From sequence record PZ026127.1: a stretch of DNA of 64,000 nucleotides; one strand, 5' to 3'. The position numbers and the translations under genes were made by a program. This DNA is from a phage. The notes under the pieces are model-generated. The model was not told where the DNA came from, did not search any database, and saw only the letters and a list, made by a program, of their open reading frames with translations. Below are positions 1 through 64,000 of this stretch, one piece after another (position 1 is the first letter of the stretch; each line of letters opens with the position of its first letter).

Positions 1-1032
1 AGTACCCATATTTTTAGTTTCCGTACCAAAGTTCATACGAATACCGTTAACACCAAATTCAGCAGGTTTTGGCTGAGGTTCTGATTCAGATATCTCACCG
101 AACATAACATTTCGAACTCCGCCTTGGCCAGCCGAAGCTGTTTTTCTGGCATAAAGAGTAAAGTCTGTAGTACCTTCAGGAACCATTACTACCCGTTCAA
201 ATGTCATCCATGCACCAGCAGGAACGTTGGAAGGAACGTCCATATTAACTGTCCCAGTTAAAGCACCTGAGGCATTAAAAAATCTAACAGACATCTGAGA
301 AGTCCCTACGTCTTTTAAAGCTTGGTCGCGCATTAATTGAAACTTAAGGTAAAAGAATTCACCTGGTTTCATATTATAATCTGTTAATGGGGTGGTAGGA
401 GATTCGGTAGGAAATCGCTTAATTTCATCTCCATCATTGCTTAGATAAGTGCTTTCGTCTTCAACAATTCTGACAGGATATCCTGTACCACCGACATCAC
501 TGATATCATCAAATACCACTTCCAATGGAGTAGAAACATCTTCGACCAATACCCCATCATTATAAAGCACATGTTCCATTACTATAGCATTCCTTCCTGA
601 AACATAAAATGCCGAATAAGACGGCTCGAAGCGGTCTATTAGCCATTTAGATGGAAATGCGGTACTTCCTGCTGCACGGAACCAATCGATAAGTTTTTGT
701 GAAGCATTTAATCTACCAGAAGATACTAAACAAACTATTCTATTAGCCGGTATAGAATTTATATACGTTATAAAAGCTTCAGAAATAACATCAAAATCTT
801 TTGTAAAACTATAAGTTTTGTTAGCCACTATTTTGGGTTCAGCACTAACATCAATTTCTATAAGGTTTAATCCATTTTGAAAATTCTGGGAACCGAAGTT
901 CCCATCTTGAAATTTAACATATGCTTTTGTGGTAGACTTAGTACAACTACCCGCTATACTAAGTTTATACCTTACAGCATTGTTTTCAGATAATGTAGGA
1001 ACCTGGACATATCCTTGTCCAAATTCTGCCAT
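1..1032 (-). CDS. 35: long tail fibre hinge connector gp35 (partial; C-terminus beyond window start)
   Basis: ATG at 1030-1032 on minus strand; translation starts MAEFGQGYVQVPTLSENNAVRYKLSIAGSCTKSTTKAYVKFQDG and stays open as far as hand-translated (about 40 codons); continuation to the window edge not verified; lies downstream of gene 34 as in T4. Confidence 0.75.
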   Translation of the reverse strand, partial: MAEFGQGYVQVPTLSENNAVRYKLSIAGSCTKSTTKAYVKFQDGNFGSQNFQNGLNLIEIDVSAEPKIVANKTYSFTKDFDVISEAFITYINSIPANRIVCLVSSGRLNASQKLIDWFRAAGSTAFPSKWLIDRFEPSYSAFYVSGRNAIVMEHVLYNDGVLVEDVSTPLEVVFDDISDVGGTGYPVRIVEDESTYLSNDGDEIKRFPTESPTTPLTDYNMKPGEFFYLKFQLMRDQALKDVGTSQMSVRFFNASGALTGTVNMDVPSNVPAGAWMTFERVVMVPEGTTDFTLYARKTASAGQGGVRNVMFGEISESEPQPKPAEFGVNGIRMNFGTETKNMGT

Positions 1033-1052
1033 AAATCTTTCCATAATACCTC

Positions 1053-4000
1053 TTATTCAATCCACTCAAACTTAACGGATTTAGTGACCGGGTCAGGAAT
1101 AATACGCACGTTACCAATACGTAACCAATCAAGGATTGTAATGTTTTTCATGGTAGCATTATCTGCAGGTAAAGCACCCACGTCATTGGCTGTAGGCGGG
1201 TTAGCTGCTGTATAAACCATAGCAAAATCCGTCCACTCATTTTTATTTTTCTGCCAAGTACGTGTATAACGAATAGTACCACCATTCAGTCCTGTAGGGT
1301 AACATATCCAATCTTGATAACATGAATCCAAGGTATTGCCAAACTGGGTTAACGTACCAGGGTATTTAATTTCATTTTTATCTCTATCAAAGAAATCAAA
1401 CCATTGGCCTCTAAGCTTTTCATCATTAGAGCCTAAAACTGGGGCTCCTTCAGTACCATCCTCATTCAGATAATGTATTTCAGGCGAATCAAAAGTTCCA
1501 TCTAACGTCAACCAACCTGTAGCTTTCCAATCTCCATCCGTTACTGAAGGCGGCTTGGTCTGAATTGTATCAATAGTTATATGACGACGTAATATCATTC
1601 TATGATAACCCGGGAACTTACTATAAGTAGCCTCGTCACTGATATCAACAGACCAGAAGCCAACTGTTTCTGCAGTAGGAGCTTGCTCGATAAGACTTGG
1701 CTTAGTACCAAATGCACGAACTGGAGCATTAACACGGAGAACACCTGTCATTGTGTCGCCGGCCTGGTTAACAAAGTTCCGGTCTACAATTTCTACAGCG
1801 TTTTTCTCGGTCAGAACTTTATAAGCACCGCCACCATTAGCTACGATATTTCCTGCATCTAATGTTTTAAGAACCAAATTCTGAGAATTATCGCCTAAAG
1901 ACAATGTAGCACCAGAAGATTCACCTGTGGTGGTTGCGATGGTTCTTCCATTCAGGACAAAGTTATTTTTGGCCTGGACATCATTCCCAGCACTAAGGTT
2001 ATTCAGAGCAGCCACATTACCTGTAGCGGTGTTCATAGTCAATACGTTAGTCGTATCACCAATGGTTAATGTAGTTCCTGTAGATGGAGCTGTTATTTTC
2101 CATTTATTGGTTCCGTTAACAACGTTCACTGTGCCAAAGGTAGAATTCGTAGCTGTAACATCCGTAAATGTAGCAGTACTAGAAGACACCAGAGGAGCTG
2201 CCAGGTTCAATTGTTTGGTCAGGGTTAAAGAACCATTAACCGTTTGGTCGACGTCTCTACGAATGAACTGGAGTGAATCTAGGCCATCCAATTTCTCGGA
2301 GTTCACAGCCGTAGCATTTATAGGTAAAAAGTTCTGTAAAGTTTTATTCATCTCGTAAGATGAAACCGCATAACCCGTTTTAGGGTAGTTAGCTGCGTTC
2401 AGAACAGTATCATCGTTCTCGTAAAGGCCTGTGCCTGAGTTAAATTTAACACCGGAACCGGTAACTTTATTTCCTGAATGGGTTAAAGCACCTTCGGTTA
2501 GTTTAACAAATCCACGACGAAGTGCAGTAGCTTCCCAAGTGGTTTCGGTCTGTACTACATATTTTAAACCAGAAGGGCTTACAGCCAGAACTTTAGAAGT
2601 TCCTGCAGTTGTTTCGGTATTCGTTGCAACACGAATAATACCTTCAGAACTTTCAGTAGATTTTTTAGAATGCAATTTCAAAGGAGTGATGATAGTTTTA
2701 TCATCGGTACCAACGTTGACTTCGGTCTGGGTTGCCAGGCGAGCAGTACCACGTTGAGTCTCATTTGCTTCTCTAATATCTAGTGTATAATGGTTCCATA
2801 AGGTTCCTGATTCAACCAAACCACTGGCTGCTGAGACAGAAGTTCTAGCAGTATCATTAAATCTTGTTTTAACTTTCAACGGAGTTGAAATAACATTATC
2901 TAACGTACCAGCATCAAATTCTACCTGTGTTGCAATTCTAGCAATACCAGTCAATCCTTCCGTAGCTTTCCTATCATTTAACGTTTTAGGCGTTACTGCA
3001 CGAGTATAATCTGTTCCAGTATCAGTTTCCTGTTGCGTAGCAATTTCAATTAACCCTGTACGAGTATCAAGAGCCACACGAGCATGTAATGTTTCAGGAG
3101 AAACAGCACTGTTGGCAAATCCACTTGCAGTTTGACCTGCGTTAACTTCAGATTGGTTAGAAAGATATACCGTACCCTGTTGAACTTGGGTAGCTTTATA
3201 CTGGTCAAGAGCTTTAGGAGAAATAACCAAATTGCCTACGTTCTTATTATAAACGTTAGTACCTACGGTGTCCCTAGCAGTCGCAGGAGCGGTTCCTACA
3301 GTAGAGGTATATGTTACAATACCTGAAAGACTTTCCGAACCCTGGCGCGCTTGTAGCTTCTTAGGAGTGATGATTGTAGTATCATCTGTACCCGTGTTAG
3401 TTTCAACTTGCGTAGCAATTTCAGCAACACCACGACGAGTTTCGGTTGCAGTACGTTCGTTTAATTTCTTAGGAGAAATAATCAAATCGTCCTGGAATGC
3501 GAAGGTTGTGTCCTGGTTCACCTGAGCAGTAGTAGCAATACGAGCAATACCACGACGAGATTCAGTCGCCACACGATTAGCTAAAGTCTGCGGAGTAATT
3601 GCCAGTTCTTTTTCAGGATTATTTTCATGGTCAACGTTTGCTTGAGTCTGGGACGCAAGGGCAATAACACCTAAACGAGCACGAGTTAAATCATCTTTAG
3701 AATCCACACGTTCTATAGTAGGAACGTTCTGGGCAACAACCCAATATTTGCCACCTGTAGTGGTGTCTTCGATATAACTCAGTTCAATAACCGGAGTATA
3801 ACTTATATTGCCATTAAAGGTCAGTACGTCATTCAATACCCATTCGGTTTCTGGTGGATATTCTGAACGTTTAGGGAATTGAAGCAACTGGACGGATGAA
3901 GCAATCTTATCTCCTACGGCAGCCTTAATATTTACTGTCTGAGCTTTACGGAGATAGTTCAGAGCAATCTTAACGACATCACCCTGGGCCACACCGGTAG

Positions 4001-5024
4001 GTAATGTGATATTAATTGTCTGGGGTGTCGTGTTATTAGGACCAAAAACAATAACACTTTCGTTAGCCAAGAGTTCAACATCGTCACGAATTACACGTAA
4101 ACGAGTTTGAAGGTCGCCGTCCCAAACATACCATAATTTTTCGTTAGAGTTATAAACGAAGAATCCATCGCCTGAGGTACGGAATTCCATGCTATGCTGA
4201 TCAGGTTTACCTAATGCAGACGAAGCATCAAACGTTTCAACGATTAAGTGGAACTTACTTCCTAAACCATCGATATCAACGGTTTTAATCATATCACCTT
4301 GGTTCGCATACTTAGGAAGAGTAAACTTAATTACTGCACCTGAAGTATAACGACGGAGAACATTATCACCGGCTTGAGCTTGGAACTGAGCGGTGTTCGG
4401 TTCTACACGAATACCACGTTCTTCGTTACCAGCTTCCCAGAAATGCCAAAGACGGTTAGCAAAGATAAGCATGTTATAAGAAAAAGGCTTCGTAATTAAG
4501 GTCTCAGTAAACTGATTACCAAAACGAACAATTTTCTGGTTACCGCCACCAGGAGCAGAACTAGACTGAACCTTTATTTCGTTATAACCAACACGTCCAC
4601 CGATATCTTTAATTACAACGGTATCGCCGTCTGTAGGGTTAGGAGGCAAGGTAAATGTAGTAAAGCTAGCAGCGGAATCCACCGCAATATATTCACCAGA
4701 AGCCAGTTGGCGTGTAGGAGATGCTACGGTAATCCATTTAGGGTCCGTACGGGTAGCGGTCCAATAACCAGGTACAAAGGTTCCTGCCGGAGCATCGATA
4801 TCACGTTGAGCAACCCAGATACGTTGGTCATGGATTACGGCGAACCCTTTCTTATATCCACGCGTCTCGTCGTACGCCTGGATGGTGTTCTCATCTATAA
4901 AGAATTCAACGTTGACGCCGTCGTCTAATACATTGTAATCGGCTTTGGCAACATTGATAACTTTCTCGCCTGCAGCATCGAGTCCGGATGTAGCACGGAA
5001 GGCAGGTTTTAAAATATCGGCCAT
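1053..5024 (-). CDS. 34: long tail fibre proximal subunit gp34
   Basis: 1323-aa ORF; N-terminus MADILKPAFRATSGLDAAGEKVINV and overall organisation match T4 gp34 from memory; internal phage-fibre repeats. Confidence 0.93.
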   Translation of the reverse strand: MADILKPAFRATSGLDAAGEKVINVAKADYNVLDDGVNVEFFIDENTIQAYDETRGYKKGFAVIHDQRIWVAQRDIDAPAGTFVPGYWTATRTDPKWITVASPTRQLASGEYIAVDSAASFTTFTLPPNPTDGDTVVIKDIGGRVGYNEIKVQSSSAPGGGNQKIVRFGNQFTETLITKPFSYNMLIFANRLWHFWEAGNEERGIRVEPNTAQFQAQAGDNVLRRYTSGAVIKFTLPKYANQGDMIKTVDIDGLGSKFHLIVETFDASSALGKPDQHSMEFRTSGDGFFVYNSNEKLWYVWDGDLQTRLRVIRDDVELLANESVIVFGPNNTTPQTINITLPTGVAQGDVVKIALNYLRKAQTVNIKAAVGDKIASSVQLLQFPKRSEYPPETEWVLNDVLTFNGNISYTPVIELSYIEDTTTGGKYWVVAQNVPTIERVDSKDDLTRARLGVIALASQTQANVDHENNPEKELAITPQTLANRVATESRRGIARIATTAQVNQDTTFAFQDDLIISPKKLNERTATETRRGVAEIATQVETNTGTDDTTIITPKKLQARQGSESLSGIVTYTSTVGTAPATARDTVGTNVYNKNVGNLVISPKALDQYKATQVQQGTVYLSNQSEVNAGQTASGFANSAVSPETLHARVALDTRTGLIEIATQQETDTGTDYTRAVTPKTLNDRKATEGLTGIARIATQVEFDAGTLDNVISTPLKVKTRFNDTARTSVSAASGLVESGTLWNHYTLDIREANETQRGTARLATQTEVNVGTDDKTIITPLKLHSKKSTESSEGIIRVATNTETTAGTSKVLAVSPSGLKYVVQTETTWEATALRRGFVKLTEGALTHSGNKVTGSGVKFNSGTGLYENDDTVLNAANYPKTGYAVSSYEMNKTLQNFLPINATAVNSEKLDGLDSLQFIRRDVDQTVNGSLTLTKQLNLAAPLVSSSTATFTDVTATNSTFGTVNVVNGTNKWKITAPSTGTTLTIGDTTNVLTMNTATGNVAALNNLSAGNDVQAKNNFVLNGRTIATTTGESSGATLSLGDNSQNLVLKTLDAGNIVANGGGAYKVLTEKNAVEIVDRNFVNQAGDTMTGVLRVNAPVRAFGTKPSLIEQAPTAETVGFWSVDISDEATYSKFPGYHRMILRRHITIDTIQTKPPSVTDGDWKATGWLTLDGTFDSPEIHYLNEDGTEGAPVLGSNDEKLRGQWFDFFDRDKNEIKYPGTLTQFGNTLDSCYQDWICYPTGLNGGTIRYTRTWQKNKNEWTDFAMVYTAANPPTANDVGALPADNATMKNITILDWLRIGNVRIIPDPVTKSVKFEWIE
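2627..3542 (-). repeat. about six tandem phage tail-fibre repeat units inside gp34 (TPxxLxxRxATExxxGIxxIATxxE...GTD)
   Basis: repeated peptide motif read in the gp34 translation (ATESRRGIARIATTAQ, ATETRRGVAEIATQVE, ALDTRTGLIEIATQQE, ATEGLTGIARIATQVE, ANETQRGTARLATQTE, STESSEGIIRVATNTE); nucleotide coordinates approximate. Confidence 0.55.
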
Positions 5025-5056
5025 TTTATTTCCTTTTCGTTTTCAGGGTATAGAAC

Positions 5057-5064
5057 TATTTATA
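5057..5064 (-). promoter_or_regulatory. late promoter (TATAAATA on minus strand) for gene 34
   Basis: plus-strand TATTTATA about 33 nt upstream of the gp34 ATG. Confidence 0.6.
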
Positions 5065-5071
5065 GCAAGAT

Positions 5072-5100
5072 GTTTACTTCCTTAAAACCCATGATATAAT
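5072..5100 (+). promoter_or_regulatory. T4-type early promoter upstream of rnh
   Basis: GTTTAC (5072-5077), 17-nt spacer, TATAAT (5095-5100). Confidence 0.55.
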
Positions 5101-5131
5101 GGACCTCTCAACTACTTGAACAGAGGTTCAT

Positions 5132-6079
5132 ATGAACGATTTAGATTTTTTACTTCCTGAAGAAGACCAACAAAAAGATGGATTTTTACTCCTAGATTTC
5201 AGCCAAATCATTATGGCTGCGGCTTTCCAAGAGTTTGGTGAGAATGCTGGATTTCCTAAAGTAACTACAGCAATGCTTCGACACCTCGTGTTGAATTCAA
5301 TTAAGAAAAACATTAAAGACTTTAAAAAACAAGGTTACAGCCAACTGGTTATTTGTGTTGACAACTCTAAATCAGGTTATTGGCGTCGTCGCTATTCACC
5401 TTATTATAAGAAAAACCGTGCTAAGGCTCGTGAAGAATCATTATTTGATTGGGAAGGCTTATTTACGGCAATGCATATTATTGTTGATGAGCTTGAACAT
5501 AACATGCCTTATATTGTTATGAACATCGATACTGTCGAGGCCGATGACCATATTGCTGTTTTAACCCGAATCCTCACGGCTTTAGGCCATCCTGTTATGA
5601 TCGGTTCTTCGGATGGTGACTTTACCCAGCTCCATAAATTCCCTGGGGTAAAACAATGGTCTCCAATGCAGAAAAAATTCGTCAAAACAAAATCTGGCGA
5701 TTCATTGCTTGATTGCGTGACTAAGGTTGTTAAAGGTGACCGTAAAGATAACGTCGCGAGTATTAAAGTTCGTGGTGATTACTGGTTGACGATGGTTGAA
5801 GGCGAACGTACTCCTAGCACTCGTGCCAAGGAACTTGAAGCAATTGCTCTGAATTATTATGACCATGATATAATTAAAACACTTCTTACTGAAGAACAAT
5901 ATGAACGTTTCTGTGAAAACCAAATCTTAATTGATATGGACTTTATTCCAGATGATATTGTTGCTTTAATTACTGAAAGATATAATACGTATAACAAACC
6001 TTCGAAATCTAAAGTCTATCCTTATTTCGTTAAATCTGGTTTGTCTAAACTAACCGCTACAGTAGCTGATTTTTATTAA
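5132..6079 (+). CDS. rnh: RNase H (5'-3' exonuclease / flap endonuclease)
   Basis: 315 aa; conserved blocks HLVLNSIK, CVDNSKSGYWRR, YYKKNRAKAREES, EADDHIAVL, SSDGDFTQLHK, KDNVASIKVR match T4 RNase H. Confidence 0.95.
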   Translation: MNDLDFLLPEEDQQKDGFLLLDFSQIIMAAAFQEFGENAGFPKVTTAMLRHLVLNSIKKNIKDFKKQGYSQLVICVDNSKSGYWRRRYSPYYKKNRAKAREESLFDWEGLFTAMHIIVDELEHNMPYIVMNIDTVEADDHIAVLTRILTALGHPVMIGSSDGDFTQLHKFPGVKQWSPMQKKFVKTKSGDSLLDCVTKVVKGDRKDNVASIKVRGDYWLTMVEGERTPSTRAKELEAIALNYYDHDIIKTLLTEEQYERFCENQILIDMDFIPDDIVALITERYNTYNKPSKSKVYPYFVKSGLSKLTATVADFY

Positions 6080-6089
6080 GGTGAATATA

Positions 6090-6359
6090 ATGGCTAAAGA
6101 AAAAGTGAAAGTTGAATTCAATCAAGAAGAACATGGTAACACATTGGCACAACTGATTAAGTCGGCTTCTGATACTAAATTAAAAATGGAAGCTTACGGT
6201 GACGAAATTAAAGATATCAAAGACCGTGCTAAGACTGAACTTGGTGTAGACGGTAAAATGTTTAACCAACTGTTCTCTCTGTACCATAAAGGCACTCGTG
6301 AACGTTTCGAAGACGAAAAAACTGAAGTGGTAGAACTGTATGACACAATCTTTGAATGA
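6090..6359 (+). CDS. dsbA: dsDNA-binding protein DsbA
   Basis: 89 aa from ATG 6090 (track start 6081 is GTG); AGGTGA Shine-Dalgarno upstream; ELGVDGKMFNQLFSLYHK...VVELYDTIFE resembles T4 DsbA; sits between rnh and 33. Confidence 0.8.
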   Translation: MAKEKVKVEFNQEEHGNTLAQLIKSASDTKLKMEAYGDEIKDIKDRAKTELGVDGKMFNQLFSLYHKGTRERFEDEKTEVVELYDTIFE

Positions 6360-6642
6360 TTTTGATGGAGCGGTTAATACCGCTTCCGAACCTGTCCATG
6401 TGCTCGTAAACAAACAACAGAATGGCCTTGATATTGAGGCCTTTGTTGAAGCTGAAGGTTGTAGTTACCTCGAAGCGGCTACCGCATGGTTGGAAGAGAA
6501 CAGCATCCCTGAAGGTAACTTTGCTCGTTATTTGCCTGCAGGAATTATTGATAAAATTATGAACGAAGCCATTGATGATAACTTGCTTCGACCTTCAATG
6601 GCTCGAACGCAAAAAACTAATACTCTGGATTTCTTGTTATGA
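6340..6642 (+). CDS. 33: late transcription accessory protein gp33
   Basis: 100 aa; FVEAEGCSYLEAATAWLEENSIPE and C-terminal KTNTLDFLL match T4 gp33; overlaps dsbA stop. Confidence 0.85.
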   Translation: MTQSLNDFDGAVNTASEPVHVLVNKQQNGLDIEAFVEAEGCSYLEAATAWLEENSIPEGNFARYLPAGIIDKIMNEAIDDNLLRPSMARTQKTNTLDFLL

Positions 6643-7292
6643 TTAAGATTCGCATGCCACCAAACAATAACCGTATGGTGAATGGTAAGAGCGTATATTC
6701 ACTATACTTAATGCTCAAACATCACTTCAATGCCAAATACGACGTTATAAAATATAACTGGGTCATGCGAATCTCTGATACGGCTTATCAAAAACGTCGT
6801 GACAAATATTTCTTTGAGAAATTGAGTGATAAATACACTTTGAAAGAGCTTGCTCTTATTTTCATGAGTAACTTGGTGGCTAACCAAGACGCATGGATTG
6901 GCGACATCAGTGATGCCGACGCCTTAGTCTTTTACCGAGAATATATCGGTAGACTTAAAAGAATAAAACAAGTTTTTGAGGATGATATCAAAAACATCTA
7001 TTATTTCAGTAAGAAAGTGGAAGTTAAAGCGCTTTCTGAAATTTTTGATTATAATAAAAAAGTTAACTCGAGCTATATTTTTAAGCTCCTTCAATCGAAT
7101 GTTATTTCATTCGAAACGTTTATTTTGCTTGATTCATTTATGGATATAATTGATAAACATGATGAACAGACCAACGATTTAGTGTGGTCTAAGTATTCGA
7201 CTAAATTAAATGCTTATAAGAAAATTCTTATAATCGATAATTTAGAAGCTCGTAAATTGTTCATTGAAACTATCAAATCTTGTAAGTTTTAA
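6639..7292 (+). CDS. 59: helicase loader gp59
   Basis: 217 aa; MIKIRMP...GKSVYSLYLMLKHH...KYNWVMRISDTAYQKRRDKYFFEKL matches T4 gp59 (same length). Confidence 0.93.
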   Translation: MIKIRMPPNNNRMVNGKSVYSLYLMLKHHFNAKYDVIKYNWVMRISDTAYQKRRDKYFFEKLSDKYTLKELALIFMSNLVANQDAWIGDISDADALVFYREYIGRLKRIKQVFEDDIKNIYYFSKKVEVKALSEIFDYNKKVNSSYIFKLLQSNVISFETFILLDSFMDIIDKHDEQTNDLVWSKYSTKLNAYKKILIIDNLEARKLFIETIKSCKF

Positions 7293-7381
7293 TGCTTCAA
7301 ACCAACTGTGTTAATATACTAACTCAATCTGTTAAAAACTGTTAATAAAATATAACTGCTAAATCTGCTAAGGTAAATAAT
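7293..7381 (+). promoter_or_regulatory. MotA-dependent middle promoter plus candidate gene 32 translational operator (AT-rich leader)
   Basis: MotA-box-like TGCTTCA (7293-7299), about 12 nt, TAATAT; leader carries repeated CTGTTAA / CTGCTAA elements before the gene 32 ATG. Confidence 0.45.
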
Positions 7382-8287
7382 ATGTTTAAACGTAAAGACC
7401 CTTCCCAACTGGCTGCTCAACTGTCTGCAATGAAAGGTGGTTCTTCTTTCTCTTCCGATGATAAAGCTGAATGGAAATTGAAAGATGACAATGGCGTTGG
7501 TACTGCGGTAATTCGTTTCCTACCTTCGAAAAACGAAGAAAATCCATCTCCATTCATTAAGCTCGTTAACCACGGCTTTAAGAAAAATGGTCAATGGTAC
7601 ATTGAAAACTGTACGTCTACACACGGTGATTTCGATTCATGTCCTGTATGTAAATACATGAACCAGAATGATACCTTTAATACTAATAATGCCGAATACA
7701 AACTGATGAAACGTAAAACTTCCTTCTGGGCTAACATCCTTGTTATTAAGGATAGTGCAGTGCCTGCTAACGAAGGTAAAGTGTTTAAATTCCGTTTCGG
7801 TCAGAAAATTATGGATAAAATCAACCAGATGGTTGAAGTTGATACCGATATTGGTGAAGTGCCGGTTGACGTAACATGTCCGTTTGATGGTGCGAACTTC
7901 GTACTGAAATCTAAGAAAGTTGGCGACTTCAAGAACTATGACGATTCCAAATTCATGGGTCAGTCTGAAATTCCTAACATCAATGATGAAGCTTACCAAG
8001 CTAAATTGATGGAAGAAATGCACGACCTTTCTAAACTGCTCGATTTCAAATCATTCGAAACTAACGAAGCCAAGTTTAAGAAAGTTGTTGGTACAGCTGC
8101 TCTTGGTGGTGCTGCCGCTAAAGCTTCTGCAGCCGCTGATAAGATTGGTGATGACCTGGACGCATTCAGTGCAGACCTTGATGCATATGATTCTAAACCA
8201 TCTACACCGACTCGTTCCACTACTCCTGAGCCGTCAGTAAGTCCTTCTGATGACGATGGTCTGGACGACCTGTTAGCTGGTCTATAA
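7382..8287 (+). CDS. 32: single-stranded DNA-binding protein gp32
   Basis: 301 aa; MFKRK...[12 protein letters not shown]...[15 protein letters not shown]...[13 protein letters not shown]...[16 protein letters not shown] and acidic C-terminus [12 protein letters not shown] match T4 gp32. Confidence 0.97.
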
Positions 8288-8303
8288 GTTATTGATTTAT
8301 AAT

Positions 8304-8328
8304 GGGAAGACTTCGGTCTTCCCTTTTT
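8304..8328 (+). terminator. rho-independent terminator after gene 32 (CUUCGG hairpin)
   Basis: GGGAAGACTTCGGTCTTCCC followed by TTTTT. Confidence 0.75.
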
Positions 8329-8339
8329 GGCATTTAATG

Positions 8340-8368
8340 GTTTACAACGCCTTTAAACATGATACTAT
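8340..8368 (+). promoter_or_regulatory. T4-type early promoter cassette
   Basis: GTTTAC, 17-nt spacer, TACTAT, then AGACCTATCAACTA and a GAGGA Shine-Dalgarno. Confidence 0.6.
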
Positions 8369-8397
8369 AGACCTATCAACTACATGAGGAAATAAAA

Positions 8398-8787
8398 ATG
8401 GAAATCGGTAAAACTTATGAACTTCGTCCTGAATGCATTAAAGACTTTATTGAAATGGACGAATATGAAAATAATAAAAGCATGGTCGGCCTTATCCAAG
8501 ACAACGGCGGTTGGTTTGAAGTAAAGGATATGGTGACTATGGATGGCGACAAATTTGTGACTGAAATCGAATGCGCCAACGGCGAGATTTATAATGAAGT
8601 TGGGTTGGTGCCAAATTATTTTGAGTTGCATGAAGACGAGTTCTATTGCTTCCGTGAATATGTTGTGGAAGATAAAGAAATCGATGAGCCTATTGCTAAG
8701 GCCGGTGTGACTCAAATCCATTGCATTGTCACCGAACAGAACGTTGACCAAATCATTGAACTTTTGCAAAAAACTTTTAAGGCCTAA
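8398..8787 (+). CDS. hypothetical protein (129 aa)
   Basis: ORF with Shine-Dalgarno directly after an early promoter; no recognisable domain. Confidence 0.6.
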   Translation: MEIGKTYELRPECIKDFIEMDEYENNKSMVGLIQDNGGWFEVKDMVTMDGDKFVTEIECANGEIYNEVGLVPNYFELHEDEFYCFREYVVEDKEIDEPIAKAGVTQIHCIVTEQNVDQIIELLQKTFKA

Positions 8788-8788
8788 T

Positions 8789-9049
8789 ATGACTAAAGAT
8801 GATTTCCTGGATGCAGTAGAAAAAGCCAGTGAGAAATTTGAAGTGATGGGTGTACGAGTTCATAAAGACCGAAATTACGGGCTCGATATCCAAACTTATT
8901 CATTATGGCTTGTAGGTGAACATAGTCTTGTAACCACCTTAGTTATGGGTGTTGATGCCCAACCTTTACTGGTTAAATTTAGAAGTATGGAAAAAGCTAC
9001 CAAAGAAATGATTAAACTTGGTAAATGGCTTGATAAAATTCAAAAATAA
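8789..9049 (+). CDS. hypothetical protein (86 aa)
   Basis: ATG 8789 one nt after the upstream stop (coupled); track start 8726 is an overlapping extension. Confidence 0.5.
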   Translation: MTKDDFLDAVEKASEKFEVMGVRVHKDRNYGLDIQTYSLWLVGEHSLVTTLVMGVDAQPLLVKFRSMEKATKEMIKLGKWLDKIQK

Positions 9050-9051
9050 AT

Positions 9052-9080
9052 GTTTACAACGCCTTTAAACATGATACTAT
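9052..9080 (+). promoter_or_regulatory. T4-type early promoter cassette (near-identical copy of 8340-8368)
   Basis: GTTTACAACGCCTTTAAACATGATACTATAGACCTATCAACTAATGAG duplicated. Confidence 0.6.
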
Positions 9081-9112
9081 AGACCTATCAACTAATGAGT
9101 GAGGAAAATAAA

Positions 9113-9340
9113 ATGGCTAAGGTTAATATTGATATCGTTGATTTTGAATACACTTACGAAGTTATCCGTAATCGTTATCCTTCTTTAGTTATGACCCATA
9201 TTAAAGATACTCAATTCTGTAGTATGCAAATTGAAGTCCAAGGTCCTCTTGAAGACCTTACCCGCTTTATGGCTGACGAGTATTGTGACGGTATGCACCC
9301 GGAAGACGCTAAATTTTATATGGGCTTAATTCAAAAATAA
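9113..9340 (+). CDS. hypothetical protein (75 aa)
   Basis: ATG 9113 preceded by GAGGAAAA; track start 9095 lies inside the leader. Confidence 0.55.
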
Positions 9341-9370
9341 GTTTACACCAGGCTATGGTAGTGATACTAT
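9341..9370 (+). promoter_or_regulatory. T4-type early promoter cassette
   Basis: GTTTAC, 18-nt spacer, TACTAT; the -10 sits in the loop of stem GGCTAT/ATAGCC. Confidence 0.55.
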
Positions 9371-9395
9371 AGCCTTATCAACTAAGGAGAATAAA

Positions 9396-11084
<1,689 letters not shown>

Positions 11085-11145
11085 AAATTCAAATAATCTG
11101 TACTCTGTTTTTGGTTATTATGGTCGGGCTGAATTTGGTGCTATA

Positions 11146-11439
11146 ATGAGAGTCTGTAGAGTTGTTAACAAGTATAAAGAAGATTTTGATGTCAACATCC
11201 AACGTGGAACTATGTGGGGTAATCCATTTAAAGATGGAACCCGCGAGGAAAACATCAAGAACTTTAAAGAATACTTTATTGCTAAAATAAAATCGGGCGA
11301 AATTAAAAGAGAACATCTTGAAACCCTTAGAGGTATGCGTATAGCGTGTACCTGTAAACCTAAGGACTGTCATGGGGATGTGATAGCCTTGATTGTTAAC
11401 AAACTTTTCAAAGACACGTTCTCATTAGAAGACCTATAA
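11146..11439 (+). CDS. hypothetical protein, possibly DUF4326-like (97 aa)
   Basis: ORF between td and nrdA; GNPF motif recalled for DUF4326; no clear Shine-Dalgarno, start uncertain. Confidence 0.45.
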   Translation: MRVCRVVNKYKEDFDVNIQRGTMWGNPFKDGTREENIKNFKEYFIAKIKSGEIKREHLETLRGMRIACTCKPKDCHGDVIALIVNKLFKDTFSLEDL

Positions 11440-11475
11440 ATATCAGTCCATGCTTAACAGGTTCTATGATAGAAT
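11435..11475 (+). promoter_or_regulatory. late (TATAAATA) plus middle (MotA box) promoters upstream of nrdA
   Basis: TATAAATA 11435-11442; TGCTTAA 11451-11457, 12-nt spacer, TAGAAT 11470-11475. Confidence 0.5.
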
Positions 11476-11505
11476 AATTGTAGAACCTAACATATTGAGG
11501 AAATT

Positions 11506-13761
11506 ATGCAAGTACAAAAAAGTAGTGGTGTATCCCAAGATTTTGACGCACAAAAAATTATTAAAGTTCTGACTTGGGGCTGTGAAGGAACCCAAATCGA
11601 CCCCTATGAATTATACGAAGAAATCAAATCTCATCTTCGTGATGGTATGACTACCAAAGATATCCAAAATCTGACTGTTAAGGTAGCAGCCAACCTTATT
11701 TCAGTTGAAGAGCCTGATTACCAATATGTTGCTGCAAAGCAATTGATGTTTGCACTGCGTAAAGAAGTTTATGGCCAGTTCGAACCACGTAGCTTTATCG
11801 ACCATATTTCCTATTGTGTTAACGAAGGTAAATATGACCCTGAATTGCTGTCTCGATATTCTGCAGAAGAAATTACTTTCTTAGAATCTCATATCAAGCA
11901 TGAACGTGACTTTGAATTGACCTATGCAGGTGCGATGCAGCTGAAAGAGAAATATCTGGTTAAAGATAAGACTACGGGTAAAATCTACGAAACCCCTCAG
12001 TTCGCTATCATGTGTATTGGCATGGCCTTACACCAAGAAGAGCCAGGTAATCGTTTGGCACATATTATTCGTTTTTATGATGCTGTAAGTACCCGTCAGG
12101 TTTCATTACCAACTCCTATTATGGCTGGAGCACGTACACCTACCCGTCAATTTAGTTCTTGTGTGGTTATTGAAGCAGGCGACTCACTGAAATCTATTAA
12201 CAAAACTGCTAACTCAATAATTGAATACATTTCTAAACGTGCAGGTATTGGTATCAACGTTGGTATGATTCGTGCTGAAGGTTCTCGTATTGGCATGGGT
12301 GAAGTCAAACATACTGGCGTTATTCCATTCTGGAAACATTTCCAGACTGCTGTTAAATCATGTTCACAAGGTGGAATCCGTGGCGGCGCTGCTACTGCTT
12401 ATTATCCTATTTGGCATTTGGAAGTTGAAAATCTGCTCGTTCTGAAAAACAACAAAGGCGTAGATGAGAACCGTATTCGTCATATGGACTACGGAATCCA
12501 GATGAACGACCTTATGATGGAACGTTTCGGTAAAAATGATTACATCACGCTGTTTAGTCCTCATGAAATGGGTGGTGAGCTTTATTATTCTTATTTCGAA
12601 GACCAAGACCGTTTCCGTGAATTGTATGAAGCAGCTGAAAAAGACCCTAGTATTCGTAAGAAACGTATTAAAGCACGTGACCTCTTCGAATTGTTCATGA
12701 CCGAACGTTCAGGCACTGCACGAATTTATCCTCAGTTCGTTGATAACACTAACAACTTCACACCATTTATTCGTGAAAAAGCTCCTATTCGACAGAGCAA
12801 CTTGTGTTGTGAAATTGCTATCCCGACTACTGACGTGAATAGTCCGGACGCTGAAATTGGTTTGTGTACGTTGTCTGCATTCGTATTGGATAACTTCGAT
12901 TGGCAGGACCAAGACAAAATCAACGAGCTCGCTGAAGTCCAGGTACGTGCACTTGATAACCTATTGGACTACCAAGATTATCCTGTTCCTGAAGCTCTGA
13001 AGGCCAAGAAACGTCGTAATCTAGGTGTTGGTGTTACTAACTACGCCGCTTGGTTGGCAAGCAACTTTGCTTCTTATGAAGACGCTAATGATTTAACTCA
13101 TGAACTGTTTGAGAGATTACAATATGGACTTATCCGAGCATCAATCAAGTTGGCCGAAGAAAAAGGACCTTGCGAGTATTATTCAGACACTAAATGGTCT
13201 CGAGGCGAATTACCTATCGACTGGTACAATAAAAAGATTGACCAAATCGCAGCCCCTAACTATGTTTGTGACTGGACGTCGTTGCGGGAAGACTTGGCTA
13301 AACATGGCATCCGTAATAGCACATTATCAGCACTTATGCCGTGTGAATCAAGCAGCCAGGTTTCCAACTCTACAAACGGTATCGAACCTCCACGTGGTCC
13401 GGTAAGTATTAAAGAATCTAAAGAAGGTAACTTCCGTCAGGTAGTTCCTAATGTAGAACATAACCAAGGACTCTACGATTACGCTTGGAGCCTCGCTAAG
13501 AAAGGTAATAAACCTTATCTTACCCAAGTGGCAATAGCGTTGAAATGGGTGTGTCAATCAGCATCAGCGAATACATATTACGACCCGCAGATTTTCCCAA
13601 AAGGAAAAGTTCCGATGTCGGTAATGCTTGATGACCTGCTGTATTTCTGGTACTACGGCGGTAAGAACCTTTACTATCATAACACCCGTGATGGCTCTGG
13701 TACTGATGACTACGAAATCGAAACTCCTAAAGCCGACGATTGTGCAGCTTGTAAGCTTTAA
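11506..13761 (+). CDS. nrdA: aerobic ribonucleotide reductase large subunit
   Basis: 751 aa; class Ia RNR alpha motifs (ATP-cone N-terminus, SSCVVIEAGDSL, NLCCEIAIP, C-terminal CAACKL). Confidence 0.95.
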   Translation: MQVQKSSGVSQDFDAQKIIKVLTWGCEGTQIDPYELYEEIKSHLRDGMTTKDIQNLTVKVAANLISVEEPDYQYVAAKQLMFALRKEVYGQFEPRSFIDHISYCVNEGKYDPELLSRYSAEEITFLESHIKHERDFELTYAGAMQLKEKYLVKDKTTGKIYETPQFAIMCIGMALHQEEPGNRLAHIIRFYDAVSTRQVSLPTPIMAGARTPTRQFSSCVVIEAGDSLKSINKTANSIIEYISKRAGIGINVGMIRAEGSRIGMGEVKHTGVIPFWKHFQTAVKSCSQGGIRGGAATAYYPIWHLEVENLLVLKNNKGVDENRIRHMDYGIQMNDLMMERFGKNDYITLFSPHEMGGELYYSYFEDQDRFRELYEAAEKDPSIRKKRIKARDLFELFMTERSGTARIYPQFVDNTNNFTPFIREKAPIRQSNLCCEIAIPTTDVNSPDAEIGLCTLSAFVLDNFDWQDQDKINELAEVQVRALDNLLDYQDYPVPEALKAKKRRNLGVGVTNYAAWLASNFASYEDANDLTHELFERLQYGLIRASIKLAEEKGPCEYYSDTKWSRGELPIDWYNKKIDQIAAPNYVCDWTSLREDLAKHGIRNSTLSALMPCESSSQVSNSTNGIEPPRGPVSIKESKEGNFRQVVPNVEHNQGLYDYAWSLAKKGNKPYLTQVAIALKWVCQSASANTYYDPQIFPKGKVPMSVMLDDLLYFWYYGGKNLYYHNTRDGSGTDDYEIETPKADDCAACKL

Positions 13762-13814
13762 TAAAATCTGATTATAATTGACTCATGGATGAGTCACTAA
13801 CAAATGAGAATAAC

Positions 13815-14993
13815 ATGTCTACAGTTTTTAATACCACCCCAGTTGATGTTTTAGTCGAACCGATGTTCTTTGGTTCAGGATTGGGTATTGCCCGTTATGA
13901 TATCCAACGTCATAAAGTATTCGAAGAGCTTTGTGAAAAGCAGTTGAGTTTTTTCTGGCGTCCAGAAGAAGTCAACTTGATGATGGATGCTGCTCAATTT
14001 AATAAGCTTCCACAATTCCAACAAAATATTTTTACCAATAACCTGAAGTATCAATCACTTCTGGATAGTATCCAAGGACGTGCTCCTTCTGCTGCACTTC
14101 AAGCCTTGATTTCAGACCCTAGCCTTGATACATGGGTGGCTACATGGACCTTTAGTGAGACTATTCACTCTCGTTCATATACCCATATCATGCGTAACCT
14201 CTATACAGACCCGTCAAAGGTATTTGATGAAATTCTGTTAGATGACGCTATTATGAAACGTGCCGAATCTATTGGTCGTTATTACGACGACGTTATTGAG
14301 AAAACTCGCTATTGGCAGAATGCTAAAGCTGATATCGAATACCAAAAAGAAATTAATGCAGACGAAGACGATATTGAAGATGCTATTGAGCATGAGATGT
14401 ATTGGAAGCGTGAGCTAATGAAATCCCTTTACCTTTGCCTTCATGTAATCAACGCATTGGAAGCTATTCGTTTTTATGTATCTTTCGCATGCACCTTTAA
14501 CTTCCATAAAAACATGGAAATCATGGAAGGTAATGCTAAGATTATGAAGTTCATTGCACGTGATGAACAGCTTCACCTTAAAGGTACTCAGTACATTATT
14601 CGTCAACTCCAACTTGGTACTGACGGTGACGAATGGGTTAAAATTGCTCAAGAGTGTGAACAAGAAGCAGTTGATATTTTCATGGAAGTTAACCGTCAAG
14701 AAAAAGAATGGGCTGCTCATCTGTTCAAAGATGGTACTTGCCCTGGATTAAATACTCAGAACATGGGTGCTTTTGTCGATTACCTGACAGTTTCTCGTAT
14801 GAAGCAATGTGGCTTACCGTGTCCTATTACTGATGCTCCTGCCCGCCATCCTTATCCTTGGATTCGCGAATACCTGAACTCTGATGCTGTACAGGCTGCT
14901 CCTCAGGAAGTGGAAATCAGTTCTTACCTTGTAGCACAAATTGATAACGATGTCGATGAAAAAGTAATGGCATCGTACAAGAAATATTTTTAA
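13815..14993 (+). CDS. nrdB: aerobic ribonucleotide reductase small subunit (uninterrupted, no intron)
   Basis: di-iron/tyrosyl-radical R2 motifs (WTFSETIHSRSYTHI, EAIRFYVSFA, ARDEQLHLKGTQYII); start set at MSTVF (13815), track start 13785 possible. Confidence 0.9.
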   Translation: MSTVFNTTPVDVLVEPMFFGSGLGIARYDIQRHKVFEELCEKQLSFFWRPEEVNLMMDAAQFNKLPQFQQNIFTNNLKYQSLLDSIQGRAPSAALQALISDPSLDTWVATWTFSETIHSRSYTHIMRNLYTDPSKVFDEILLDDAIMKRAESIGRYYDDVIEKTRYWQNAKADIEYQKEINADEDDIEDAIEHEMYWKRELMKSLYLCLHVINALEAIRFYVSFACTFNFHKNMEIMEGNAKIMKFIARDEQLHLKGTQYIIRQLQLGTDGDEWVKIAQECEQEAVDIFMEVNRQEKEWAAHLFKDGTCPGLNTQNMGAFVDYLTVSRMKQCGLPCPITDAPARHPYPWIREYLNSDAVQAAPQEVEISSYLVAQIDNDVDEKVMASYKKYF

Positions 14994-14998
14994 GGAAT

Positions 14999-15020
14999 GG
15001 GGCTTCGGCCCCTTATTGCT
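14999..15020 (+). terminator. CUUCGG hairpin after nrdB (weak U-tract)
   Basis: GGGGCTTCGGCCCC then TTATTGCT; the track ATG at 14997 lies inside this hairpin. Confidence 0.5.
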
Positions 15021-15434
15021 ATGAAAGAAATCGCAGACGAATTTAGCTTTATCAAGTACGTCACCCTAGAACTCCAAGATGACGCCAGCATTGCTCCACT
15101 CACAGTACCAAATAAACAAAATGTCATATATGCTATAGCGGTTGATGATATACTAGTCTACATCGGGAAGACTAAAAATCTTCGTAAGCGCATCAACTAC
15201 TACCGAACCGCTATTAATCGTAAGGACCAAACGTCAGATTCGACCAAGTCCATTCTGATTCATGAAGCATTAATGGCAGGTAAAAAGGTAGAGTTCTATG
15301 CACGGCAGTGCTTTAATCTGTCGATGACTAACGAACTTGGAACTATGTCAGTTGAGACCATGTCTCTTGAAGAGCCAATGTTCATAAAGAAATTTAATCC
15401 ACCTTGGAATACCCAACATAGGATAAAGCAATGA
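15021..15434 (+). CDS. denA: endonuclease II (GIY-YIG)
   Basis: 137 aa from MKEIADEF; GIY-YIG core NVIYAIAVDDILVYIGKTKNLRKRINYYRT; follows nrdB as in T4. Confidence 0.88.
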   Translation: MKEIADEFSFIKYVTLELQDDASIAPLTVPNKQNVIYAIAVDDILVYIGKTKNLRKRINYYRTAINRKDQTSDSTKSILIHEALMAGKKVEFYARQCFNLSMTNELGTMSVETMSLEEPMFIKKFNPPWNTQHRIKQ

Positions 15435-16579
15435 TTGAATTATATGATAACTTGATGGCCCTGGTTAAAAACTCGACTAAATCTAAGTTCTTCTTTAAAG
15501 ACTTTCAGAGTGCGCTAGGAGTCAACTATCGCATCTTTAGTTATAACTATGCATCGTACAGTGATTGGTTGGAAGACGGCGCACTAGAGTGCCGAGGCAT
15601 TATGTTTGAAATGGACGAGAACGGTCCAGTACGTATTGCTGCTCGTCCTATGCAAAAGTTCTTTAACCTTGACGAAAACCCTCTGACCATCGGTCTAGAT
15701 TTGTCACCAGAAAATATTGACCTCGTAATGGCTAAGGAAGATGGTTCTCTGATTTCTACATTCATGGACCGACAGTATCTTTCTGTTAAATCTAAAGGCT
15801 CTATCCATTCATCAATGGTGCATGATTCTTTACGGTTCCTTCGTCTCCCTGAGAACGAGGCTTTTGCCGCACGTCTAGAAGAAATCACCAAAGCTGGGTA
15901 TACCTGCAACCTTGAATATGTTGCACCTACCAACCGTATCGTGCTGGCTTACCAAGAAACAAATCTCATCCTGTTGAACGTTCGTAATAATGAAACCGGT
16001 GAATATATTCCATATGCGGAATTGTTTAAGGACGGCGCACTGCGTAAGCATTTGGTTGAAAGCTATGAGCTCGCTGAGGGCGATTTCGTAGAAAACATCC
16101 GTAAGCAGGAAGGCATTGAAGGTTTCATCTTTGTACTGAAAGATGGTACGTTCTTTAAACTCAAAACCGCCTGGTACAGTGCACTGCATCATACCAAAGA
16201 TTCCATTAACAACAACGAACGTTTGTTTGAAGTTGTAGTGGCTGGTGGAACTGATGACCTTCGTGGTCTGTTCAGTACAGATTCCTTTGCTATCGAGAAA
16301 ATCGATGCCTTTGAACGCATCCATTTAGATTACCTAGAACAATCATTAGCCTTGTTAGAAGCAGCTTACTCTCAACTCAAAGGTCGCGACCGTAAAGACT
16401 ATGCCGTTACTGGACAGCTAATCCTTAAGGACTTCCCAGGGTTGTTCTCTATTCTTATGCAGGCGTACGTAGGCGGTATTAATTATGATACGGTCATGGA
16501 CCAGATTAACTCTGTGTTCTTGAAAAATCATAAGGCCCAAATCCCTGAAAAATATTTGAAAGAAATTGTGGTAGAGTAG
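15431..16579 (+). CDS. rnlA: RNA ligase 1
   Basis: 382 aa; YRIFSYNYASYSDWL, ECRGIMFE, KEDGSLIS (ligase lysine motif), FVAPTNRIVLAYQE match T4 Rnl1. Confidence 0.93.
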   Translation: MIELYDNLMALVKNSTKSKFFFKDFQSALGVNYRIFSYNYASYSDWLEDGALECRGIMFEMDENGPVRIAARPMQKFFNLDENPLTIGLDLSPENIDLVMAKEDGSLISTFMDRQYLSVKSKGSIHSSMVHDSLRFLRLPENEAFAARLEEITKAGYTCNLEYVAPTNRIVLAYQETNLILLNVRNNETGEYIPYAELFKDGALRKHLVESYELAEGDFVENIRKQEGIEGFIFVLKDGTFFKLKTAWYSALHHTKDSINNNERLFEVVVAGGTDDLRGLFSTDSFAIEKIDAFERIHLDYLEQSLALLEAAYSQLKGRDRKDYAVTGQLILKDFPGLFSILMQAYVGGINYDTVMDQINSVFLKNHKAQIPEKYLKEIVVE

Positions 16580-16629
16580 TTTACATCTCCTCATGACGTG
16601 TTAGTATAGACTTACCAACTAATGAGGAG
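16579..16629 (+). promoter_or_regulatory. early promoter cassette with flanking inverted repeat
   Basis: GTTTAC, 17 nt, TAGTAT; CTCCTCAT (16587-16594) pairs with ATGAGGAG (16622-16629) around the -10. Confidence 0.55.
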
Positions 16630-16637
16630 AAAACAAA

Positions 16638-17138
16638 ATGAATATGCAAATGATTACTAACGAAATGGTTGTTAAGGCTTTTGGTGACTCTACTGACGGC
16701 ATCCAAGTTTTTAAAGGTTCTCGTGCAGTAGGTTACCTGACCGATCTTCGTGTCACTTTAGCTAAAAATGCTAAAAAGAAAATCAAGCAAAAAGAATACT
16801 CTACCCGTTATGCAGAAGAAAAGCGTGAAGCCATGCCGGAAGCTGTTAACTCTATGGTTGAGTTTCTCCAAAATAACCTTTCCAAGTACGATGCCGAGGT
16901 ATTCATTAATATTAGCCAACCTAATGTTAAAATCTCAGGCATCACTTTCTATTTGATTTGTGACCCATTAAGCGACAAGTTTAATCGCCTTGGCATTTCA
17001 AGTCCTTACCATACTGCTGAAGAATTATGTTTTATGTTTGAAACGTATAAAATTCAGTGTGAAAATCCTAAAACGGTTCTTATTAATTCCCTGTCACGTG
17101 ATGACATCATCGAGATTATTACCAAATGTCTAAATTAA
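16638..17138 (+). CDS. alc: Alc (inhibitor of host transcription on cytosine DNA)
   Basis: 166 aa; similarity to T4 Alc from memory and position after rnlA. Confidence 0.75.
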   Translation: MNMQMITNEMVVKAFGDSTDGIQVFKGSRAVGYLTDLRVTLAKNAKKKIKQKEYSTRYAEEKREAMPEAVNSMVEFLQNNLSKYDAEVFINISQPNVKISGITFYLICDPLSDKFNRLGISSPYHTAEELCFMFETYKIQCENPKTVLINSLSRDDIIEIITKCLN

Positions 17139-17479
17139 GTATTTACCTTTTAGCTGGAGCCATTGCAGTAGGTGCTTATGGTTTTATTTCGTATCAATCA
17201 AGTCGTATTGATACCCTTACTGAAGAACTGAAAACAACCCAGCAAACGGCCAAACAGAATGCCGAAGCCGTAGATGACCTACGTGGCCAATACTCTGATA
17301 TTGAATTCCGTACTACTGAAATGAATGCCCGAATGGATAAAATTAAGGTAGAAAATGAAAAGCTCCGTAAAGATTCGAAGAAGGCGCACGTGGTGGCAAG
17401 TAAGCCAGGATTGGTCGAAAAACAAATCAACAAGTCCTTCGATTCCTTTACAGAAGACTTCAGGAGCATTACAGAATGA
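17126..17479 (+). CDS. pseT.3: i-spanin (Rz-like inner-membrane spanin)
   Basis: 117 aa; N-terminal transmembrane helix IYLLAGAIAVGAYGFISY then coiled-coil; overlaps the downstream lipoprotein gene. Confidence 0.7.
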   Translation: MSKLSIYLLAGAIAVGAYGFISYQSSRIDTLTEELKTTQQTAKQNAEAVDDLRGQYSDIEFRTTEMNARMDKIKVENEKLRKDSKKAHVVASKPGLVEKQINKSFDSFTEDFRSITE

Positions 17480-17766
17480 TTAAATTATCTGTGGTAGTAT
17501 TATCTATTGGCTTGTTAGTTGGATGTGCCCAGGACATCCCTGTAGTGCCTAAGCAACAACTACATCCTTCATGGCCACAACCTATTGCCAAACATAATGT
17601 TAAATGGCAGGTTAAGGTAATCGATGGTAAAGCTTGGGTTGGAATGCCATTTGAAGATTCCCAAGAACATCGTATTTGGTTGAATGACGTAAAAAGATAT
17701 GTACAAGACCAGAAATCTATGTTATGTTATTATCGTTCTGGACTAAAAGAGGAGAAGTGCAAATGA
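17476..17766 (+). CDS. pseT.2: o-spanin (Rz1-like outer-membrane lipoprotein)
   Basis: 96 aa; signal peptide with lipobox LLVGC, Pro-rich mature part. Confidence 0.7.
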   Translation: MIKLSVVVLSIGLLVGCAQDIPVVPKQQLHPSWPQPIAKHNVKWQVKVIDGKAWVGMPFEDSQEHRIWLNDVKRYVQDQKSMLCYYRSGLKEEKCK

Positions 17767-17870
17767 TTGAAGCGTGTACTGATGGATGGGATATCGTTCG
17801 ATTCGGTTTTGTCTGCTTTTGTTTTGGAATTCTGATTAGTATATGTATTGGCGGTCTTTTCGGAAAGTAG
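17763..17870 (+). CDS. possible 35-aa membrane peptide
   Basis: ATG overlaps o-spanin stop (ATGA); MIEACTDGWDIVRFGFVCFCFGILISICIGGLFGK is hydrophobic; below the ORF-track length cutoff. Confidence 0.3.
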   Translation: MIEACTDGWDIVRFGFVCFCFGILISICIGGLFGK

Positions 17871-17899
17871 TTTACAAACTCATGGGAGCAGAGTATAAT
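17870..17899 (+). promoter_or_regulatory. early promoter cassette
   Basis: GTTTAC, 18 nt, TATAAT; -10 inside stem-loop GGGAGCA/TGCTCC. Confidence 0.55.
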
Positions 17900-17933
17900 G
17901 CTCCTACGGATTATAAAAATCGAGGAAATTATT

Positions 17934-18412
17934 ATGACTTTACGTGATAACAGTTTTGTGGCTAAGCCTGAATACATTTCAGGCGTTAAATCTCCTGTAT
18001 TACAAAAGCTCTTAAAATTAGGGTCCTGTGCAAGTACACCAATTGAAAAGAAGGCAACTTTCGATTTTGCTTGGGCTATGGTAGACGGTATTGATGTAGT
18101 AAGACAGGTATCTTTTTATGCTCCAGGGTCTATTGAGCCTTCGCAGATTATTAATTTGAATGGAAGTAATTATATTACCGTCCAACAGTGGTATCGTATG
18201 ATGCGCCCGGTTTGGGAATACCCTGAATTCATTGAAGAGTACAATGAAAAAGAACGTATTCGCGAGCTAGTAAAAAGTTTTGAATATGCGGCTAAACGCC
18301 ATGGACAAATGCAATCCGCAGTAACCCTCGGTGATGTTCCTGAAAGTGTTGCTTACGAATCAGGTAAAACCCTTAAAACTTGCCGTGAAGAACTTTATAA
18401 GGAACTTGGTGT

Positions 18413-18416
<4 letters not shown>
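17934..18416 (+). CDS. hypothetical protein (160 aa)
   Basis: ATG 17934 after CGAGGAAA Shine-Dalgarno; track start 17898 lies inside the -10. Confidence 0.6.
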
Positions 18417-19616
<1,200 letters not shown>

Positions 19617-19617
<1 letters not shown>

Positions 19618-19814
19618 TGAATAATATCGAAAAGATTTTTCGTACAATCGAAGAAATTGAAAAACGTAAATGCTTTTTCTTCGGTGTATGGCCTTTAACT
19701 GATGGACGTATTGGCCTGGATGTTATGGACTATAAAGATGAAGACAAGGTCGATGGTGGTATTTTTAAATCCGCTCCTGAACTCCTTGCCTTCTTGGAAG
19801 AACATTATGTATAA
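19617..19814 (+). CDS. hypothetical protein (65 aa)
   Basis: ATG overlaps pseT stop (TAATG). Confidence 0.45.
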
Positions 19815-20022
19815 CAAACACCACGAAGTTGAAGAAGAAGCTTATAAAGAGCTTCAGAAACTGGTAGGTCAGAATATGTCTCCTACCCTCATTAACTCAC
19901 TAGCAGCCCTTCGTAATGACCTCAATGAACGTTACAAAGGCGAGTACTATGTTGAGTTCGTTCCTCTGACTGAAGTCGTTGACCGGTTTATTGTTAACGT
20001 GAAGGTCCATACAGTACACTGA
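19807..20022 (+). CDS. hypothetical protein (71 aa)
   Basis: ATG 19807; the longer 19702 track ORF is an extension. Confidence 0.45.
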   Translation: MYNKHHEVEEEAYKELQKLVGQNMSPTLINSLAALRNDLNERYKGEYYVEFVPLTEVVDRFIVNVKVHTVH

Positions 20023-20029
20023 GGTAATT

Positions 20030-20308
20030 ATGTTCCCTACTTATTCTGAAATTGTTAAAGTAGTTTTTAGTCAGATTGTATCTGATTACCTATACGAACC
20101 CGTCGACACGTCGACTGAACTAAAGGTGCATGGTCGTTTGTCTGCTATTCTGGAAATCATGTTCCCGGATGCAGTTGATGCAATCACTGTTCAACTCACG
20201 CCTGGTGCAGCAATTGCAATTGTCCCATTTAAAATTGATAACCACATTTTGGCTATTTCATGCAAAATGGACTTCCAGAAACAAACGGTAGTTGTCGAAG
20301 CAATTTAA
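20030..20308 (+). CDS. hypothetical protein (92 aa)
   Basis: ORF with GAGGT Shine-Dalgarno. Confidence 0.55.
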   Translation: MFPTYSEIVKVVFSQIVSDYLYEPVDTSTELKVHGRLSAILEIMFPDAVDAITVQLTPGAAIAIVPFKIDNHILAISCKMDFQKQTVVVEAI

Positions 20309-20310
20309 GT

Positions 20311-20349
20311 GTTTACACTATGGTAGGACTGTGGTATAGTAGTCCTACC
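20311..20349 (+). promoter_or_regulatory. early promoter embedded in stem-loop
   Basis: GTTTAC, 18 nt, TATAGT; stem GGTAGGACT/AGTCCTACC with the -10 in the loop. Confidence 0.6.
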
Positions 20350-20370
20350 GAAACAAATGAGGAAATCGAA

Positions 20371-20925
20371 ATGAGCCAGTTCTTTGAAGAGCGTAAGTTT
20401 TATAAGTTCGTTGGTGAATACACTAAAAACAAATTCACTAATAACGGTGCTTATGGCCTCAATACAGCTTTTGCTAAGTATGTGGGTATGAATCCGTTTG
20501 AAGTTGAAATTGATTACCATAACGGGAAGCCACGTGTAAGCCGAATTCGTGTATATGACGAGATGATGTTTGTCGACCCGAGCAAAATGACAGGTAATCC
20601 TAATGATGCAAATAGTGTTCTTTTTAATTCATCAGGCTTTTTTAGCCATGAATTCGAATACTTTATCGAAGTGGTAGACCCTAAAGAACTGCAGTTAGTT
20701 TTCCAGAACCCTGAAATCAAACCTATTAAAACTCCGGCCGATTGGAAAGTGCTTATTGTTAAAAATGGTAAGATTGAAGTTCATTCTCGCCATAACACAA
20801 AGGAACAAGCCGATCGTCAGGCTGAAGAGCTTTTGACTAATTCGTTCCAACAAGTGTGTTATATTGTTAAAGGCGACGTTACCCAAGCTACCACTACCAA
20901 ACAACTTAAGTTGGAGACCATCTAA
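20371..20925 (+). CDS. hypothetical protein (184 aa)
   Basis: ATG 20371 after AATGAGGAAA; track start 20260 overlaps the promoter. Confidence 0.6.
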   Translation: MSQFFEERKFYKFVGEYTKNKFTNNGAYGLNTAFAKYVGMNPFEVEIDYHNGKPRVSRIRVYDEMMFVDPSKMTGNPNDANSVLFNSSGFFSHEFEYFIEVVDPKELQLVFQNPEIKPIKTPADWKVLIVKNGKIEVHSRHNTKEQADRQAEELLTNSFQQVCYIVKGDVTQATTTKQLKLETI

Positions 20926-21161
20926 TGCTGAGCGAACAACCTATTACTGTAGAGCAGTTCCAAGTTAAAGTTAAAGAATTTGCTCAGGCCCTGATTAATA
21001 AGGTTTCTGTACATTTTCCTGATGCAACTCTGCGAGTAATCCAGGAAACACCACGTGCGGTATTGGTTATAGTTAATCTTAAAAATGGCGGCCAGGTTAC
21101 CCAATTGAAACTTGGTTCTGATGGTCTGGTCGAAGCGCAGCGGGTGTATATTGATGCTTAA
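20925..21161 (+). CDS. hypothetical protein (78 aa)
   Basis: coupled ORF. Confidence 0.5.
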   Translation: MLSEQPITVEQFQVKVKEFAQALINKVSVHFPDATLRVIQETPRAVLVIVNLKNGGQVTQLKLGSDGLVEAQRVYIDA

Positions 21162-21492
21162 TTTAAAACCGGCAGTTAATGCCACCTTACAATCTGACGA
21201 AGACGGAGACCATCGAGGTCTCTCTGAAAAGGCTACTCAGTACATCAAAGACCTTTTTAAACTGAGTGAAGATTTCCAAAGCATCCATACTTCAACATAT
21301 GATGCTGTGCTGGCTACTGTTCTTCCGGTTGAAATTGGTGATCGAATTCCGGCAGCGGTATTTTTCGATAAACAAAAACGCTTCCCAGACGGTTATGGTA
21401 TATTAACCTCACGTGTGAAATCTATCACTAAACTTCGTACCGATTTATATCGTGTCGAAACCAATAATACAGCTTATCTAGTGGTGATGTAA
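21154..21492 (+). CDS. hypothetical protein (112 aa)
   Basis: ATG 21154 overlapping the upstream stop. Confidence 0.5.
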   Translation: MLNLKPAVNATLQSDEDGDHRGLSEKATQYIKDLFKLSEDFQSIHTSTYDAVLATVLPVEIGDRIPAAVFFDKQKRFPDGYGILTSRVKSITKLRTDLYRVETNNTAYLVVM

Positions 21493-22037
21493 TGAAAGCA
21501 AGCACATACCTTCAGATTGCATATCTGATTTCTCAAGAATCAAAATGTTGTTCGTGGAAAGTGGGTGCGGTTATCGAAAAGAATGGTCGCATTATCTCTA
21601 CAGGCTATAACGGTTCGCCTTCTGGTGGTGTTAACTGTTGTGACCATGCTGTGGAACAGGACTGGACCCGTGTTGTGTATGACCCAGCGCGGATGTCGCA
21701 TAAATCTGTTCTTCTTAAAGAACACCGCATGGCTCACGCTGCATGGTCATCTAAAAATGAAATCCATGCTGAACTGAATGCTATTTTGTTTGCAGCTCGT
21801 ACCGGAAGTTCTATTGATGGCGCTACGATGTACGTGACATTATCTCCGTGCGCCGATTGTGCTAAGTCTATTGCGCAGTCTGGAATTAAAACATTGGTTT
21901 ATGCTGAGCTCTATGACCGAAATCCTGAAGGGTGGGACGATATCCTCCGTGAATCAGGCATCGAAGTTATCCAGTATAATCGTACAGGTCTCCGTTCTTT
22001 GAACTGGGAATCAATTCAAAACTATTGCGGTGAATAA
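21492..22037 (+). CDS. cd: dCMP deaminase
   Basis: 181 aa; zinc-binding cytidine/dCMP deaminase motifs HAELNAI and SPCADCA. Confidence 0.9.
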   Translation: MKASTYLQIAYLISQESKCCSWKVGAVIEKNGRIISTGYNGSPSGGVNCCDHAVEQDWTRVVYDPARMSHKSVLLKEHRMAHAAWSSKNEIHAELNAILFAARTGSSIDGATMYVTLSPCADCAKSIAQSGIKTLVYAELYDRNPEGWDDILRESGIEVIQYNRTGLRSLNWESIQNYCGE

Positions 22038-22342
22038 TGAATATTTTATTTGAAAAACCTAAACAAGTGGTTACTGTTGATTACACAGATACATTTATTG
22101 ATGCTCTTCTCCAAAAAGGTATCAAATCTATTAAAGTAGGTCCACTTTATGTTATTGAACAGCTTAAAGGCAATTCTACTGGCGAAATTTCGACTCATTC
22201 TACTAGTGATATCGAATATGTTATCGACCAATTGGTAAATGTAAACCCAGAATTGGTATTAGTCCGTGAAGTTCGTAAAGAAACTCGTGGCGGCGAAACC
22301 AAGTATATTGTCCGCATTGATTATATAAAAATCGAAGGCTAA
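22037..22342 (+). CDS. hypothetical protein (101 aa)
   Basis: coupled ORF after cd. Confidence 0.5.
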   Translation: MNILFEKPKQVVTVDYTDTFIDALLQKGIKSIKVGPLYVIEQLKGNSTGEISTHSTSDIEYVIDQLVNVNPELVLVREVRKETRGGETKYIVRIDYIKIEG

Positions 22343-22365
22343 GCATCCTAATTGAAGGAAACAAA

Positions 22366-22599
22366 ATGAAATTTCGTTTAGTTAAGTTTTCAGGTCTGAA
22401 CTCAAAAGGTGAAAACCTGATAGCTTATTCAGTAGAATATAAAAAGTACTTTTTCTCTCGTTGGAAATCGTACTATAAATCCGAGTGGGTTCGCGCTGAA
22501 ATGAAATATAAAACGGTGCCTATTCTTGATAATTGCCATAGCCTATTAAGAGCTCTAAAAGAGCGTAATGCAACCACTATCAAAACTATTCTGGAATAA
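22366..22599 (+). CDS. hypothetical protein (77 aa)
   Basis: ORF with AGGAAACA Shine-Dalgarno. Confidence 0.5.
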   Translation: MKFRLVKFSGLNSKGENLIAYSVEYKKYFFSRWKSYYKSEWVRAEMKYKTVPILDNCHSLLRALKERNATTIKTILE

Positions 22600-22601
22600 T
22601 T

Positions 22602-22901
22602 ATGATTTTAACCGAACAAGAAACTATTCGTCTCCGTGAAAAAGTCAAGACTATTTTGTCTGTTGGTTTTCACGAAGTCCTGTTTGAAAAAGCTGATGGT
22701 AGTGCCCGTCGTATGACTTGTACTCGCGACTTAGACCTGCTGCCGTATAAAGAAGTCCAGGCCCCTGGGCCAGAAGCCAATAAAGAACCTGTTAATTATA
22801 TCAGAGTATTTGATACCAAGGTTAATGATTGGCGCTCATTCCGTTTCGATAAGCTGATTTCTATTAACGGCCTTCAGACTGAAACTCTGCTTGTCCTGTA
22901 A
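22602..22901 (+). CDS. hypothetical protein (99 aa)
   Basis: coupled ORF. Confidence 0.5.
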   Translation: MILTEQETIRLREKVKTILSVGFHEVLFEKADGSARRMTCTRDLDLLPYKEVQAPGPEANKEPVNYIRVFDTKVNDWRSFRFDKLISINGLQTETLLVL

Positions 22902-22928
22902 TATGCTTTAAGAATAGCGTGTTATTAT
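22901..22928 (+). promoter_or_regulatory. MotA-dependent middle promoter upstream of gene 31
   Basis: ATATGCTTTA (MotA box), 12 nt, TATTAT. Confidence 0.5.
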
Positions 22929-22959
22929 TAATCTATCAACAAAACAATATGGATTAAAT

Positions 22960-23283
22960 ATGGAACTTCCTATTAAAGCGGTCGGAGAATATGTTATTCT
23001 CGTTTCCGAACCAAAACAAGCCGGTGATGAAGAAACTACTGCATCTGGTATCGTTATTGGCAAACTTCATCAAGGTGAAATCCCTGAACTTTGTGAAATT
23101 TATTCTGTAGGACCTGATGTCCCTGAAGATTTTTGTGAAGTAGGCGATTTGACTCCACTTCCTGTTGGTAAGATTGCTAACGTGCCTCATCCGTTGGTTG
23201 CATTGGGTATTAAACAACCTAAAGAAATTAAACAAAAATTCGTTACCTGTCACTATAAAGCTATTCCTTGCCTTTATAAGTGA
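22960..23283 (+). CDS. 31: co-chaperonin gp31 (GroES analogue for capsid folding)
   Basis: 107 aa; [12 protein letters not shown]...[13 protein letters not shown]-terminal [23 protein letters not shown] match T4 gp31. Confidence 0.92.
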
Positions 23284-23291
23284 TATAAATA
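23284..23291 (+). promoter_or_regulatory. late promoter TATAAATA upstream of rIII
   Basis: exact TATAAATA right after the gene 31 stop; about 138-nt leader to rIII. Confidence 0.5.
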
Positions 23292-23429
23292 ATAATATGG
23301 ATTGGCTGCCGGACTAGTTAGTTAACCGGAGAATCCTAAGCGGTGGACTACAACTGAGAGACTTGCCGAAAGGAAGTGAAATTCAGAAGAACGTGTCCAC
23401 CAATCTTTATCTCGAATTGAGAAACTAAA

Positions 23430-23678
23430 ATGAACAAACAATTGAATCACGCTCTTGAACTGCAACGCAACGCTTGGAACAACGGTCACGAAAACTACGG
23501 CGCATCTATTGATGTTGAGGCCGAAGCACTGGAAATCCTGCGTTATTTCAAACATCTGAATCCTGCTCAGGCTACTCTGGCTGCTGAACTGGAAGCTAAA
23601 GATGAACTGAAATTTGCTAAGCCTTTGGCTTCAGCAGCTCGTAAAGCAGTACGTCATTTTATTATTACCCTGAAGTAA
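23430..23678 (+). CDS. rIII: lysis-inhibition accessory protein rIII
   Basis: 82 aa; MNKQLNHALELQRNAWNNGHENYGASIDVEAEALEILRYFKHLNPAQ matches T4 rIII. Confidence 0.88.
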   Translation: MNKQLNHALELQRNAWNNGHENYGASIDVEAEALEILRYFKHLNPAQATLAAELEAKDELKFAKPLASAARKAVRHFIITLK

Positions 23679-23710
23679 GTTAAATCGAGGAGCCGTCGAA
23701 CTGTTTGATT

Positions 23711-23735
23711 AATGATTTGCGAATCATTATAGTTT
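23711..23735 (+). terminator. possible weak terminator hairpin after rIII
   Basis: AATGATT-TGCG-AATCATT inverted repeat followed by TATAGTTTTA. Confidence 0.3.
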
Positions 23736-23756
23736 TAAGACCCCAACAGTTTTACG

Positions 23757-23785
23757 GTGTACCTCTTGAATGTATTTTGTACTAT
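23757..23785 (+). promoter_or_regulatory. early promoter variant
   Basis: GTGTAC, 17-nt spacer, TACTAT; same architecture as 24154-24182. Confidence 0.45.
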
Positions 23786-23940
23786 CACGCGTCAGAAAAA
23801 GGTTATCTGTCTAAGTCGTGGTTGGTATGATGACGAGGTTTATGGTTATCCTGTCGTTAAATATCCGAAACCTATGTTCCCCTTGAGGGCTTGCGCAGGC
23901 AACGCCAATAAGTCCTGCATCCTAATTTAAGAGATTTAAA

Positions 23941-24102
23941 ATGGCCAAGAAAGAAGTTAAAGTAGTTGACGGTACCTCTAAACGCGCTGGTTACAAGCGT
24001 GCGTCCAACAAGCGTATCGATCAGGTAGTTGATAAGCTTCAAGCTCGTGCTCGTGCGGTATTGCGTGCAGATGCTGCTTGCTTTGGTAAGCCTCAGGCAT
24101 AA
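23941..24102 (+). CDS. small basic protein (53 aa), unknown function
   Basis: ATG 23941 to TAA 24102; MAKKEVKVVDGTSKRAGYKRASNKRIDQVVDKLQARARAVLRADAACFGKPQA; cgt/aaa/ggt codon choice; strong terminator follows; below ORF-track cutoff. Confidence 0.5.
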   Translation: MAKKEVKVVDGTSKRAGYKRASNKRIDQVVDKLQARARAVLRADAACFGKPQA

Positions 24103-24107
24103 GTTAT

Positions 24108-24131
24108 GGGACTCTTCGGAGTCCCATTTTT
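24108..24131 (+). terminator. rho-independent terminator (CUUCGG hairpin)
   Basis: GGGACTCTTCGGAGTCCC then ATTTTTGTTT. Confidence 0.75.
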
Positions 24132-24153
24132 GTTTCTAAATCTTTAAAAAATG

Positions 24154-24182
24154 GTGTACATCTCCGGTAGGCATGATACTAT
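24154..24182 (+). promoter_or_regulatory. early promoter cassette
   Basis: GTGTAC, 17 nt, TACTAT; flanked by inverted repeat GTACAT/ATGTAC. Confidence 0.55.
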
Positions 24183-24223
24183 AGACATGTACTAAATAAT
24201 ACGAAAACAAACTGGAGAATAAA

Positions 24224-24592
24224 ATGAAAATCAATCTTAACTCATATATCAAATGTAAAGACCACGACGGTTACAAAGCAATCGAAACTAAAGAAATGCA
24301 ATGGCACTTGTACAAAGAACAATTTGAATTTGTAGGTTGCATGACTCCGGAAGGTCCTTCTGATGACTTCTCTTGGAAAATTATGGTAACAAACTTTTTT
24401 ACCGGTGATACCTACGAACTGAAAACTATCATAACCGGTAAGATTCGTTGTAAGACCTATGAAGATGAAGAAACCGGTTATTCTGAAGATGTTACATGGT
24501 ATCAAAATGGTCGCACTACTGCTGATGAGTTGATTGAAAAAATGAAAGCCAAAGGTGAATTAAATTTAGATAATTGGATTAAAGTTGCATAA
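24224..24592 (+). CDS. hypothetical protein (122 aa)
   Basis: ORF after GGAGAATAAA Shine-Dalgarno. Confidence 0.6.
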   Translation: MKINLNSYIKCKDHDGYKAIETKEMQWHLYKEQFEFVGCMTPEGPSDDFSWKIMVTNFFTGDTYELKTIITGKIRCKTYEDEETGYSEDVTWYQNGRTTADELIEKMKAKGELNLDNWIKVA

Positions 24593-24596
24593 AACA

Positions 24597-24636
24597 GTTT
24601 ACTTTGGTACAGGTTGTGTTATTATAGACCTGTACC
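24597..24636 (+). promoter_or_regulatory. early promoter embedded in stem-loop
   Basis: GTTTAC, 17 nt, TATTAT; stem GGTACAGG/CCTGTACC; leader AAATAATACGAAAACAAACT duplicated from 24190-24212. Confidence 0.6.
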
Positions 24637-24674
24637 AAATAATACGAAAACAAACTAAACCAAAGGATAATAAA

Positions 24675-25040
24675 ATGAACTACATCAACTTCGAACGTAA
24701 ATATGTTTCTATCGGTGCGGTTGGTTCTAACGAATACATGTGTTTATGGGAGCATAAAAACGGTTCAGTTTGCGAAATCGACCATTGGGTTTCTCCTGAT
24801 TATGTTTATATGCGATTTGAAAATGGTATCACTCTTTCAATCACTAAAGAAGGTTCTTCTTTTAAAATAGCTTTAGATGATGATTTCCGTCAACGTGATT
24901 TAGGTACTCATCCTTGCTGGAACGGCGTTAATCGTAAGCTTCTGGTTAAAACTTGGATTCGTCACATCCTGAGCAACCGAGCTAAACCTGAACACCTGGA
25001 AGCAATCTTTGATGTAGTTCTGAACGAATTCGACATCTAA
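24675..25040 (+). CDS. hypothetical protein (121 aa)
   Basis: ATG 24675 after AAGGATAATAAA; track start 24585 overlaps the promoter. Confidence 0.6.
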   Translation: MNYINFERKYVSIGAVGSNEYMCLWEHKNGSVCEIDHWVSPDYVYMRFENGITLSITKEGSSFKIALDDDFRQRDLGTHPCWNGVNRKLLVKTWIRHILSNRAKPEHLEAIFDVVLNEFDI

Positions 25041-25050
25041 TCTTAAAAAT

Positions 25051-25070
25051 GGAGGCTTCGGCCTCCTTTG
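25051..25070 (+). terminator. CUUCGG hairpin terminator
   Basis: GGAGGCTTCGGCCTCC then TTTG. Confidence 0.55.
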
Positions 25071-25081
25071 AGGAAAATATT

Positions 25082-25369
25082 ATGTTTATGACCACTTATT
25101 TCGATACTCGTAAAAATTTCTGTGAAGTTGTTTTCTCTAAAGCAGGTAAAGACGTTCCTGCCGACAAACAACCCACTCGTGAATCTATTAAGGCCTATGC
25201 TGATGTTGTATGCCCGGTAGAATTCCGTACTGTTAATGGTCGTGATACCCTAGCAATCACTAAGCTCAACCATGATATCAATATCGACCCAAGTGTCGCC
25301 CGTGAAGTCAATACCTCTGACATCTATGGTGGTAATGTTAAATCACACGGCTTTCAGATGAGGTTCTAA
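25082..25369 (+). CDS. hypothetical protein (95 aa)
   Basis: ATG 25082 after GAGGAAAA; track start 25049 lies inside the hairpin. Confidence 0.55.
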   Translation: MFMTTYFDTRKNFCEVVFSKAGKDVPADKQPTRESIKAYADVVCPVEFRTVNGRDTLAITKLNHDINIDPSVAREVNTSDIYGGNVKSHGFQMRF

Positions 25370-25563
25370 TGCAACTATTTTTATCGCAAACAGTCCAGTT
25401 AAAAGGCGTAGGTATTCCTGGAATGATTTCAAAGGTTCTACCTGCTTTTAAATTAGGTAATGTTACTATTAAAGAAGCCTACACCGTCTTATGGGTCGAT
25501 GGAACTGAAGACGTTCGCATGGGCGGTGAACTGTCTGTAATCAAATGTTTAAAGCGAGGATAA
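25369..25563 (+). CDS. hypothetical protein (64 aa)
   Basis: coupled ORF. Confidence 0.45.
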   Translation: MQLFLSQTVQLKGVGIPGMISKVLPAFKLGNVTIKEAYTVLWVDGTEDVRMGGELSVIKCLKRG

Positions 25564-25564
25564 T

Positions 25565-25777
25565 ATGTTTAAGAAATTGATTCAGAAATTATTAGGTACG
25601 GAAATGGTCGAAGTGACTTATCGTGTGACTGATTTATCTCCTGTGCATCCGCAAGATGAACCATATACTAAAACAATTAAAATGCTGAAATCTGATGGCG
25701 GATTATCTATTGAAGACCGTCTACCTGGTTATGGTCATTGGGCTGATGTCGAAATTATAAGTGTCAAAGATGTCTGA
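25565..25777 (+). CDS. hypothetical protein (70 aa)
   Basis: coupled ORF. Confidence 0.45.
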   Translation: MFKKLIQKLLGTEMVEVTYRVTDLSPVHPQDEPYTKTIKMLKSDGGLSIEDRLPGYGHWADVEIISVKDV

Positions 25778-26228
25778 GTTAGAAATAAGAAGCAATTTTC
25801 CATGGCCATCGTGTGCATTAAGTAACTTTGCTAAATGGCCTTTCGTTATGGATGGTATCCAATTTGGTGGGCTCGAAGGATTCCTCCAAGGATGTAAGGT
25901 GAGAAATCATGAACAACAAAAACGTATATTTGGGATGTCCGGTCTGGCCGCACAACAAACTGGAAGAGCTTATGCTAGAGCTGCGGACCGTGGGACGCTG
26001 TTCTGGCTTGGAATTCCCTTTTCAAGATACTCTACATCATGGAAAGAGTTGTATACAAATGCATATTTTGAAGCAGCGCTCCAAAACAAAGGATTCCGCG
26101 ACGCATTACAAGCTACAAAGGGCAAAGTTTTAAAGCATTCGATGGCGAGCCACCTTACAGAATGTGATACAATACTAACTGAAAAAGAGTTTATCGACAT
26201 CCTAAACAAATTGAGAGATTTATTATGA
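25770..26228 (+). CDS. NADAR (YbiA-like) domain protein, candidate ADP-ribose glycohydrolase; likely 30.3 equivalent
   Basis: 152 aa from ATG 25770 (track start is GTG); SNFAKWPFVMDGIQF...LEGFLQGCK resembles the YbiA/NADAR core DFSNFAAWPIKVDGKTW...EHYFQAQK recalled from memory. Confidence 0.55.
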   Translation: MSELEIRSNFPWPSCALSNFAKWPFVMDGIQFGGLEGFLQGCKVRNHEQQKRIFGMSGLAAQQTGRAYARAADRGTLFWLGIPFSRYSTSWKELYTNAYFEAALQNKGFRDALQATKGKVLKHSMASHLTECDTILTEKEFIDILNKLRDLL

Positions 26229-26863
26229 AACCAGTTATCTTAACAGATATCGATGGAGTATGTTTAAGTTGGCAGTCCGGCTTGCCTTATTTCGCACAGA
26301 AATATAATTTGCCTTTAGAACATATTTTGAATATGATTCAGGACGAACGTTTCTTATCTCCTGGTGAGCTGTTTAATTGTGATAATGAATTAGGCGCTCG
26401 TTTAATCGAGAAGTACAATCAGTCAGATTTTATTCGTTATCTGTCTCCTTACATGGACGCATTAAAACATATCAACAAGCTCAAAAAAGACTTCGATTTT
26501 GTAGCCGTGACTGCGCTAGGCGACTCAATTGATGCACTGCTGAATAGACAATTCAATTTGAATGCTTTGTTCCCTGGCGCATTCAAGGAGATTCTGATGT
26601 GTGGTCATTCAGAATCAAAAGAAGACCTCTTCATAAGAGCTAAAAATACGTACGGTAAACGTATTAAGTTTTATGTTGATGATTTGGCTCACCACTGTGA
26701 TGCTGCATCTAATGTTCTCATGGATATCCAAGTTTATTGGTTAGCTCGTGGTGAACGTGACTTTAAACCTAATTTAGCCGTAAAGGTTAATTCATGGGAC
26801 GATATCGCAGCAATCGAATCCCTTCGTAATAATGCCGCAGTTGAATGGATTGCTCGAGGTTAA
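26225..26863 (+). CDS. HAD-superfamily hydrolase-like protein (candidate nucleotidase/phosphatase)
   Basis: 212 aa; N-terminal HAD motif I ILTDIDGV and C-terminal acidic motif KFYVDDL. Confidence 0.55.
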   Translation: MKPVILTDIDGVCLSWQSGLPYFAQKYNLPLEHILNMIQDERFLSPGELFNCDNELGARLIEKYNQSDFIRYLSPYMDALKHINKLKKDFDFVAVTALGDSIDALLNRQFNLNALFPGAFKEILMCGHSESKEDLFIRAKNTYGKRIKFYVDDLAHHCDAASNVLMDIQVYWLARGERDFKPNLAVKVNSWDDIAAIESLRNNAAVEWIARG

Positions 26864-26865
26864 TA

Positions 26866-27143
26866 TGTTTGTAGTTCATACAATTTCAGACTATGGTCCT
26901 ACCACTACAATGGATTATGGTCATGTAAACCAGTTTATTCGTCATGTGAATCATGATTACTCATTTGATGTAAATCCGGCTAAAGACCATCCTGTTTGGC
27001 GCGAATGCGTCGAACAGGGATTCATTTATGTCCACTTTATGTCCAAGTTCAAATCTGATGGGCGAATGAGATTTGTGTTCTCTTATCATAAGCGATTAGA
27101 CTTGCTTTTGGCTGATGTGGCTTATAATAGAATCCATGACTAA
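26866..27143 (+). CDS. hypothetical protein (92 aa)
   Basis: ATG 26866 immediately after the upstream stop. Confidence 0.5.
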
Positions 27144-27153
27144 TGAGGTGATT

Positions 27154-28677
27154 ATGATTTTAGATATTTTAAACGAAATTGCTGCTATTGATTCTACTAA
27201 AGCTAAAGAAGCCATTATTGCTCGTGAAAAGGACAATGAGCTTCTGAAACGTGTTTATCGTATGGCGTATACCCGTCGTCTGAACTACGGTATTAAAAAG
27301 TGGCCAGAACCTGGATTTACATCTCAATCCTTTGGTATGATTACTCTTGAAGACCTTCTTGATTTCGCTGAATTCACATTAGCCACACGTAAGATTACGG
27401 GTAATGCGGCTATTGAAGAACTGGCTCAAATCATTGCTGATGCTAAGGCCCCGGATGCCGAGGTATTACGTCGTGTAATGATGCGCGACCTTGAATGTGG
27501 TGCATCGATTTCTATTGCTAACAAGGTTTGGAAAGGTTTAATCCCTGAACAACCGCAGATGTTGGCGAGTTCTTATGATGAAGCTTTGATTAAGAAAAAT
27601 ATTAAATGGCCAGCGTTTGCTCAATTAAAAGCTGATGGCGCTCGTTGTTTTGCTGAAGTTCGTAATGATGGTGTGACGTTCCTTACTCGTGGTGGTAATG
27701 AATACCAAGGGCTTCATCTTTTAGCTGCTGAATTAATGGTGATGACCGAAGAAGCTCGTCAACGTCATCCTAATGGTGTTATGATTGATGGTGAATTAGT
27801 TTACCATACTCCTAAAGTAGAACCTAAAGCATCTAATGATTTGTTTAGTATGTTTGATGAGGAACTTCCTGAATTAAGTAAGGCTAAGGAATTCCAAACT
27901 GTCGCCGATCGTTCCACTTCAAACGGCTTGGCTAACAAGGCTCTTCAAGGAACTATTACTCCGACCGAAGCCGCAGGTATGGTATTACAGGCATGGGATT
28001 ATGTCCCATTGGATGTCGTATATTCCGAAGGTAAAATTAAAGGCGATAAGTATGATGTACGCTTTACAGCCTTAGAACTTATGGTTGCCCATAATGTCGT
28101 ATTGCATGGTACAACGCGTGTTGAAGCTATTGAAAACCAATGGGTTAACAATTTGGCTGAAGCTAAAGCGGTTTATAAGAAATATATCGGTAAACGCTTG
28201 GAAGGTATTATCCTTAAGAACATGGACTCCTACTGGGAGAACCGCCGTTCTAAGAATCTTATCAAGTTCAAAGAAGTAATCGATATTGCTTTAGAAGTAG
28301 TAGGTTACTATGAACACTCGAAGGACCCCAATAAGATTGGCGGTATAGAGTTAGTATCACGTTGTCGTCGTATTACAACTGACTGTGGTTCTGGTTTTAA
28401 AGATACCACCCATAAGAAAGATAAATCTGGTAAAAAGGTATTGATTCCATTGGAAGATCGTCCTGATTTAGACCGTGAACTTCTTATGAAACAAGCCCGT
28501 GAAGGTAAGTTGATTGGGCGTATTGCCGACTGTGAATGTAATGGGTGGGTTCATTCTAAAGGACGCACTGATACTGTAAGTATTTTCCTTCCAACTATTA
28601 AAGGTTGGCGTTTCGATAAAACGGAAGCCGATTCATTTGAAGATGTATTTGGCGATTGGTCTCAAACTGGACTATAA
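27154..28677 (+). CDS. 30: ATP-dependent DNA ligase
   Basis: 507 aa from MILDILNEIAAI (GAGGTG Shine-Dalgarno); ligase motifs FAQLKADGARCFAEV (active-site lysine), MIDGELV, and overall match to T4 DNA ligase. Confidence 0.95.
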   Translation: MILDILNEIAAIDSTKAKEAIIAREKDNELLKRVYRMAYTRRLNYGIKKWPEPGFTSQSFGMITLEDLLDFAEFTLATRKITGNAAIEELAQIIADAKAPDAEVLRRVMMRDLECGASISIANKVWKGLIPEQPQMLASSYDEALIKKNIKWPAFAQLKADGARCFAEVRNDGVTFLTRGGNEYQGLHLLAAELMVMTEEARQRHPNGVMIDGELVYHTPKVEPKASNDLFSMFDEELPELSKAKEFQTVADRSTSNGLANKALQGTITPTEAAGMVLQAWDYVPLDVVYSEGKIKGDKYDVRFTALELMVAHNVVLHGTTRVEAIENQWVNNLAEAKAVYKKYIGKRLEGIILKNMDSYWENRRSKNLIKFKEVIDIALEVVGYYEHSKDPNKIGGIELVSRCRRITTDCGSGFKDTTHKKDKSGKKVLIPLEDRPDLDRELLMKQAREGKLIGRIADCECNGWVHSKGRTDTVSIFLPTIKGWRFDKTEADSFEDVFGDWSQTGL

Positions 28678-28678
28678 T

Positions 28679-28861
28679 ATGAAAGCTTATTTAGAAACCG
28701 TGGTTATTGGATATAAAGAAGGTGGCGATGTCTCCACCGCAGTGTCCCAAATTGTCCTTGAATTTGAAAATGAAATCGCATTCGCTGATTTTAAAGATAA
28801 TTTCGACCGCTATGAAAAGGGTCCTAAATTTGAAGTATACCGTACGTTGCTACCACTTTAA
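28679..28861 (+). CDS. hypothetical protein (60 aa)
   Basis: ATG 28679 two nt after the ligase stop. Confidence 0.45.
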   Translation: MKAYLETVVIGYKEGGDVSTAVSQIVLEFENEIAFADFKDNFDRYEKGPKFEVYRTLLPL

Positions 28862-28878
28862 GGCCTTCGGGCCTTTTC
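28862..28878 (+). terminator. CUUCGG hairpin terminator
   Basis: GGCCTTCGGGCC then TTTTCT. Confidence 0.6.
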
Positions 28879-28911
28879 TGGCATAAATAAGGTTATTAAA
28901 GAGGAATTATT

Positions 28912-30807
28912 ATGTCCGAACAATTGAATGAGGTATTTGACGGCGCTATAGATTTATCAGCTGTCAATTTAAACCCTAAACTTAAAGTACCGCAGATTTG
29001 GAATATAAAGGCTGAAGGTAATGAGAACCTTGTTGCACGCATGGTTTCATATACTTCTGAAGGTGATACAATCCGCCAAGTTAAACCGGGTGACAAATAC
29101 GTTCATATTATTTTAATGAGCCTATCATCTAAAGGGGCCCCGGCAGAACTCAAAGGTGGTTTAGGTAGTAACCCCATTTCCGCTATTCGTTCTATATTTG
29201 ATACGGTTTATGAACAAGTTAAAAAGCTCCGTATGGATGCCGTTATGTTCCGTTTTCCTACTAAGAAAATGAAAGGTCAGGAAAAAGCTGTACAACGAGT
29301 TCTAGCCAAATTAATAGCTACTAGAGCAGGTGGGCAATTCAAGGTCCTTGATGCCTTGTATCAATATACAGGCAAACATTCATATGTTTTTATCTATCGT
29401 AAAAATAAAAATATAGAATCAATAAACGGTATTCCTAATATTAATCCGGAATTGTATACTAAAGTCGAATCTGAAGTCGGTGATGTGTATGTTTCAAAGA
29501 AAACAGGCGAAGATGTTACCAAATTAGAAGCTATAGCTAAGTCTATAGACGAAATAGAAAAATCACGTTCTGATAAAATGGTTATAACCAAGACTAAGGT
29601 TTCTAAACGGGCCGCTATAAATGCGTTATATTCTACCGCCGAGCCTACAGGATTGAGTAAATTTTCGGCAGAGCACAAAAAAGCTTATGCAGATTATTCT
29701 GCTACTAGTTCCGTTCATTCTTCTGAAGATTCTAAAGAAAGCCAAATAGCTTTAGCCAGTAATAAAATATTAAAAGACGCCTCTAAAGAAATGGCAGAAT
29801 ATTTGGATTATATTTTTAACGGTGTTAATCCATCATTTGAAGTAGACGAGCGCAAACTTAAACTAATTGCTGATATAAAGTTTGCTTTAGAGGCATCAGA
29901 TTCTTTAGATAAATCTAATAGTGTCATAGAGGCTTTAAAATCAGGTAAATCTCATGTAGACATTCTTAGACTAGTCGCTGCGGCCCTTTTAGATGATTCA
30001 GTTAAAGGTACTTGGGCTAGAGAATCTAAAATCAAGGAAGTAATAAAATCCTTAGTAGCAGTTTATACAAAATCTATCCAACCGTTGTTTAAGATATCTG
30101 ATAATCCTAATTTATCCAAACCTCAAGAAGAGGCAGTCAAAAAGTATACTCGTGGCGGCTACAACCATATAAACAACTTTTTGCTAGGTAAAACAGATAC
30201 CACCGATGAAATGATAAAAATGATTGGTGAGTTGGATTCTACATTTGAAAATGGTACAAAACTTCCTAAAGGAACCATAGTGTATCGTTCTCAGATAATG
30301 CCTACCGAAATGGCTTTGAATTCTATAAAACATAAGGTGATGTATCTTCCTATTTTTGCATCAACTTCATTGGCTCCTAATATTTTCGGTGAAATGGGTC
30401 ATGCTCAATCCAACTTAGACCCTGAAGCTCTTTCTAGCGATATAGATAGTAATCTTGAAGACACCATTAAAAGTGCGACCGGAAGTGCTAGAGATACCAT
30501 TAAGCTAGGGCTAATTATTAAAGGTGCTGATAAAATTAAGGTTATTGTGCCCGGTGACTTGGCTAATTGGTCTACAGAAACCGAAGTAATTCTTCCTCGT
30601 GGGGTTATGCTTAAGATTAATAAAGTATACGGTGCTTCCAAGGGACCTATGGGTTCAATTGGTAAATATGTTTTAGTGGAATGTGAAGTTGTAGCTACCG
30701 AGCAAATCACAGAGGAAAATTCATATAGCACCGGATTCTCGTTTGGAAATTATGATAGAATTATGTATGAAGATTCTATGGAAAAATTAGCAAATTTATT
30801 TAAATAG
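28912..30807 (+). CDS. Alt-like ADP-ribosyltransferase paralog 1 (631 aa)
   Basis: N-terminal module shared with the next two ORFs; C-terminal VYRSQ...FASTSL...STETEVILPRG (R / STS / ExE). Confidence 0.8.
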   Translation: MSEQLNEVFDGAIDLSAVNLNPKLKVPQIWNIKAEGNENLVARMVSYTSEGDTIRQVKPGDKYVHIILMSLSSKGAPAELKGGLGSNPISAIRSIFDTVYEQVKKLRMDAVMFRFPTKKMKGQEKAVQRVLAKLIATRAGGQFKVLDALYQYTGKHSYVFIYRKNKNIESINGIPNINPELYTKVESEVGDVYVSKKTGEDVTKLEAIAKSIDEIEKSRSDKMVITKTKVSKRAAINALYSTAEPTGLSKFSAEHKKAYADYSATSSVHSSEDSKESQIALASNKILKDASKEMAEYLDYIFNGVNPSFEVDERKLKLIADIKFALEASDSLDKSNSVIEALKSGKSHVDILRLVAAALLDDSVKGTWARESKIKEVIKSLVAVYTKSIQPLFKISDNPNLSKPQEEAVKKYTRGGYNHINNFLLGKTDTTDEMIKMIGELDSTFENGTKLPKGTIVYRSQIMPTEMALNSIKHKVMYLPIFASTSLAPNIFGEMGHAQSNLDPEALSSDIDSNLEDTIKSATGSARDTIKLGLIIKGADKIKVIVPGDLANWSTETEVILPRGVMLKINKVYGASKGPMGSIGKYVLVECEVVATEQITEENSYSTGFSFGNYDRIMYEDSMEKLANLFK

Positions 30808-30815
30808 GATAGATT

Positions 30816-32897
30816 ATGACCCAATTAAATGAAGTGTTCGAGTCCGAAGGTACACTGCCTGTTGTGAACTTGAACCCAAAACTTAAAGTACCTCAGATTT
30901 GGAAGATTGGAGACGCGGAGTCTCAGTTAGTAGCACGTATGGTATCCTATGCTTCTGAAGGCGATGCTATTAAACAGGTTAAGATGGGTGATAAATATGC
31001 CCACGTTATCCTTATGAGCCTTTCAGCTAAAGGTTCGCCTGCCGAACTTAAAGGCGGCTTAGGCCCTACTCCTGTAGATGCGATTAATACTATTTTTGAT
31101 GTAGTTTATGACCAAGTTAAAAAGCTTCGTATGGATGCCGTGATGTTCCGTTTTCCTACCAAGAAAATGAAAGGTCAAGGCCCTATCGTTCAACGTATTA
31201 TCCAACGTTTGGTAGCACAGAAAACCGGTGGACGTTTTAAAGTGGTTCCGGCTATGTACCAATTTACCGGTAAACATACTTACATCCTGGTAGTCCGTAA
31301 ACAAGCTGATATCGAAGATATCAAAGGTATGCCTGGAATTAATGCTGAATTGTATACTAAGGTAGATTCTGATGTCGGTGAAGTTTATATTTCCAAAAAA
31401 GAAGGTGTGCAGGTTACTAAAGAAACTGCTATTGCTGGCAGTATTGCTAAGGTTGAAGAACGTCGCACTGATAAAATGGTTATAACCAAGACTAAGATTT
31501 CTAGGCGCGCCATTGCAGCAAGCCAATCATTGGAATCTTATCGTAATGAAAGTGAATTGTTTAAGAAATATGAAGCTACTGCAGCGGATTTTAATAAACC
31601 GGCAACAGTTCCATTAATCCCTGAGGCTCAGGAAATGGTTACTAATAACAATTCTCCTGCGGCTAAAAATAAGGTTGCTAATATAGTGGCTGAAGGCACT
31701 GCTGAAGAATTGCATTACGATTATAAAATGTTTCCTCTTCACGGTATAGGTGAAATCCAAGAGAAAATTAAAGAGAAAATTCTTACAGCAATAAAAAACG
31801 AACCTTTGACATCTGTTAAAGCTCTAGAAAAATATGCCTCTGCTATTAATACCGTTTTCGAAGAATACAAAGGTGAATGGCTGGCTATCCATAACAGAAC
31901 TCGTAAAGGCCAACCTGATGACCTTTGGAACGAATTGACAGAGGCCAAGTGGAAAGCAGCCAAGACTAAGTTCATTAAAAAACGTGTATATAGTTTTGCT
32001 GGTGTGGGTGGCGGTATTATGGTTGATATTACTATTGCTCGTGAGGGCTCTAAATATACCCCATCACAAAAGCGCGGAATCAGAGAATATTGTGGTTCAG
32101 GATATACAGACATAAATAATCTTCTTTTAGGACGTTATAATCCTCAGAACTATGAGGTTATGAGCGAAAAAGATATCGAATCTGCAGTTAATAATTTGGA
32201 TTCTGCTTTTGAAAACGGCGACCGTATACCAGAAGGCATCACAGTTTATCGCGCACAGAGTATGACTGCTCCTATATACGAAGCACTAGTTAAAAATAAA
32301 GTGTTCTATTTCAGAAATTTTGTATCTACTTCTTTAACTCCTATCATTTTCGGACGTTTTGGTGTTACCCACGCAGGTATTGGTCTTTTAGAACCTGAAG
32401 TTCGCAATGAATTGACAGTCGATAAAAATGAAGAAGGAATAACTATTAACCCTAATGAAATAAGAGCGTATAAAGAAAACCCTGATTACGTTAAAGTTCA
32501 AATAGGATGGGTAATTGATGGAGCCCATAAAGTTAATGTCGTATATCCAGGAAATCTCGGAATAGCAACTGAAGCCGAAGTTATTCTGCCGCGTGGATTA
32601 ATGGTCAAAGTTAATAAAATAACAGATGCTTCTAATAATGATGGAACAACATCTAGTAATACAAAACTCATCCAAGCTGAAGTTATGACAACAGATGAGC
32701 TTCAAGAATCTGTGGTATATGATGGTGACGTACTAATGGAAACCGGCGAGCTGGTCGTGTATCAAGATGATTTCGATACTTCCGAAAGCCCTGTATCTTT
32801 TGATTCATTTGTTAAATCTACACGGTTTGATGTACTGCCTCTTTTGGCTTCATGCATAGACCTCTATGACATCCCAGAAAAATTCATCCAAGGGTAA
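30816..32897 (+). CDS. alt: Alt ADP-ribosyltransferase (693 aa; closest to T4 Alt)
   Basis: length near T4 Alt (682 aa); VYRAQ...FVSTSL...ATEAEVILPRG; recognised from memory as Alt family. Confidence 0.85.
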   Translation: MTQLNEVFESEGTLPVVNLNPKLKVPQIWKIGDAESQLVARMVSYASEGDAIKQVKMGDKYAHVILMSLSAKGSPAELKGGLGPTPVDAINTIFDVVYDQVKKLRMDAVMFRFPTKKMKGQGPIVQRIIQRLVAQKTGGRFKVVPAMYQFTGKHTYILVVRKQADIEDIKGMPGINAELYTKVDSDVGEVYISKKEGVQVTKETAIAGSIAKVEERRTDKMVITKTKISRRAIAASQSLESYRNESELFKKYEATAADFNKPATVPLIPEAQEMVTNNNSPAAKNKVANIVAEGTAEELHYDYKMFPLHGIGEIQEKIKEKILTAIKNEPLTSVKALEKYASAINTVFEEYKGEWLAIHNRTRKGQPDDLWNELTEAKWKAAKTKFIKKRVYSFAGVGGGIMVDITIAREGSKYTPSQKRGIREYCGSGYTDINNLLLGRYNPQNYEVMSEKDIESAVNNLDSAFENGDRIPEGITVYRAQSMTAPIYEALVKNKVFYFRNFVSTSLTPIIFGRFGVTHAGIGLLEPEVRNELTVDKNEEGITINPNEIRAYKENPDYVKVQIGWVIDGAHKVNVVYPGNLGIATEAEVILPRGLMVKVNKITDASNNDGTTSSNTKLIQAEVMTTDELQESVVYDGDVLMETGELVVYQDDFDTSESPVSFDSFVKSTRFDVLPLLASCIDLYDIPEKFIQG

Positions 32898-32900
32898 ATA

Positions 32901-35024
32901 ATGGAAAATTTAAACGAGGTTTTTGATAGTGATTCCGCTAAAAACTATCCAGTAACAAATCTTAAACCGGGTTCCGGTATTCCACAGATTTTCTCTATCC
33001 AAGCACCAGGTAACGATAACCTGGTTGCTCGCATGGTATCTTATGCGTCTGAAGGCGACGCTATTAAGATGGTTAAGGCGGGCGATAAGTACGTCCATGT
33101 TATCTTAATGAGTTTATCTGCTAAAGGCGCTCCGGCAGAACTCAAGGGTGGGTTGGGTACCGATCCACTCGGTACACTGAACACCATTTTCGATACCATA
33201 TACGAACAAATAAACAAACTTAAAATGGACGCGGTTTTATTCCGTTTCCCTACTAAGAAAATGAAAGGTAAAGGCCCTACCGTTCAGCGCGTATTAGCTC
33301 GTTTGGCTATGGCCCGTACCGGTGGTAAGTTTAAAGTTGTTGACGACATGTTCCAATTCAGCGGAAAACATACCTACGTTCTTTTAGTACGTCGTGGTGC
33401 TAATATTGAAGATATCAAGGGTATGCCTGAAATTAATGCCGATCTTTATACTAAAGTTGAGTCTAAAGTTGGCGAAGTGTATGTTTCTAAGAAAACCGGC
33501 CAGGCCGTAAGTAAGGTCGAAGCAGTAGCGGCATCTATTGCACAAGTTGAAGAGAAACGTACTGATAAGGCTGTCATTACCCGTACTAAGATTTCCCGTC
33601 GTATGGCAGCAGCCGCACAGTATTCTACTGCCGAGCCTGAAACTTTGTCCCCTAAAGAATTGCAGGTTTATAACGAGTTTGAAGCTTCTGTACCGGTTCA
33701 CACGGCTGAAGGCCCTGAGAATGAAGGTATTGAACAGATTAGTCAGAACTTTAAAAAAGGTGCTATTACTAAAATGCGCCAGGCTTCTCAGTTTAAATCT
33801 AAGAGCGAGGACCTTGCCAACTTTAGATACACTATTGCTCTCACACACGCTTTAATGACTGATAGTAAATTTAAACTAAATTATGCTAATAGAGATAAAC
33901 AAGGGTTTGAAATTTACTCTAATAATATGGCATTTTTTAATACAGAAGTCGATAGACTTTTAAGTGGCCTTTCGCAAATCAATACAACCAATAGTCTGGA
34001 TATTATTAAGAAAATTGTTAATAACCTGAGTACCCGTTTTAAGGGTTCCCCTTCAGAGAAAGCATCTAGAATTGCTTTCGCTATGGAAGCCGTTTATAAA
34101 CTGGTTAACGATTCTATTAGTGATGCATATGCTTATTCAGGCGAGCTCATTAAACCTAAGGACCTAACCAAAGACGAAAGCAATGCTATTATTGAATATT
34201 GCGCGGCTGAATATGCTCCTATGAACTTATTCCTTTTAGGTAAACCTGAATCCGAAAACAATACAACGGCTATTAAATTGATTAAGGATTTAGACTCGGC
34301 ATTTACTAAGGGTATTAAACTTCCTAAGGGTACTATTTTGTATCGTGGTCAGGATTTGCCATACAAAATTCTGCGCCATAATATCGATAACAAAACATTT
34401 TACTTTAAGAACTTTGTGTCAGCCTCACTAAAACCTAACATCTTTGGTGAATTTGGTAAAAATTATATGGCCCTCGACAACCAAGCCGTTTTTGTTGGCG
34501 GTGAAGGTTCTTTATCCTCCGCTGATGAGTTGTTTAAATTGGCTAGTGGTAGTTCGTCTGATGTAGGTGAAGTCGATGACGAAGAGGTAGAATGGGAAGA
34601 AGACGAGTTTGGTAATCCAATTGCACCTGAAGGTCCTGCAGATAGAATTGCTGAAATTGGTATGGTTATTCGAGGTGCTGAAGCAGTTAAAGTTATCGCT
34701 CCTGGTGACCTTACAGAATATGCCGAAGAAGCAGAAATTATCCTTCCGCGTGGATTATTGTTGAAGGTTGATAAAGTAGCGGCTTTTGCCATGAATGATA
34801 GAGTATCTCACAAATACCTTATGGAAGCTACCGTAACACCTCCTTCAGAGCTCAGCGAATCTGTTTACGATGGTGACCATTTGATGGAAACTGGTGAAGT
34901 TCGCCTGATGGATGGGTTCAGTCAATTCTTGGTTAATGAATCTGTTTCTGAAAGCAACGAGGCTATGGAAATCCTTGCAGCGTCTTTGGATATCTCTTCT
35001 TTATCAAATAAATTCAAAATGTAG
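32901..35024 (+). CDS. Alt-like ADP-ribosyltransferase paralog 3 (707 aa)
   Basis: shared N-terminal module; C-terminal LYRGQ...FVSASL...AEEAEIILPRG with an acidic insertion. Confidence 0.8.
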   Translation: MENLNEVFDSDSAKNYPVTNLKPGSGIPQIFSIQAPGNDNLVARMVSYASEGDAIKMVKAGDKYVHVILMSLSAKGAPAELKGGLGTDPLGTLNTIFDTIYEQINKLKMDAVLFRFPTKKMKGKGPTVQRVLARLAMARTGGKFKVVDDMFQFSGKHTYVLLVRRGANIEDIKGMPEINADLYTKVESKVGEVYVSKKTGQAVSKVEAVAASIAQVEEKRTDKAVITRTKISRRMAAAAQYSTAEPETLSPKELQVYNEFEASVPVHTAEGPENEGIEQISQNFKKGAITKMRQASQFKSKSEDLANFRYTIALTHALMTDSKFKLNYANRDKQGFEIYSNNMAFFNTEVDRLLSGLSQINTTNSLDIIKKIVNNLSTRFKGSPSEKASRIAFAMEAVYKLVNDSISDAYAYSGELIKPKDLTKDESNAIIEYCAAEYAPMNLFLLGKPESENNTTAIKLIKDLDSAFTKGIKLPKGTILYRGQDLPYKILRHNIDNKTFYFKNFVSASLKPNIFGEFGKNYMALDNQAVFVGGEGSLSSADELFKLASGSSSDVGEVDDEEVEWEEDEFGNPIAPEGPADRIAEIGMVIRGAEAVKVIAPGDLTEYAEEAEIILPRGLLLKVDKVAAFAMNDRVSHKYLMEATVTPPSELSESVYDGDHLMETGEVRLMDGFSQFLVNESVSESNEAMEILAASLDISSLSNKFKM

Positions 35025-35053
35025 TTTACAACACCACAAGGATGTGGTACTAT
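35024..35053 (+). promoter_or_regulatory. early promoter cassette
   Basis: GTTTAC, 18 nt, TACTAT, then ACATGAGGAGAACATT leader. Confidence 0.55.
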
Positions 35054-35081
35054 TACCTTACACAAACATGAGGAGAACATT

Positions 35082-35372
35082 ATGAAATCTGCATTCCGTT
35101 TTAATGGTCAAGAACTGGTAGTTGAAAACGTTATCCCTGCTTCTGAAGAGTTTGACAGTGCAGTGGGTAATGAATTACGTCGAGTTTTCGGTGAAGACAA
35201 ACAGTTTGATATCCGACCTGTTGAGAATTTTTCTTATCCAGAACAAACCGAAAACATTTTTAACGGTGTAGTGACAGGACAACTCGAATCCGAAGCTCCT
35301 ATTTCGGTTACGGTGTTTGTTAAAAAGCAACCACTAATGACCACAGCAGGTTTCATTTCGTTCCGTAAATAA
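35082..35372 (+). CDS. hypothetical protein (96 aa)
   Basis: ORF bracketed by its own early promoter and terminator. Confidence 0.6.
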   Translation: MKSAFRFNGQELVVENVIPASEEFDSAVGNELRRVFGEDKQFDIRPVENFSYPEQTENIFNGVVTGQLESEAPISVTVFVKKQPLMTTAGFISFRK

Positions 35373-35380
35373 ACCCCTAA

Positions 35381-35405
35381 AGGAGAGCATATGCTCTCCT
35401 TTTTT
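35381..35405. terminator. bidirectional rho-independent terminator between convergent genes
   Basis: AGGAGAGCATATGCTCTCCT then TTTTTT; gene 54 stop abuts it on the minus strand. Confidence 0.75.
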
Positions 35406-35406
35406 G

Positions 35407-36336
35407 TTATAACAACCTCGATATTCCACTATTAACCAATCCTGTTAATCCACTAGAAGCTCCTGAAAGTCGGCTTAATTTAGCTACTGAAGAACTCAGG
35501 GAATTGCTCTCACTTATACCCGCCACGCCTTTAAGGACTTTATCTTCCAACCATTCATAAGCAGCTTGTTTGCCAACTGCACCAGTCTGTACACTTCTAT
35601 AAGCAAATGTAACATCAAATGAAGCAATTTGGTTATCACCGTCGTAAGATAATTCCGGGGAAGATACGCTCATTGGAACGCAACCATTAAGCATTACTAC
35701 CGTATGTGGTAATCCATTACGGGAATGAAGGTTGACTTGAATGTCAGCTTCAACATCCTCCGGTAATGCTCTTAATTGTGTAATAGGGTCTTGAACACTA
35801 TTGACCCAATCATTAAAAGCACGGTAGTTAGCAGCTTCAGAATCCATACGGAAGCTTAATACTAATGGAGAATATTCTCTTCCGGTAATTTTGATGTTAG
35901 GTGAGTTGTGGTTCAAATCCATTTCATAGTTCAAAGTATTATCCGGGATTTTAACGGCGTGGACTAAAAGACCTGCCGTAGGATAGGCCATATTGAAAAA
36001 ATCCATCAGATATGTACCTACTTCAAACTCTCCTAGTAAGCTCTGCACAACCCTGGATGACATAGCTCCAATCAAATATTTACTTATGCCTGACTTACGA
36101 ATCAACTTCTGAGTGCCCGCTGTCACTAATGTCGTAACACCTTGGGTCAACTCTCCTTGTGTAATACCAAACAAATCGCTATTCAATGGGATATTGTTAA
36201 ATAAAGCTCCACCGAACTGGTCGAGGAGCGCTTGAGATTTAGAAGAAGGAACCGTTGCAAATACCACACTAAACAGGTTATTCCTTTGTAGGTCAATATT
36301 AATTGCCTGATTCTGAAATTCTTGTAAAGTATACAT
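35407..36336 (-). CDS. 54: baseplate tail-tube initiator gp54
   Basis: 309 aa; MYTLQEFQNQAINIDLQRNNLFSVVFAT resembles T4 gp54; synteny. Confidence 0.88.
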   Translation of the reverse strand: MYTLQEFQNQAINIDLQRNNLFSVVFATVPSSKSQALLDQFGGALFNNIPLNSDLFGITQGELTQGVTTLVTAGTQKLIRKSGISKYLIGAMSSRVVQSLLGEFEVGTYLMDFFNMAYPTAGLLVHAVKIPDNTLNYEMDLNHNSPNIKITGREYSPLVLSFRMDSEAANYRAFNDWVNSVQDPITQLRALPEDVEADIQVNLHSRNGLPHTVVMLNGCVPMSVSSPELSYDGDNQIASFDVTFAYRSVQTGAVGKQAAYEWLEDKVLKGVAGISESNSLSSSVAKLSRLSGASSGLTGLVNSGISRLL

Positions 36337-37424
36337 TAGAATCCTTCCGTATAAAGTGAGCCACGGTTCAGAGTAATAATTTCACGGAAAGTAACTTCTA
36401 AACTAAACGTAGATGGTAAGTTAGGAGCAATAGCCAATCCGTTAAAATGGCCGTCCGGAGTTTTATCAAAACGGATACTCTGGATTTGGCATGGACCAAA
36501 AATATCTTCACGACCATCATATGAACTGCTATCGCCAAAGTTTCGGATATACCAAATGGTCGGGTTACTTACCACAATAACATTAGAAAGGAAGCTTGTA
36601 ATACTTTCCCCTAATAGCTTACCGTCAAACTTGTCAATAGCTTCTTTTTTAAACGTAGAACGATACCAGGTATCAATCTTCTCTTTTAATTCACCAGCGA
36701 AGGCTGAGTTGCCGGTTTCACCATAAGAATAGTAATTAAAGATTTCGTATATTTTAATAATCTGGATAAGGTCTTGGGCGTTTCGTGGAGTCATTTCCCA
36801 GGTAAATACCTTAGTACGGTTATCCGGCCCTGCATACATACTACGGGCGGTAGTGTATATCTGCTCGCCTGAATCAGCCATTACGCCGTTAGTTACAGAT
36901 TCCAATGCACCAAATACTGCAGTACTTGCAATGTTACTTAAAATACCTGTAGCAGTACCACCACCTTTAGTAATTAATGATTCACCGACATCATTAAATT
37001 TATGCGACACCGAATCCACGTCAGATTTAGAACGTGGGAGTAAAATATTTGCCAAAGCTTGGTTGTCAAATTTAACGCCCTTAGTATTTCCAGCAAATAA
37101 GTTTTTAACAGCACTATATGTTCCACTATTGCCTGTTAATTTGCTGGCTGCACTTGAGAACTTTTTAGTCATTTGACTCGAACGGTCGTTACGCAAATCC
37201 GGAGATACACGAGAACTAAAATTATATGCGGTAAAAAGCAATCCATTTTTATAGAGGTCGTTTAATACCATATCGGTTGAGGTATCATTACCTGAAGCCC
37301 GCTCAGCTGGATACTGAGCGGTTACCGTGGTTTTTATTGGTGGTGTTTTAGATTGACCTGCGGAGGTCTTTGAACCTCCTTTAAACAAGGAGGCTACATC
37401 AAAGTCAAGTTCTTTTACTTTCAT
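36336..37424 (-). CDS. 48: baseplate tail-tube cap gp48
   Basis: 362 aa; synteny and similarity to T4 gp48. Confidence 0.85.
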   Translation of the reverse strand: MKVKELDFDVASLFKGGSKTSAGQSKTPPIKTTVTAQYPAERASGNDTSTDMVLNDLYKNGLLFTAYNFSSRVSPDLRNDRSSQMTKKFSSAASKLTGNSGTYSAVKNLFAGNTKGVKFDNQALANILLPRSKSDVDSVSHKFNDVGESLITKGGGTATGILSNIASTAVFGALESVTNGVMADSGEQIYTTARSMYAGPDNRTKVFTWEMTPRNAQDLIQIIKIYEIFNYYSYGETGNSAFAGELKEKIDTWYRSTFKKEAIDKFDGKLLGESITSFLSNVIVVSNPTIWYIRNFGDSSSYDGREDIFGPCQIQSIRFDKTPDGHFNGLAIAPNLPSTFSLEVTFREIITLNRGSLYTEGF

Positions 37425-37432
37425 TATTAATC

Positions 37433-39169
37433 CTAATTAACTTTAGTAGCTTGACGCATACCAGGAGCAGGAGTAGAGGACTGTGGGGGCATATTATAGC
37501 TTGTCTTACTCGTTTTCTTGATATTCGTTTGCTGATTTATTTGAGTTGGAGCTTGCTGACTATATTTAGCATTTTCCTTTGCTCTCATTTGCTCATCAAC
37601 CTTTTTAACCTGGGTATTTTCAGGAGATTCCGCTACAGAAGCAGGTTTAGGCTTTTCAGCTTCATTAAATTTCTCTAAAGATTTATTCATCTTATCAAGT
37701 AATTGCTGGATATTAAGGTCTTTCGGTGCCCCACCTTTAGCCATAATAGGGTCGGCCAATTGTTTCTCGATATCAGCTTTAAATGCTTTAGCATTTTCGA
37801 TATCTTTAGAATCTGGCTTCATTATATTATCAGCGGTTTGTGTCAAACGAATAATATCAGCCTGAGCTTTATCACGTTTCTTGAAATACTCTAAACGTTC
37901 TTCTTCAGGGAGGTCACGGAAGCTTGTGTCAATTCCACCTGCGCGTAATTGGTCGGCTTGTTCTTTAGTAAGATTACCGTATTTCTCTGCCTGGTTTATA
38001 AGCTCAGGTTTATCCTTATACTTCTTATTCATTTTCTCGGCTGTTTCTAAAGCCTCGGCTGAACGTCTATCATGGTACTTGGCCACTTTAGTTTGGTCTT
38101 CATCGTCCAAAGTGGCTCCGGTATTTTGCTGATATGACATTAAAGCAGAAGCCTCTACGTTTTCAGCTAAATCACCCATACCAGGTATTTTACTTAAAAT
38201 AGCAGAAATCAACTTAGAAATACCAAGCATTAAAAGTTGTGCCATATTTTTGGTAAGATTAACCATACCACGAATAATAGCTTCAGCCAGACCTAACCAG
38301 TTTCCTTCACTAAACATGGCTTCAGCATTCTTGGCCCATGTCATTAGCCCTTCAAGTAATGGTCCCCACTCTTTAAACTTATCGTTAAATTCTTTCCACC
38401 CTGACTCAAATTGGTCCATGAAATATTGGAAGTATACGCGAATGGCATCTATACCAAATATTAAAAGGACTAAACCTGCTGCGAGTTTAGCAGCTTCAGC
38501 GGCAGCGGTAATGGTATACTTAAAAAGCATGCCTGAAATTCTATCAGCGACGCCTATAGAAGCTTTAAATCCCTTTTCAGTTATTTTAGTAAGGGCTTCG
38601 ATTTTCTCGGAAAGAGAAGTCTTATCACCTTCTTTACCTTCATCTGAATTTTTAGGAGGCTCAGGCATAAATTCGGCGTCAGGTTTATTATCTTCAGGTG
38701 GAAGAATATCTTCAACAACAGCAGGAACTTTAGGAGTTTCGGCCTTAGGTTCTTCTGGAATAGAGTCTTCAATAACCTTTAATGAGCTCCCTTCCGGTGG
38801 AATAGAAATACCAGAAAATTTAGCCTCCAACATATTAGAAAGCTTATTAATCTTTTCGTTTAATGCATCCGAAAGAGCTTTAGACTGTTGGGTTTGTTCT
38901 GATATGGCTTCGGCCGTTAATTCTGTTCCAGCGACAACATCTTGGACGCTTTTGTCTACTCGGTCTACAGAATTAATAATCTGGTTAGACTTTGTCTCAA
39001 CAACTTCAGAGAGCAATTCAGACGCCGCCTGGGAATCGGATAAAACATCTGATATATTTCCTAATTCGTCGTTCTGAGTTTGGGCTAGCGCCTCAGCACG
39101 ACGCTGAGGAGCCATTTCTTCAATCAGTTTATTGCGACGAAAACTATTCTGATTAGATTCGTTCTTCAT
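37433..39169 (-). CDS. 29: baseplate hub / tail-length determinator gp29
   Basis: 578 aa; coiled-coil-rich; synteny with T4 gp29. Confidence 0.85.
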   Translation of the reverse strand: MKNESNQNSFRRNKLIEEMAPQRRAEALAQTQNDELGNISDVLSDSQAASELLSEVVETKSNQIINSVDRVDKSVQDVVAGTELTAEAISEQTQQSKALSDALNEKINKLSNMLEAKFSGISIPPEGSSLKVIEDSIPEEPKAETPKVPAVVEDILPPEDNKPDAEFMPEPPKNSDEGKEGDKTSLSEKIEALTKITEKGFKASIGVADRISGMLFKYTITAAAEAAKLAAGLVLLIFGIDAIRVYFQYFMDQFESGWKEFNDKFKEWGPLLEGLMTWAKNAEAMFSEGNWLGLAEAIIRGMVNLTKNMAQLLMLGISKLISAILSKIPGMGDLAENVEASALMSYQQNTGATLDDEDQTKVAKYHDRRSAEALETAEKMNKKYKDKPELINQAEKYGNLTKEQADQLRAGGIDTSFRDLPEEERLEYFKKRDKAQADIIRLTQTADNIMKPDSKDIENAKAFKADIEKQLADPIMAKGGAPKDLNIQQLLDKMNKSLEKFNEAEKPKPASVAESPENTQVKKVDEQMRAKENAKYSQQAPTQINQQTNIKKTSKTSYNMPPQSSTPAPGMRQATKVN

Positions 39170-39680
39170 TTAAGATATCCATGATTTTAAGCAATCCTTT
39201 GATAGGACCATTAGGACCAGGGATAGCTACAGTAGAAGTTATATCGTCGGCCCATGTAGCAACAAAGGCAGGCATATCCAGAAAATCTGGTACATCATCA
39301 CCAAGATAAAGAGATTGTAGTACACTATCAACAGGACCAAATGTTTGAAATGGTTCGTGTGATTTAAATTTAAATGTCTTACCTTGGAACTGGAATTCAA
39401 GTCGTTGGCAAATATAAAGGTCATTTAAATTATATGTGAATCCATCTTTAGTTACTTTTTCTTTTAATCGTCCGTTGAATTCTAAAAGGTGTAAAGCAGC
39501 AAAATCTGTTTCTGCTGCAGACAGTCCTTTACAAATGGATTCCATTGTCATATAGAGGGCCTTGTAAGGGTCCTTTTCATCTTTAACCAATTTCTGGTGT
39601 TTAAGACCCAATTTAGGAATGGAAATCTCTTTGTCACCCAGCGTTATTTTCTTGATCGGGAGTATCAGTTTTAAGTTCAT
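39153..39680 (-). CDS. 28: baseplate distal hub subunit gp28
   Basis: start set at [11 protein letters not shown] (ATG at 39678-39680) matching the T4 gp28 N-terminus; track start 39722 is an extension into gene 27. Confidence 0.8.
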
Positions 39681-40803
39681 TTTTAACCTTCGGCGGTTCT
39701 TCAATCTTAATAGGCTTACCATTAGTAAACATATAAAGGTTTGTAATTGATGTATTGTTACTCACTTCATGAATAACTTCGTCTACATAAAAATCGTACT
39801 GGAATTGGTTTTTAGGGTCATAGAAATTAATCTTATCGCCTGGAGTTAGTTCAAAGTTACCATATACCTTACAATGAGCGTATCCATCGTATTGGGCCAT
39901 AGTAACTAATCTATCGGCTTCTTCAAAACCGTTTCGGTAGGTATAATCAGAATATCCACCGGAGCGAGAAACCAATATACTGTTTTGCCCGTCACCAAAA
40001 GTAATTCGTGTGGCGTTTTTGTCTAAGAAAGAGTGGGCGTATACAGTAGCGTTTTCATATGGTTTTCTGGAATGTTGGTTGGCTTTAGTTAACCATTCAA
40101 AATCAAATGCGATAGGTGTATCCATATCTTGAACGTATTGACCTATTAATCGCGGCTCACCCACTACAAAATTAATAGGCTCTTGGTTAACCATAAATTC
40201 GTAGTCCATGATAGAAATACCATCTATATCTTCCCAGACAAATACAAATTTATCAGATTCAACGGCCATACCTACTTCTCGTACAAATTCCATATAACGG
40301 TCCATTGAATCACACCAAGGAACATTAGGAACGTAAACGTTTATCCCGTTCAAAGGAGGAGCAAGAAGCGGACGGTCTTGATAAATAACACCAATCATTT
40401 CAGTTAATGTTTCTTGAACACTCGGGAAGAACATACGACTAAATTTAAGATTCTCTAAAAAGTGGATTGGGGCGAGTTGTATTGTTATGATATTGTCGCC
40501 CTTCGAATCCACTCCTACAGCAAAGTGTTTACTTCCATAAATTCTTGATTGGGTACGTTCAGAGTTAGCATTCTTAACAGAAATTTGAATAATCTGCTCA
40601 CCATCCATTTTAGTATGAAGGTTCTTTGCATCATAAAACTGAAGCAACCCTTCATTACTACCGTAAAGCCCATCTCGCATTGTTAGAGTAGTAAATGTCG
40701 CGCCTAGTTCAACAAAACGATGCTCTAACCAGGCGTCATAATCTTCGTAAAGGCGTATACTAATATTAGGAAAGCCTTCACGTTGCATAGTTTTTGAACT
40801 CAT
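39634..40803 (-). CDS. 27: baseplate hub subunit gp27
   Basis: 389 aa; [29 protein letters not shown] and C-terminal [12 protein letters not shown] match T4 gp27. Confidence 0.92.
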
Positions 40804-41552
40804 TTCTTAAGGTCCTTTTCAACCAAAGACAAAGCAATACCGCGTTCGATTGGAATCATCTGCATAATGCTTTCTAATGAATAATTGTTCTTTACCAGTA
40901 AATGGTTTATTTGGTAAAATAAAAATATCTCATCCGGGTTGACTATAAGCTTAAACACCTCTAAAATATCGGTATACGTAATTGTTCTACGATTACAGCA
41001 TCCATATTTTAGTTCAAAATTAATAGGGCTAGTTTGTTTGACTATATCCTCTAAAGTGGATAAGTCTATAGCATCTATTACGGCTAATTGGTCTTCTTCA
41101 GAAAGGTCAGTCCAATTATATTTCCCGTTTTCATCTTCCACGGTTTGGAGGGTGTTCAGAATCAATTCGGATTTGTCTTGATATTCTATTTCCGGAAATT
41201 TGAATGTTAGCTTCAAGCCGGCCACTTCAATTGTGGGATTATCTAACTTGGTCTGTTTCAAATTGAATAAAACTTGTCTATCCTTTTCACACTTACTACA
41301 AGTGTATCGGATAGGAATTTTGGTCTTGCCGAGTGATGACGTATAAAGTTCAATGAACATATATGGGCGCCATGACATAGGATATTCACCGAAGTATTCT
41401 TCCAGTAACTCATCTAAAATTTGTTTTTGCTCTTCAGGCGATTTATTATTCATGTCATTTCGAATCAAAATAAAATCACGATAATCAGCTACTGTAAAAG
41501 GTTTAAATCGGTGGACTCCATCAGGCATTTCACAACGTACTATATTAGCCAT
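40800..41552 (-). CDS. 51: baseplate hub assembly catalyst gp51
   Basis: 250 aa from MANIVRCE (GAGGA Shine-Dalgarno); synteny with T4 gp51. Confidence 0.8.
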
Positions 41553-41572
41553 AGGGTGTCCTCTTATTGATG

Positions 41573-41584
41573 TATTTATAAATA
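41573..41584. promoter_or_regulatory. overlapping divergent late promoters for genes 51 (minus) and 26 (plus)
   Basis: TATTTATAAATA holds TATAAATA on both strands sharing 4 bp. Confidence 0.6.
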
Positions 41585-41602
41585 AGCTTAAAGGAGAAGA
41601 CA

Positions 41603-42226
41603 ATGAATTATACTTTTGACGTAAAAATTAAAAACAAAACCATAAAATACAGAGCATTTACCCTCAGAGAGTATAAGGACTTGCTCCAAGCTAAATTAGA
41701 AGGCAGAATAGAGTCCTTTATCAATGAACTCATTTCGAATTGCACAGATGCTCGTGATTTAAACAAGCAAGAATCTGAGCTCCTGGTGATAAACCTGTGG
41801 GCCCATTCATTAGCTGAAGTGAATATAGAACGTGAGTGGGTTTGTAGTTGCGGTCGCTCACAGGTTGTTCCTATGACACTAACTCGCGCAACATTAGGTA
41901 AAGAGCCAGATGTTATTAAAGACTTTGGCAACTTTAAAATTGTTTTCAGATATCCTAAACTCTTTGAAGATAAAAATAGGGCTATGATGGTCGCAGGGTG
42001 TATCGATTATATTTTAACTTCTGCAGGCGAAAAGCTTTTTCTTTCCGATTTAAGCGATGCGGAACTTGATGACCTTTATTCTGCGATAACAGAAAAAGAC
42101 ATAAAAGAAGTTTATGATGCACTAGTCGCCCCTAAGCCTATTTTGGCTATACCTATTTCTTGTGAATGTGGTGAACATACCGTCCACGTTATTGAGGGAC
42201 TTAAAGAGTTCTTTAAGGTGATGTAA
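41603..42226 (+). CDS. 26: baseplate hub subunit gp26
   Basis: 207 aa; synteny and similarity to T4 gp26. Confidence 0.82.
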   Translation: MNYTFDVKIKNKTIKYRAFTLREYKDLLQAKLEGRIESFINELISNCTDARDLNKQESELLVINLWAHSLAEVNIEREWVCSCGRSQVVPMTLTRATLGKEPDVIKDFGNFKIVFRYPKLFEDKNRAMMVAGCIDYILTSAGEKLFLSDLSDAELDDLYSAITEKDIKEVYDALVAPKPILAIPISCECGEHTVHVIEGLKEFFKVM

Positions 42227-42615
42227 TGAATATCAATAAAATGTATTCAGATTTAGACCCTGAAATGAGGACGTCTTGGAATAGAGACGTCGCTAAAGCT
42301 ACAGGTGCTCGTGCAGTTAAAAATAGTTTGTTAGGCATTATTACTACTCGCAAAGGTTCACGCCCTTTTATGCCTGAATTTGGTTGTGACATCAGTAACC
42401 AATTGTTTGAGAATATCACCCCATTAATCACGGATACCATTAAGCGTAATATAGTTTCCGCAGTGCGGAACTTCGAGCCTCGAATCTCTGCCTTGGCTGT
42501 AGGTGTAACACCCGTGTATGATGATAACTCGATTATAGTAACGGTTCAGTTTAGTATAGTTGATGACCCGGATACATTAGAGCAAATTAGAATCCAGCTC
42601 TCACAGAGTGGTTAA
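42226..42615 (+). CDS. 25: baseplate wedge subunit gp25
   Basis: 129 aa; LLGIITTRKGSRPFMPEFGCD and VRNFEPRI match T4 gp25. Confidence 0.92.
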   Translation: MNINKMYSDLDPEMRTSWNRDVAKATGARAVKNSLLGIITTRKGSRPFMPEFGCDISNQLFENITPLITDTIKRNIVSAVRNFEPRISALAVGVTPVYDDNSIIVTVQFSIVDDPDTLEQIRIQLSQSG

Positions 42616-42673
42616 TTGCTGTTCAAATGAATAGTGTATAATGGTCCTATGGTTATTACACAGGAAACATGCG

Positions 42674-43108
42674 ATGAGTAAAGAGATTGAATATAAGTTG
42701 GAGTCGTTTCAAGATGCATTAGACGAGGATTTAAAGATTGATGGAACTCGTTTACAATATGAAGTACAGAACAACGTTTTGCTGCACAGCAAATGGCTAA
42801 GGCTGTATACGAATTGTAAGAAAGAAATAATGAGATTAGAAATCCAGAAAAAGACCTCACTTAAGAAGCGATTAGATTTCTACACGGGACGTGGAGAGCC
42901 TGGTGATGAGGTTTGTATGGACCAATATGAGAAGTCTGAATTAAAGACCGTTATGGCTGCGGATTCTAGTGTAATTAAAATCGACACATCAATTCAGTAT
43001 TGGGCTTTATTACAAGACTTTTGTAGTTCAGCACTTGATGCTATTAAGGCGCGTGGTTTTAACCTTAAGACCATGCATGAGATGAGACAATTTGAGGCGG
43101 GCAAATGA
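42674..43108 (+). CDS. uvsY: recombination mediator UvsY
   Basis: start at MSKEIEY; LQYEVQNNVLLHSKWL, YEKSELKTVMAADSSVIKIDTS, RGFNLK...MRQFEAGK match T4 UvsY. Confidence 0.9.
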   Translation: MSKEIEYKLESFQDALDEDLKIDGTRLQYEVQNNVLLHSKWLRLYTNCKKEIMRLEIQKKTSLKKRLDFYTGRGEPGDEVCMDQYEKSELKTVMAADSSVIKIDTSIQYWALLQDFCSSALDAIKARGFNLKTMHEMRQFEAGK

Positions 43109-43209
43109 GTTATCGTAAACCAGTCATCAATAAATGCCCTAAACCATCTAAAGAGCGGATGGACGAACTCCAAAAATTCATTAATGCTGCTTTAGCAAGT
43201 AATAAATAG
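43105..43209 (+). CDS. small ORF (34 aa), uvsY.-1-like by position
   Basis: ATG overlaps the uvsY stop (ATGA); below track cutoff. Confidence 0.35.
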   Translation: MSYRKPVINKCPKPSKERMDELQKFINAALASNK

Positions 43210-43237
43210 GTATGTAAGTTAAACTAAGGAGACAATC

Positions 43238-43405
43238 ATGTCAGATAAGATTTGCGTTGTCTGTAAAACTCCAATCGATGCTGCATTGGTTGTTGAAACA
43301 GAAAAAGGTCCGGTTCATCCGGGCTCATGCTATAATTACGTTCAAAGCCTGCCGGTTACGGAAAACACTGAAGAACAGCTGAACGAAACCCAATTACTAC
43401 TTTAG
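43238..43405 (+). CDS. small Cys-containing ORF (55 aa), uvsY.-2-like by position
   Basis: ATG 43238 after AGGAGACAATC; CVVC...CYNY pattern. Confidence 0.4.
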   Translation: MSDKICVVCKTPIDAALVVETEKGPVHPGSCYNYVQSLPVTENTEEQLNETQLLL

Positions 43406-43434
43406 TCTAGTGTGTATAGCCATTTATGGTTATT

Positions 43435-43462
43435 GGCCCTTCCGAAAGGTTGGGCCTTTTTT
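43435..43462 (+). terminator. rho-independent terminator
   Basis: GGCCCTTCCGAAAGGTTGGGCC then TTTTTTGTTT. Confidence 0.7.
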
Positions 43463-43464
43463 GT

Positions 43465-43692
43465 TTAGAAATCTTCCTCTTCCTCGTCGTCCATCGACTC
43501 CAATTCAGCTCTCTTACCAGCCAATGCATCACGCACGCTAATATCATCCGAATCACGAAGTTCGGCTTCCTTACTACGAGTTTTGTAATACTTTTCCAAT
43601 TCCTTCAGACCATCCATAGTCTGACAAGAACCAATTTTAGCCATGAAGCTTTCAATAGATGCTTCTTGAATAACTTCTTTAAAGGTTTTCAT
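43465..43692 (-). CDS. uvsW.1: UvsW.1 (UvsW C-terminal accessory protein)
   Basis: 75 aa, acidic C-terminus; directly downstream of uvsW as in T4. Confidence 0.75.
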   Translation of the reverse strand: MKTFKEVIQEASIESFMAKIGSCQTMDGLKELEKYYKTRSKEAELRDSDDISVRDALAGKRAELESMDDEEEEDF

Positions 43693-45185
43693 AAATCCAC
43701 CTGTTTCATTACGTAATTAAATTTCTCATCAGCATAACGTTGAATACGTTCTAAAGCGTGTTTGAGGGCGTAGTTCAAATGAACATATTTCTTTTTAGCC
43801 GTAGCTGATTTAGGCTTAACACCCATGTCGTCGATGATATCCCACACCTGTGCTGTTGGTTTAGAGGCATGTTTACGGAGTACACGACCAATTGTCTGGA
43901 GTACAATGATTTTAGATTTTACTGGATGGGCAAATACAACGTGGTGAAGGTTCTTAACGGAAATACCAGTAGAGAACACACCATAACTTGCCACAACAAT
44001 AATACCCTTACCATTTTCCGCCATTACTTTCAGAGCATTACGCGTTTCGGTATTAACTTCACCTGATACGTAATAAACTTCTTTATGTTGCTCTTTAACC
44101 ATTTCAAAAAGAGTTTTACCGTGTTCGATGTTTTTAAACATCAGGAATACGTTCTCTTCTTTCTTAGCGAGTTTAACAGCTAAATTAGCAACCCATTTAT
44201 TACGACGAGTAGCCTTAGTAATGACCTTGATTTCTGATTGGTAATCTTTACCTTTCATTTTAACCGTGAATTCGTCTGGGTATCGAAGGAAAATACTGTT
44301 GATTTTAAGGTCAGTAACCTGTCCTTCTTCCATTAACTGGGAGGTGGATACTGGCTTAAACACATCACCAAACAAGCCCATATATTGCATTAAATTAGCT
44401 TTACCATCTTTTAAAGAACCCGACAAACCGAATTTAAACATACAGTTGGTTAGGCCTTCGATGATAGTAGAAATAGATTTACCTGTAGCCAAATGGCATT
44501 CGTCGTTCATAAACATACCGAACTGAGCAAACCATTCTTTAGGTTGCTTGATAGCGGTTTGATAAGTTGAAACATAAATCATTGCATCGGAATCACGAGC
44601 AGTACCTGAACGAATACCAAGCATTGCGGCTTTAGGGAACAGACGATAATCGATGAAGTCGTTAATCATCTGGTCGACAAGTGCAGTAGTAGGAACTAAG
44701 ATGAGGATTTTACCTTCATAGTTCTCAACGTAATATCGACTCAGGAGTGCCTGGATTAATGATTTACCTGCAGATGTAGGTAAATTCAGAATTGCGCGAC
44801 GTTTTGTCAGGCCGTTGTATACGGCTTCATTCTGATACCAATGAGGCTCAATCTTGGTAGACCCTGAATAAATTTCTTGAGAAGCCACCCATGAATCAAA
44901 ATCTTCACGAGAAATATCTTCCTGTTCAAGAATACGTGGGTCAATCCACAGAGAGTATTCAAATTGTTCAGCGAACTTTTTAATTTGAGGGACCAATCCA
45001 TAAGGAAGTTTACGGTTGTAATCCAGAAGGCGAATACGTCCGTCCCATTGGCCATAACGAAATTTAGGGTTGAATTTATATCCATCAGCTTCAAAGCTAA
45101 AATAGTCTCTGAGTTCGTAGAATGTAGATTCATCGCATTCAATACGGACATGACTAAAATTATCAAAATGTACTTGAATTTGCAT
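43689..45185 (-). CDS. uvsW: DNA/RNA helicase UvsW (SF2)
   Basis: 498 aa; helicase motifs LNLPTSAGKS (Walker A), MNDECH (DEAH-like), VASYGVFSTGISV, QTIGRVLR match T4 UvsW. Confidence 0.93.
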   Translation of the reverse strand: MQIQVHFDNFSHVRIECDESTFYELRDYFSFEADGYKFNPKFRYGQWDGRIRLLDYNRKLPYGLVPQIKKFAEQFEYSLWIDPRILEQEDISREDFDSWVASQEIYSGSTKIEPHWYQNEAVYNGLTKRRAILNLPTSAGKSLIQALLSRYYVENYEGKILILVPTTALVDQMINDFIDYRLFPKAAMLGIRSGTARDSDAMIYVSTYQTAIKQPKEWFAQFGMFMNDECHLATGKSISTIIEGLTNCMFKFGLSGSLKDGKANLMQYMGLFGDVFKPVSTSQLMEEGQVTDLKINSIFLRYPDEFTVKMKGKDYQSEIKVITKATRRNKWVANLAVKLAKKEENVFLMFKNIEHGKTLFEMVKEQHKEVYYVSGEVNTETRNALKVMAENGKGIIVVASYGVFSTGISVKNLHHVVFAHPVKSKIIVLQTIGRVLRKHASKPTAQVWDIIDDMGVKPKSATAKKKYVHLNYALKHALERIQRYADEKFNYVMKQVDL

Positions 45186-45199
45186 AAGTAATTCTCAGT

Positions 45200-45221
45200 T
45201 ATAAATATAGTTATATTTATA
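45200..45221. promoter_or_regulatory. back-to-back late promoters (plus for inh/hoc, minus for uvsW)
   Basis: TATAAATA 45200-45207 on plus; TATTTATA 45214-45221 is TATAAATA on minus. Confidence 0.5.
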
Positions 45222-45240
45222 CACCAACAAGAGACTAATT

Positions 45241-45912
45241 ATGGATACTCAATATATTGAAGAGCTTCGTGCACTCGAAGATAAAAAAGAAGCTAAAGCT
45301 AAGTTAATCGAATACGGCGAACAGTTCGGTTTAAAACTTAAGAAAACCCGTTCGTTTGATAATTTGATTATCGATATCTCTGAAGGCCTTAAAGCCTTGG
45401 CTGACGAACCACTTCCAGAAACCGAAGGGTTGTCCATTTCTGATTTGATTGATGCTGCCGACGAACTTACAGGTGCTAACGAATTTGTTGATGGTGCTGA
45501 ACCAGCTAAAGAAGAAGCCACCCTGTTGTTCGATGCCCCTGAGGCTGCAGTAGAAGTCGTTGAGGTAGCCGAACTTCCTAAGGTAGAGATTATCGAAGAG
45601 GATGTTCCATTTGACGAAGAGAAATTCAAAGGGGCTATAGCCAAGGTTGTTGAATCTGAAAAACCCGTATTCTCTTTACCTGAAAACTTCAGTCCTAATC
45701 TTTTGCTTATCGGTAAGAACCCAGGTTATTGCACCGTTCCTTGGTGGATTTACCAATGGATTTCTGAGACCCCGGATTGGAAAGAACGTCCAACTGCTTT
45801 CCAACATCCTTCTGCCCACCAAACATTATTTAGTCTGATTTATTACATTAATCGTAATGGTTCAGTATTAGTACGTGAAACTCGTAACTCATCTTTTGTC
45901 ACTTTAAAATAA
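45241..45912 (+). CDS. inh: Inh-like protein (inhibitor of prohead protease), by synteny
   Basis: 223 aa ORF in the inh position between uvsW and hoc; T4 Inh sequence not recalled in detail. Confidence 0.45.
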   Translation: MDTQYIEELRALEDKKEAKAKLIEYGEQFGLKLKKTRSFDNLIIDISEGLKALADEPLPETEGLSISDLIDAADELTGANEFVDGAEPAKEEATLLFDAPEAAVEVVEVAELPKVEIIEEDVPFDEEKFKGAIAKVVESEKPVFSLPENFSPNLLLIGKNPGYCTVPWWIYQWISETPDWKERPTAFQHPSAHQTLFSLIYYINRNGSVLVRETRNSSFVTLK

Positions 45913-45921
45913 GGGTTTATT

Positions 45922-47055
45922 ATGGCTTATACCGTAGATATGGCTCCTTTGGCGGCTACGGCCGTTATTGGAGCAACAACCAATTTCACTGCGACCGGTT
46001 CCGGTGCTGCAGCTGAAGGTACCGAATCATTTGTCTGGACCGTTGATGGCGTTCCTCAATCTTCTGTGACTGCTGCAATGGATTATGTTGCTGTTGGCCC
46101 AGCAGGCAGCAAGACTATTAAAGTTGTTGCAACAACTACACCAGCGGACGGCGAACCAGAAACAGCTGAAGCCGAAACAACTTTAACTATCCAGAATAAA
46201 ACAATGCCTGCTATTACATTGACTTTAGACCCTGCCTCTGTTTCTAAAGAAGTCGGCCAATCTCAAGTTGTTACTGCTAACGTGACGGGTGCGCCTGCTG
46301 GTGCAACAATTGCTTATGTTTGGAAACGTAACACTAGCGTAATCCCAGGTCAAACTGGTAAAACTATTACTGTTACCGAATCAGCAGAAGCAAATTATAC
46401 ATTGAACTGCGAAGTTACTGTTTCTGCACCCGATTATAATAATGGCACCGCAACTAAAGGAGCGGCGGTAACTTTTGTTAAGAAAACTATGTCGGGTGTT
46501 TCTGTTAATTTAACGCCAGCCTCTATTAATGTACCTGAAGGAACTCCGGCTTCTTTTAAAGCGGACGTAGTCGGCGCTCCTGCTGGTGCTACTTTTGCCT
46601 ATTCTTGGAAGAAAGACGGTTCTCCTGTAGTTGGCACCACGGATACTCTAGCAATCGATACAAGCACTGAAGGTTCACAGGTTATTGAAGTTTCTGTTGT
46701 GGTTTCGGCGACTGATTATAACCCGGTGACTGTTACAAAAACTGGTAATGTAACAATCACGGCTAAAGTCGCTCCTGAACCAGAGGGCGAATTACCTTAC
46801 GTTCATCCGCTACCAGTTCGCAATTCGGCTTATATCTGGTGTGGTTGGTGGGTTATGGATGAAATCCAGAAAATGACTCTTGAAGGCAAAGACTGGAAAA
46901 CAGATGACCCGGATAGCCCGTATTATTTGCACCGATACACGCTTCAAAAAATGATTACCGACTATCCAGAGGTTGATGTACAAGAATCTCGTAATGGTCG
47001 AATTATTCATCGCACCGCTTTAGAAGCTGGTATTATATACGATTACGTTTACTAA
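45922..47055 (+). CDS. hoc: Hoc (highly immunogenic outer capsid protein, Ig-like repeats)
   Basis: 377 aa; repeated Ig-like segments (VTANVTGAPAGATIAYVWK / FKADVVGAPAGATFAYSWKKDG) and conserved C-terminal capsid-binding region. Confidence 0.85.
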   Translation: MAYTVDMAPLAATAVIGATTNFTATGSGAAAEGTESFVWTVDGVPQSSVTAAMDYVAVGPAGSKTIKVVATTTPADGEPETAEAETTLTIQNKTMPAITLTLDPASVSKEVGQSQVVTANVTGAPAGATIAYVWKRNTSVIPGQTGKTITVTESAEANYTLNCEVTVSAPDYNNGTATKGAAVTFVKKTMSGVSVNLTPASINVPEGTPASFKADVVGAPAGATFAYSWKKDGSPVVGTTDTLAIDTSTEGSQVIEVSVVVSATDYNPVTVTKTGNVTITAKVAPEPEGELPYVHPLPVRNSAYIWCGWWVMDEIQKMTLEGKDWKTDDPDSPYYLHRYTLQKMITDYPEVDVQESRNGRIIHRTALEAGIIYDYVY

Positions 47056-47059
47056 TTAT

Positions 47060-47078
47060 GGGCCTTGCGGCCCATTTT
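47060..47078 (+). terminator. rho-independent terminator after hoc
   Basis: GGGCCTTGCGGCCC then ATTTTG. Confidence 0.6.
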
Positions 47079-47158
47079 GCATTAAAGTACAAAATTACTG
47101 TTTACAAGTTAAAAATCCTATGTTAAGATGGGTTTACCAACTCAACGAGAGAATTGTT

Positions 47159-47368
47159 ATGGATAAGGTTAAAGTACATTTTTTACACGAATCTGGGTTG
47201 AATTTTATAGAAATTGCTAAAAAAATGGGCGGGACCGCTAAGGATATGGCCAAAGCATGGGTTGATGTAGAACAAGCCAAGGTCAAATTTAAAGCGAAAG
47301 AAAAGGTTGTTTATCGTAAAAGATTGAACAACAAGGTTCGGCGCAAAGCGCGTTCTGGTTCAAAGTAA
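47159..47368 (+). CDS. hypothetical small basic protein, possible HTH (69 aa)
   Basis: ATG 47159 after GAGAGAATTG; LNFIEIAKKMGGTAKDMAKAW looks helix-turn-helix-like. Confidence 0.45.
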   Translation: MDKVKVHFLHESGLNFIEIAKKMGGTAKDMAKAWVDVEQAKVKFKAKEKVVYRKRLNNKVRRKARSGSK

Positions 47369-47396
47369 TATGCTTTAAATTTAGGTGTGATATAAT
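47369..47396 (+). promoter_or_regulatory. MotA-dependent middle promoter upstream of rnlB
   Basis: ATATGCTTTA (MotA box), 13 nt, TATAAT. Confidence 0.55.
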
Positions 47397-47482
47397 GGGT
47401 CTAGGTCCTTCCGTTAAACCATTTGGCTTGGTGACAGAAGACTACTAGCTCTTCTATTTAATTATATTTATTATGGTGATTT

Positions 47483-48490
47483 ATGTTCAAGAAATATAGC
47501 AGTCTCGAAAACCACTACAACAATAAGTTTATCGAAAAACTCCGTACTAATGGTTTGACTGGTGGTGAATGGGTAGCACGTGAAAAGATTCACGGGACCA
47601 ACTTTAGTTTAATCATAGAACGTGACGCAGTCACATGCGCCAAGCGCACTGGCCCTATCCTCCCTGCTGAAGATTTCTATGGTTATGAAATTGTACTTAA
47701 GAACTATGCTGATTCTATTAAATCTGTTCAACATCTAATTGAATCGATTAATTACCAGTCATATCAGATTTACGGTGAATTCGCTGGGCCAGGTATCCAG
47801 AAGAATGTGGACTATGGTGATAAAGACTTTTATGTGTTCGATATCCGAGTTACTAAGGAAGATGGTACTGAATCTGTTCTAACCGATACATTGATGGAAG
47901 CCTTTTGTATTATTCATAAGTTTAAGGTAGCTCCATGTCTGGCTACTGGTAGCTTTGAAGACCTTATTAAATTACCTAATGACTTTGATTCGGTTATTCC
48001 TGATTATAATTTTGCGGTGGATAACGCTGGCCTAACTATTGCAAACTCGACAGACTTTATTCCTAAGGTAGAAGGTAAAGTATTCACGGCTGAAGGCTTT
48101 GTACTTAAACCCGATATTCCTATCTGGCTTCCTAATGGAAATCGTGTAGCGATTAAATGCAAGAACTCTAAATTCAGCGAGAAGAAAAAGTCTGATAAGC
48201 CTATTAAGGTGGCTGTAGTTTTATCCCAAGATGATATGGATTTGCTGTGGCAATTCACTGATTATGTGACAGTTAACCGTATCAATAACGTTATCAGTAA
48301 GATTGGTGAAGTATCTAAAAAGGATTTTGGAAAGGTAATGGGCTTGACAGTCCAAGATATCTTAGAAGAAGCTGCCCGTGAAGAATTAGAATTAACTGAT
48401 GCAGAAAATCCTGTTGAAGTTAAAAAGCAGCTCGTTGAGTGTGTAAAAGATACCCTACGAGCCGTATGGATTGAACTAGTATCCAAATAA
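47483..48490 (+). CDS. rnlB: RNA ligase 2
   Basis: 335 aa; [26 protein letters not shown] (ligase lysine motif KxHGxN), [21 protein letters not shown] match T4 Rnl2. Confidence 0.95.
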
Positions 48491-48498
48491 ATGATAAA

Positions 48499-48519
48499 GG
48501 GACCTTACGGTCCCTTTTT
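48499..48519. terminator. bidirectional terminator between rnlB and the gene 24 paralog
   Basis: GGGACCTTACGGTCCC then TTTTT; the minus-strand stop overlaps the U-tract. Confidence 0.65.
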
Positions 48520-49801
48520 AGTTTTTATCCAATGGGGGAAGTTTTACACCAAGATAAGAACTCAATTGACTTTGATTAGCCATTTTATCCATATCCGCCC
48601 CATCGATAATACGAGCTTCTTTGTCGTCTTTAGCGACAGTATAAGGATTCGCAGTCAATGCATATCGAGCCAATAAAGATATGGTAGGTTGCAATGAATC
48701 CGGGTCTACAATAACCTTGAATTCACCTACTGAAGTATCACCTTCATCATCAACCTCTTCGAGCCCTTCCGTATAAGGCGCATAATACAAAGATGCGACC
48801 GTCTGCCCTTCACCCATCCAGGCATTTACACCGACAATAACATAATCACACGGACTATTCATATCAGCATAAAGTGGTAGACCATTTTTAAGTATACCAT
48901 AAGCTAATTCGTCTTGGTCTTCTTTTTTCTCAACCCAACCGGATGCAGCGAGAATAGCAGCACAACGAGAAGAAGCTACTGCATAAGTACCTGCAAACGA
49001 AGTCTGGCGTTGAACAGCAGAATTCATTTCACACATATAGTAATACAAGGTACGCGCTCGGTCTTGGGCGTTATCATATTGTGGGTCTGTTAAGTTCAAG
49101 ACACCTTTCTCAGAAACTCCTTCGACTTTAAAACGAGAACTTACCGTAATTAAGGACTGTAATACGTCTTTATTAATTTCTTCAGCCATTTGAATAGCCA
49201 AAATATTGTCTATAAAGTCTGGTGCATTAAACCCGTTGGATTCTAAATCCTGGGCCAGTTCCACAGTCAAAGAAGTTTTAAGTTTACGCGATTTAACTTC
49301 AGTCTGCCACTTATCAATGCGGAACCCTGCTTCAGCAATCTCAGGATGGCCTTTTTCAAATTTATTGGTAAAGGCTGCATCAGACATCATACGAATATGG
49401 CCTGCTGCAATAGCTTCTGAAATAACTTCACTCAAATCGGTTTCAGTTGTTCCTGCAAACGGAGAAGCTTCTAATACCTTGAAAACCACACTTTCGAATT
49501 GGAACATATCACCAACAGCATATGCTTCATCTTTATCGGTGAACTCTGGAATGTTTTTACGTTCAAACATACCAATTTCGCCCGCAAAAGTGGCTCCACC
49601 GAGATAAGTCATTTTATCGTCTGGGTTTAAAACACGGACACCATATAATGCTGCAACAGGTTGAGTAGTTTTTTGTTCAGCAACAAGGGCTTTAAAAATT
49701 CTTTTATTAGTTGCCTGGGTATATGAAAGAAGATTAGGACGGGCGACCTGGTTGGCCGCCGTCAAAGTTGATTCTTGTATTAATGCATTAATCTTTTTCA
49801 T
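48518..49801 (-). CDS. head vertex protein gp24 paralog (divergent second copy)
   Basis: 427 aa; shares the gp24 core (SRKLKT.LTVELAQD.ESNGF.AP.F...EINKDVLQSLITVS, VIVDPDSLQP, YTVAKDDKEAR) but diverges elsewhere. Confidence 0.85.
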   Translation of the reverse strand: MKKINALIQESTLTAANQVARPNLLSYTQATNKRIFKALVAEQKTTQPVAALYGVRVLNPDDKMTYLGGATFAGEIGMFERKNIPEFTDKDEAYAVGDMFQFESVVFKVLEASPFAGTTETDLSEVISEAIAAGHIRMMSDAAFTNKFEKGHPEIAEAGFRIDKWQTEVKSRKLKTSLTVELAQDLESNGFNAPDFIDNILAIQMAEEINKDVLQSLITVSSRFKVEGVSEKGVLNLTDPQYDNAQDRARTLYYYMCEMNSAVQRQTSFAGTYAVASSRCAAILAASGWVEKKEDQDELAYGILKNGLPLYADMNSPCDYVIVGVNAWMGEGQTVASLYYAPYTEGLEEVDDEGDTSVGEFKVIVDPDSLQPTISLLARYALTANPYTVAKDDKEARIIDGADMDKMANQSQLSSYLGVKLPPLDKN

Positions 49802-51082
49802 TTATGCCTCGTAAATAATTGGAGGAAGTTTAACACCAAGCAGATAAGACATGTTACTCTGGCCTGCCATTAAATCCATATTAGTTGCGTCTATAACACG
49901 AGCTTCTTTATCATCTTTAGCAACGGTATACGGGTTTGCTGAAAGTGCATAACGAACCATCAGAGAAATAGCCGGTTGCAAACTATCAGGGTCTACAATA
50001 ACTTTATAGGCGCCAACATGTTCTTGGTCGTCTAAATCCAGACCTTCGGTATACGGAGCATAGAAAATAGAACCAACTACTTCATTACCACCGTAATCTT
50101 CTTTAACGCCTACGATAACATAATCTAAAGGACTATTAACATCACAGAATACAGGCAATCCGTTAATCAAATAACCATAAGCAGTTTCTGGGAGCCAAGC
50201 TTCATCTTCAGGTTTGTGTTTCAACCAACCTGAACCAGCGAGCATCGCAGCAACACGACTAGATGCGACAACAAACGTACCTGAATAAGAAGTGGTTTTC
50301 TGAATTTCAGAATTCATCTCACAAACCATTTCGTATAATTTACGTGCAGATTCTGGAGCACTGTCATAAGACAAATCGACAATACCGTTATCAGACACAC
50401 CAGTAACTTTATAGCGTTTAGATACAGTTATTAGAGACTGCAGAACGTCTTTATTAATTTCATCAGCCATTACAGTGGCTAAAAGGTCTTCTAAGAACGC
50501 AGGGGCGTCGAAGCCATTAGATTCCATGTCTTGGGCTAGTTCTACAGTCAAAGCGGTTTTAAGCTTACGGGACTTAACAGGGGCGTTCCATTTATTAACC
50601 TGGAATACTGCATTGCTAATTTCAACATCACCTGCTTCGAATTTTTCTGTGTGAGCCGCATCAGGAACCAGACGACATGTTAATGACACTAAACCTTCTT
50701 GAAGAGCATCAGCCAATTCTGTGGCGCTAGTGGACGCGAGTGGGCTTGCTTTAAGAGCCTTATAAACCACATTCTGGTACTTGAAATATTCACCCTGAGC
50801 AATCGCCTGGGCCTTATCTGTGAGTTCTGGGATAGTTTCACGGTCTTTAGAACCAACTTCACCACCATAAGAGGCACCTGTCTGGAAACTAAATTCATTA
50901 TCAGGGGTAAGATATTTGACACCATACAGTGCAGCAATAGGCTGGCTAGTACGTTGTTCGGCGATAATATCACGGTAAATCAATTTGGTTGTAGCACGGG
51001 TCAAAGCAACAAGATTAGGGCGACCCAATGAGTTGCTGGAAGTAGTTGTTGACTCGCGCAGTAATTCGTTAATCTTTGCCAT
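49802..51082 (-). CDS. 24: head vertex protein gp24
   Basis: 426 aa; MAKINELLRESTTT...GRPNLVALTRATTKLIY matches the T4 gp24 N-terminus. Confidence 0.93.
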   Translation of the reverse strand: MAKINELLRESTTTSSNSLGRPNLVALTRATTKLIYRDIIAEQRTSQPIAALYGVKYLTPDNEFSFQTGASYGGEVGSKDRETIPELTDKAQAIAQGEYFKYQNVVYKALKASPLASTSATELADALQEGLVSLTCRLVPDAAHTEKFEAGDVEISNAVFQVNKWNAPVKSRKLKTALTVELAQDMESNGFDAPAFLEDLLATVMADEINKDVLQSLITVSKRYKVTGVSDNGIVDLSYDSAPESARKLYEMVCEMNSEIQKTTSYSGTFVVASSRVAAMLAGSGWLKHKPEDEAWLPETAYGYLINGLPVFCDVNSPLDYVIVGVKEDYGGNEVVGSIFYAPYTEGLDLDDQEHVGAYKVIVDPDSLQPAISLMVRYALSANPYTVAKDDKEARVIDATNMDLMAGQSNMSYLLGVKLPPIIYEA

Positions 51083-51110
51083 TGCGCTTTCCTTATTGAG
51101 GGTATATGTT

Positions 51111-51118
51111 TATTTATA
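51111..51118 (-). promoter_or_regulatory. late promoter (TATAAATA on minus) for gene 24
   Basis: plus-strand TATTTATA about 30 nt upstream of the gp24 ATG. Confidence 0.55.
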
Positions 51119-51124
51119 AAAGTT

Positions 51125-51154
51125 GTTTACAGCAAGATTCTCACATGTTACTAT
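51125..51154 (+). promoter_or_regulatory. early promoter cassette
   Basis: GTTTAC, 18 nt, TACTAT, then AGACCTATCAAAACATGAGGAG leader. Confidence 0.55.
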
Positions 51155-51183
51155 AGACCTATCAAAACATGAGGAGATTAAAA

Positions 51184-51450
51184 ATGAACAAGTTAAACTT
51201 TATTCGTACTACTCTTTCCGCTCTTGATAAAGACATCAAAGCTCTGGTAGAAAAATTCGGTAACAATCCTAATGGTAATGCAGTGAATGCCTTAGTTAAG
51301 AAATACGAAGCCATGGCTTATGCTACCGACTTCTGGTGGAACGGTGAATACTCTACCCATACCAAAGACAAATCTGGTAACTGGCTGAAAATCCAAGAAA
51401 ATCGTATTGACTTCCGTGATATCATCAACCGTCGTGTCAAAGCAGCGTAA
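51184..51450 (+). CDS. hypothetical protein (88 aa)
   Basis: ATG 51184 after GAGGAG; track start 51169 lies in the Shine-Dalgarno. Confidence 0.55.
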   Translation: MNKLNFIRTTLSALDKDIKALVEKFGNNPNGNAVNALVKKYEAMAYATDFWWNGEYSTHTKDKSGNWLKIQENRIDFRDIINRRVKAA

Positions 51451-51453
51451 AAT

Positions 51454-52125
51454 ATGAATTATTTAATTTACAAAATAACCAATCTCATTAATAACAAGAT
51501 TTATGTTGGAGCTCATGCCACTACAGATGTTAACGATTCTTATATGGGCTCCGGGGTTAACATAGTAAAATCCATAAAGAAATACGGTTTAGAGAATTTT
51601 AAAAAGGAAATCCTTTTCAATTTCGAAACATCTGAAGAGATGTATGCTAAGGAAGCCGAACTAGTTGACGAGGCTTTTGTCATGAGAACGGATACTTATA
51701 ACGCAGCCTTAGGCGGCAAGGGTAATCCTGTTATAGTAGCTTTACAGGAACCTGGGTATCGTGAGATGTTATCCGAAAAGACAAAAGCCGGCATGACTGA
51801 AGAAGTACGAGCAAGACTTTCAAAAATGAAAATGGGTATGAAATATTCTCAAGAAACCCAAGACAAAAAATCAAAAGCTATGAAAGACCTCTATAAAACT
51901 AAAAGCCATCCCAGAACCGGTAAGAAACACAGCGAAGAATCCAAGGCTAAAATTAGAGCGGGTTCTAATAAAGGTCAAAAGATTGTTTTTGTTGATATTA
52001 TGATTAAAGGTCTTAAATTCTCCCATTATGATGATGCAGCAAAACATTTTAACGTGAGCGCCAAAACCATCCGTAATTGGATTAAAGAAACTAGACCACA
52101 ATTTGCAGATTGCTATAAGGTGTAG
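51454..52125 (+). CDS. GIY-YIG homing endonuclease (SegD-like by position between genes 24 and 23)
   Basis: 223 aa; N-terminal GIY-YIG motif YLIYKITNLINNKIYVGAH, Lys/Ser-rich linker, C-terminal DNA-binding-like region SAKTIRNWIKE. Confidence 0.8.
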   Translation: MNYLIYKITNLINNKIYVGAHATTDVNDSYMGSGVNIVKSIKKYGLENFKKEILFNFETSEEMYAKEAELVDEAFVMRTDTYNAALGGKGNPVIVALQEPGYREMLSEKTKAGMTEEVRARLSKMKMGMKYSQETQDKKSKAMKDLYKTKSHPRTGKKHSEESKAKIRAGSNKGQKIVFVDIMIKGLKFSHYDDAAKHFNVSAKTIRNWIKETRPQFADCYKV

Positions 52126-52135
52126 AAACAAGAAT

Positions 52136-52153
52136 GGGAGACCGAAGTCTCCC
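52136..52153 (-). terminator. CUUCGG hairpin terminator downstream of gene 23 (minus-strand sense)
   Basis: plus strand GGGAGACCGAAGTCTCCC; minus strand reads GGGAGACTTCGGTCTCCC then a T-rich run. Confidence 0.6.
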
Positions 52154-52184
52154 AAATAATTTTAAGAATTAATAACTTATGTTA

Positions 52185-53744
52185 TTAAATTCCTTTCACG
52201 TACACACGTCTAAAGTAACCATTCAGACCAAGGCTGTTAACGATGTCAGGCATACCATTCTGGATACGTTTGGTAGGAGCCTGAGCAGCAGGGTCAGCGA
52301 ACGGGTTGATACCGATACCGTAACGAGTTTTGAAGCCCATTACCGGTTGGAAGTTCTTCGGATCGGAACCACGCAGCGGGGTCAGTGCAACGTACGGAGC
52401 ATAGTAGATACCTGCGTCCATTTCGTTAGCGCCTTTATAACCAATGGTGAAGTAATCGGAACGTGCATACTGGTCGATGTAAACGCGATATTTACCACCA
52501 AGAACACCGGCAAATACTGCTTTGGTTGTGTCAACGTTGAAACCTTGACCCAGACCTTGAGCTGCATAACTTACAGAAGTATCAACTGCAGCCAGTACGT
52601 TAACTACGTTACGGGAAGCGATGATGAAGTTACCAGCACCACGACCGGTCTGACGAGCGATTTCGGCTGCTTCTTTATCAATCTGGAACAGAAGGGCTTT
52701 AAAGCTCTCACCGGCCCAACGAGCACCACGGATATCAATCGGGTCCTGGAAGTCAAACACACCAGCTTTAGCGCCAACGGTGTTGGTCATACCAGATTTA
52801 CCAACCTGTGCAGAGTAGTTAATCCAATCGATAACTTCACGGTTGATTTCGAGCATAATTTCGGTAGCAAGGATACCGGACAGTTCAGCATCTGCATCCA
52901 TACCGTGTACTGCACGAAGGTCCTGTGCCAGTTCGATAGAGTAGCTTGCTTTCAGCTGACGGGATTTAGCTTCGATAACTTGTTTGTCGATGCGGAAGCC
53001 CATTTCGTTCCACGGGTTATCGGTAGAACCGTTAAAGCCTTCCTGAAGTTCAGCGATAGAAGTAGCCATACCTTCAGCCAATTCAGCCAACTTACCAGCT
53101 TCAATCAAAGCGGTAACAGCAGCATCCAGTTTAGCGGCATCGGTAGCAGCAGCATCAACGGTTACGGCTTCAACAGCCTGGAAGTGTGCAGCACCGGTAG
53201 CTTCGAAGAAGTGGGAGTAAATTTTACCAACGGTAAGAACTTTGCTTGCAGCCAGTGCTTCGAAAGCTTCGGCTGCACCCTGACCAGAGAACATAGCGTC
53301 TGGAGAATACATCGGATGGAAAGCTTCTTTAGCGCCAGCAGCGATAGGGTCTTTACCATAAACTGCACGAAGGGCAAATACCTGGCCGGTAGGGTTATTC
53401 AGAGGCTGAACACCACAAATATCAAAAGCAATCAGATGAGGAATAGCACGACGAACCATACCCATTACTGCCGGCCCAATCTGAGTTACAGCACCAGAAG
53501 TCTGGCCAGCTGCGATATTGGTAGCATCATAACCGTGGTCACCACCGATTTCAGCTTCGGTCAGGAAAGAACCAAATGCTTCAGAGATTTTTTCGTCACG
53601 ATATTCCGGAGCAGTCAGGATGTCTTGTTCCTGGTTTTCGAAAATTTTAGCGATGATAGCTTGTTTAGAAGCACCAACGATTTCAGGAAGAGCTTCGTTT
53701 TCCAGCAGAGCGGACCATTTTTGAACTAATGCATTCTTTTTCAT
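52185..53744 (-). CDS. 23: major capsid protein gp23
   Basis: 519 aa; QAIIAKIFENQE, FGSFLTEAEIGGDHGY, GMVRRAIP.LIAFDICGVQP, and C-terminal FRRVYVKGI match T4 gp23. Confidence 0.97.
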   Translation of the reverse strand: MKKNALVQKWSALLENEALPEIVGASKQAIIAKIFENQEQDILTAPEYRDEKISEAFGSFLTEAEIGGDHGYDATNIAAGQTSGAVTQIGPAVMGMVRRAIPHLIAFDICGVQPLNNPTGQVFALRAVYGKDPIAAGAKEAFHPMYSPDAMFSGQGAAEAFEALAASKVLTVGKIYSHFFEATGAAHFQAVEAVTVDAAATDAAKLDAAVTALIEAGKLAELAEGMATSIAELQEGFNGSTDNPWNEMGFRIDKQVIEAKSRQLKASYSIELAQDLRAVHGMDADAELSGILATEIMLEINREVIDWINYSAQVGKSGMTNTVGAKAGVFDFQDPIDIRGARWAGESFKALLFQIDKEAAEIARQTGRGAGNFIIASRNVVNVLAAVDTSVSYAAQGLGQGFNVDTTKAVFAGVLGGKYRVYIDQYARSDYFTIGYKGANEMDAGIYYAPYVALTPLRGSDPKNFQPVMGFKTRYGIGINPFADPAAQAPTKRIQNGMPDIVNSLGLNGYFRRVYVKGI

Positions 53745-53765
53745 GTGTTGTATAACCTTATTAAA

Positions 53766-54581
53766 TTAAGAAATTCGTGATGCTGCGATTGCAGACAGGT
53801 CCGCGAAGGACAGGGTAGGCTTAGCGCCTTTTTCTTCAACTGCTTCTGAAATGTAATTCAGTGCCGCAGCATCGTCTACATTTTTATTTATAGCGGCTTC
53901 GGTGATTGGGTTTTCAACGTCAGACTGACCTTTAACCATTTCAACAATAGCGCCAATTTTTTTACCGAATGCATCGGAATAATCCATGCCTTCTACCAGA
54001 GAACTAACTTTTTCTTTTTGAGATTCAGTCAGGTCTTTAGTTGCTTCCGTAACAGCAACTTCACGCTGTACGTAATTAATATACGCGTCGCGCTTACCAA
54101 CTTCTTCGAACAGACGAGCGGTTTCATCTTTCTGCTCTTGGAGTTCTTCTTCCATTTCAGCAACAACATCTACTGCTTCTTCTGGAACAACCACATTGTG
54201 TTCAACAAACAGTTCTTTCATACCCATCAACATGGATTCGAACAGTTCGGCTTTAATACCTTTATCAACAGCCAGCTGGTTTTCAGCCATCCATTCTTTA
54301 GCAACGTGGTCAAGGAAACGACCTGCAGCTTCTTGGATTTTCTTATCGGCTTTTTCTTCAGCTTCTTCTTTATTTTTCTCGACTTCTTCTTCCGCTTTTT
54401 CAGCGATTTTAGCGATGTGAGATTCAGCCAGTTTCACGGCGTGTTGCTTGACGGTAGCTTCGAATACAGTGCCGAAAGTTTCTTTTGCTTCCGGAGAAAT
54501 ATTAACTGATTCGAAAATACTGTCAAGAGCAACGGAAGCATCAATATTCTGTGCTTCGGCGATCAGTTGTTCTTTAAGCAT
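53766..54581 (-). CDS. 22: prohead core scaffold protein gp22
   Basis: 271 aa; acidic coiled-coil scaffold; synteny and similarity to T4 gp22. Confidence 0.88.
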   Translation of the reverse strand: MLKEQLIAEAQNIDASVALDSIFESVNISPEAKETFGTVFEATVKQHAVKLAESHIAKIAEKAEEEVEKNKEEAEEKADKKIQEAAGRFLDHVAKEWMAENQLAVDKGIKAELFESMLMGMKELFVEHNVVVPEEAVDVVAEMEEELQEQKDETARLFEEVGKRDAYINYVQREVAVTEATKDLTESQKEKVSSLVEGMDYSDAFGKKIGAIVEMVKGQSDVENPITEAAINKNVDDAAALNYISEAVEEKGAKPTLSFADLSAIAASRIS

Positions 54582-54608
54582 TTTGTAGTCCTGTTGTTTA
54601 GATAATAA

Positions 54609-54616
54609 TATTTATA
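54609..54616 (-). promoter_or_regulatory. late promoter for gene 22
   Basis: plus-strand TATTTATA about 30 nt upstream of the gp22 ATG, overlapping the gene 21 stop. Confidence 0.55.
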
Positions 54617-55247
54617 ACGCTTTTTTCATGGCCTCTGCGAGAGCCATAAAGGCGTCATCGGCACTGGTATCGGTTTCTACCGTTTGTGATTCTGTAATTT
54701 GCTTAGGAGTTACATAAGCATCAGGAGCAGATGGTCCCCATACTGCATCAACACCGACGGTTAATTTATAACCTTCGTTTACACGCTTATATCCTTTGTT
54801 GGTTTCAGTTAAAGAACCAAGACCGCGAGAACTAACACCAGGAACCCAGCCAGCTCGGATATTTGCAGCTAGTTTATCACCAGGGCCATGGTCACCTTCG
54901 ATGATACGTGCACGTCCATAAACATCATTACCTTTCCACCACATATCTTCAATAATGATAGCAGCTTGCATAGGGTCAACGTTAGCACGAGGTGGGTGGT
55001 TTAATTCTCCTAAAGCTTGTTTAGTAGCAACCTGTTCTGCCATATAATCGGCAACGGCTTTTTCCAAAATAGGTTTTGGGTAAAGGCGTTTATTACGGTT
55101 AACTACCTCTGCTTGCATGAAAATGCCTTCTATATAAAGGCCGGGAGCAAGCCCAGAATTTTTTCCATCATGAGATTCCAACATAGGAACCCCATCGATA
55201 ATTTCACCTGGTTGTCCCCAATGTTCGATGAGCAATTCAGGTTTCAT
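54612..55247 (-). CDS. 21: prohead core protease gp21
   Basis: 211 aa; resembles T4 gp21 from memory; synteny. Confidence 0.9.
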   Translation of the reverse strand: MKPELLIEHWGQPGEIIDGVPMLESHDGKNSGLAPGLYIEGIFMQAEVVNRNKRLYPKPILEKAVADYMAEQVATKQALGELNHPPRANVDPMQAAIIIEDMWWKGNDVYGRARIIEGDHGPGDKLAANIRAGWVPGVSSRGLGSLTETNKGYKRVNEGYKLTVGVDAVWGPSAPDAYVTPKQITESQTVETDTSADDAFMALAEAMKKAL

Positions 55248-55675
55248 TAGTTAAGTCCAAAAGCTTTACGTTTAGAACGGGCTTTCTTACGCTTACGTTC
55301 GGCACGTACTTGAGTAGACGGATTAGCACGTTTGGTTTTAGATGCTTTACGAGCAATCTGACGGCGTTTTGCTTTAGATAAACCTGTCGTTTGGAACGCA
55401 TTACGTTGACGGGTTTTAATATCTTTAGTACGAGTAAGCTCACCTTTAGAGGAAACGTGTTTAACGATAAATTCGTTAAGAGCCATTGATTCATTTAAAG
55501 AACCAAGAGCGATAGCACATTCGATATCGCCTTCAGCAATCATGTTCTCTACAAGATTATTTATATCGCTTTTCTCGAGCGCTTCAGAAAGAGCAGCAAA
55601 ACGTCCCTGTGCTTCTGGAATTTTGGCCTCTACGCTTTCTAGAGTTAATTCGTAATCATCAGGGATAAGGAACAT
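55247..55675 (-). CDS. 68: prohead core protein gp68
   Basis: 142 aa with basic C-terminus; synteny. Confidence 0.75.
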
Positions 55676-55944
55676 TATTCATCGTCCTCGTCGTCTTTGC
55701 CATCATCACCTTCATCCGCGTCGTCAGATTCTTTTTTGTCTTTCTTATCTGCTTTATCGGATTTTTTGTCATCTTCGTCTTCGTCATCTTCGTCAGCTTC
55801 TTCGCCTTCAATCATAACGGAGCGAGCAATTTCTGCTTTACGGGCTTCAATCAAAGCGGCTACTCGAGATTCGATAAGCGGGGCTGCTGCTTTACGAACT
55901 GCTACGAGGTCGTTTGATTTAATAGCTTCGATTAAATCTTCCAT
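55675..55944 (-). CDS. 67: prohead core protein gp67
   Basis: 89 aa with extremely acidic C-terminal tail; synteny. Confidence 0.75.
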
Positions 55945-57518
55945 TAGAAATCCTCTTCTTCTTCATCTGGGTTTTGGAAACGAGCCTCTTTAGACTCTTC
56001 TTCAATTTGCTTAGCTTCTTGATTAATTTCTTCATCAGTCATCTGGAGGAAATCTTTCATAGCCGTTTGATGTGAAATGTACTTACCAATAAATGGTTCA
56101 GCCATCGTTAGCATATTGATTCTGCGTTCCATGATTTCAGCATCTTTCATTTCACTGAAATAGCTATCACGGTTAAATGTAACTTTAATATTATTTATTT
56201 CCTTTTCCCACTCATCTTCTGTAATAATCTTTTTAAGAATGAGGTTTGTTTTTAACGGGTCTAGGAAAATTTCTTCAAATTTGTTTTGTAACTGACGAAT
56301 CCATTTAGCAAATTTCAACTCATCACGAGTGATTGCTGTGCCGGCATCAAACATAACGCCTGAATTAGATTCACTAGGGATACGTGATTCTGGAATACGC
56401 AGTGCACGGTAAAGTGCTGTGCGGAAATAAAGAACGTCATCCATATCACTCATACCAGTAGCACCTGGCATTGTATCAACTTCTGTTACCGCTTTACCAT
56501 CACGACGTTGCAACCAATAGTCTTCAGTCATGGACATATTGTGTTGTTGGTTTTTAATTTTACCTGTCGAAGCATCATACACCACACGGTTTTTCATCGT
56601 GTTCATGATATGTTGCATTTGTGCTGCAGCCTTACGTGAAGGCATATTGCCTGTATCGATATAAAACACACGACGGTCAGGAGCACGTGTAATACGGTAG
56701 ATGACCATTGCGTCTTCCATCAATTTAAGCTGGTTTGCAGGCTTAATAGCACGTTGCAAATAGCCAATGATGTTTTTACCACAACAATCTAATAATCCTG
56801 AATGGGCATAAACCACAGCAGCACGAGGAATTTTAACTTTAGTCCCTGCTGAATAAATGCGTCCATCTGCGCAATAGCTTTCATGACCTGTGTCGTAAAC
56901 GAAAAACTCACGATATCCGTCTACAATTTTAACGCCGTCTTCCATACGTGTAACGATTTCACGAATATATTGGACTTGGCGTGGGTCTAAGCGACGAAGC
57001 TCTTGTACGCCCTCTTTCATTTTTTTAGGGTTTATAATTTTATGAAAGAAAATTCTTGAGTCTACATACCAGCGTTGGAAATGGTCAGTACCTTTACGTT
57101 GGAAATTTAAAAGGTTTAAAACTTCACTGAATTCGGCCAAGATTTTATCTTTAATTGCTTGACTAAATTCTGTCCCGTCTAAATTCAATGCAACTACTTC
57201 TTTATCATCCTCATAGACAATAGCGTCAGACACAATTTCCTGTACGGCGTTGTCGACTTCATAGTTGTTCATTAAATTACGGTAGGTATCAATAAGTTCC
57301 CTGGTATTTTTAACTTCAGGCTCATTACTACCAAACATCTGTTGCATAAGAGCATTATAAGGAATATTTTGCTCTTGTGTCTCAATTTCGCGAGCGCCAT
57401 CATCAAGCTTAGGTGCGGTGACAGACTCTAAATTGTTATTAATTTGTTGTTTATATTCTTTTTCGTCTTCATTAGCCCATGGCTTAAGAAAACTTAATAT
57501 TGTATTAAAGTTTGCCAT
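55944..57518 (-). CDS. 20: portal vertex protein gp20
   Basis: 524 aa (same length as T4 gp20); synteny and similarity. Confidence 0.93.
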
Positions 57519-57540
57519 TAGAGTCTCCGATGAATGGGAT

Positions 57541-57558
57541 AAGGAGCCGAAGCTCCTT
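57541..57558 (-). other. CUUCGG stem-loop in the gene 20 leader
   Basis: plus strand AAGGAGCCGAAGCTCCTT; minus strand reads GGAGCTTCGGCTCC. Confidence 0.5.
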
Positions 57559-57566
57559 GATAATTC

Positions 57567-57574
57567 TATTTATA
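57567..57574 (-). promoter_or_regulatory. late promoter for gene 20
   Basis: plus-strand TATTTATA just after the gene 19 stop. Confidence 0.55.
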
Positions 57575-57575
57575 C

Positions 57576-58067
57576 TCATTCCCACCAATCGATAGCGAAC
57601 GTACTTTCAAACGTTTCAACTTCGTTGTTCGAATCCCAATCCATCTGGACTTCACCAACGTTAGTAGGCCATAAGCCGTAAATTGTAACTTCTTTGGTCA
57701 CAGTCTTGCCGTCACGATGGAACTGGCGAACTACTGCTTGTTTCTTATATTCTGCAGGTGCAGCACCGGTAATTTCATTGGTCATACCATGACAGAGATT
57801 CTGCCAATCAACAATTGCTTGACGAGTGTCATGTGCATCATCGTTATAAATGGTAATGGTCCAATCATCAAACGTACGGTCACCAGCTACGTTAATTTTA
57901 CGGTTCATGTAGCCAACCGGTACTTTTTCTACAATGCCTGCAGGCATAGGTGCTGCTTTACATTTAAAGCTAAAGTTTTTACCAAGAAATGGAATTTCCA
58001 CTTCGAAAAGGTTAGGACGTGCAAAGTCACCTGACTCAAATGCACGAGTGATATCTGTCAACTCCAT
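57576..58067 (-). CDS. 19: tail tube protein gp19
   Basis: 163 aa from MELTDITRAFESGDFARPNLF (GAGG Shine-Dalgarno); matches the T4 gp19 N-terminus; track start 58079 is a 4-codon extension. Confidence 0.92.
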   Translation of the reverse strand: MELTDITRAFESGDFARPNLFEVEIPFLGKNFSFKCKAAPMPAGIVEKVPVGYMNRKINVAGDRTFDDWTITIYNDDAHDTRQAIVDWQNLCHGMTNEITGAAPAEYKKQAVVRQFHRDGKTVTKEVTIYGLWPTNVGEVQMDWDSNNEVETFESTFAIDWWE

Positions 58068-58119
58068 GGGATGCCTCATAAGTCAGTTCCTGGACACACC
58101 AGGAACGTTCTGATTAATT

Positions 58120-58127
58120 TATTTATA
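58120..58127 (-). promoter_or_regulatory. late promoter for gene 19
   Basis: plus-strand TATTTATA about 50 nt upstream of the gp19 ATG. Confidence 0.5.
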
Positions 58128-58252
58128 ACAGTTGATAAATCATATTCCTAAAGAATAATCAATCCCAGGCGCAATTCTACGTGATGTACGCTGTAACCAA
58201 ACTCATGGTATAATGGTTTTAGGTTCTTTATATTACAGCCTGGGATAATAGA

Positions 58253-60235
58253 TTATACTAAAGGTCCAATCAATTCATCAAAATCAGCACCAGTGCTCGT
58301 TGCAACGAAGTTCAACGTGATGTAGTTAATAGAACGGGCCGGTTTAACGTAGATATTAGCAATAAACTCATTACGGTCGATAACCGCAGGGGTGTTCACT
58401 GTAGTATCACAAACCACGCGTCCTTCATAAATCCCACCAAGTGCCTTAATACCATCTAAGTACTGAGAAACTTCCATACGGAAGCTTGAACGAGTGAAGT
58501 TGTCGTTCAATTCAAACAGTTTATATTTAGAGGCATCACCGATATTTTTCTTAAGCATGTTGAACAGACGGCGAACGTTAATGTGGTCCATCGGAGATGG
58601 AACTTTAGTTGCAGTCTTATCACCAAACAATACGAAACCATCACCACCAGCAAAACCGACAACCGGGTTAATAGCTTCTTGGTACATGCGGTCACGTTGA
58701 GCTTGACGTGGTTCAATTGCCAATTTCAGAACGTTAAGAATCTGGCCACGGTTATAACCTGCAGGAGACATCCAAGGCTGAGAAACATCATCAGTACGTG
58801 CACACAAACCAGCCATATCAGCGGCCAGAGGCACCCAACGGTTTACGTCATTATATTTGTCATACTGATATTTATAGTTACCGTCAATAGCAGCATAAGT
58901 GGTGCTAATGTTCATGTTGTTGGCATCGAAAGTACCTGCACCGGTACGCCAGTCGATAAGGTTATCTACTGCACGAGTCAATGGAACGTTAACCAACAGT
59001 CCTTTAGGAGGAGAAATAAATGCCAAGCAATCCTGACGTTCATCAGCAATACTAACAACGTGTTTCTGAACTGTAGAAGCGACTTCATCACCTTCACCAG
59101 CAACAGCACCGGCAATCAAAAGGTTAATATGGAGTGCTTCACGGTCGGCAAACAAATCCCAACCCTGCATCAAATCACCTGCAGTAACCTGGTCGTTAGC
59201 AGATACACCACCCATCAGATTAATGATACCGCTGAAGCCTTTAGGCCAGTTCAAAGAGGTAGCAAAAATATAGTTGGAAGTGCCTTTAGCGAAATAGTCA
59301 TCGAGATAAATGTTATTACCGTAAACGTCTTTTTCACCTTCTTTGGTAGAAAGTACGACGGATTCTACGATAGCACCGTCACGACGAACAATAATTGCAT
59401 ATTGGTCATCTGTTTGCGGGCCGTAGTTAAATACTGCCTTGGCAATAGAAGCACGGGAACCACCATTTGGATAAATATCCAACATTTTAGTAGAACCGGC
59501 ATCATAAGCTGCTTTAGAAACAATTTCAACTTCTAAGGTGCTGCCAATTTCACCAGGATAAAGAGCGACCACGCCAGGCATACCAAACTGTTTAAGAGAT
59601 GCTTGGAATTCTAGGGAAGTAATAGCTTCTTCACTGTTCTCTGCTTCGGTCAAAAGAATACCGGAATCGGTTACAATTTTACCGACAGTAATAGTACCGG
59701 AAACACCGGAAGAGGCAGAAGTAACTTCAGCAGTCCACGCAGCGCCTAGGTTCGGATATTGGTTAACAGAACGAGCATAAGAAATAATCTTACCGGTAGG
59801 AATAAACACCGACATAATTTTACCGTCGGTATCAACCGAAGTTACACGACCTTCAGATTCAACAACAGTCTGGTTATATTTGATATTAATTTTATCACCT
59901 ACCGCATAGTTAGAACCTGCAGTAGTAATAGTGGTTTGGACGTTACCTGCTACCGGAGACGCGTTTTTAGCGAATTCACGGTTAACAACACGAACAGTAC
60001 GAAGGTCGTTACCATACTGGAGGAAGTTCATACCCGACATGAAGTAATCAGCAACTTCGTTATTAGGACCTCCAAATAAGTCGACCAGTTCAACTTCATT
60101 AGTAATCTGAGTTACCTGGAAAGCAGGGCCCCACTGGAATTTACCAACCAGCGCTGCACGACCCGTTGCGTTACGAACGACAGTACTCTGTACGGACGTT
60201 TCTTTGAGCTCAATGCCCGGTGATAATAAAGCCAT
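58253..60235 (-). CDS. 18: tail sheath protein gp18
   Basis: 660 aa; MALLSPGIELKETSVQSTVV and C-terminal INYITLNFVATSTGADFDEL match T4 gp18. Confidence 0.97.
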   Translation of the reverse strand: MALLSPGIELKETSVQSTVVRNATGRAALVGKFQWGPAFQVTQITNEVELVDLFGGPNNEVADYFMSGMNFLQYGNDLRTVRVVNREFAKNASPVAGNVQTTITTAGSNYAVGDKINIKYNQTVVESEGRVTSVDTDGKIMSVFIPTGKIISYARSVNQYPNLGAAWTAEVTSASSGVSGTITVGKIVTDSGILLTEAENSEEAITSLEFQASLKQFGMPGVVALYPGEIGSTLEVEIVSKAAYDAGSTKMLDIYPNGGSRASIAKAVFNYGPQTDDQYAIIVRRDGAIVESVVLSTKEGEKDVYGNNIYLDDYFAKGTSNYIFATSLNWPKGFSGIINLMGGVSANDQVTAGDLMQGWDLFADREALHINLLIAGAVAGEGDEVASTVQKHVVSIADERQDCLAFISPPKGLLVNVPLTRAVDNLIDWRTGAGTFDANNMNISTTYAAIDGNYKYQYDKYNDVNRWVPLAADMAGLCARTDDVSQPWMSPAGYNRGQILNVLKLAIEPRQAQRDRMYQEAINPVVGFAGGDGFVLFGDKTATKVPSPMDHINVRRLFNMLKKNIGDASKYKLFELNDNFTRSSFRMEVSQYLDGIKALGGIYEGRVVCDTTVNTPAVIDRNEFIANIYVKPARSINYITLNFVATSTGADFDELIGPLV

Positions 60236-60264
60236 TTTGAATCCTCTTGGTTATGCTTTATTGT

Positions 60265-62574
<2,310 letters not shown>

Positions 62575-62578
<4 letters not shown>

Positions 62579-63441
62579 GGGTTTCTCCTTGGTGCTGGAG
62601 GCGCTGGCTCGACAGGCACTGGAATATCTTGTGAATATGTTTGAATGGACTTACCGTCCCATTCTTTTTCTTCTACCCCTCTAGGAACTACTTCGCTATC
62701 AACCGATTCGAAATTACCTTCAGGAGCGAGTTCCTTTGAGTTAGCAAAGAAATCAAGATAAATGGTTTTAATTTCGCCTTCCATTTCTTTAACCGGAGGA
62801 TATAACCACCCATTAACCTCAAACATCATAGACCATTCTAAACGACGACGAGAAGTGGTATCACCTTCTAATTGTTCATCCATTGCTATAGATTGGAACA
62901 CAATACGGATATCACGGTCAAATTTAATTTCATTTGTATAGAGTTCAGTGATAGTTGTATTGAAGTGAGGTTGGAAATAAGGCATAATCTGTTCTACAAT
63001 TTGGAACATATCATCTTGGGTTCTAGTGTAAATGCCCAGTTCGAAAATCATTTTTACTGGAGTAGGAGAATATTGGCTAACTCGTTTTCTCGGGTCACCA
63101 TTCTCAAATTGGATTTGTGTTCTGTTCTGAAGAGCTGTTTTGTATTGTGAGTTATAAAGCATATCAACCATTTGAAGGTTCATACGTGGAAGAACCGTTT
63201 CCACTTTAGCCTTTTGTTCAGCTCGTTCTTTAGGAGACATATTAGGATTTGGAATATTCTGTACTGCCGTCCATTTACCCAAATTTGCCATAAATCTTTC
63301 TTTAGAAGCATACGTAATAGGAACTTTAATAAATTTAAGCCCTGTATCTTCTCTTTGACGTGCTACTTGAACATGGGAAAATAAATCACCCATCAAAACA
63401 ATATAGCGACGTAGCGAACTATTATACCAATGTCCAAACAT
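62575..63441 (-). CDS. 15: tail sheath stabiliser / tail completion protein gp15
   Basis: 288 aa from MFGHWYNSS (ATG, GGAGG Shine-Dalgarno); track start 63444 is a TTG one codon upstream. Confidence 0.9.
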
Positions 63442-63454
63442 CAAACCTCCTAAA

Positions 63455-63473
63455 ATGGCGCACCGTGCGCCAT
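63455..63473 (-). other. perfect palindromic stem-loop between genes 14 and 15
   Basis: ATGGCGCA-CCG-TGCGCCAT. Confidence 0.5.
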
Positions 63474-63480
63474 GTATTAT

Positions 63481-64000
63481 TTAATCATCTAAAAAAGCAT
63501 CATCAAATGCTGTAGGAGGAGCATCCTCTCCTCGTCCATTAATTACAACATAAGGATGTACGAATTCCGCCGCTTCAGCATTAATCTCATTGACCTCTTC
63601 ATATTGAATGTCGGAGATATCAGCCAATCCGTCGATATTCTTAACAGGCATTAAATCAAGCTCACTAAACTCAGGGATATTAATACCTTCATTTCTCTGT
63701 AATTCAGGGCGAAGTTCTTCACCATTGTAAATGAACTTGGTAGCGGTGATGCGCCGCTGGACGTTAGCTCCTACTTGATAGAATGGGTCGTAAGGTTGTA
63801 CCCAGTTAATTTCGAATAGGCTGTTGTCCATTGGGAAATAAATCAAATCACCTGAAACAGGTTCAGTGCCATTGCATTGATGTTTAAAAAGGTTAGGGTT
63901 AATTGTGATTGTTACTTCATCATTAACCATCATACCGAACTTACTGAAATAAGTATTGTCACCGGAATAACCTTCAAAGGAATCCAAATAACCTGCAAAT
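63481..64000 (-). CDS. 14: neck protein gp14 (partial; N-terminus beyond window end)
   Basis: C-terminal 168+ aa ([13 protein letters not shown]...[21 protein letters not shown]...[13 protein letters not shown]) match T4 gp14; frame open to the window edge. Confidence 0.85.

Follow-up and report, generated by a model that had tools for sequence, protein, structure and literature searches.

The window analysed here is a stretch of 64,000 nucleotides of phage DNA (PZ026127.1). It is 92–98% identical to Dhakavirus genomes, and by this genome comparison its source is a Dhakavirus, a JS98/WG01-like T4-type phage. The window carries 12 copies of a promoter-like cassette, all on the early-gene strand, with −35 elements starting at 5072, 8340, 9052, 9341, 16579, 17870, 20311, 24154, 24597, 35024, 47100 and 51125. 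Separate hairpins, missing from the preliminary description of this DNA, lie just upstream of the copies at 8340, 24154 and 47100. In the list, a cassette that bears the name of a gene lies upstream of that gene:

5072–5134, + strand, rnh cassette; −35 at 5072, −10 at 5095–5100, ATG at 5132
8304–8323, + strand, canonical terminator after gene 32; GGGAAGAC-TTCG-GTCTTCCC, then a T-run
8340–8400, + strand, frd.2 cassette; −10 at 8363–8368, ATG at 8398
9052–9115, + strand, frd.3 cassette; ATG at 9113
9341–9398, + strand, frd.1 cassette; embedded repeat AGGCTAT/ATAGCCT at 9350–9375
16579–16640, + strand, alc cassette; anti-SD sequence TCTCCTCAT in the spacer pairs with ATGAGGAGA, 16586–16630
17870–17936, + strand, cassette of an ORF226-like gene; embedded repeat GGAGCA/TGCTCC at 17885–17904, −10 TATAAT in the loop
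20311–20373, + strand, cassette downstream of cd.3, orthologue of T4 Pe133295; embedded 9-bp repeat at 20322–20349
24106–24127, + strand, canonical terminator after 30.9; ATGGGACTC-TTCG-GAGTCCCAT, then a T-run
24154–24226, + strand, 30.8 cassette; −35 is GTGTAC
24597–24677, + strand, 30.7 cassette; embedded 12-bp repeat TTTGGTACAGGT/ACCTGTACCAAA at 24603–24639, −10 in the loop
35024–35084, + strand, alt.-3 cassette; weak 6-bp repeat ACCACA/TGTGGT within the spacer at 35033–35048
47058–47075, + strand, terminator-like hairpin after hoc; ATGGGCC-TTGC-GGCCCAT, then TTTGCATT
47100–47167, + strand, cassette of a 24.3-like gene (DUF2774); real ATG at 47165
51125–51186, + strand, cassette of an orf173-like gene; real ATG at 51184

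The copies are laid out as an UP-like A/T tract, GTTTAC (−35), 17–18 nt, TGn, TAnnAT (−10), SD and ATG, with a leader of 19–43 nt before the GAGG-type SD. The A/T fraction upstream of the promoter is 0.65–0.9 in 11 of the 12 copies, and TGn is present in the TG-N-TAnnAT register in all but those at 17870 and 47100 (10/12). Over the 64,000 nt, the + strand has 10 matches to the strict pattern GTTTAC-N17/18-TAnnAT, where 0.3 would be expected, and the − strand has one. With a two-block weight matrix the 12 copies score 24–35 bits, all of them on the + strand and none on the − strand, and the best non-member reaches 14 bits; the same matrix finds 40 copies on the early strand of JS98 (163.6 kb) and none on the opposite strand. 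Eleven of the 12 sites listed in the preliminary description are genuine members of this family. The site at 23757 was rejected (less than 12 bits, no TGn, no A/T-rich upstream tract and 184 nt to the next ATG), and the cassette at 47100 had been overlooked. The literal consensus given there, G(T/G)TTAC followed by TA(C/G/T)TAT, describes just 7 of those 12 sites.

The elements themselves, their occurrence on the early strand only and three positional orthologues in T4 (one after cd.3, listed in the T4 record as early promoter Pe133295, and one ahead of each of 30.8 and 30.7) identify the 12 copies as predicted early promoters, dependent on sigma-70, of a JS98-like T4-type phage, as had been proposed; their start sites are predicted to lie at the customary distance downstream of the −10. 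T4 early promoters, described as ‘UP/−35/TGn/−10’, are built from the same elements and are likewise confined to the early strand (Hinton 2010, PMC2988021), and the three orthologous promoters of the window have hairpin designs in common with the T4 copies. Unlike T4 early promoters, 6–7 of the 12 Dhakavirus copies have an extended downstream box, AGACCTATCAACTA, in common, and in some copies the identity continues through the spacer, suggesting that copies have converted one another.

The cassettes are of a regulatory type that is already known, the promoter-early stem-loop (PeSL) cassettes of T4-type phages, and more precisely those of the T4/PST type; here too the earlier assignment holds. 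In the two published reports (Arbiol 2010, PMC2839356; Comeau 2014, PMC4122927), PeSLs resemble our cassettes in combining an A/T-rich tract, a sigma-70-type early promoter, a stem-loop, an SD and an ATG in about 100 bp that begin at the upstream stop codon, in having subclasses whose stem-loop precedes the −35, falls between the two boxes or overlaps the −10, and in their concentration in early, ORF-rich regions, where some flank swapped ORFs. The promoter consensus is that of PST/T4 (TTTACW-N17-TAYWAT). The RB49/phi1 cassettes combine a near-perfect TTGACA with polyG/polyC stems, and those of the window have no sequence homology to them.

Inverted repeats are a real and promoter-specific property of the cassettes. 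The lengths of their best repeats sum to 81 in the window, compared with 62.4 ± 3.2 in shuffles. Pairing of the spacer with its own downstream segment exceeds pairing across promoters both in the window (73 vs. 57.6 ± 4.1, P = 0.0016) and in the 40 JS98 promoters (255 vs. 200 ± 7.2, z = 7.7), although these permutation P-values are somewhat optimistic because the promoters are related via duplication or conversion. All three inverted repeats quoted previously were confirmed, with slightly greater lengths than first given, at 20322–20349 (9 bp; GGTAGGACT/AGTCCTACC, with the −10 in the loop), 24603–24639 (12 bp) and 16586–16630 (9 bp). On folding, the frd.1 repeat forms 11 pairs, with the −10 partly inside the loop; at rnh, ACCTCT/AGAGGT at 5103–5127 covers the SD, and no co-directional gene lies upstream; the P24154 spacer, ATCTCCGG, pairs in part with the SD region. 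The stem arms of P24597 are unchanged from T4 to Dhakavirus. Between T4 and the window, three pairs of the cd.3 promoter stem have changed, and all three are still paired; over 14 related sequences, the covariation score of this stem is 0.316, compared with 0.221 in shuffles (0/500 reach 0.316), and every slid register scores below the true one. Moreover, paralogous promoters carry the stem variants GGGACC/GGTCCC and GGGAGC/GCTCC, and the former, in a JS98 paralogue of the promoter at 17870, is a compensatory change. The hairpins are neither universal nor stable among cassettes. A repeat above chance is found in only 5–6 of the 12 window copies, and no good stem is present at 9052, at 35024 or in 11 of the 26 JS98 promoters with a short gap to the upstream gene. 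The stem has been lost from the IME08 orthologue of P20311, and P9052 has no hairpin in the window, while a 10-bp stem, AGGTCTATAG/CTATAGACCT, is present in its orthologues from JS98 and dhaeg.

That half of the copies lack a significant stem would be expected if the repeats were functionless by-products of a self-complementary consensus and of the shared ancestry of duplicated promoters. The consensus contains a short palindrome (CTATAG inside TACTATAGACCT), and some spacers are common to several promoters. We nevertheless find this explanation very improbable: the own-versus-cross tests are significant while controlling for the consensus, stem sequences differ widely among promoters, and the changes between T4 and the window and between paralogues are compensatory.

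A further argument against functionless repeats is that the position of the hairpin depends strongly on the distance between genes. Where the upstream stop codon directly adjoins the −35, the hairpin forms part of the promoter (an embedded hairpin), either with the −10 in its loop or with an anti-SD sequence in the spacer; where about 40–60 nt are available, the upstream gap instead contains a CUUCGG-tetraloop terminator of its own, followed by a T-run; and where no co-directional gene lies upstream, neither an embedded hairpin nor a terminator is found. In JS98, embedded repeats of at least 7 bp occur in 15 of 26 short-gap promoters, in none of 11 long-gap promoters and in none of the three without an upstream gene (Fisher P = 3e-4), and a canonical upstream terminator precedes 6 of the 11 long-gap promoters but only one of the 26 short-gap promoters (P = 1e-3). 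The 12 window cassettes fit this pattern; the copy at 51125, for instance, lies in a divergent intergenic region and has no hairpin. The terminators after gene 32 and 30.9 end 16 nt and 27 nt before the −35 elements of P8340 and P24154, respectively; together with 14999–15012 and six in JS98, they are of the same type as the CUUCGG-tetraloop terminators of T4 intergenic regions, T-runs included. In contrast, the embedded hairpins have loops of 8–27 nt, because the loop holds the −10, and the absence of a U-tract sets them apart from canonical intrinsic terminators. The available parts of Arbiol 2010 and Comeau 2014 contain no description that we found of a spacing-dependent hairpin position or of an anti-SD subclass.

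In the largest class of embedded repeats the −10 lies in the loop with the arms symmetrical around it, and the arms of P30.7 are kept across genera. Both features could suggest that the repeats act as DNA, either as a cruciform or single-strand hairpin modulating the open complex or as a target of structure-specific nucleases such as endonuclease VII, stimulating recombination. If the function lay in the promoter itself, however, it should be independent of the neighbouring gene, and embedded repeats are absent from all 14 JS98 promoters with a long gap or no upstream gene (P = 3e-4). In the second class, the spacer is paired with an SD 30–40 nt away, which fits RNA and not promoter melting, and stems of 6–12 bp with loops of 8–27 nt are poor at cruciform extrusion. 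Action at the DNA level thus appears improbable.

The 5′ arm of each hairpin lies upstream of the predicted start site. Transcripts of the cassette's own promoter would therefore be unable to form the hairpin, which probably acts only in read-through RNA that enters from the gene before it. We consider it likely that the cassettes are early promoters, many of them fused to a hairpin in a manner set by the available space, which insulate against read-through, exchange being secondary. In short gaps, the 5′ arm sits in the promoter spacer and the 3′ arm in the discriminator, leaving the −10 looped, or over the next SD. The hairpin would mark, attenuate or stabilise the 3′ end of upstream transcripts and, in the anti-SD subset (alc here), would additionally block translation of the read-through RNA; each cassette may thereby insulate its own gene or genes against upstream expression. 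In a folding model, the unpaired probability of the alc SD is 0.89 in the transcript from its own promoter and 0.28 in read-through RNA, a drop with z = −2.5 relative to shuffled upstream sequence. The same probability falls by more than half at 12 of 38 JS98 promoters, compared with three when the upstream sequence is shuffled, but SD occlusion is not general in JS98 read-through RNA (means of 0.44 vs. 0.47 in shuffles; Wilcoxon P = 0.40).

P16579 (alc) follows the logic of the RBS-occluding hairpins of T4 e, soc, 49 and I-TevI, and P24154 and P5072 do so more weakly: the 5′ arm is upstream of the start of an internal promoter and the 3′ arm lies over the SD (PMC3014915). With this arrangement, long read-through transcripts are predicted to be untranslatable and internal-promoter transcripts translatable. 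In the T4 genes the internal promoter is late, which delays expression (Uzan and Miller 2010, PMC3014915), whereas here it is predicted to be early; with an early internal promoter, only immediate-early transcripts of the anti-SD cassettes would be translated.

The preliminary description had placed the cassettes at the borders of accessory modules, preceding nearly every small ORF of unknown function. In fact, they directly precede only 12 of the 60 + strand genes and 10 of the 31 ORFs of unknown function. Comparison of the window with five relatives yielded 13 ORF-scale indel or replacement events with 22 junctions, and a junction falls inside a cassette in 5 events and at 6 junctions. This bears on a strict PeSL scenario, in which the cassettes are primarily recombination modules and homologous or site-specific exchange between them excises, inserts or swaps the flanked ORFs, including through mini-circles, hence their position at module borders. 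Such exchange has been reported for RB49/phi1, PST/T4 and nt-1/KVP40 (Arbiol 2010, PMC2839356; Comeau 2014, PMC4122927), and cassettes are enriched at our junctions over a uniform null (P = 4e-4). There is, however, no enrichment over a gene-boundary null (6/22 junctions, P = 0.27; 5/13 events, P = 0.53), which sets our cassettes apart from the published PeSLs; a conserved regulatory island beside a fast-evolving ORF mimics a junction in any alignment. Moreover, in most events (8/13), including one that involves a SegE-like homing endonuclease gene, neither junction lies in a cassette, and the deletion products predicted from 8340/9052 and 24154/24597 are absent from the best 15 database records for either module. 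A role of the cassettes in gene shuffling is thus weakly indicated here, and we regard the strict scenario as possible but rather doubtful. Overall, the earlier observations were partly confirmed, and their interpretation is partly supported.

In the explanation that we favour, the conserved cassettes may have a secondary role as homology patches, across which alleles of the downstream ORF would sometimes be exchanged and the cassettes themselves converted. The clearest case of exchange is an allele swap of 30.8, limited by P24154 and P24597. These share a 37-nt stretch of 89% identity, including a 20-mer common to both leaders. Because 30.8 and 30.7 fall into separate Pfam families, this repeat reflects shared regulatory sequence rather than duplication of a gene. 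The leader sequence noted earlier, AAATAATACGAAAACAAACT, is indeed shared, at 24194 and 24637 and not at the positions first given (24190 and 24641). The near-identity of the copies at 8340 and 9052 proved to be an exact match of 43 nt on either side of frd.2 and orf240, and in both the window and WG01 the P9052 spacer has been converted to a copy of the P8340 spacer. Swaps of frd.2 and ORF226 begin at the ATG after a cassette, and in dhaeg and ESCO10 an insertion of 2.3–2.6 kb lies within the P47100 cassette, between the hoc hairpin and the promoter.

The strict motif GTTTAC-N17/18-TAnnAT occurs 10 times on the + strand of the window, the direction of its early genes, and once on the − strand, against an expectation of 0.3 per strand in dinucleotide-preserving shuffles. 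A two-block weight matrix, trained on the cassette copies, returns 12 matches, all on the + strand and scoring 24-35 bits; the next + strand site scores 14 bits and every − strand site less than 12 bits. These early promoter units, here called cassettes and designated by the window coordinate of the −35 element (P8340, P9052 and so on), are listed with the stem found at each; an embedded repeat is an inverted repeat inside the promoter.

Early promoter cassettes of the window (weight matrix) and their stems
5072, + strand: leader hairpin at 5103-5127 (+)
8340, + strand: canonical CUUCGG-tetraloop terminator with T-run just upstream, 8304-8323 (+; terminator scan)
9052, + strand: convincing stem not found by inverted-repeat search
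9341, + strand: embedded repeat at 9350-9375 (+), 7 bp, 11 pairs when folded
16579, + strand: embedded repeat at 16586-16630, 9 bp
17870, + strand: embedded repeat at 17885-17904 (+), 6-8 pairs
20311, + strand: embedded repeat at 20322-20349, 9 bp
24154, + strand: canonical CUUCGG-tetraloop terminator with T-run just upstream, 24106-24127 (+; terminator scan)
24597, + strand: embedded repeat at 24603-24639, 12 bp
35024, + strand: convincing stem not found by inverted-repeat search
47100, + strand: terminator-like hairpin upstream, 47058-47075 (+)
51125, + strand: convincing stem not found by inverted-repeat search

Eleven of these sites had been named in a preliminary description made from the sequence, which lacked 47100 and counted 23757 instead. 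The latter scores less than 12 bits, has neither a TGn nor an UP-like tract and lies 184 nt from the next ATG, and we do not regard it as a member of the family. It falls in the long rIII-30.9 intergenic region (23679-23940), which is variable among relatives (44 nt here versus 137 nt, with a 69-nt insertion elsewhere). The sole − strand match to the strict motif, at 22246, also scores less than 12 bits, lies within a + strand ORF and is at chance level.

The −10 is preceded by TGn, in the register TG-N-TAnnAT, in 10 of the 12 cassettes (it is missing at 17870 and 47100), A/T makes up 65-90% of the 20 nt preceding the −35 in 11 of the 12, as in an UP-like tract, and AGACCTATCAACTA follows the −10 in six to seven copies. 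Applied to the 163.6 kb of the relative JS98, this matrix matches 40 sites, every one of them on the early strand and outside the late block at 72.6-106.2 kb. In both genomes, then, the promoters are restricted to the early-gene strand (12 versus 0 in the window, 40 versus 0 in JS98) and stand immediately upstream of pre-replicative genes. A comparison with T4 covering three of the 12 promoters found matrix matches at the orthologous positions, after cd.3, before 30.8 and before 30.7, the first of which the T4 record names early promoter Pe133295. The elements agree with those published for T4 early promoters, described as UP/−35/TGn/−10 promoters with additional conserved positions (PMC2988021). 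The 12 sites are probably T4-type sigma-70 early promoters, which would be used in the first minutes of infection by unmodified host RNA polymerase, with a promoter activity that we infer from sequence, and the matrix offers a reliable promoter model for annotating Dhakavirus genomes, to judge from its 40 early-strand and zero opposite-strand sites in JS98.

Three of the inverted repeats, at 16579, 20311 and 24597, had been pointed out before and are indeed present. Overall, three cassettes have an upstream terminator hairpin, five an embedded repeat and one a leader hairpin, and three have no convincing stem. The best inverted repeats of the 12 sum to 81, against 62.4±3.2 in shuffles, and outside the six repeat carriers (16579, 20311, 24597, 9341, 17870 and 5072) repeats are at chance level. 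Because the promoter consensus is itself self-complementary, we compared the pairing of each spacer with its own downstream segment to its pairing with the segments of the other promoters. Own pairing sums to 73 against 57.6±4.1 in the window (P=0.0016) and to 255 against 200±7.2 in JS98 (z=7.7). The 3′ arm falls into one of two classes. In the first it extends over the last part of the −10 and the discriminator, leaving the −10 in the loop (11 promoters in JS98; 9341, 17870, 20311 and 24597 here). In the second it lies over the Shine-Dalgarno sequence (SD), 5-8 nt ahead of the ATG, and its partner is an anti-SD TCTCCT placed right after GTTTAC (five strong cases in JS98; 16579 and, weakly, 24154 here). 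The embedded hairpins are not canonical intrinsic terminators: all are without a T-run and none was returned by the terminator scan, which picked up instead the separate CUUCGG terminators that precede 8340 and 24154. A further tetraloop hairpin, GGGGC-TTCG-GCCCC at 14999-15012 (+), immediately follows nrdB and overlaps denA at its start, with no early promoter after it.

The kind of hairpin follows the space available upstream. Defining a short gap in JS98 as a −35 no more than 12 nt from the stop codon of the preceding gene, embedded repeats of at least 7 bp occur in 15 of 26 short-gap promoters, but in none of the 11 with a longer gap and in none of the three that lack a co-directional ORF upstream (Fisher P=3e-4). 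A canonical terminator, conversely, lies upstream of six of the 11 long-gap promoters and of only one of the 26 short-gap promoters (P=1e-3). The 12 cassettes of the window show the same spacing pattern, and P5072 and P51125, located in divergent intergenic regions, have neither an upstream terminator nor an embedded repeat. Since every 5′ arm precedes the predicted start site, the hairpins, whose embedded forms have no U-tract, should belong to RNA reading through from upstream. We suggest that the embedded hairpin replaces a separate terminator where the intergenic space is too short. The 5′ arm would then be written into the promoter spacer, so that the hairpin would form only in RNA from upstream, where it could end or stabilise that RNA or occlude the SD of the next gene; for genes such as alc, translation might then be confined to their own immediate-early transcripts. 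That early promoters across the Tevenvirinae double in this way as insulators acting only on read-through RNA is a proposal to which we give slightly less than an even chance.

The second arm class is best illustrated by the promoter of alc, P16579, in which TCTCCTCAT pairs with ATGAGGAGA, the 5′ arm preceding the internal start site and the 3′ arm lying over the SD. Folding models predict the alc SD to be unpaired at 89% in the promoter's own transcript and at 28% in read-through RNA, an occlusion with z=−2.5 relative to shuffled upstream sequence. The same SD/AUG-covering geometry is weaker at P24154 and P5072. In JS98, where five cases are strong, modelled SD accessibility drops by more than half at 12 of 38 promoters, compared with three when the upstream sequence is shuffled. 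SD occlusion is not the general role of the hairpins, for the modelled read-through RNAs of JS98, taken together, do not differ from those with shuffled upstream sequence (P=0.40), and a subset only shows the effect. The logic at alc is that of T4 e, soc, 49 and I-TevI, in which a promoter-embedded hairpin occludes the ribosome-binding site, the internal promoter is late and translation is delayed (PMC3014915); at alc the internal promoter is early, and the timing is opposite. If the insulator proposal is true, it describes the early-promoter counterpart of the e/soc/49 late-promoter switch, and a general rule by which selection on RNA structure shapes promoter spacer and discriminator sequences.

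Several stems are conserved or covary. At the cd.3 promoter the arms are GGTAGAGTT/AGCTCTACC in T4 and GGTAGGACT/AGTCCTACC in the window, with three pairs changed and all three still able to pair. Among 14 related IMG/VR sequences the covariation score of this stem is 0.316, against 0.221 in shuffles (none of 500 as high), changes on both sides fill 16 cells where 8.2 are expected, and every slid register scores lower. The orthologue sets are small because searches with single proteins retrieved almost only close Dhakavirus and T4 relatives. Compensatory change is also seen between paralogous promoters of JS98 (GGGACC/GGTCCC versus GGGAGC/GCTCC), and spacers with AGGTCT, AGGCT or GGGCT are matched by discriminators with AGACCT, AGCCT or AGCCC. 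From T4 to Dhakavirus the 30.7 promoter keeps invariant arms, GGTACAGG/CCTGTACC, between two variable flanks; in several Dhakavirus contigs of IMG/VR (L048, L049, L051, L055 and L060) this promoter, orthologous to P24597, has TTTTAC for GTTTAC and the same invariant arms. Stems are not universal, since that of P20311 is lost in the IME08 orthologue and P9052, stemless in the window, has a 10-bp stem in its orthologues in JS98 and dhaeg. The position rule, if it holds, explains why promoter spacers and discriminators, which can ordinarily vary, show conservation or covariation in T4-type phages, and gives a simple account of insulation between densely packed early genes; it may also explain the separation of immediate-early from delayed-early expression.

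Promoter-early stem-loop (PeSL) cassettes by definition combine an A/T tract and an early promoter with a stem-loop, which can take any of five positions, and with an SD and an ATG (PMC2839356, PMC4122927); they have been described for RB49/phi1 and in a T4/PST-type form (PMC4122927), and PeSL-like sequences are mentioned for JS98 (PMC2839356, PMC4122927). The resemblance noted in the preliminary description holds for this anatomy, the same components being found here within single intergenic units of about 100 bp. The RB49/phi1 elements have TTGACA-N17-TATAAT and polyG/polyC stems, whereas the cassettes of the window have a GTTTAC −35 and stems of mixed sequence; the latter are not sequence homologues of the former and correspond to the analogous T4/PST type (PMC4122927). 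They appear to be ordinary T4-type early promoters in a PeSL-like composite form of a kind already known. The spacing rule and the read-through-only geometry would modestly sharpen this picture, and the position rule gives indirect support to the view that a PeSL-type stem-loop may halt or attenuate transcription coming from upstream. The embedded stems carry no U-tract.

Over bases 8000-25000 the window is 92-98% identical to the Dhakavirus genomes PSD9, WG01, QL01 and JS98. Genes on the + strand run rnh, dsbA, 33, 59, 32, frd.2-frd, td, nrdA/B, denA, rnlA, alc, pseT, cd, 31, rIII, 30.9-30.1, the ligase gene, three alt copies and alt.-3, downstream of which baseplate and head genes are interspersed with short early islands (24.3-rnlB; an orf173-like gene). 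Cassettes stand at the head of gene runs, one to about eight genes long, and not of single ORFs; they directly precede 10 of 31 ORFs of unknown function, not nearly every small one as had been proposed. We surveyed breakpoints between the window and WG01, JS98, IME08, dhaeg and ESCO10, leaving out KIT01 and MN04 and chaining BLAST matches with overlaps allowed, and obtained 13 non-redundant ORF-scale events with 22 junctions.

ORF-scale events relative to the five genomes
At the ATG after P8340: frd.2a insertion, cassette-linked
From 8417: frd.2 allele swap, cassette-linked
From the ATG after P17870: ORF226 swap, cassette-linked
~24230-24259 to 24598 (first base of P24597): 30.8 allele swap, cassette-linked
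Between the hoc hairpin and P47100: 2.3-2.6 kb insertion, cassette-linked
9640, 10220, nrdA.1, 21147-21491, 22046-22365 and 30.1: cassette-free events
alt genes: copy-number change, cassette-free
51454-52125, + strand: SegE-like GIY-YIG gene, cassette-free

A cassette lies at a junction in five of the 13 events and at neither end in eight. The six of 22 junctions that fall in cassettes exceed a uniform null (P=4e-4) but not a gene-boundary null in which 20% of gene starts carry a cassette (P=0.27). A preferential tie to indels or replacements is the defining evolutionary claim for PeSL cassettes, and for this genome the answer depends on the null chosen. Some of the junctions lie at cassettes, as suggested earlier, yet no more often than expected of gene boundaries, which tempers the idea that cassettes drive gene shuffling. 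At the hoc/P47100 insertion (window 47064-47091; 46871-49518 in dhaeg, locus L008), dhaeg, ESCO10 and KIT01 have two extra genes in opposite orientation between hoc and the 24.3-like gene, placed exactly between the hoc terminator hairpin and P47100.

Cassettes also resemble one another. The likeness of 8340 and 9052, put at about 50 bp in the preliminary description, is exact over 43 nt, and the leader sequence common to 24154 and 24597 is a 20-mer at 24194 and 24637, not at 24190 and 24641. In the window and in WG01 the spacer of P9052 is a copy of that of P8340, and these sequences indicate that exchange between cassettes does occur. For recombination between neighbouring cassettes of the PeSL kind, by way of mini-circles or deletions, the exact repeat and the copied spacer speak in favour. 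On the other side, products of deletion between 8340 and 9052 or between 24154 and 24597, sought with two chimeric queries, were not among the best 15 records for either module, all of which carry the module and align as two pieces. Gene duplication was considered as the origin of both similar pairs; for 24154 and 24597 it is rejected, because 30.8 and 30.7 belong to different Pfam families.

Other differences among relatives involve the genes themselves. The + strand ORF at 51454-52125, between the orf173-like gene and gene 23, encodes 223 aa with weak matches to SegE GIY-YIG, NUMOD3 and HTH domains; it is absent from JS98 and ESCO10, as a clean 666-nt insertion, and is probably a free-standing homing endonuclease gene. 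The small + strand ORFs on either side of cd, 21147-21491 and 22046-22365, have no Pfam match and no bounding promoter cassette. Compared with most relatives they are clean insertions: the former is missing in WG01, JS98 and dhaeg, the latter in all five genomes compared. Three alt paralogues (RNA polymerase ADP-ribosyltransferase) lie in tandem at 28912-35024 (+), as against two in JS98, dhaeg and ESCO10 and three in KIT01 and WG01; changes in copy number apparently arise through recombination among the paralogues. A search of the whole window against Rfam gave no family at gathering score. In the ESCO10 record OM386655.1 (loci L006/L011) product names look out of register with the genes; nrdA, nrdB and alc, for example, carry the name "thioredoxin", and the ORF in the place of uvsW is called "tail completion protein". 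Two paralogues of gene 24 (capsid vertex) lie in tandem at 48518-51082 (−), as they do in JS98.

Follow-up and report, generated by a model that had tools for sequence, protein, structure and literature searches.

A full-length Dhakavirus orthologue of T4 gene 30.3 (adfN), predicted to encode a phage-type NADAR

Gene 30.3 and its neighbourhood

The window, by which we mean the whole 64,000-nucleotide stretch of phage record PZ026127.1 that was analysed, carries an open frame that runs from an ATG at 25770 to a TGA at 26226-26228 and encodes 152 amino acids, as read from both the ORF listing and the raw sequence. An alternative GTG start at 25761, three codons upstream, would give 155 amino acids; the ATG is the start used for gene 30.3 in T4, QL01 and other annotated relatives. 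The genes that concern us here are as follows.

25565..25777, plus strand: homologue of gene 30.4, 46% identical to T4 gp30.4, with a stop that overlaps the adfN start (ATGTCTGA)
25770..26228, plus strand, stop codon included: adfN, the gene 30.3 orthologue, encoding a 152-residue phage-type NADAR (predicted DNA guanine-ADP-ribose glycohydrolase)
26225..26863, plus strand: homologue of gene 30.2, 212 amino acids, 74% identical to T4 gp30.2 over 194 amino acids, phrog_420
about 27115-28677: ATP-dependent DNA ligase (PF01068)
28912-30807, 30816-32897 and 32901-35024, plus strand: three consecutive Alt-like genes, all PF03496 (E = 7.6e-14, 4.3e-36 and 2.6e-17, in that order)

The overlap between the 30.4 stop and the adfN start suggests translational coupling, and at the other end the adfN stop overlaps the start of 30.2 in an ATGA junction. 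Overlapping starts and stops of this kind, at both ends of adfN, are typical of translationally coupled genes in the T4 early region. Downstream of 30.2 come DUF3045/gp30.1, the ligase, alt.1 and Alt, and the order 30.4-30.3-30.2-30.1-ligase-alt.1-Alt matches that of T4, with synteny kept on both sides of 30.3. A 2.2-kb piece around adfN is 98-99% identical to Shigella phage PSD9, IME540, QL01, WG01 and MX01, and the gp30.3 protein is identical to those of QL01 and LHE83. QL01 belongs to Dhakavirus (Straboviridae; Tevenvirinae), and the window comes from a Dhakavirus-type T-even phage.

The protein has a single match in Pfam, PF08010 (Phage_30_3, 'Bacteriophage protein GP30.3'), at E = 3.6e-64, with a score of 215.1 bits set against a cut-off (gathering score) of 36 and with profile positions 2-138 of 138 covered. 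Its match in PHROGs is phrog_652, a family of unknown function. Aligned without gaps to T4 gp30.3 (NC_000866, 152 aa), it is identical at 130 of 152 positions (86%), leaving 22 substitutions. The 88 nucleotide differences between the two genes are distributed over codon positions 1, 2 and 3 as 22, 11 and 55, and this concentration at third positions points to purifying selection on the 30.3 frame. A first-pass annotation of the window had reported the 152-residue frame together with two of its strings, SNFAKWPFVMDGIQF and LEGFLQGCK, and had guessed from position that the gene is equivalent to T4 30.3. Both strings are present (residues 18-32 and 35-43, respectively), and the guess proves correct, given the PF08010 match, the identity to T4 and the gene order. 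Judged on these three lines of evidence, the window gene is the full-length Dhakavirus orthologue of T4 gp30.3, now known as AdfN.

Within adfN, in the +1 frame, lies a counterpart of 30.3', an internal gene annotated in T4 (25909-26133, plus strand). It is preceded by a Shine-Dalgarno-like AAGGTGA and would encode 74 amino acids, 62% identical to the 75 amino acids of T4. T4, QL01 and the window all have 30.3' as an open frame; in RB69 and in Yersinia phage MHG19 it is interrupted. Codon changes between T4 and the window count 7 synonymous against 28 non-synonymous in 30.3', versus 21 against 11 in the main frame, and 30.3' is unlikely to be a conserved protein-coding gene.

A strong terminator-like hairpin (24106-24127, plus strand; ATGGGACTC-TTCG-GAGTCCCAT, then TTTTTGTTT) stands just ahead of the run of genes that includes 30.3, and may mark the border of the transcription unit. 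A promoter scan of 21000-29000 was uninformative, since it found 20 sites against 22.5 expected.

Fold and active-site residues

The first-pass annotation had likened the protein to the NADAR/YbiA core, a resemblance for which evidence had to be sought beyond direct profile searches. Searched alone, the window protein has no match to PF08719 (NADAR) at E <= 1. When 79 homologues were scanned one by one, all 79 matched PF08010 and 20 also matched PF08719, the best at E = 1.5e-7. Scans of gp30.3 and gp30.2 with PADLOC and NCBIfam returned no match. For want of a direct PF08719 match, the NADAR link is drawn from structure, from these transitive matches and from the literature.

Among PDB chains, a sequence search matched E. 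coli YbiA (2b3w) and no other, at E = 1.2 with the single sequence and at E = 0.031 with an 80-sequence family profile, in an alignment that spans SNFA.WP and E...Q..K. An AlphaFold2 model of the window protein, built on an alignment of 79 sequences from which the T4 sequence was left out, has a mean pLDDT of 95.5 and a pTM of 0.89. When this model was searched against the PDB with Foldseek, the top matches were YbiA 2b3w (E = 5.5e-5), 8bau (a Phytophthora NADAR-ADPr complex) and 8bat (the DarT1-associated NADAR of Geobacter lovleyi), and the remainder were noise; the model thus matches only the three solved NADARs. It has the alpha-helical core flanked by two small beta-sheets that characterises the NADAR fold. 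The early resemblance to YbiA is upheld by these matches, and four independent lines, namely the YbiA sequence match, the PF08719 matches of homologues, the model and the conserved residues given below, tie the window protein to the NADAR superfamily. Four features of the protein could be placed on the DNA.

25821..25829, plus strand: S18-N19-F20, the N-terminal NADAR motif, invariant among the 79 homologues and aligned with SNF at YbiA residues 30-32
25875..25898, plus strand: E36-G-F-L-Q-G-C-K43, with the predicted catalytic Glu and phosphate-binding Lys, from alignment with NADARs
26136..26138, plus strand: H123, directly after the last beta-strand (120-122 in the model), invariant, in place of Glu (YbiA) or Asp (DarG1)
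26181..26222, plus strand: C-terminal alpha-helix, residues 138-151 in the AlphaFold2 model, required for full activity and absent from the frameshifted, DarTG1-sensitive RB69 allele

Over the 79 homologues E36 and H123 never vary, and conservation of K43 is at least 90%. The numbering of E36 and K43 is the same as in T4 AdfN, the pair aligns with the Glu and Lys of YbiA (E-x3-Q-x2-K), and the Glu-to-Lys distance, seven residues, is the one seen for E88/K95 in the E. coli C7 NADAR and for E43/K50 in PnNADAR. The Glu/Lys pair is functionally important in the T4 (PMC11825919), E. coli C7 and PnNADAR enzymes. A phage NADAR subfamily that bears His was noted by Schuller et al. 2023 (PMC11543638), and by this literature definition H123 is the mark of the gp30.3 phage NADAR subfamily.

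Distribution and disrupted alleles

By tblastn, homologues of 30.3 occur in 1,511 of 50,697 phage records, chiefly in T4-like phages of Escherichia, Klebsiella, Shigella, Aeromonas, Acinetobacter and Vibrio, and almost all of them are annotated as 'hypothetical protein'. The protein database holds many further metagenomic homologues, some of them on jumbo-phage-like and bacterial contigs. For instance, a 308-kb metagenomic, jumbo-phage-like contig carries a PF08010-type NADAR near NUDIX and Thg1-like genes (L004, 6001-6468), and a 995-kb Bacteroides MAG contig, as large as a bacterial chromosome, carries another, whose surroundings, searched to 6 kb, contain neither DarT nor phage genes (L003, 6001-6444).

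In several natural T-even phages the gene is called in a shortened or frameshifted form. The RB69 30.3 protein has 137 amino acids and stops after ...TILT, a truncation that was confirmed here. Gene calls that are shortened at the N-terminus or frameshifted were also seen in SV76, UGJNEcP4 and vB_Eco_NR1, and in vB_EcoM-RPN226 the 30.3 match reaches 35% coverage. The vB_Eco_NR1 call starts out in the 30.3' frame and then switches to that of 30.3, a sign of an indel. In Aeromonas phage 25, gp30.3 lies inside a tRNA cluster; as deposited, it is without the conserved L-x-H-S-x-G-K, has an early stop and is annotated at 140 amino acids (L009, 4001-4441), an anomaly that may stem from a local frameshift or from an error in sequencing.

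Shortened and frameshifted 30.3 alleles may be markers of DarTG1-sensitive phages. Relabelling the family as AdfN (NADAR, anti-DarTG1) would be of use in host-range prediction for therapeutic T-even phages against strains that bear DarTG1, a full-length allele predicting resistance and a frameshifted or truncated one (RB69, NR1, SV76 and others) predicting sensitivity.

Predicted function and comparison with known NADAR systems

NADARs hydrolyse the guanine-ADP-ribose produced by DarT1 (Schuller et al. 2023, PMC11543638). T4 gp30.3 was cloned and listed as a phage NADAR in Toxins 2024, where it stripped guanine-ADPr in vitro, not thymine-ADPr (for this see also PMC12945103), and gave uninfected E. 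coli no protection from DarT1 (PMC11125620). Johannesman et al. (Nat Commun 2025, PMC11825919) used T2/T4 x RB69 recombinants to map the DarTG1 resistance of T-even phages to 30.3, and gave it the new name adfN, for anti-DarT factor NADAR. [quoted passage not shown] The natural sensitivity of RB69 comes from a 1-nt insertion that shortens its protein by 15 residues, and rescue of RB69 is impaired by E36A, by K43A and by C-terminal truncation of AdfN (PMC11825919). The T4 NADAR was used again in Toxins 2026, where phage NADARs are grouped with guanosine-specific enzymes (PMC12945103). The removal of ADP-ribose from DarT-modified guanine, which the first-pass annotation had given as the activity of NADAR enzymes, has thus been observed as hydrolysis in vitro with the T4 orthologue (PMC11125620). 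Its proposal of a counter-defence against DarTG-type systems stands for that orthologue against DarTG1, in vitro and in infection, and falls for DarTG2, which modifies thymine.

Carried over to the window phage, these results predict the following course of events. In a host with DarTG1, DarT1 would place ADP-ribose on guanines of the phage DNA and so block replication. AdfN would then cleave the N-glycosidic guanine-ADPr bond by means of E36, K43 and H123, restoring the DNA and with it phage growth. As a bacterial two-hybrid assay of T4 AdfN against the toxin was negative (PMC11825919), AdfN presumably acts as an enzyme, without binding the toxin; it would be an orphan antitoxin mimic that reverses the damage, and the window protein a minimal stand-alone N-glycosidase of the NADAR fold. 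What was computed here for the window allele is its orthology and full length, its fold and the conservation of its active site. The T4 data cover the T4 protein for activity and the T4 and T2 alleles for DarTG1 resistance, and the window allele differs from T4 at 22 of 152 residues. By analogy with the 86%-identical T4 protein, we put the probability at roughly 90% that the window allele, like T4 AdfN, is a guanine-ADPr N-glycosidase that counters DarTG1. The function of T4 gene 30.3 is already published, and the window gene is a routine member of an experimentally characterised family; the value of the finding is that of an annotation update, with no new biology from the window.

T4 AdfN fails in uninfected cells and helps non-T-even phages weakly, which implies that a T-even cofactor or context is needed; we assume that it is present in the window phage. 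A potentiating T-even factor for AdfN(T4) has been posited in published work, as AdfN(T4) works fully only in T-even infections. The gene downstream, 30.2, whose ATG overlaps the adfN stop, is one candidate. Its product is without the C-terminal ~85 residues of T4 gp30.2 (278 aa) and has an N-terminal HAD/NT5C-like DxDGV start (DIDGV), with a weak Pfam match to NT5C (E = 0.074). A PDB sequence search with gp30.2 returned noise and a weak match to a 5'(3')-deoxyribonucleotidase, 2jao (E = 0.25). In some Klebsiella phage records gp30.2 is labelled '5' nucleotidase'. Gene 30.2 occurs in 1438 phage records, compared with 1511 for 30.3, with similar genus counts, and this co-distribution may reflect no more than that both are near-core genes of the T4 superfamily. 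The two genes are non-adjacent in several genera (for example in Aeromonas phage 25 and Enterobacter phage vB_VIPECLUMC02). Conservation of the 30.3-30.2 pair was also considered as a clue to the cofactor and was dropped, the next gene on the 308-kb jumbo-phage-like contig being unrelated to gp30.2. Since adjacency is not conserved, a potentiating role for this translationally coupled, HAD/NT5C-like putative phosphatase is speculation, and we regard it as distinctly improbable.

The first-pass annotation had also drawn attention to a nearby ligase and, 2.7 kb downstream, to three ADP-ribosyltransferase genes, and these are indeed present, the first Alt gene starting 2,684 nt past the adfN stop codon. 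The three Alt-like paralogues have 631, 693 and 707 amino acids; in T4 and RB69 there is a single full-length alt, with small remnants (alt.-1, alt.-2). This triple expansion is common to QL01, where the three are annotated as Alt-like ADP-ribosyltransferases. Physical closeness speaks for a pairing of 30.3, as an eraser, with the Alt 'writers', in which it would remove the ADP-ribosylation made by the phage's own Alt transferases (arginine-ADPr on host proteins, or RNAylation). The layout is, however, the inherited and generic T-even gene order, which T4 and RB69 share with a single Alt. Aeromonas phage 25 does not have it: there gp30.3 lies among the tRNA genes, at a distance from ligase, Alt and 30.2. 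The pairing of writer and eraser is therefore unsupported, as the Alt linkage is T-even synteny that is lost in more distant relatives. Moreover, the NADAR activities described in PMC11125620, PMC11543638 and PMC12945103 are all on base-linked ADPr of nucleic acids, and DarTG1 alone explains the T4 deletion phenotype (PMC11825919). We consider an Alt-directed role very unlikely.

An equally slight chance attaches to a housekeeping function, in which the protein would be a YbiA-like N-glycosidase for small molecules (reactive riboflavin-pathway intermediates, or soluble ADP-ribose-derived immune signals) and not for DNA adducts. YbiA is the closest PDB sequence match, as this reading would have it, but His123 stands in place of the YbiA-defining Glu after the last strand, and a published phylogeny sets gp30.3 proteins nearest to DarG1-type NADARs, not to YbiA. 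The T4 orthologue, furthermore, works on ADP-ribosylated DNA in vitro, and the phenotype of its loss is specific to DarTG1 (PMC11125620, PMC11825919). That the window allele is inactive or decaying, retained like RB69 30.3 and no longer protective, is the least credible reading of all: disrupted alleles do exist in close relatives (RB69, SV76, UGJNEcP4, NR1 and RPN226), but the window allele is full length, keeps all invariant residues, has a confident fold and shows the pattern of purifying selection against T4 (55 of 88 differences at third positions).

As a predicted DarTG1-countering NADAR, the window protein can be set beside four kinds of known system. E. coli YbiA (2b3w), a housekeeping NADAR and riboflavin-intermediate N-glycosidase, is about 20% identical to it and differs in the replacement of the YbiA-type Glu by His123. 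The setting of YbiA is the dinG-ybiB operon, whereas that of the window gene is a phage early-gene region, and the biological roles differ. In the case of DarG1, the NADAR antitoxin that goes with DarT1 (E. coli C7, and Geobacter lovleyi 8bat; PMC11543638), the difference begins with the neighbourhood, since the window gene has no adjacent DarT1 toxin gene: its neighbours are the 30.4 and 30.2 homologues, and the nearest ADP-ribosyltransferases are Alt-type PF03496, not DarT. The N-terminal extension of DarG1 (8bat has 219 aa) is absent from the 152-residue window protein, which consists of the core only, and the Asp that follows the last strand in DarG1 is His123 here. Nor can the T4 gp30.3 protein replace DarG1 in uninfected cells.

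[quoted passage not shown] They were acquired independently, belong to other NADAR clades and function without T-even infection; unlike them, the gp30.3-type NADAR appears to be dependent on a T-even context. From T4 itself the window Dhakavirus differs in having three tandem Alt paralogues and a gp30.2 of 212 amino acids (278 in T4). In T4 AdfN, nevertheless, the features of the window protein recur throughout, namely a length of 152 amino acids with 86% gapless identity, the residues E36, K43 and H123, the C-terminal helix, membership of PF08010, and a place in the genome with 30.4 on one side and 30.2 on the other, ligase and Alt following downstream.

Follow-up and report, generated by a model that had tools for sequence, protein, structure and literature searches.

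Three anciently diverged Alt-type ADP-ribosyltransferase genes in a probable late operon of a Dhakavirus

Alt, the textbook case of an enzyme that a phage injects together with its DNA, is packed into the phage head and ADP-ribosylates host proteins, RNA polymerase alpha and the MazF toxin being among the targets of the T4 enzyme. To our knowledge, Alt has been studied only as the single copy of T4. T4 also encodes ModA and ModB, short (~200 aa) proteins that consist of an ADP-ribosyltransferase (ART) domain only and are made early and not packaged. Mass spectrometry of Morganella phage MP1 virions detected an Alt homologue whose closest relative is the Alt of Proteus phage Pm5461 (PMC5384007). 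Duplications of alt were reported in 2006 and 2014 (PMC1524935, PMC4177764); the literature searched contains descriptive mentions of duplication only, and no experiments on a second or third Alt paralogue were found in it.

The window analysed here, a stretch of 64,000 nucleotides of phage DNA (record PZ026127.1), carries three co-oriented genes of this kind, altA, altB and altC, in the interval from the DNA ligase gene to baseplate gene 54. The phage is a Dhakavirus sharing ~98% identity with phages LQ5 and WG01, and all three genes carry a prior annotation as Alt-like ADP-ribosyltransferases in WG01. The three-gene Alt set is thus already known from near-identical published phages, and the finding is real but ordinary. 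An earlier note on this DNA had described ORFs of 631, 693 and 707 aa, which are confirmed at 28912-30807, 30816-32897 and 32901-35024, all on the + strand, as is their spacing of 8 nt (altA-altB) and 3 nt (altB-altC). The array has gene 30 and alt.1 on one side and alt.-3 and gene 54 on the other, and is transcribed away from the ligase gene; the window holds no further Alt-like ART gene at E below 1e-3, and no tRNA genes were found in it. Very probably, these are three T4 Alt family members that diverged long ago and are transcribed late as one operon, with resident N-terminal modules joined to exchanged payloads; they would provide injected, host-modifying ARTs.

The sequence upstream of altA resembles that of T4. 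Downstream of the alt.1 homologue, at 28860..28875 (+), a terminator-like hairpin, AAGGCCTTCGGGCCTT, is followed by a T run; T4 alt is preceded by the identical hairpin, and a conserved terminator upstream of alt has been noted before (PMC1524935). A T4-type late promoter, CATAAATA, lies at 28882..28889 (+), 22 nt before the altA start, and has one mismatch to the T4 consensus TATAAATA, which stands at the equivalent place in T4, after the same hairpin. The putative ribosome-binding site of altA, AAAGAGGAA, is at 28898-28906 (+). Because inspection of the regions upstream of altB and altC revealed no credible promoter, we infer that the three genes form one late operon. The downstream neighbour, an alt.-3 homologue of 96 aa (35082-35372, +), lies outside this operon, being preceded by an early-type promoter (GTTTACA, 17 nt, TACTAT with TG; within 35024..35402, +) and sharing a hairpin terminator at 35379-35402 with the convergent gene 54.

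All three proteins consist of four parts in the same order, namely a basic N module of ~232 aa, an all-helical centre, an ART domain and, at the C terminus, an acidic tail. In altA, which is of a rare type, these parts are encoded at 28912-29610, 29611-30108, 30109-30714 and 30715-30804, with R459, S484-T-S486 and E556-x-E558 as the catalytic residues. The parts of altB, the orthologue of T4 Alt, are at 30816-31508, 31509-32051, 32052-32708 and 32709-32894 (R479, S504-T-S506, E586-x-E588), and those of altC, the orthologue of 'alt.-2' of RB14/T2-type phages, at 32901-33602, 33603-34160, 34161-34859 and 34860-35021 (R482, S507-A-S509, E610-x-E612, with S-A-S replacing S-T-S). In each protein, [L/I]-x-E motifs align with both positions at which the prohead protease cuts T4 Alt (gp21 sites ITE-6 and LTE-619), a correspondence of sequence motifs that predicts cleavage between LNE and VF in all three (after residue 7 in altA) and after ITE (residue 601) in altA, LQE (residue 631) in altB and LSE (residue 653) in altC. 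The altA tail is short (30 aa) and has no YDGDxLMETGE motif, and given this shortened tail the handling of altA in the prohead may differ.

The assignment of the catalytic part to the Alt-family R-S-E ARTs, as proposed in the earlier note, is borne out by matches to Pfam PF03496 (ADPrib_exo_Tox) in all three proteins (E 8e-14, 4e-36 and 3e-17 for altA, altB and altC) and by the motifs themselves, which read VYRSQ, FASTSL and ETEVILPRG in altA, VYRAQ, FVSTSL and EAEVILPRG in altB, and LYRGQ, FVSASL and EAEIILPRG in altC. Structure prediction of the catalytic domains, one of the checks that the note had proposed, yielded a confidently predicted ART fold, and S and both E are invariant among 51 homologues. 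Variation is found around these residues: the loop just before E-x-E reads NWSTETE in altA, GIATEAE in altB and EYAEEAE in altC, and the insertions between S-x-S and E-x-E vary among the copies. The PDB holds no solved Alt structure, the ART domain alone giving weak matches to iota-like toxins; a search of NCBIfam returned zero matches, and the sole full-length match in a BFVD structure search was the homologue from phage SP18. The order of R, S-T-S and [Q/E]-x-E and the ART fold match those of the clade that includes C3, VIP2, iota-toxin Ia, Vis and Certhrax, so that the domain is probably a C3/VIP2-type arginine-specific mono-ADP-ribosyltransferase. Members of this clade are toxins that bacteria secrete and that have delivery domains of other kinds, whereas Alt would, by analogy with T4, be delivered via the phage head. 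Unlike ModA and ModB, the window proteins, at 631-707 aa, possess extra modules and follow a late-type promoter.

The N-terminal motifs quoted in the earlier note recur in the three-way alignment, within N modules of 231-234 aa whose identity to one another is 62-68%, versus 42-45% to the N module of T4 Alt. This module corresponds to Pfam PF26846 ('Tevenvirinae_ADPRT'), a match that is precomputed for P0001 (99.8% identical database protein) and for all close homologues; the alignment of PHROG 802, the T4 Alt family, starts at residue 1, and among 1.84 billion representatives searched only 71 clusters have the Alt N module, always in N-terminal position. In its predicted fold, the module may weakly resemble GNAT acetyltransferases. 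Searches with Pfam and PDB profiles gave no GNAT match at E up to 10, the PDB profiles no sequence-level link to any solved structure, and GNAT motif A (Q/R-x-x-G-x-G/A) is absent from the module, with a conserved L-K-G-G-L-G-x-x-P at a strand-to-helix junction instead. Recent gene conversion as the source of the likeness between N modules was ruled out, the 4-fold synonymous sites of the paralogues being 39-45% identical, which is read as saturation. Old gene conversion, and not functional constraint from head partners, could lie behind the likeness within the genome.

Between N module and ART domain, the centre measures 166-186 aa in the alignment and not the 200-250 aa first claimed, and its pairwise identity of 10-22% depends on the alignment. 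In profile comparison, the claim that the centres are unrelated to one another stands for altB, whose centre matches no other type, whereas the altA and altC centres show weak similarity along the first ~57 residues (local hhalign E 4e-4); bundles of 6-7 helices are predicted for both. The centre of altA is clearly homologous to that of Proteus/Providencia-phage Alt (hhalign probability 98%, E 7e-13). Nor is the centre the sole variable part, the ART domains being merely 34-38% and the tails 10-38% identical.

Each copy has its counterpart elsewhere. altB is 48% identical to T4 Alt (gpAlt, NP_049811) over the full length and shares with it genome position, hairpin and late promoter, the four-part order, R/STS/ExE and both gp21 motifs; altA and altC, as other types, are 32-34% identical to T4 Alt. 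In the ART domain, altB shares 94% identity with RB14 Alt, compared with 64% with T4 Alt, but in the N module its identity to RB14 Alt is only 46%. altC is 49% identical over the full length to its orthologue, the 'alt.-2' of RB14, T2, AR1 and PP01, and like it comes last in the array, after a 3-nt gap from the preceding alt gene, and has the same KFKM end; an extra acidic insertion of ~25 aa between S-x-S and E-x-E distinguishes altC from RB14 alt.-2. The C-type centre, the marker of this second Alt gene, occurs in ~400 other Tequatrovirus-type records (T2/RB14-type). The statement that T4 carries one alt gene thus needs qualification, as T4 retains alt.-1/alt.-2, the remnant of an altC-type copy decayed and broken by stop codons. 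altA is 63% identical to 'alta' of Shigella phage SP18 (Gaprivervirus), which is likewise first in its array and has a short tail (25 aa) without YDGDxLMETGE; the A-type centre is present in only 14 phage records, SP18 included.

These relationships bear on how the array arose. The earlier note had proposed a tandem triplication with a swapped central region, and the tandem order with tiny gaps, as well as N modules at 62-68% identity versus centres at 10-22%, would fit a recent, lineage-specific triplication that began with one alt gene and exchanged nothing but the central 200-250 aa. This reading is already contradicted and retains hardly any probability, as the saturated synonymous sites of the N modules mark the copies as ancient, the ART domains have diverged as well, orthologues exist in Tequatrovirus (altB, altC) and Gaprivervirus (altA), and a relic of a second copy persists in T4 itself. 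Moreover, centre, ART domain and tail each group by type in 1000/1000 bootstraps, and only the N modules group by genome or phage lineage, so that the history breaks at the N/centre junction. The payload of altB therefore has a history different from that of its resident N module, as shown by the 94% versus 46% identity to RB14 Alt. The note's description of the family as diversifying is likewise not upheld: strong purifying selection acts on all modules for which dN/dS was obtained, those of altB and altC (WG01 differs from altA at only 2 sites), with values of about 0.01-0.11 between close relatives, and of 0.01-0.05 when the ART domain is taken alone. The diversity of the family thus derives from old divergence and recombination and not from rapid point change. 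Diversifying selection by point mutation on the centre was considered separately and ruled out (centre dN/dS 0.00-0.06 versus WG01 and JS10).

Two further explanations concern function. The copies might be redundant, raising the enzyme dose or acting on one target such as RNA polymerase alpha, with their differences due to neutral drift, as suggested by the identical domain order and catalytic motifs, the common operon and the growth of T4 without alt (PMC5694885, PMC9026906). We consider this improbable, given that each type, centre included, is kept across genera under strong purifying selection, that the loops before E-x-E and the insertions preceding them differ, and that arrays gain or lose specific types, not copies of one type. 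It is more improbable still, to the point of being hardly credible, that one or two copies are non-enzymatic, either as head-internal structural or DNA-binding proteins or as genes decaying like T4 alt.-1/-2. The decay of the second copy in T4, the S-A-S of altC and the truncated tail of altA could be taken in this sense, but the three ORFs are intact, each contains R, S-x-S and E-x-E, the ART folds are confidently predicted and dN/dS is low in the altB and altC ART domains.

Injected effectors with possibly different targets are, by analogy with T4, the best functional reading. Extrapolating from T4 Alt, the three proteins would be made late, built into the prohead core and trimmed by the gp21 prohead protease at two sites, behind the N-terminal L-x-E and behind the [L/I]-x-E that closes the ART domain; the mature proteins would leave the head together with the DNA and modify host proteins by ADP-ribosylation right at the onset of infection. 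In this scheme, the N module would represent the resident, lineage-matched part, acting as a packaging or DNA-associated adaptor, and centre, ART domain and tail the type-specific payload exchanged between phage genera. Considering the divergence of the payloads, it is plausible that each copy has its own target set.

Such an arrangement recalls polymorphic toxins (Rhs, CDI, T6SS effectors), which likewise combine a conserved N-terminal delivery part with a variable C-terminal effector and show tandem arrays, payload exchange between lineages and decayed 'orphan' fragments, here T4 alt.-1/-2. However, polymorphic toxins need a cognate immunity gene downstream, and the 8- and 3-nt gaps of the alt array accommodate no ORF; delivery of Alt would instead rely on capsid packaging, and its payload is near-uniformly ART. 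Nearly every representative checked carries an ART behind the N module, with 2/10 atypical ones unclassified. Four odd N-module proteins (P0172, P0173, P0175 and P0177) have no Pfam ART match; by-eye inspection of the first two indicated a minimal ART domain in P0172 and a divergent ART-like stretch in P0173 (1142 aa, directly after a ligase gene). No clear non-ART payload was found across the 71 clusters and the two inspected proteins. The alt array therefore resembles polymorphic toxin systems in working principle only and is not a member of them.

A more far-reaching view, which we regard as possible though doubtful, is that of an exchangeable effector repertoire, in which the basic N module serves as a capsid-delivery adaptor for traded centre-plus-ART payloads, each with a different host target. 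The N module would then possibly be GNAT-derived and bind a cofactor or the packaged DNA, and the targets would possibly include anti-phage defence proteins, as in the action of T4 Alt on MazF. If so, the rare altA would be a recently spread addition that widens the host range of LQ5/WG01-type phages; in a stronger version, the N module would itself be an active acyltransferase and the Alt proteins bifunctional.

The Alt array is no new kind of system. It does indicate that T4 is atypical in having lost its second copy, as most relatives have, and would inject, two Alt types and the window phage three. The modular picture also suggests which part to swap in order to probe target specificity, and which part to retain in order to package a foreign payload.

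The window is the genome of a T4-like phage in which the Alt-type genes occupy the same locus order as in T4, running from DNA ligase (gene 30) through alt.1, the alt genes, and alt.-3 to the convergent genes 54, 48, and 29. The coordinates, lengths, and spacing recorded in the earlier note are all reproduced: altA (28912-30807) encodes 631 aa, altB (30816-32897, beginning after a gap of 8 nt) 693 aa, and altC (32901-35024, after a gap of 3 nt) 707 aa. Over 28912-35024, identity reaches 98.1% with Escherichia phage LQ5 and 97.7% with WG01 (genus Dhakavirus), whose RefSeq record labels all three ORFs 'Alt-like RNA polymerase ADP-ribosyltransferase'; the locus is a known arrangement, annotated before. 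Assignment to the Alt-family ADP-ribosyltransferases is likewise right, as PHROG 802 (Alt-like) covers all three proteins from end to end (E 1e-207 to 1e-263), Pfam PF03496 (ADPrib_exo_Tox) matches their C-terminal third, and each carries the R, S-x-S, and E-x-E motifs. A precomputed second Pfam domain, PF26846 (Tevenvirinae_ADPRT), is present on P0001, a database protein differing from altA by one residue, and on all close homologues; no solved Alt structure was found. What the analysis adds are the four-module anatomy of the proteins, the separate histories of the N-terminal module (N module) and the payload behind it, and the loss of the second copy in T4.

Module borders were drawn from an alignment of 124 family members, each protein dividing into four modules. 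The N module (231-234 aa) ends in K-[IV]-S-[RK]-R, and the next 166-186 aa form the centre. Behind it lies the ADP-ribosyltransferase (ART) domain, 202-233 aa long with [L/I]-x-E at its end, and then a tail of 30 aa in altA, 62 aa in altB, and 54 aa in altC. Divided in the same way, T4 Alt yields a 63-aa tail and a mature protein of 68.2 kDa, in agreement with mass spectrometry of gp21 processing, which places cleavage of T4 Alt at ITE-6 and LTE-619 (PMC5694885; PMC9026906). The predicted N-terminal cleavage motif is LNE|VF in altA, altB, and altC, and the predicted C-terminal motif is ITE, LQE, and LSE, respectively. [L/I]-x-E is found at the first site in 121 and at the second site in 118 of the 124 homologues, and neither glutamate varies in alignments of 51-52 diverse members. 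Every N module is basic, with a median pI of 9.6 and a net charge between +8 and +12, in contrast to the acidic ART domain and tail. Models of altA and altC predict an alpha/beta fold for the N module and a bundle of 6-7 helices for the centre. The weak GNAT-like character of the predicted N-module fold is a lead only: sequence-level support was not found in Pfam and PDB profile searches, and the link has apparently not been made in the literature found on Alt and GNAT. An Alt N module is also carried by P0173, a 1142-aa protein encoded directly after a DNA ligase gene on a metagenome contig (L007 552-3980); its remaining ~900 aa have no Pfam or PHROGs match and, by eye, comprise a divergent ART-like stretch and then a long extension.

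On sequence comparison, the real discontinuity in these proteins lies at the N/centre junction. When altB, altC, RB14 Alt, and RB14 alt.-2 are compared as a bootstrap quartet with each module run separately, the N modules cluster by genome and the centre, ART domain, and tail each cluster by type, in every case in 1000 of 1000 replicates. Paralogous N modules are 68% identical in RB14 and likewise between altB and altC, with only 42-46% identity across the two genera. Among the three window copies, identity is 62-68% in the N module, 10-22% in the centre, 34-38% in the ART domain, and 10-38% in the tail. The centres had been described as unrelated, which holds for the B-type centre against the others in profile comparison, but not for the A and C centres, whose first ~57 residues are weakly similar (E 4e-4); for the A centre, homology to the Alt centre of Proteus/Providencia phages is clear (probability 98%, E 7e-13).

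The earlier note read the locus as a triplication with a swapped centre. Between copies, the N modules are saturated at four-fold synonymous sites (39-45% identical), which rules out recent duplication or conversion. Orthologues are also found in other genera. altB aligns with T4 Alt at 48% identity over its full length, centre included, and is its orthologue, while RB14 'alt.-2' (L005 2808-4865), a full-length ORF of 685 aa starting 3 nt after alt, is 49% identical to altC end to end. The altA centre occurs in 14 records only, from eight LQ5/WG01-like phages with identity of 98.8% or more and six SP18-like phages with ~49%, and SP18 (Gaprivervirus) likewise has its altA-type gene first in the array. 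Together with the break at the N/centre junction, the saturated sites and these orthologues make triplication with a swapped centre the wrong history.

Alt diversity is instead old divergence shuffled by recombination, with no ongoing rapid change, because strong purifying selection acts on all modules between close relatives, the centre included (dN/dS 0.01-0.11). Among the 124 homologues, N modules of the altB-type cluster are joined to centres from six clusters and ART domains from four, and three different N clusters precede the T4-type payload. In the ART domain, altB and RB14 Alt share 94% identity (83-96% in nucleotides, up to 90% at third positions), and the adjoining N module is saturated, which points to a fairly recent passage of the altB payload between genera. 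Array content also varies among close relatives, being B-C in JS10, B-X-C in MX01, and A-B-C in the window, with letters naming gene types after the window copies. X, the middle MX01 gene (L004 3608-5653), is a hybrid: its N module is C-type (91%), its centre (86%) and ART domain (76%) are of the SP18 altb type, and its tail is B-type. Divergence of 28912-35024 from WG01 is patchy: altA has two differing sites only and near-identity continues through the first 200 nt of altB, differences in altB extend over 31012-32800 (where 100-nt bins differ at as many as 14% of sites), and 8-23% of sites differ at 33012-33311 in the altC N module, the remaining altC being nearly identical. This pattern looks like a recombination mosaic among close relatives.

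Upstream of altA, a late-promoter-like CATAAATA (28882-28889) lies between the hairpin AAGGCCTTCGGGCCTT (28860-28875) and the ribosome-binding site; upstream of T4 alt, the identical hairpin comes before TATAAATA, the consensus late promoter. As no credible promoter was found upstream of altB or altC, the three genes would form one late operon. A near-match, TTTAAATA, was rejected as an altB promoter, ending 9 nt before the start codon with no room for a leader. Transcription of the alt.-3 homologue (35082-35372, 96 aa) has separate signals within 35024-35402, an early-type promoter (GTTTACA, 17 nt, TACTAT) and a hairpin terminator; in T4, C-terminal extensions of Alt.-3 lead to escape from the CmdTAC defence system (PMC11618068). 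Elsewhere in the window, GC rises to 0.458 at 52-54 kb against a background of ~0.39, AT skew falls to -0.157 at 54-56 kb, and late-promoter matches cluster on the minus strand over 51-61 kb.

By analogy with T4 Alt, ~40 copies of which are packaged per head (PMC5694885; PMC9026906), the genes would be transcribed late and their products trimmed by gp21 at both ends, stored in the head, and ejected along with the DNA to perform arginine-specific mono-ADP-ribosylation of host proteins. Within each protein, the resident, lineage-matched part is the N module, for which incorporation into the head or association with DNA would fit both the basic charge and the similarity within a genome. Centre and ART domain form the payload, which differs between the three copies in the loop immediately preceding E-x-E (NWSTETE in altA, GIATEAE in altB, EYAEEAE in altC), in the helical centre, and in insertions between S-x-S and E-x-E. 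These regions contact the substrate in related C3-like toxins, and different target sets are thus most likely the reason why all three copies are kept.

Alt duplication has been reported in 44RR and RB49 (PMC1524935) and in JS98, Bp7, Ac42, and ZZ1 (PMC4177764). The N module is found at 1746 places in 1202 phage records, and the altC centre in 446, ~400 of them Tequatrovirus-type (T2, RB14, AR1, PP01, and others) with 44-46% identity. From these counts, the orthologues, and the published duplications, it follows that multi-copy Alt arrays are common, as known before, and that the B-C pair is older than the Tequatrovirus/Dhakavirus split. The two small 'hypothetical' ORFs alt.-1/alt.-2 of T4 (L002 5066-5451) are the 5' end, broken by many stop codons, of the second Alt gene that RB14 has intact as its 685-aa alt.-2, a remnant noted earlier in T4 annotation and PMC1524935. 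The laboratory model T4 is thus the exception, having lost a second Alt copy whose centre type is present in ~400 other Tequatrovirus-type records.

Follow-up and report, generated by a model that had tools for sequence, protein, structure and literature searches.

Is the third of three tandem Alt genes in a Dhakavirus, a T4-type phage resembling JS98, still an enzyme and, if so, could it act on targets of its own? The question arises from the DNA analysed here (64,000 nucleotides of the phage record PZ026127.1, hereafter the window), where copy 3 departs from its two neighbours at two sites. Its region 2 strand reads FVSASL instead of FASTSL (copy 1) and FVSTSL (copy 2, as in T4 Alt), and an acidic insertion, DVGEVDDEEVEWEEDEFGNP (amino acids 554-573), precedes the catalytic loop AEEAE-IILPRG. 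A sequence-only reading had noticed both features within nucleotides 34341-34760, a range which extends from Y481-R482 to just past ILPRG, and both are borne out by the open reading frames. Its suggestion that copy 3 has altered its substrate preference or represents an inactive decoy is considered in the following. All features described are located on the plus strand.

The Alt array and its neighbourhood

Both the list of open reading frames and the sequence itself reveal three tandem Alt genes. Copy 1 (28912-30807) encodes a third, shorter Alt type of 631 amino acids without the conserved C-terminal tail. Phage 04086 has a copy of 100% identity, and JS98 and QL01 have none. Copy 2 (30816-32897) encodes the AltA-type paralogue of 693 amino acids with its canonical FVSTSL motif and shares 49% identity with T4 Alt, so that this copy, and not copy 3, is the T4 Alt orthologue of the window. 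Its stop codon is situated 3 nt ahead of the start of copy 3 (32901..35024), which encodes an AltB-type paralogue of 707 amino acids. PHROG 802 ('Alt-like RNA polymerase ADP-ribosyltransferase') matches the latter over its full length (amino acids 1-707; 830.9 bits). Pfam PF03496 (ADPrib_exo_Tox) matches it with 63.3 bits, which is above the curated gathering threshold of 23.4, this match being broken into two stretches around a hypervariable loop described below, while a search of NCBIfam with copy 3 yielded no match. Genes of the copy 3 type are annotated as 'altb' in JS98, JS10 and IME08, and copy 3 is a member of this second Alt lineage, AltB, whose annotated representatives include those of JS98, IME08 and T2-like phages. 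With a pI of 5.35 and a net charge of -14 it is the most acidic of the three paralogues (pI 8.5 for copy 1 and 6.0 for copy 2).

The array is flanked by the ligase gene (27115-28677) on one side and by alt.-3 (DUF5498; 35082-35372) and gp54 (35407-36336) on the other, and the gene order gene 30 / alt.1 - Alt - alt.-3 / gene 54 is alike in the window, JS98 and T4. Upstream of copy 1 a GC hairpin with a T-run (ggccttcgggcc tttt), followed by CATAAATA, is directly readable at 28862..28889. The latter resembles the T4 late-promoter box with one mismatch and is located about 23 nt upstream of the copy 1 start; judged by their letters, both elements may be functional. No perfect T4 late promoter (TATAAATA) is present within 28600-35100.

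Domain architecture of copy 3

Close to its N terminus copy 3 carries a putative cleavage motif of the prohead protease gp21, L4-N5-E6 (32910..32918), which would mark the end of an N-terminal propeptide. The pattern (L/I)-x-E is found at the equivalent site of all three copies, of T4 Alt and of Tequatrovirus AltA and AltB, with E6 reaching at least 90% conservation in the family-wide alignment of 70 sequences. Since gp21 removes a short N-terminal propeptide from T4 Alt (PMC9026906), copy 3 itself would presumably be cleaved in the same way. The conserved N-terminal domain (amino acids 1-230; 32901..33590), delimited by sequence identity and by the full-length AlphaFold2 model, in which it adopts a confident alpha/beta fold, is presumed to be the capsid-incorporation module common to all paralogues; by analogy with T4 Alt (PMC9026906) it would serve packaging of copy 3. 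Identity to copy 2-type proteins amounts to about 66% in the first 240 amino acids and to about 34% in the C-terminal part. The middle domain (amino acids 233-417; 33597..34151) is all-helical in the model (H233-H417) and specific to the AltB lineage, as it can be aligned to Tequatrovirus AltB but neither to copy 2 nor to T4 Alt.

The ADP-ribosyltransferase catalytic domain (amino acids 424-650; 34170..34850) is predicted to adopt a C3/VIP2-like fold. Its AlphaFold2 model (pLDDT 82.8, pTM 0.79) retrieves Vis, C3bot1, Certhrax, CDTa and VIP2 in Foldseek with a probability of 1.00 and E-values from 2e-9 to 1e-6, while a sequence search of the PDB revealed no solved Alt structure and only marginal C3-like matches. 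Downstream of this domain the alignment reveals a conserved motif containing L-x-E, H660-L-M-E-T-G-E666 (34878..34898). LMETGE is present in copies 2 and 3, T4 Alt and Tequatrovirus AltA and AltB and is missing from copy 1; the C-terminal family consensus in the 70-sequence alignment reads YDGDxxxETGE. T4 Alt, of which about 40 copies reside in each head, is processed by gp21 at both ends (PMC9026906), and L661-M-E663 is a candidate C-terminal gp21 cleavage site of copy 3.

Active-site residues and the S-A-S strand

The defining triad of these enzymes consists of an arginine, the first serine of region 2 and an E-x-E motif (PMC3102197). Relatives of copy 3 were gathered by an exhaustive search of representatives, as a word-indexed search with the catalytic domain gave two matches only, both being Tequatrovirus AltB at 54% identity. 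The motif columns were extracted by profile anchoring and from MAFFT alignments of 73 and 70 sequences.

In copy 3 the triad is complete. The region 1 arginine, Arg482 (Y481-R482-G483; 34344..34346), occupies an invariant column and is located on strand E480-487 of the full-length model. According to alignments and model, region 2 corresponds to S507-A508-S509 (34419..34427), which is S-T-S in most relatives; it is part of FVSASL (amino acids 505-510; 34413-34430), with Ala508 encoded by gcc at 34422-34424, and forms strand E506-509 in the AlphaFold2 models. Region 3, the E-x-E motif E610-A611-E612 (34728..34736), is situated at the end of the ARTT turn within AEEAEIILPRG (amino acids 608-618), the ILPRG portion of which ends at 34754. 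R482, S507, E610 and E612 are invariant across 70-73 diverse Alt-family proteins, and all four are kept in copy 3. S509 is at least 90% conserved, while position 508 is variable, threonine staying below 90%. Copy 3 thus displays all three regions of the arginine-specific R-S-EXE (ARTC) class: an aromatic residue with arginine after it, [YFL]-R-x, on beta-strand 1, the region 2 serine on beta-strand 3, and the E-x-E of region 3, where the glutamate two residues upstream of the catalytic glutamate specifies arginine as acceptor (PMC3102197).

As the sequence-only reading stated in general terms, the S-T-S strand helps to position NAD+, and it contributes to holding the NAD+ site together (PMC3000352, PMC6829252). 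Published region 2 patterns of toxins are [YF]-x-S-T-[SQT], the strict pattern of the CT group (PMC3000352; Fieldhouse et al. 2010), and S-[TS]-[STQ] (PMC6829252). F-V-S-A-S of copy 3 fits neither of them, and 12 of the 73 Alt representatives, copy 3 included, depart from the strict pattern, which indicates that this pattern fits the characterised toxins and not the whole family. In these 12 proteins the middle residue is alanine (four, among them copy 3), cysteine (seven) or serine (one), and the arginine as well as E-x-E are intact in all of them. The nearest neighbour of each S-A-S protein is an S-T-S protein, which implies at least four independent Thr-to-Ala changes. Free variation of this position among active homologues, which the sequence-only reading had named as speaking against its own proposal, is thereby nearly reached, the activity of the homologues being judged from their residues. 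In iota toxin the corresponding exchange, T339A, leaves 20% of wild-type activity. The Thr-to-Ala exchange in copy 3 is probably a tolerated variant and, given its intact triad, copy 3 is probably catalytically active.

The acidic loop

The region 2 strand leads into L510-K-P-N-I-F-G516 (34428..34448), where P512 reaches at least 90% conservation and the relatives share the consensus 'SLxPxIF'. By its position after the S-x-S strand this conserved segment would open the PN (phosphate-nicotinamide) loop (PMC3000352). Amino acids 517-582 (34449..34646), which connect the PN loop to the next core strand, make up the hypervariable loop, as recognised from breaks in the Pfam and HMMER matches, from its statistics and from the model; HMMER matches of copy 3 to most relatives split here. 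Within this loop, and thus between the S-x-S strand and E610-A-E612, the acidic/aromatic stretch noted at the outset is encoded by 34560..34619, and most of it lies in one gap-free insertion of 22 amino acids relative to Tequatrovirus AltB.

The spacer from the S-x-S strand to the next core strand comprises 75 amino acids in copy 3, 55 in copy 2 and 44 in copy 1. This goes beyond chance. Among the 73 family members the spacer of copy 3 is the longest (median 43.5, next 65) and, at -15, the extreme in net charge, compared to a median of -4 and a runner-up at -9. It is also the richest in acidic residues per 20 amino acids (11; next 9). Compared to the 72 open reading frames of at least 100 amino acids in the window, copy 3 also holds the most acidic 20-residue stretch, if narrowly (11 versus 10 in three others). 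The insertion extends an already long and variable loop and does not interrupt a tight turn. AlphaFold2 predicts the loop to be flexible, with pLDDT values of 36-51 in the full-length model and of 46-77 in the domain model. The idea that it becomes ordered by docking on the basic N-terminal domain was rejected, since full-length modelling lowered confidence to the former range. An origin of the insertion by slippage is likewise unsupported, Tandem Repeats Finder having detected no tandem repeat in the DNA. A further difference to copy 2 concerns the ARTT turn, which reads TEYAEEAE in copy 3 versus GIATEAE in copy 2.

PN-loop insertions in related toxins possibly affect targeting (PMC3000352). 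The acidic loop of copy 3 is a real but modest lineage-specific feature which may steer target choice. A changed substrate preference, as had been proposed, is plausible, but the acidic loop with its conservation and the divergence of the ARTT turn are likelier causes of it than the Thr-to-Ala exchange.

Conservation and selection within Dhakavirus

The copy 3 gene is under strong purifying selection. Compared to JS98, dN/dS amounts to 0.054 for the gene, 0.062 for the catalytic domain and 0.015 for the loop. Within the acidic 33 amino acids, seven synonymous and no nonsynonymous substitutions separate the two phages. We fetched 14 Dhakavirus loci, which correspond to 13 distinct isolates (JS98 was fetched twice). 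S-A-S is kept in 14 out of 14, and the amino acids of the acidic segment are identical in the 13 loci read, namely vB_EcoM_005 and 12 isolates with an intact orthologue. The eight isolates that were added originate from six countries and show 4-9 nucleotide differences, all of them silent, in the codons for amino acids 548-585.

A single isolate, vB_EcoM_005, deviates from this picture. An in-frame deletion of 33 amino acids removes E-x-E from its orthologue, the rest of the reading frame being open. Intermediates might reveal whether the Thr-to-Ala change or the insertion came first, but phage genomes, viral contigs and metagenomes contained none between the AltB proteins of Dhakavirus (identity of at least 96%) and those of Tequatrovirus (54%). 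The only matches within the band of 80-90% identity are two records of vB_EcoM_005, the carrier of the deletion.

Possible function of copy 3

Taken as a whole, the explanation which we consider best, with a probability of roughly 0.6, is that copy 3 is the Dhakavirus AltB, an active arginine-specific ADP-ribosyltransferase in which alanine is tolerated within the region 2 strand and the acidic loop serves docking. AltB would then constitute a second lineage of mono-ADP-ribosyltransferases in T-even-type phages which are packaged into the head, co-injected with the DNA and specific for arginine. The threonine normally found at position 508 would stiffen the strand via a hydrogen bond of its side chain, neither contacting NAD+ nor taking part in chemistry, and with such a role its replacement by alanine may reduce or modulate the rate but would not abolish it. 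With lower confidence, the acidic/aromatic insertion of 22 amino acids would enlarge the hypervariable loop directly after the PN loop. Three elements contact the target in related toxins: the PN loop, the ARTT loop and the region B loop. Flexible and strictly conserved as it is, the insertion would most likely serve to dock the enzyme on a host protein by way of a positively charged, possibly nucleic-acid-binding surface of the latter, a role suggested by its position, charge and conservation. Since pLDDT is low in the loop, its location relative to the active site is a prediction. Together with the diverged ARTT turn it would provide AltB with a target set distinct from those of the co-injected AltA (copy 2) and of copy 1. 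Two points are to be set against this explanation. Activity reduced five-fold, as it is in iota T339A, could matter biologically, and the deletion in vB_EcoM_005 and the loss of AltB in T4 indicate that, under some conditions at least, phages can do without the activity.

It would be a rather bold extension, which we hold to be improbable, that the EVDDEEVEWEEDEF loop is a nucleic-acid-mimicking arm docking to a DNA- or RNA-binding host protein not modified by T4 Alt, for example a nucleoid protein or a nuclease directed against phages. In that case AltB would be a dedicated counter-defence ADP-ribosyltransferase of the first minute of infection, and Alt arrays would be arms-race cassettes of injected effectors.

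Among the alternatives, the loop might serve the virion stage by preventing the protein from sticking to packaged DNA, by facilitating its ejection through the tail or by masking the active site until injection. Alt proteins do reside inside the DNA-filled head (PMC9026906), copy 3 is the most acidic paralogue overall and its loop is predicted to be flexible. Copies 1 and 2, T4 Alt and Tequatrovirus AltB, however, are packaged or presumed to be packaged without such a loop, and a purely electrostatic role would not require every residue, tryptophan and phenylalanine included, to be fixed. We therefore regard this explanation as unlikely.

That copy 3 is a dead or nearly dead pseudo-enzyme with a non-catalytic role, be it as an internal head protein or as a decoy or binding protein which sequesters a host factor via its acidic loop, is suggested by the loss of a hydrogen bond that stabilises the active site upon replacement of threonine by alanine (PMC6829252), with iota T339A forfeiting 80% of its activity. 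The deletion of the E-x-E region in vB_EcoM_005 with its reading frame preserved points in the same direction, as does the loop being more conserved than much of the catalytic domain. Yet the family-invariant R482, S507, E610 and E612 are all kept in copy 3, while in relatives known to be inactive, XopAI for example, the region 1 arginine and the first serine are gone as well. Furthermore, dN/dS of the catalytic domain is as low as 0.06, S-A-S recurs in four lineages with intact triads, and the deletion is confined to one isolate. In view of these residues, the replacement of threonine in 12 of 73 relatives, a dN/dS of about 0.05 and the 20% activity left in iota T339A, the notion of an inactive decoy is unsupported, and we consider a pseudo-enzyme improbable.

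Still more doubtful is the assumption that the insertion is a neutral low-complexity expansion with S-A-S as a neutral hitch-hiker. Across the family the loop varies greatly in both length and sequence, other S-A-S relatives possess ordinary loops, and S-A-S and the insertion have each arisen once on the same branch, so that their correlation cannot be judged. Within Dhakavirus, however, the acidic segment has accumulated silent changes only: none of the seven differences to JS98 is nonsynonymous, and its amino acids are identical in every locus read, although eight of these loci carry 4-9 silent changes. Moreover, the DNA of the insertion is devoid of tandem-repeat structure. Finally, it is very improbable that S-A-S shifts the donor substrate to NAD-capped RNA (RNAylation, as by T4 ModB) or another NAD analogue, for although the S-T-S region contributes to binding on the adenine side (PMC3000352) and T4 ADP-ribosyltransferases differ in their use of NAD-RNA (ModB strong, Alt weak; PMC10468400), the threonine side chain is assigned a strand-stiffening role and no NAD contact, a strongly acidic loop beside the cleft should disfavour RNA, and a search for a feature common to copy 3 and ModB found none.

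In summary, copy 3 belongs to a known family, is itself uncharacterised and probably active, and may owe its target choice to the loop. T4 possesses one functional Alt and the broken remnant of a second, which means that all biochemistry on injected phage ADP-ribosyltransferases concerns the AltA type, and the published literature searched contains no biochemical data on any AltB. Many T-even relatives, on the other hand, inject Alt enzymes of two or three kinds, two in the case of T2-like phages and three in that of the Dhakavirus of the window. If the acidic loop sets target choice, the three paralogues would offer a simple system to study the selection of host proteins and may lead to new host targets; if not, an annotated gene merely harbours a tolerated variant of an active-site strand and a decorated loop.

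Comparison with known systems

T4 Alt (gpAlt, UniProt P12726), the head-packaged enzyme which ADP-ribosylates Arg265 of the RNA polymerase alpha subunit, resembles copy 3 in gene neighbourhood, three-part architecture, N-terminal L-x-E, LMETGE and the R, S and E-x-E residues. In contrast, overall identity is 32%, the middle domains cannot be aligned, S-T-S in T4 is opposed to S-A-S in copy 3, and the spacer between S-x-S and E-x-E is about 30 amino acids longer and far more acidic in copy 3.

The closest relative outside Dhakavirus is Tequatrovirus AltB, the product of the second alt gene of T2, RB14, RB18, wV7 and others, whose catalytic domain is 54% identical. Like copy 3 it is encoded downstream of alt, and its middle domain as well as its C-terminal '...KFKM' end can be aligned to those of copy 3. 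Unlike copy 3, however, it possesses the canonical FVSTSL and, in place of the 22-amino-acid acidic insertion, merely 'NEDAE'. T4 alt.-1 and alt.-2 are 95-98% identical to the first 117 amino acids of this protein, and AltB survives in T4 only as these fragments.

The predicted fold of copy 3 matches that of the C3-like, Vis and binary toxins of PF03496 (C3bot1, Vis, Certhrax, CDTa, iota Ia and VIP2) at identities of 13-19%. From S-T-S to [QE]-x-E these toxins comprise about 35 residues (our own count for C3bot1, using residue numbers in PDB titles) compared to 100 in copy 3. XopAI, a Xanthomonas effector with a degenerate ADP-ribosyltransferase domain (PMC6829252), shares with copy 3 an alanine at the middle position of region 2 (A-A-S). 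Yet it has lost the region 1 arginine (F-T-G) and the first serine and exhibits a charge-reversed cleft, whereas copy 3 has retained both residues.

Locus and transcription signals

The Alt region of the window is 92-98% identical in DNA to Dhakavirus genomes (JS98-like T4-type phages such as PSD9, WG01, QL01 and JS98), and JS98 and T4 display the same gene order around it. The gp30 DNA ligase gene (27115-28677) is followed by alt.1 and by three tandem Alt genes on the plus strand, copy 1 (28912-30807, 631 aa), copy 2 (30816-32897, 693 aa) and copy 3 (32901-35024, 707 aa), behind which lie alt.-3 (35082-35372, DUF5498) and, on the strand opposite to the Alt genes, gp54, gp48 and gp29. Over their full length all three copies belong to PHROG 802 ("Alt-like RNA polymerase ADP-ribosyltransferase"), and each scores above the Pfam PF03496 threshold. 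The longest ligase ORF (520 aa; 507 aa in the JS98 ligase) begins 14 codons 5' of 'MILDIL...' (27115-27156), which looks like the true start, the longer ORF then being a mechanical extension by ORF calling.

Since a perfect TATAAATA is found nowhere in the alt array and the gap between copies 2 and 3 is only 3 nt, the three Alt genes probably share one transcript. A GC-rich hairpin with a T-run follows alt.1 (28862-28889), and CATAAATA, with one mismatch to the T4 late-promoter box, is located 3' of it, about 23 nt before the start of copy 1. Across the whole window TATAAATA occurs 16 times (6.3 expected), the matches clustering on the minus strand at 51-61 kb, among the late genes for head and neck, where T4-type late promoters would be expected.

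Variation of the Alt array

The order copy 1, copy 2, copy 3 is present in the window and in phage 04086. The QL01 array (comparison locus L004, 2752-4794 set against window 28912-30807) consists of copy 2, then a paralogue of another kind (682 aa; 47-49% identity with copies 2 and 3), then copy 3, while that of JS98 holds two Alt copies only. The locus seems to behave as a cassette of injected effectors whose make-up varies. In phage 04086 (OR842557; L002, 10086-10892) a tandem triplication of about 235 nt (codons ~125-202) breaks up the copy 3 orthologue, so that the annotated CDS is truncated; this triplication may be an assembly artefact, the 177-kb record having only 148 annotated features. 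The orthologue of vB_EcoM_005 (NC_055783/MK295203; L008, 4797-6822) lacks 33 aa in frame (EEAEIILPRG...KYLM) including E-x-E, the remaining 675-aa ORF being intact with S-A-S and acidic loop. Inspection by eye shows a short GAAGC microhomology shared by the window sequence at both boundaries of this deletion. Either the deletion is natural, giving a catalytic knockout, or it stems from misassembly of a genome that measures only 155 kb.

Copy 1 (C-terminus, 30700-30807) lacks the tail YDGDxLMETGE ... PEKF, conserved in copies 2 and 3, T4 Alt and most relatives; it is basic overall (pI 8.5), the other Alt copies being acidic. Should gp21 make its C-terminal cut at LMETGE, processing of copy 1 would differ.

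The S-A-S motif and the catalytic residues

The stretch of copy 3 considered here opens with Y481-R482 and closes with the E-x-E strand. As the sequence-only reading had stated, region 2 reads FVSASL in copy 3 (aa 505-510; Ala508 encoded by gcc at 34422-34424) compared with FASTSL in copy 1 and FVSTSL in copy 2; T4 Alt likewise has FVSTSL. In two alignments (73 and 70 diverse members of the family, taken as representatives at no more than 50% identity from an exhaustive HMMER search), Y433, D465, R482, S507, E610, E612, R617 and G618 are invariant in the catalytic domain and S509 is conserved in at least 90%. Copy 3 possesses all of them, with AEEAEIILPRG at aa 608-618; position 508 belongs to neither class. 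Among the 73 sequences we find S-T-S 59 times, S-C-S seven, S-A-S four (including copy 3), S-T-T twice and S-S-S once, the region 1 Arg and E-x-E being present in 73/73 whatever the middle residue; in a wider extraction of 108 aligned domains Thr occupies position 508 in about 80%. The nearest neighbour of each S-A-S protein is an S-T-S protein, hence the exchange arose at least four times independently.

The family is defined by the triad R, S, E-x-E, of which the Thr is no part (PMC3102197). In iota toxin the mutants S338A, T339A and S340A retain activities of 5, 20 and 25 (wild type = 100). XopAI, for which altered cofactor use is suspected, has A-A-S, but its region 1 Arg is gone as well (PMC6829252), in contrast to copy 3, which keeps R482. 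Because position 508 is variable, the triad is intact, the iota T339A mutant keeps 20 and XopAI lost its Arg too, copy 3 is most likely an active enzyme, perhaps somewhat slower. The earlier suggestion that Thr-to-Ala may render it an inactive decoy is thus not borne out. That S-A-S changes the donor substrate in an RNAylation-like manner finds no support.

The acidic loop

The acidic insertion proposed before E-x-E is likewise present: DVGEVDDEEVEWEEDEFGNP, aa 554-573 (34560-34619). The Alt family is hypervariable in the segment that links the S-x-S strand to the following core strand; HMMER alignments of most relatives break here, as does the Pfam match of copy 3. At 75 aa the copy 3 segment is the longest among the 73 sequences (median 43.5, runner-up 65); it also has the most negative net charge (-15, against a median of -4 and -9 for the next) and the highest density of acidic residues (11 in 20; next 9). 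Compared with Tequatrovirus AltB its loop carries one 22-aa insertion, whose DNA shows no tandem-repeat signature.

Against JS98, dN/dS amounts to 0.054 for the whole gene, 0.062 for the catalytic domain and 0.015 for the variable loop (one nonsynonymous and 14 synonymous differences), with none versus seven in the 33 codons around the acidic stretch. S-A-S is kept in 14/14 Dhakavirus loci (13 distinct isolates, JS98 occurring twice), and in 13 of the 14 the acidic segment was verified to be identical. Eight added isolates, from Bangladesh, India, Denmark, USA, China and France, each show 4-9 nucleotide differences in aa 548-585, the only amino-acid change being A548T (CUA3), outside the acidic stretch. 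Judging from these substitutions, the gene is not decaying and the loop sequence itself is constrained. A neutral expansion of the loop is contradicted by this synonymous/nonsynonymous pattern.

AlphaFold2 predicts the catalytic core with confidence, the mean pLDDT being 82.8 in the domain model and 83.8 in the full-length model. Low pLDDT at aa 518-580 in both models (46-77 and 36-51, respectively) implies that the loop is probably flexible, and neither suggests its intramolecular docking.

Proposed role

Copy 3 evolves under purifying selection and has the Alt architecture, the catalytic residues, an N-terminal L-x-E and a C-terminal LMETGE. The latter two fit the cleavage logic of T4 Alt, which gp21 cuts at either end and of which each head contains about 40 copies. 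Copy 3 would be packaged, trimmed and injected alongside the DNA, and would then ADP-ribosylate arginines of host proteins with NAD+. With less confidence, its acidic/aromatic loop may dock on a basic surface of the target(s), giving copy 3 a target set unlike those of copies 2 and 1. Identity among the paralogues is about 66% over the N-terminal 240 aa and about 34% over the effector part, a modular pattern which fits diversified effectors carried by a shared delivery module. The ARTT turn preceding E-x-E differs too among the three copies.

That copy 3 is a pseudo-enzyme or decoy could be argued from two points only, the reduced activity of the iota mutant and the single isolate vB_EcoM_005 without E-x-E. 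That deletion and the loss of AltB by T4 (see below) show that AltB function is dispensable in some settings, not that it is absent in copy 3. The loop might possibly serve the virion stage, yet copies 1 and 2 and Tequatrovirus AltB do without one.

Comparison with known systems

The T4 Alt orthologue in the window is copy 2 (49% identity); copy 3, annotated "altb" in JS98, JS10 and IME08, shares only 32% with T4 Alt. Outside Dhakavirus, copy 3 is closest to the second alt genes of Tequatroviruses such as T2, RB18 and wV7, which are 54% identical in the catalytic domain and share its middle domain and C-terminal end. The T4 record describes alt.-1 and alt.-2 as an old partial duplication of alt. 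This origin is not tenable, since both (NC_000866; L003, 5066-5451) are 95-98% identical to residues 1-117 of an intact T2-like Tequatrovirus AltB (L009, 4806-6864) compared with 56-62% to T4's own Alt. T4 therefore carries a recently broken AltB, which it once had and then lost; this explains the absence of biochemistry on the AltB lineage.

The Alt family and its paralogues are already known: tandem alt duplications were noted as early as 2006 (PMC1524935), and more than 40 phage records contain the copy 3 gene as an annotated feature. Apparently undescribed is the pairing, in Dhakavirus AltB, of a recurrent S-A-S variant with a loop that is uniquely long, acidic and absolutely conserved. 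The interest of copy 3 is modest and lies chiefly in target choice by injected Alt enzymes. Its predicted core matches Vis, C3bot1, Certhrax, CDTa and VIP2, and the loop starts directly after the conserved L-K-P-N-I-F-G, by position the PN loop, which in related toxins is one of three target-contacting elements and where small insertions are described as possibly affecting targeting (PMC3000352).
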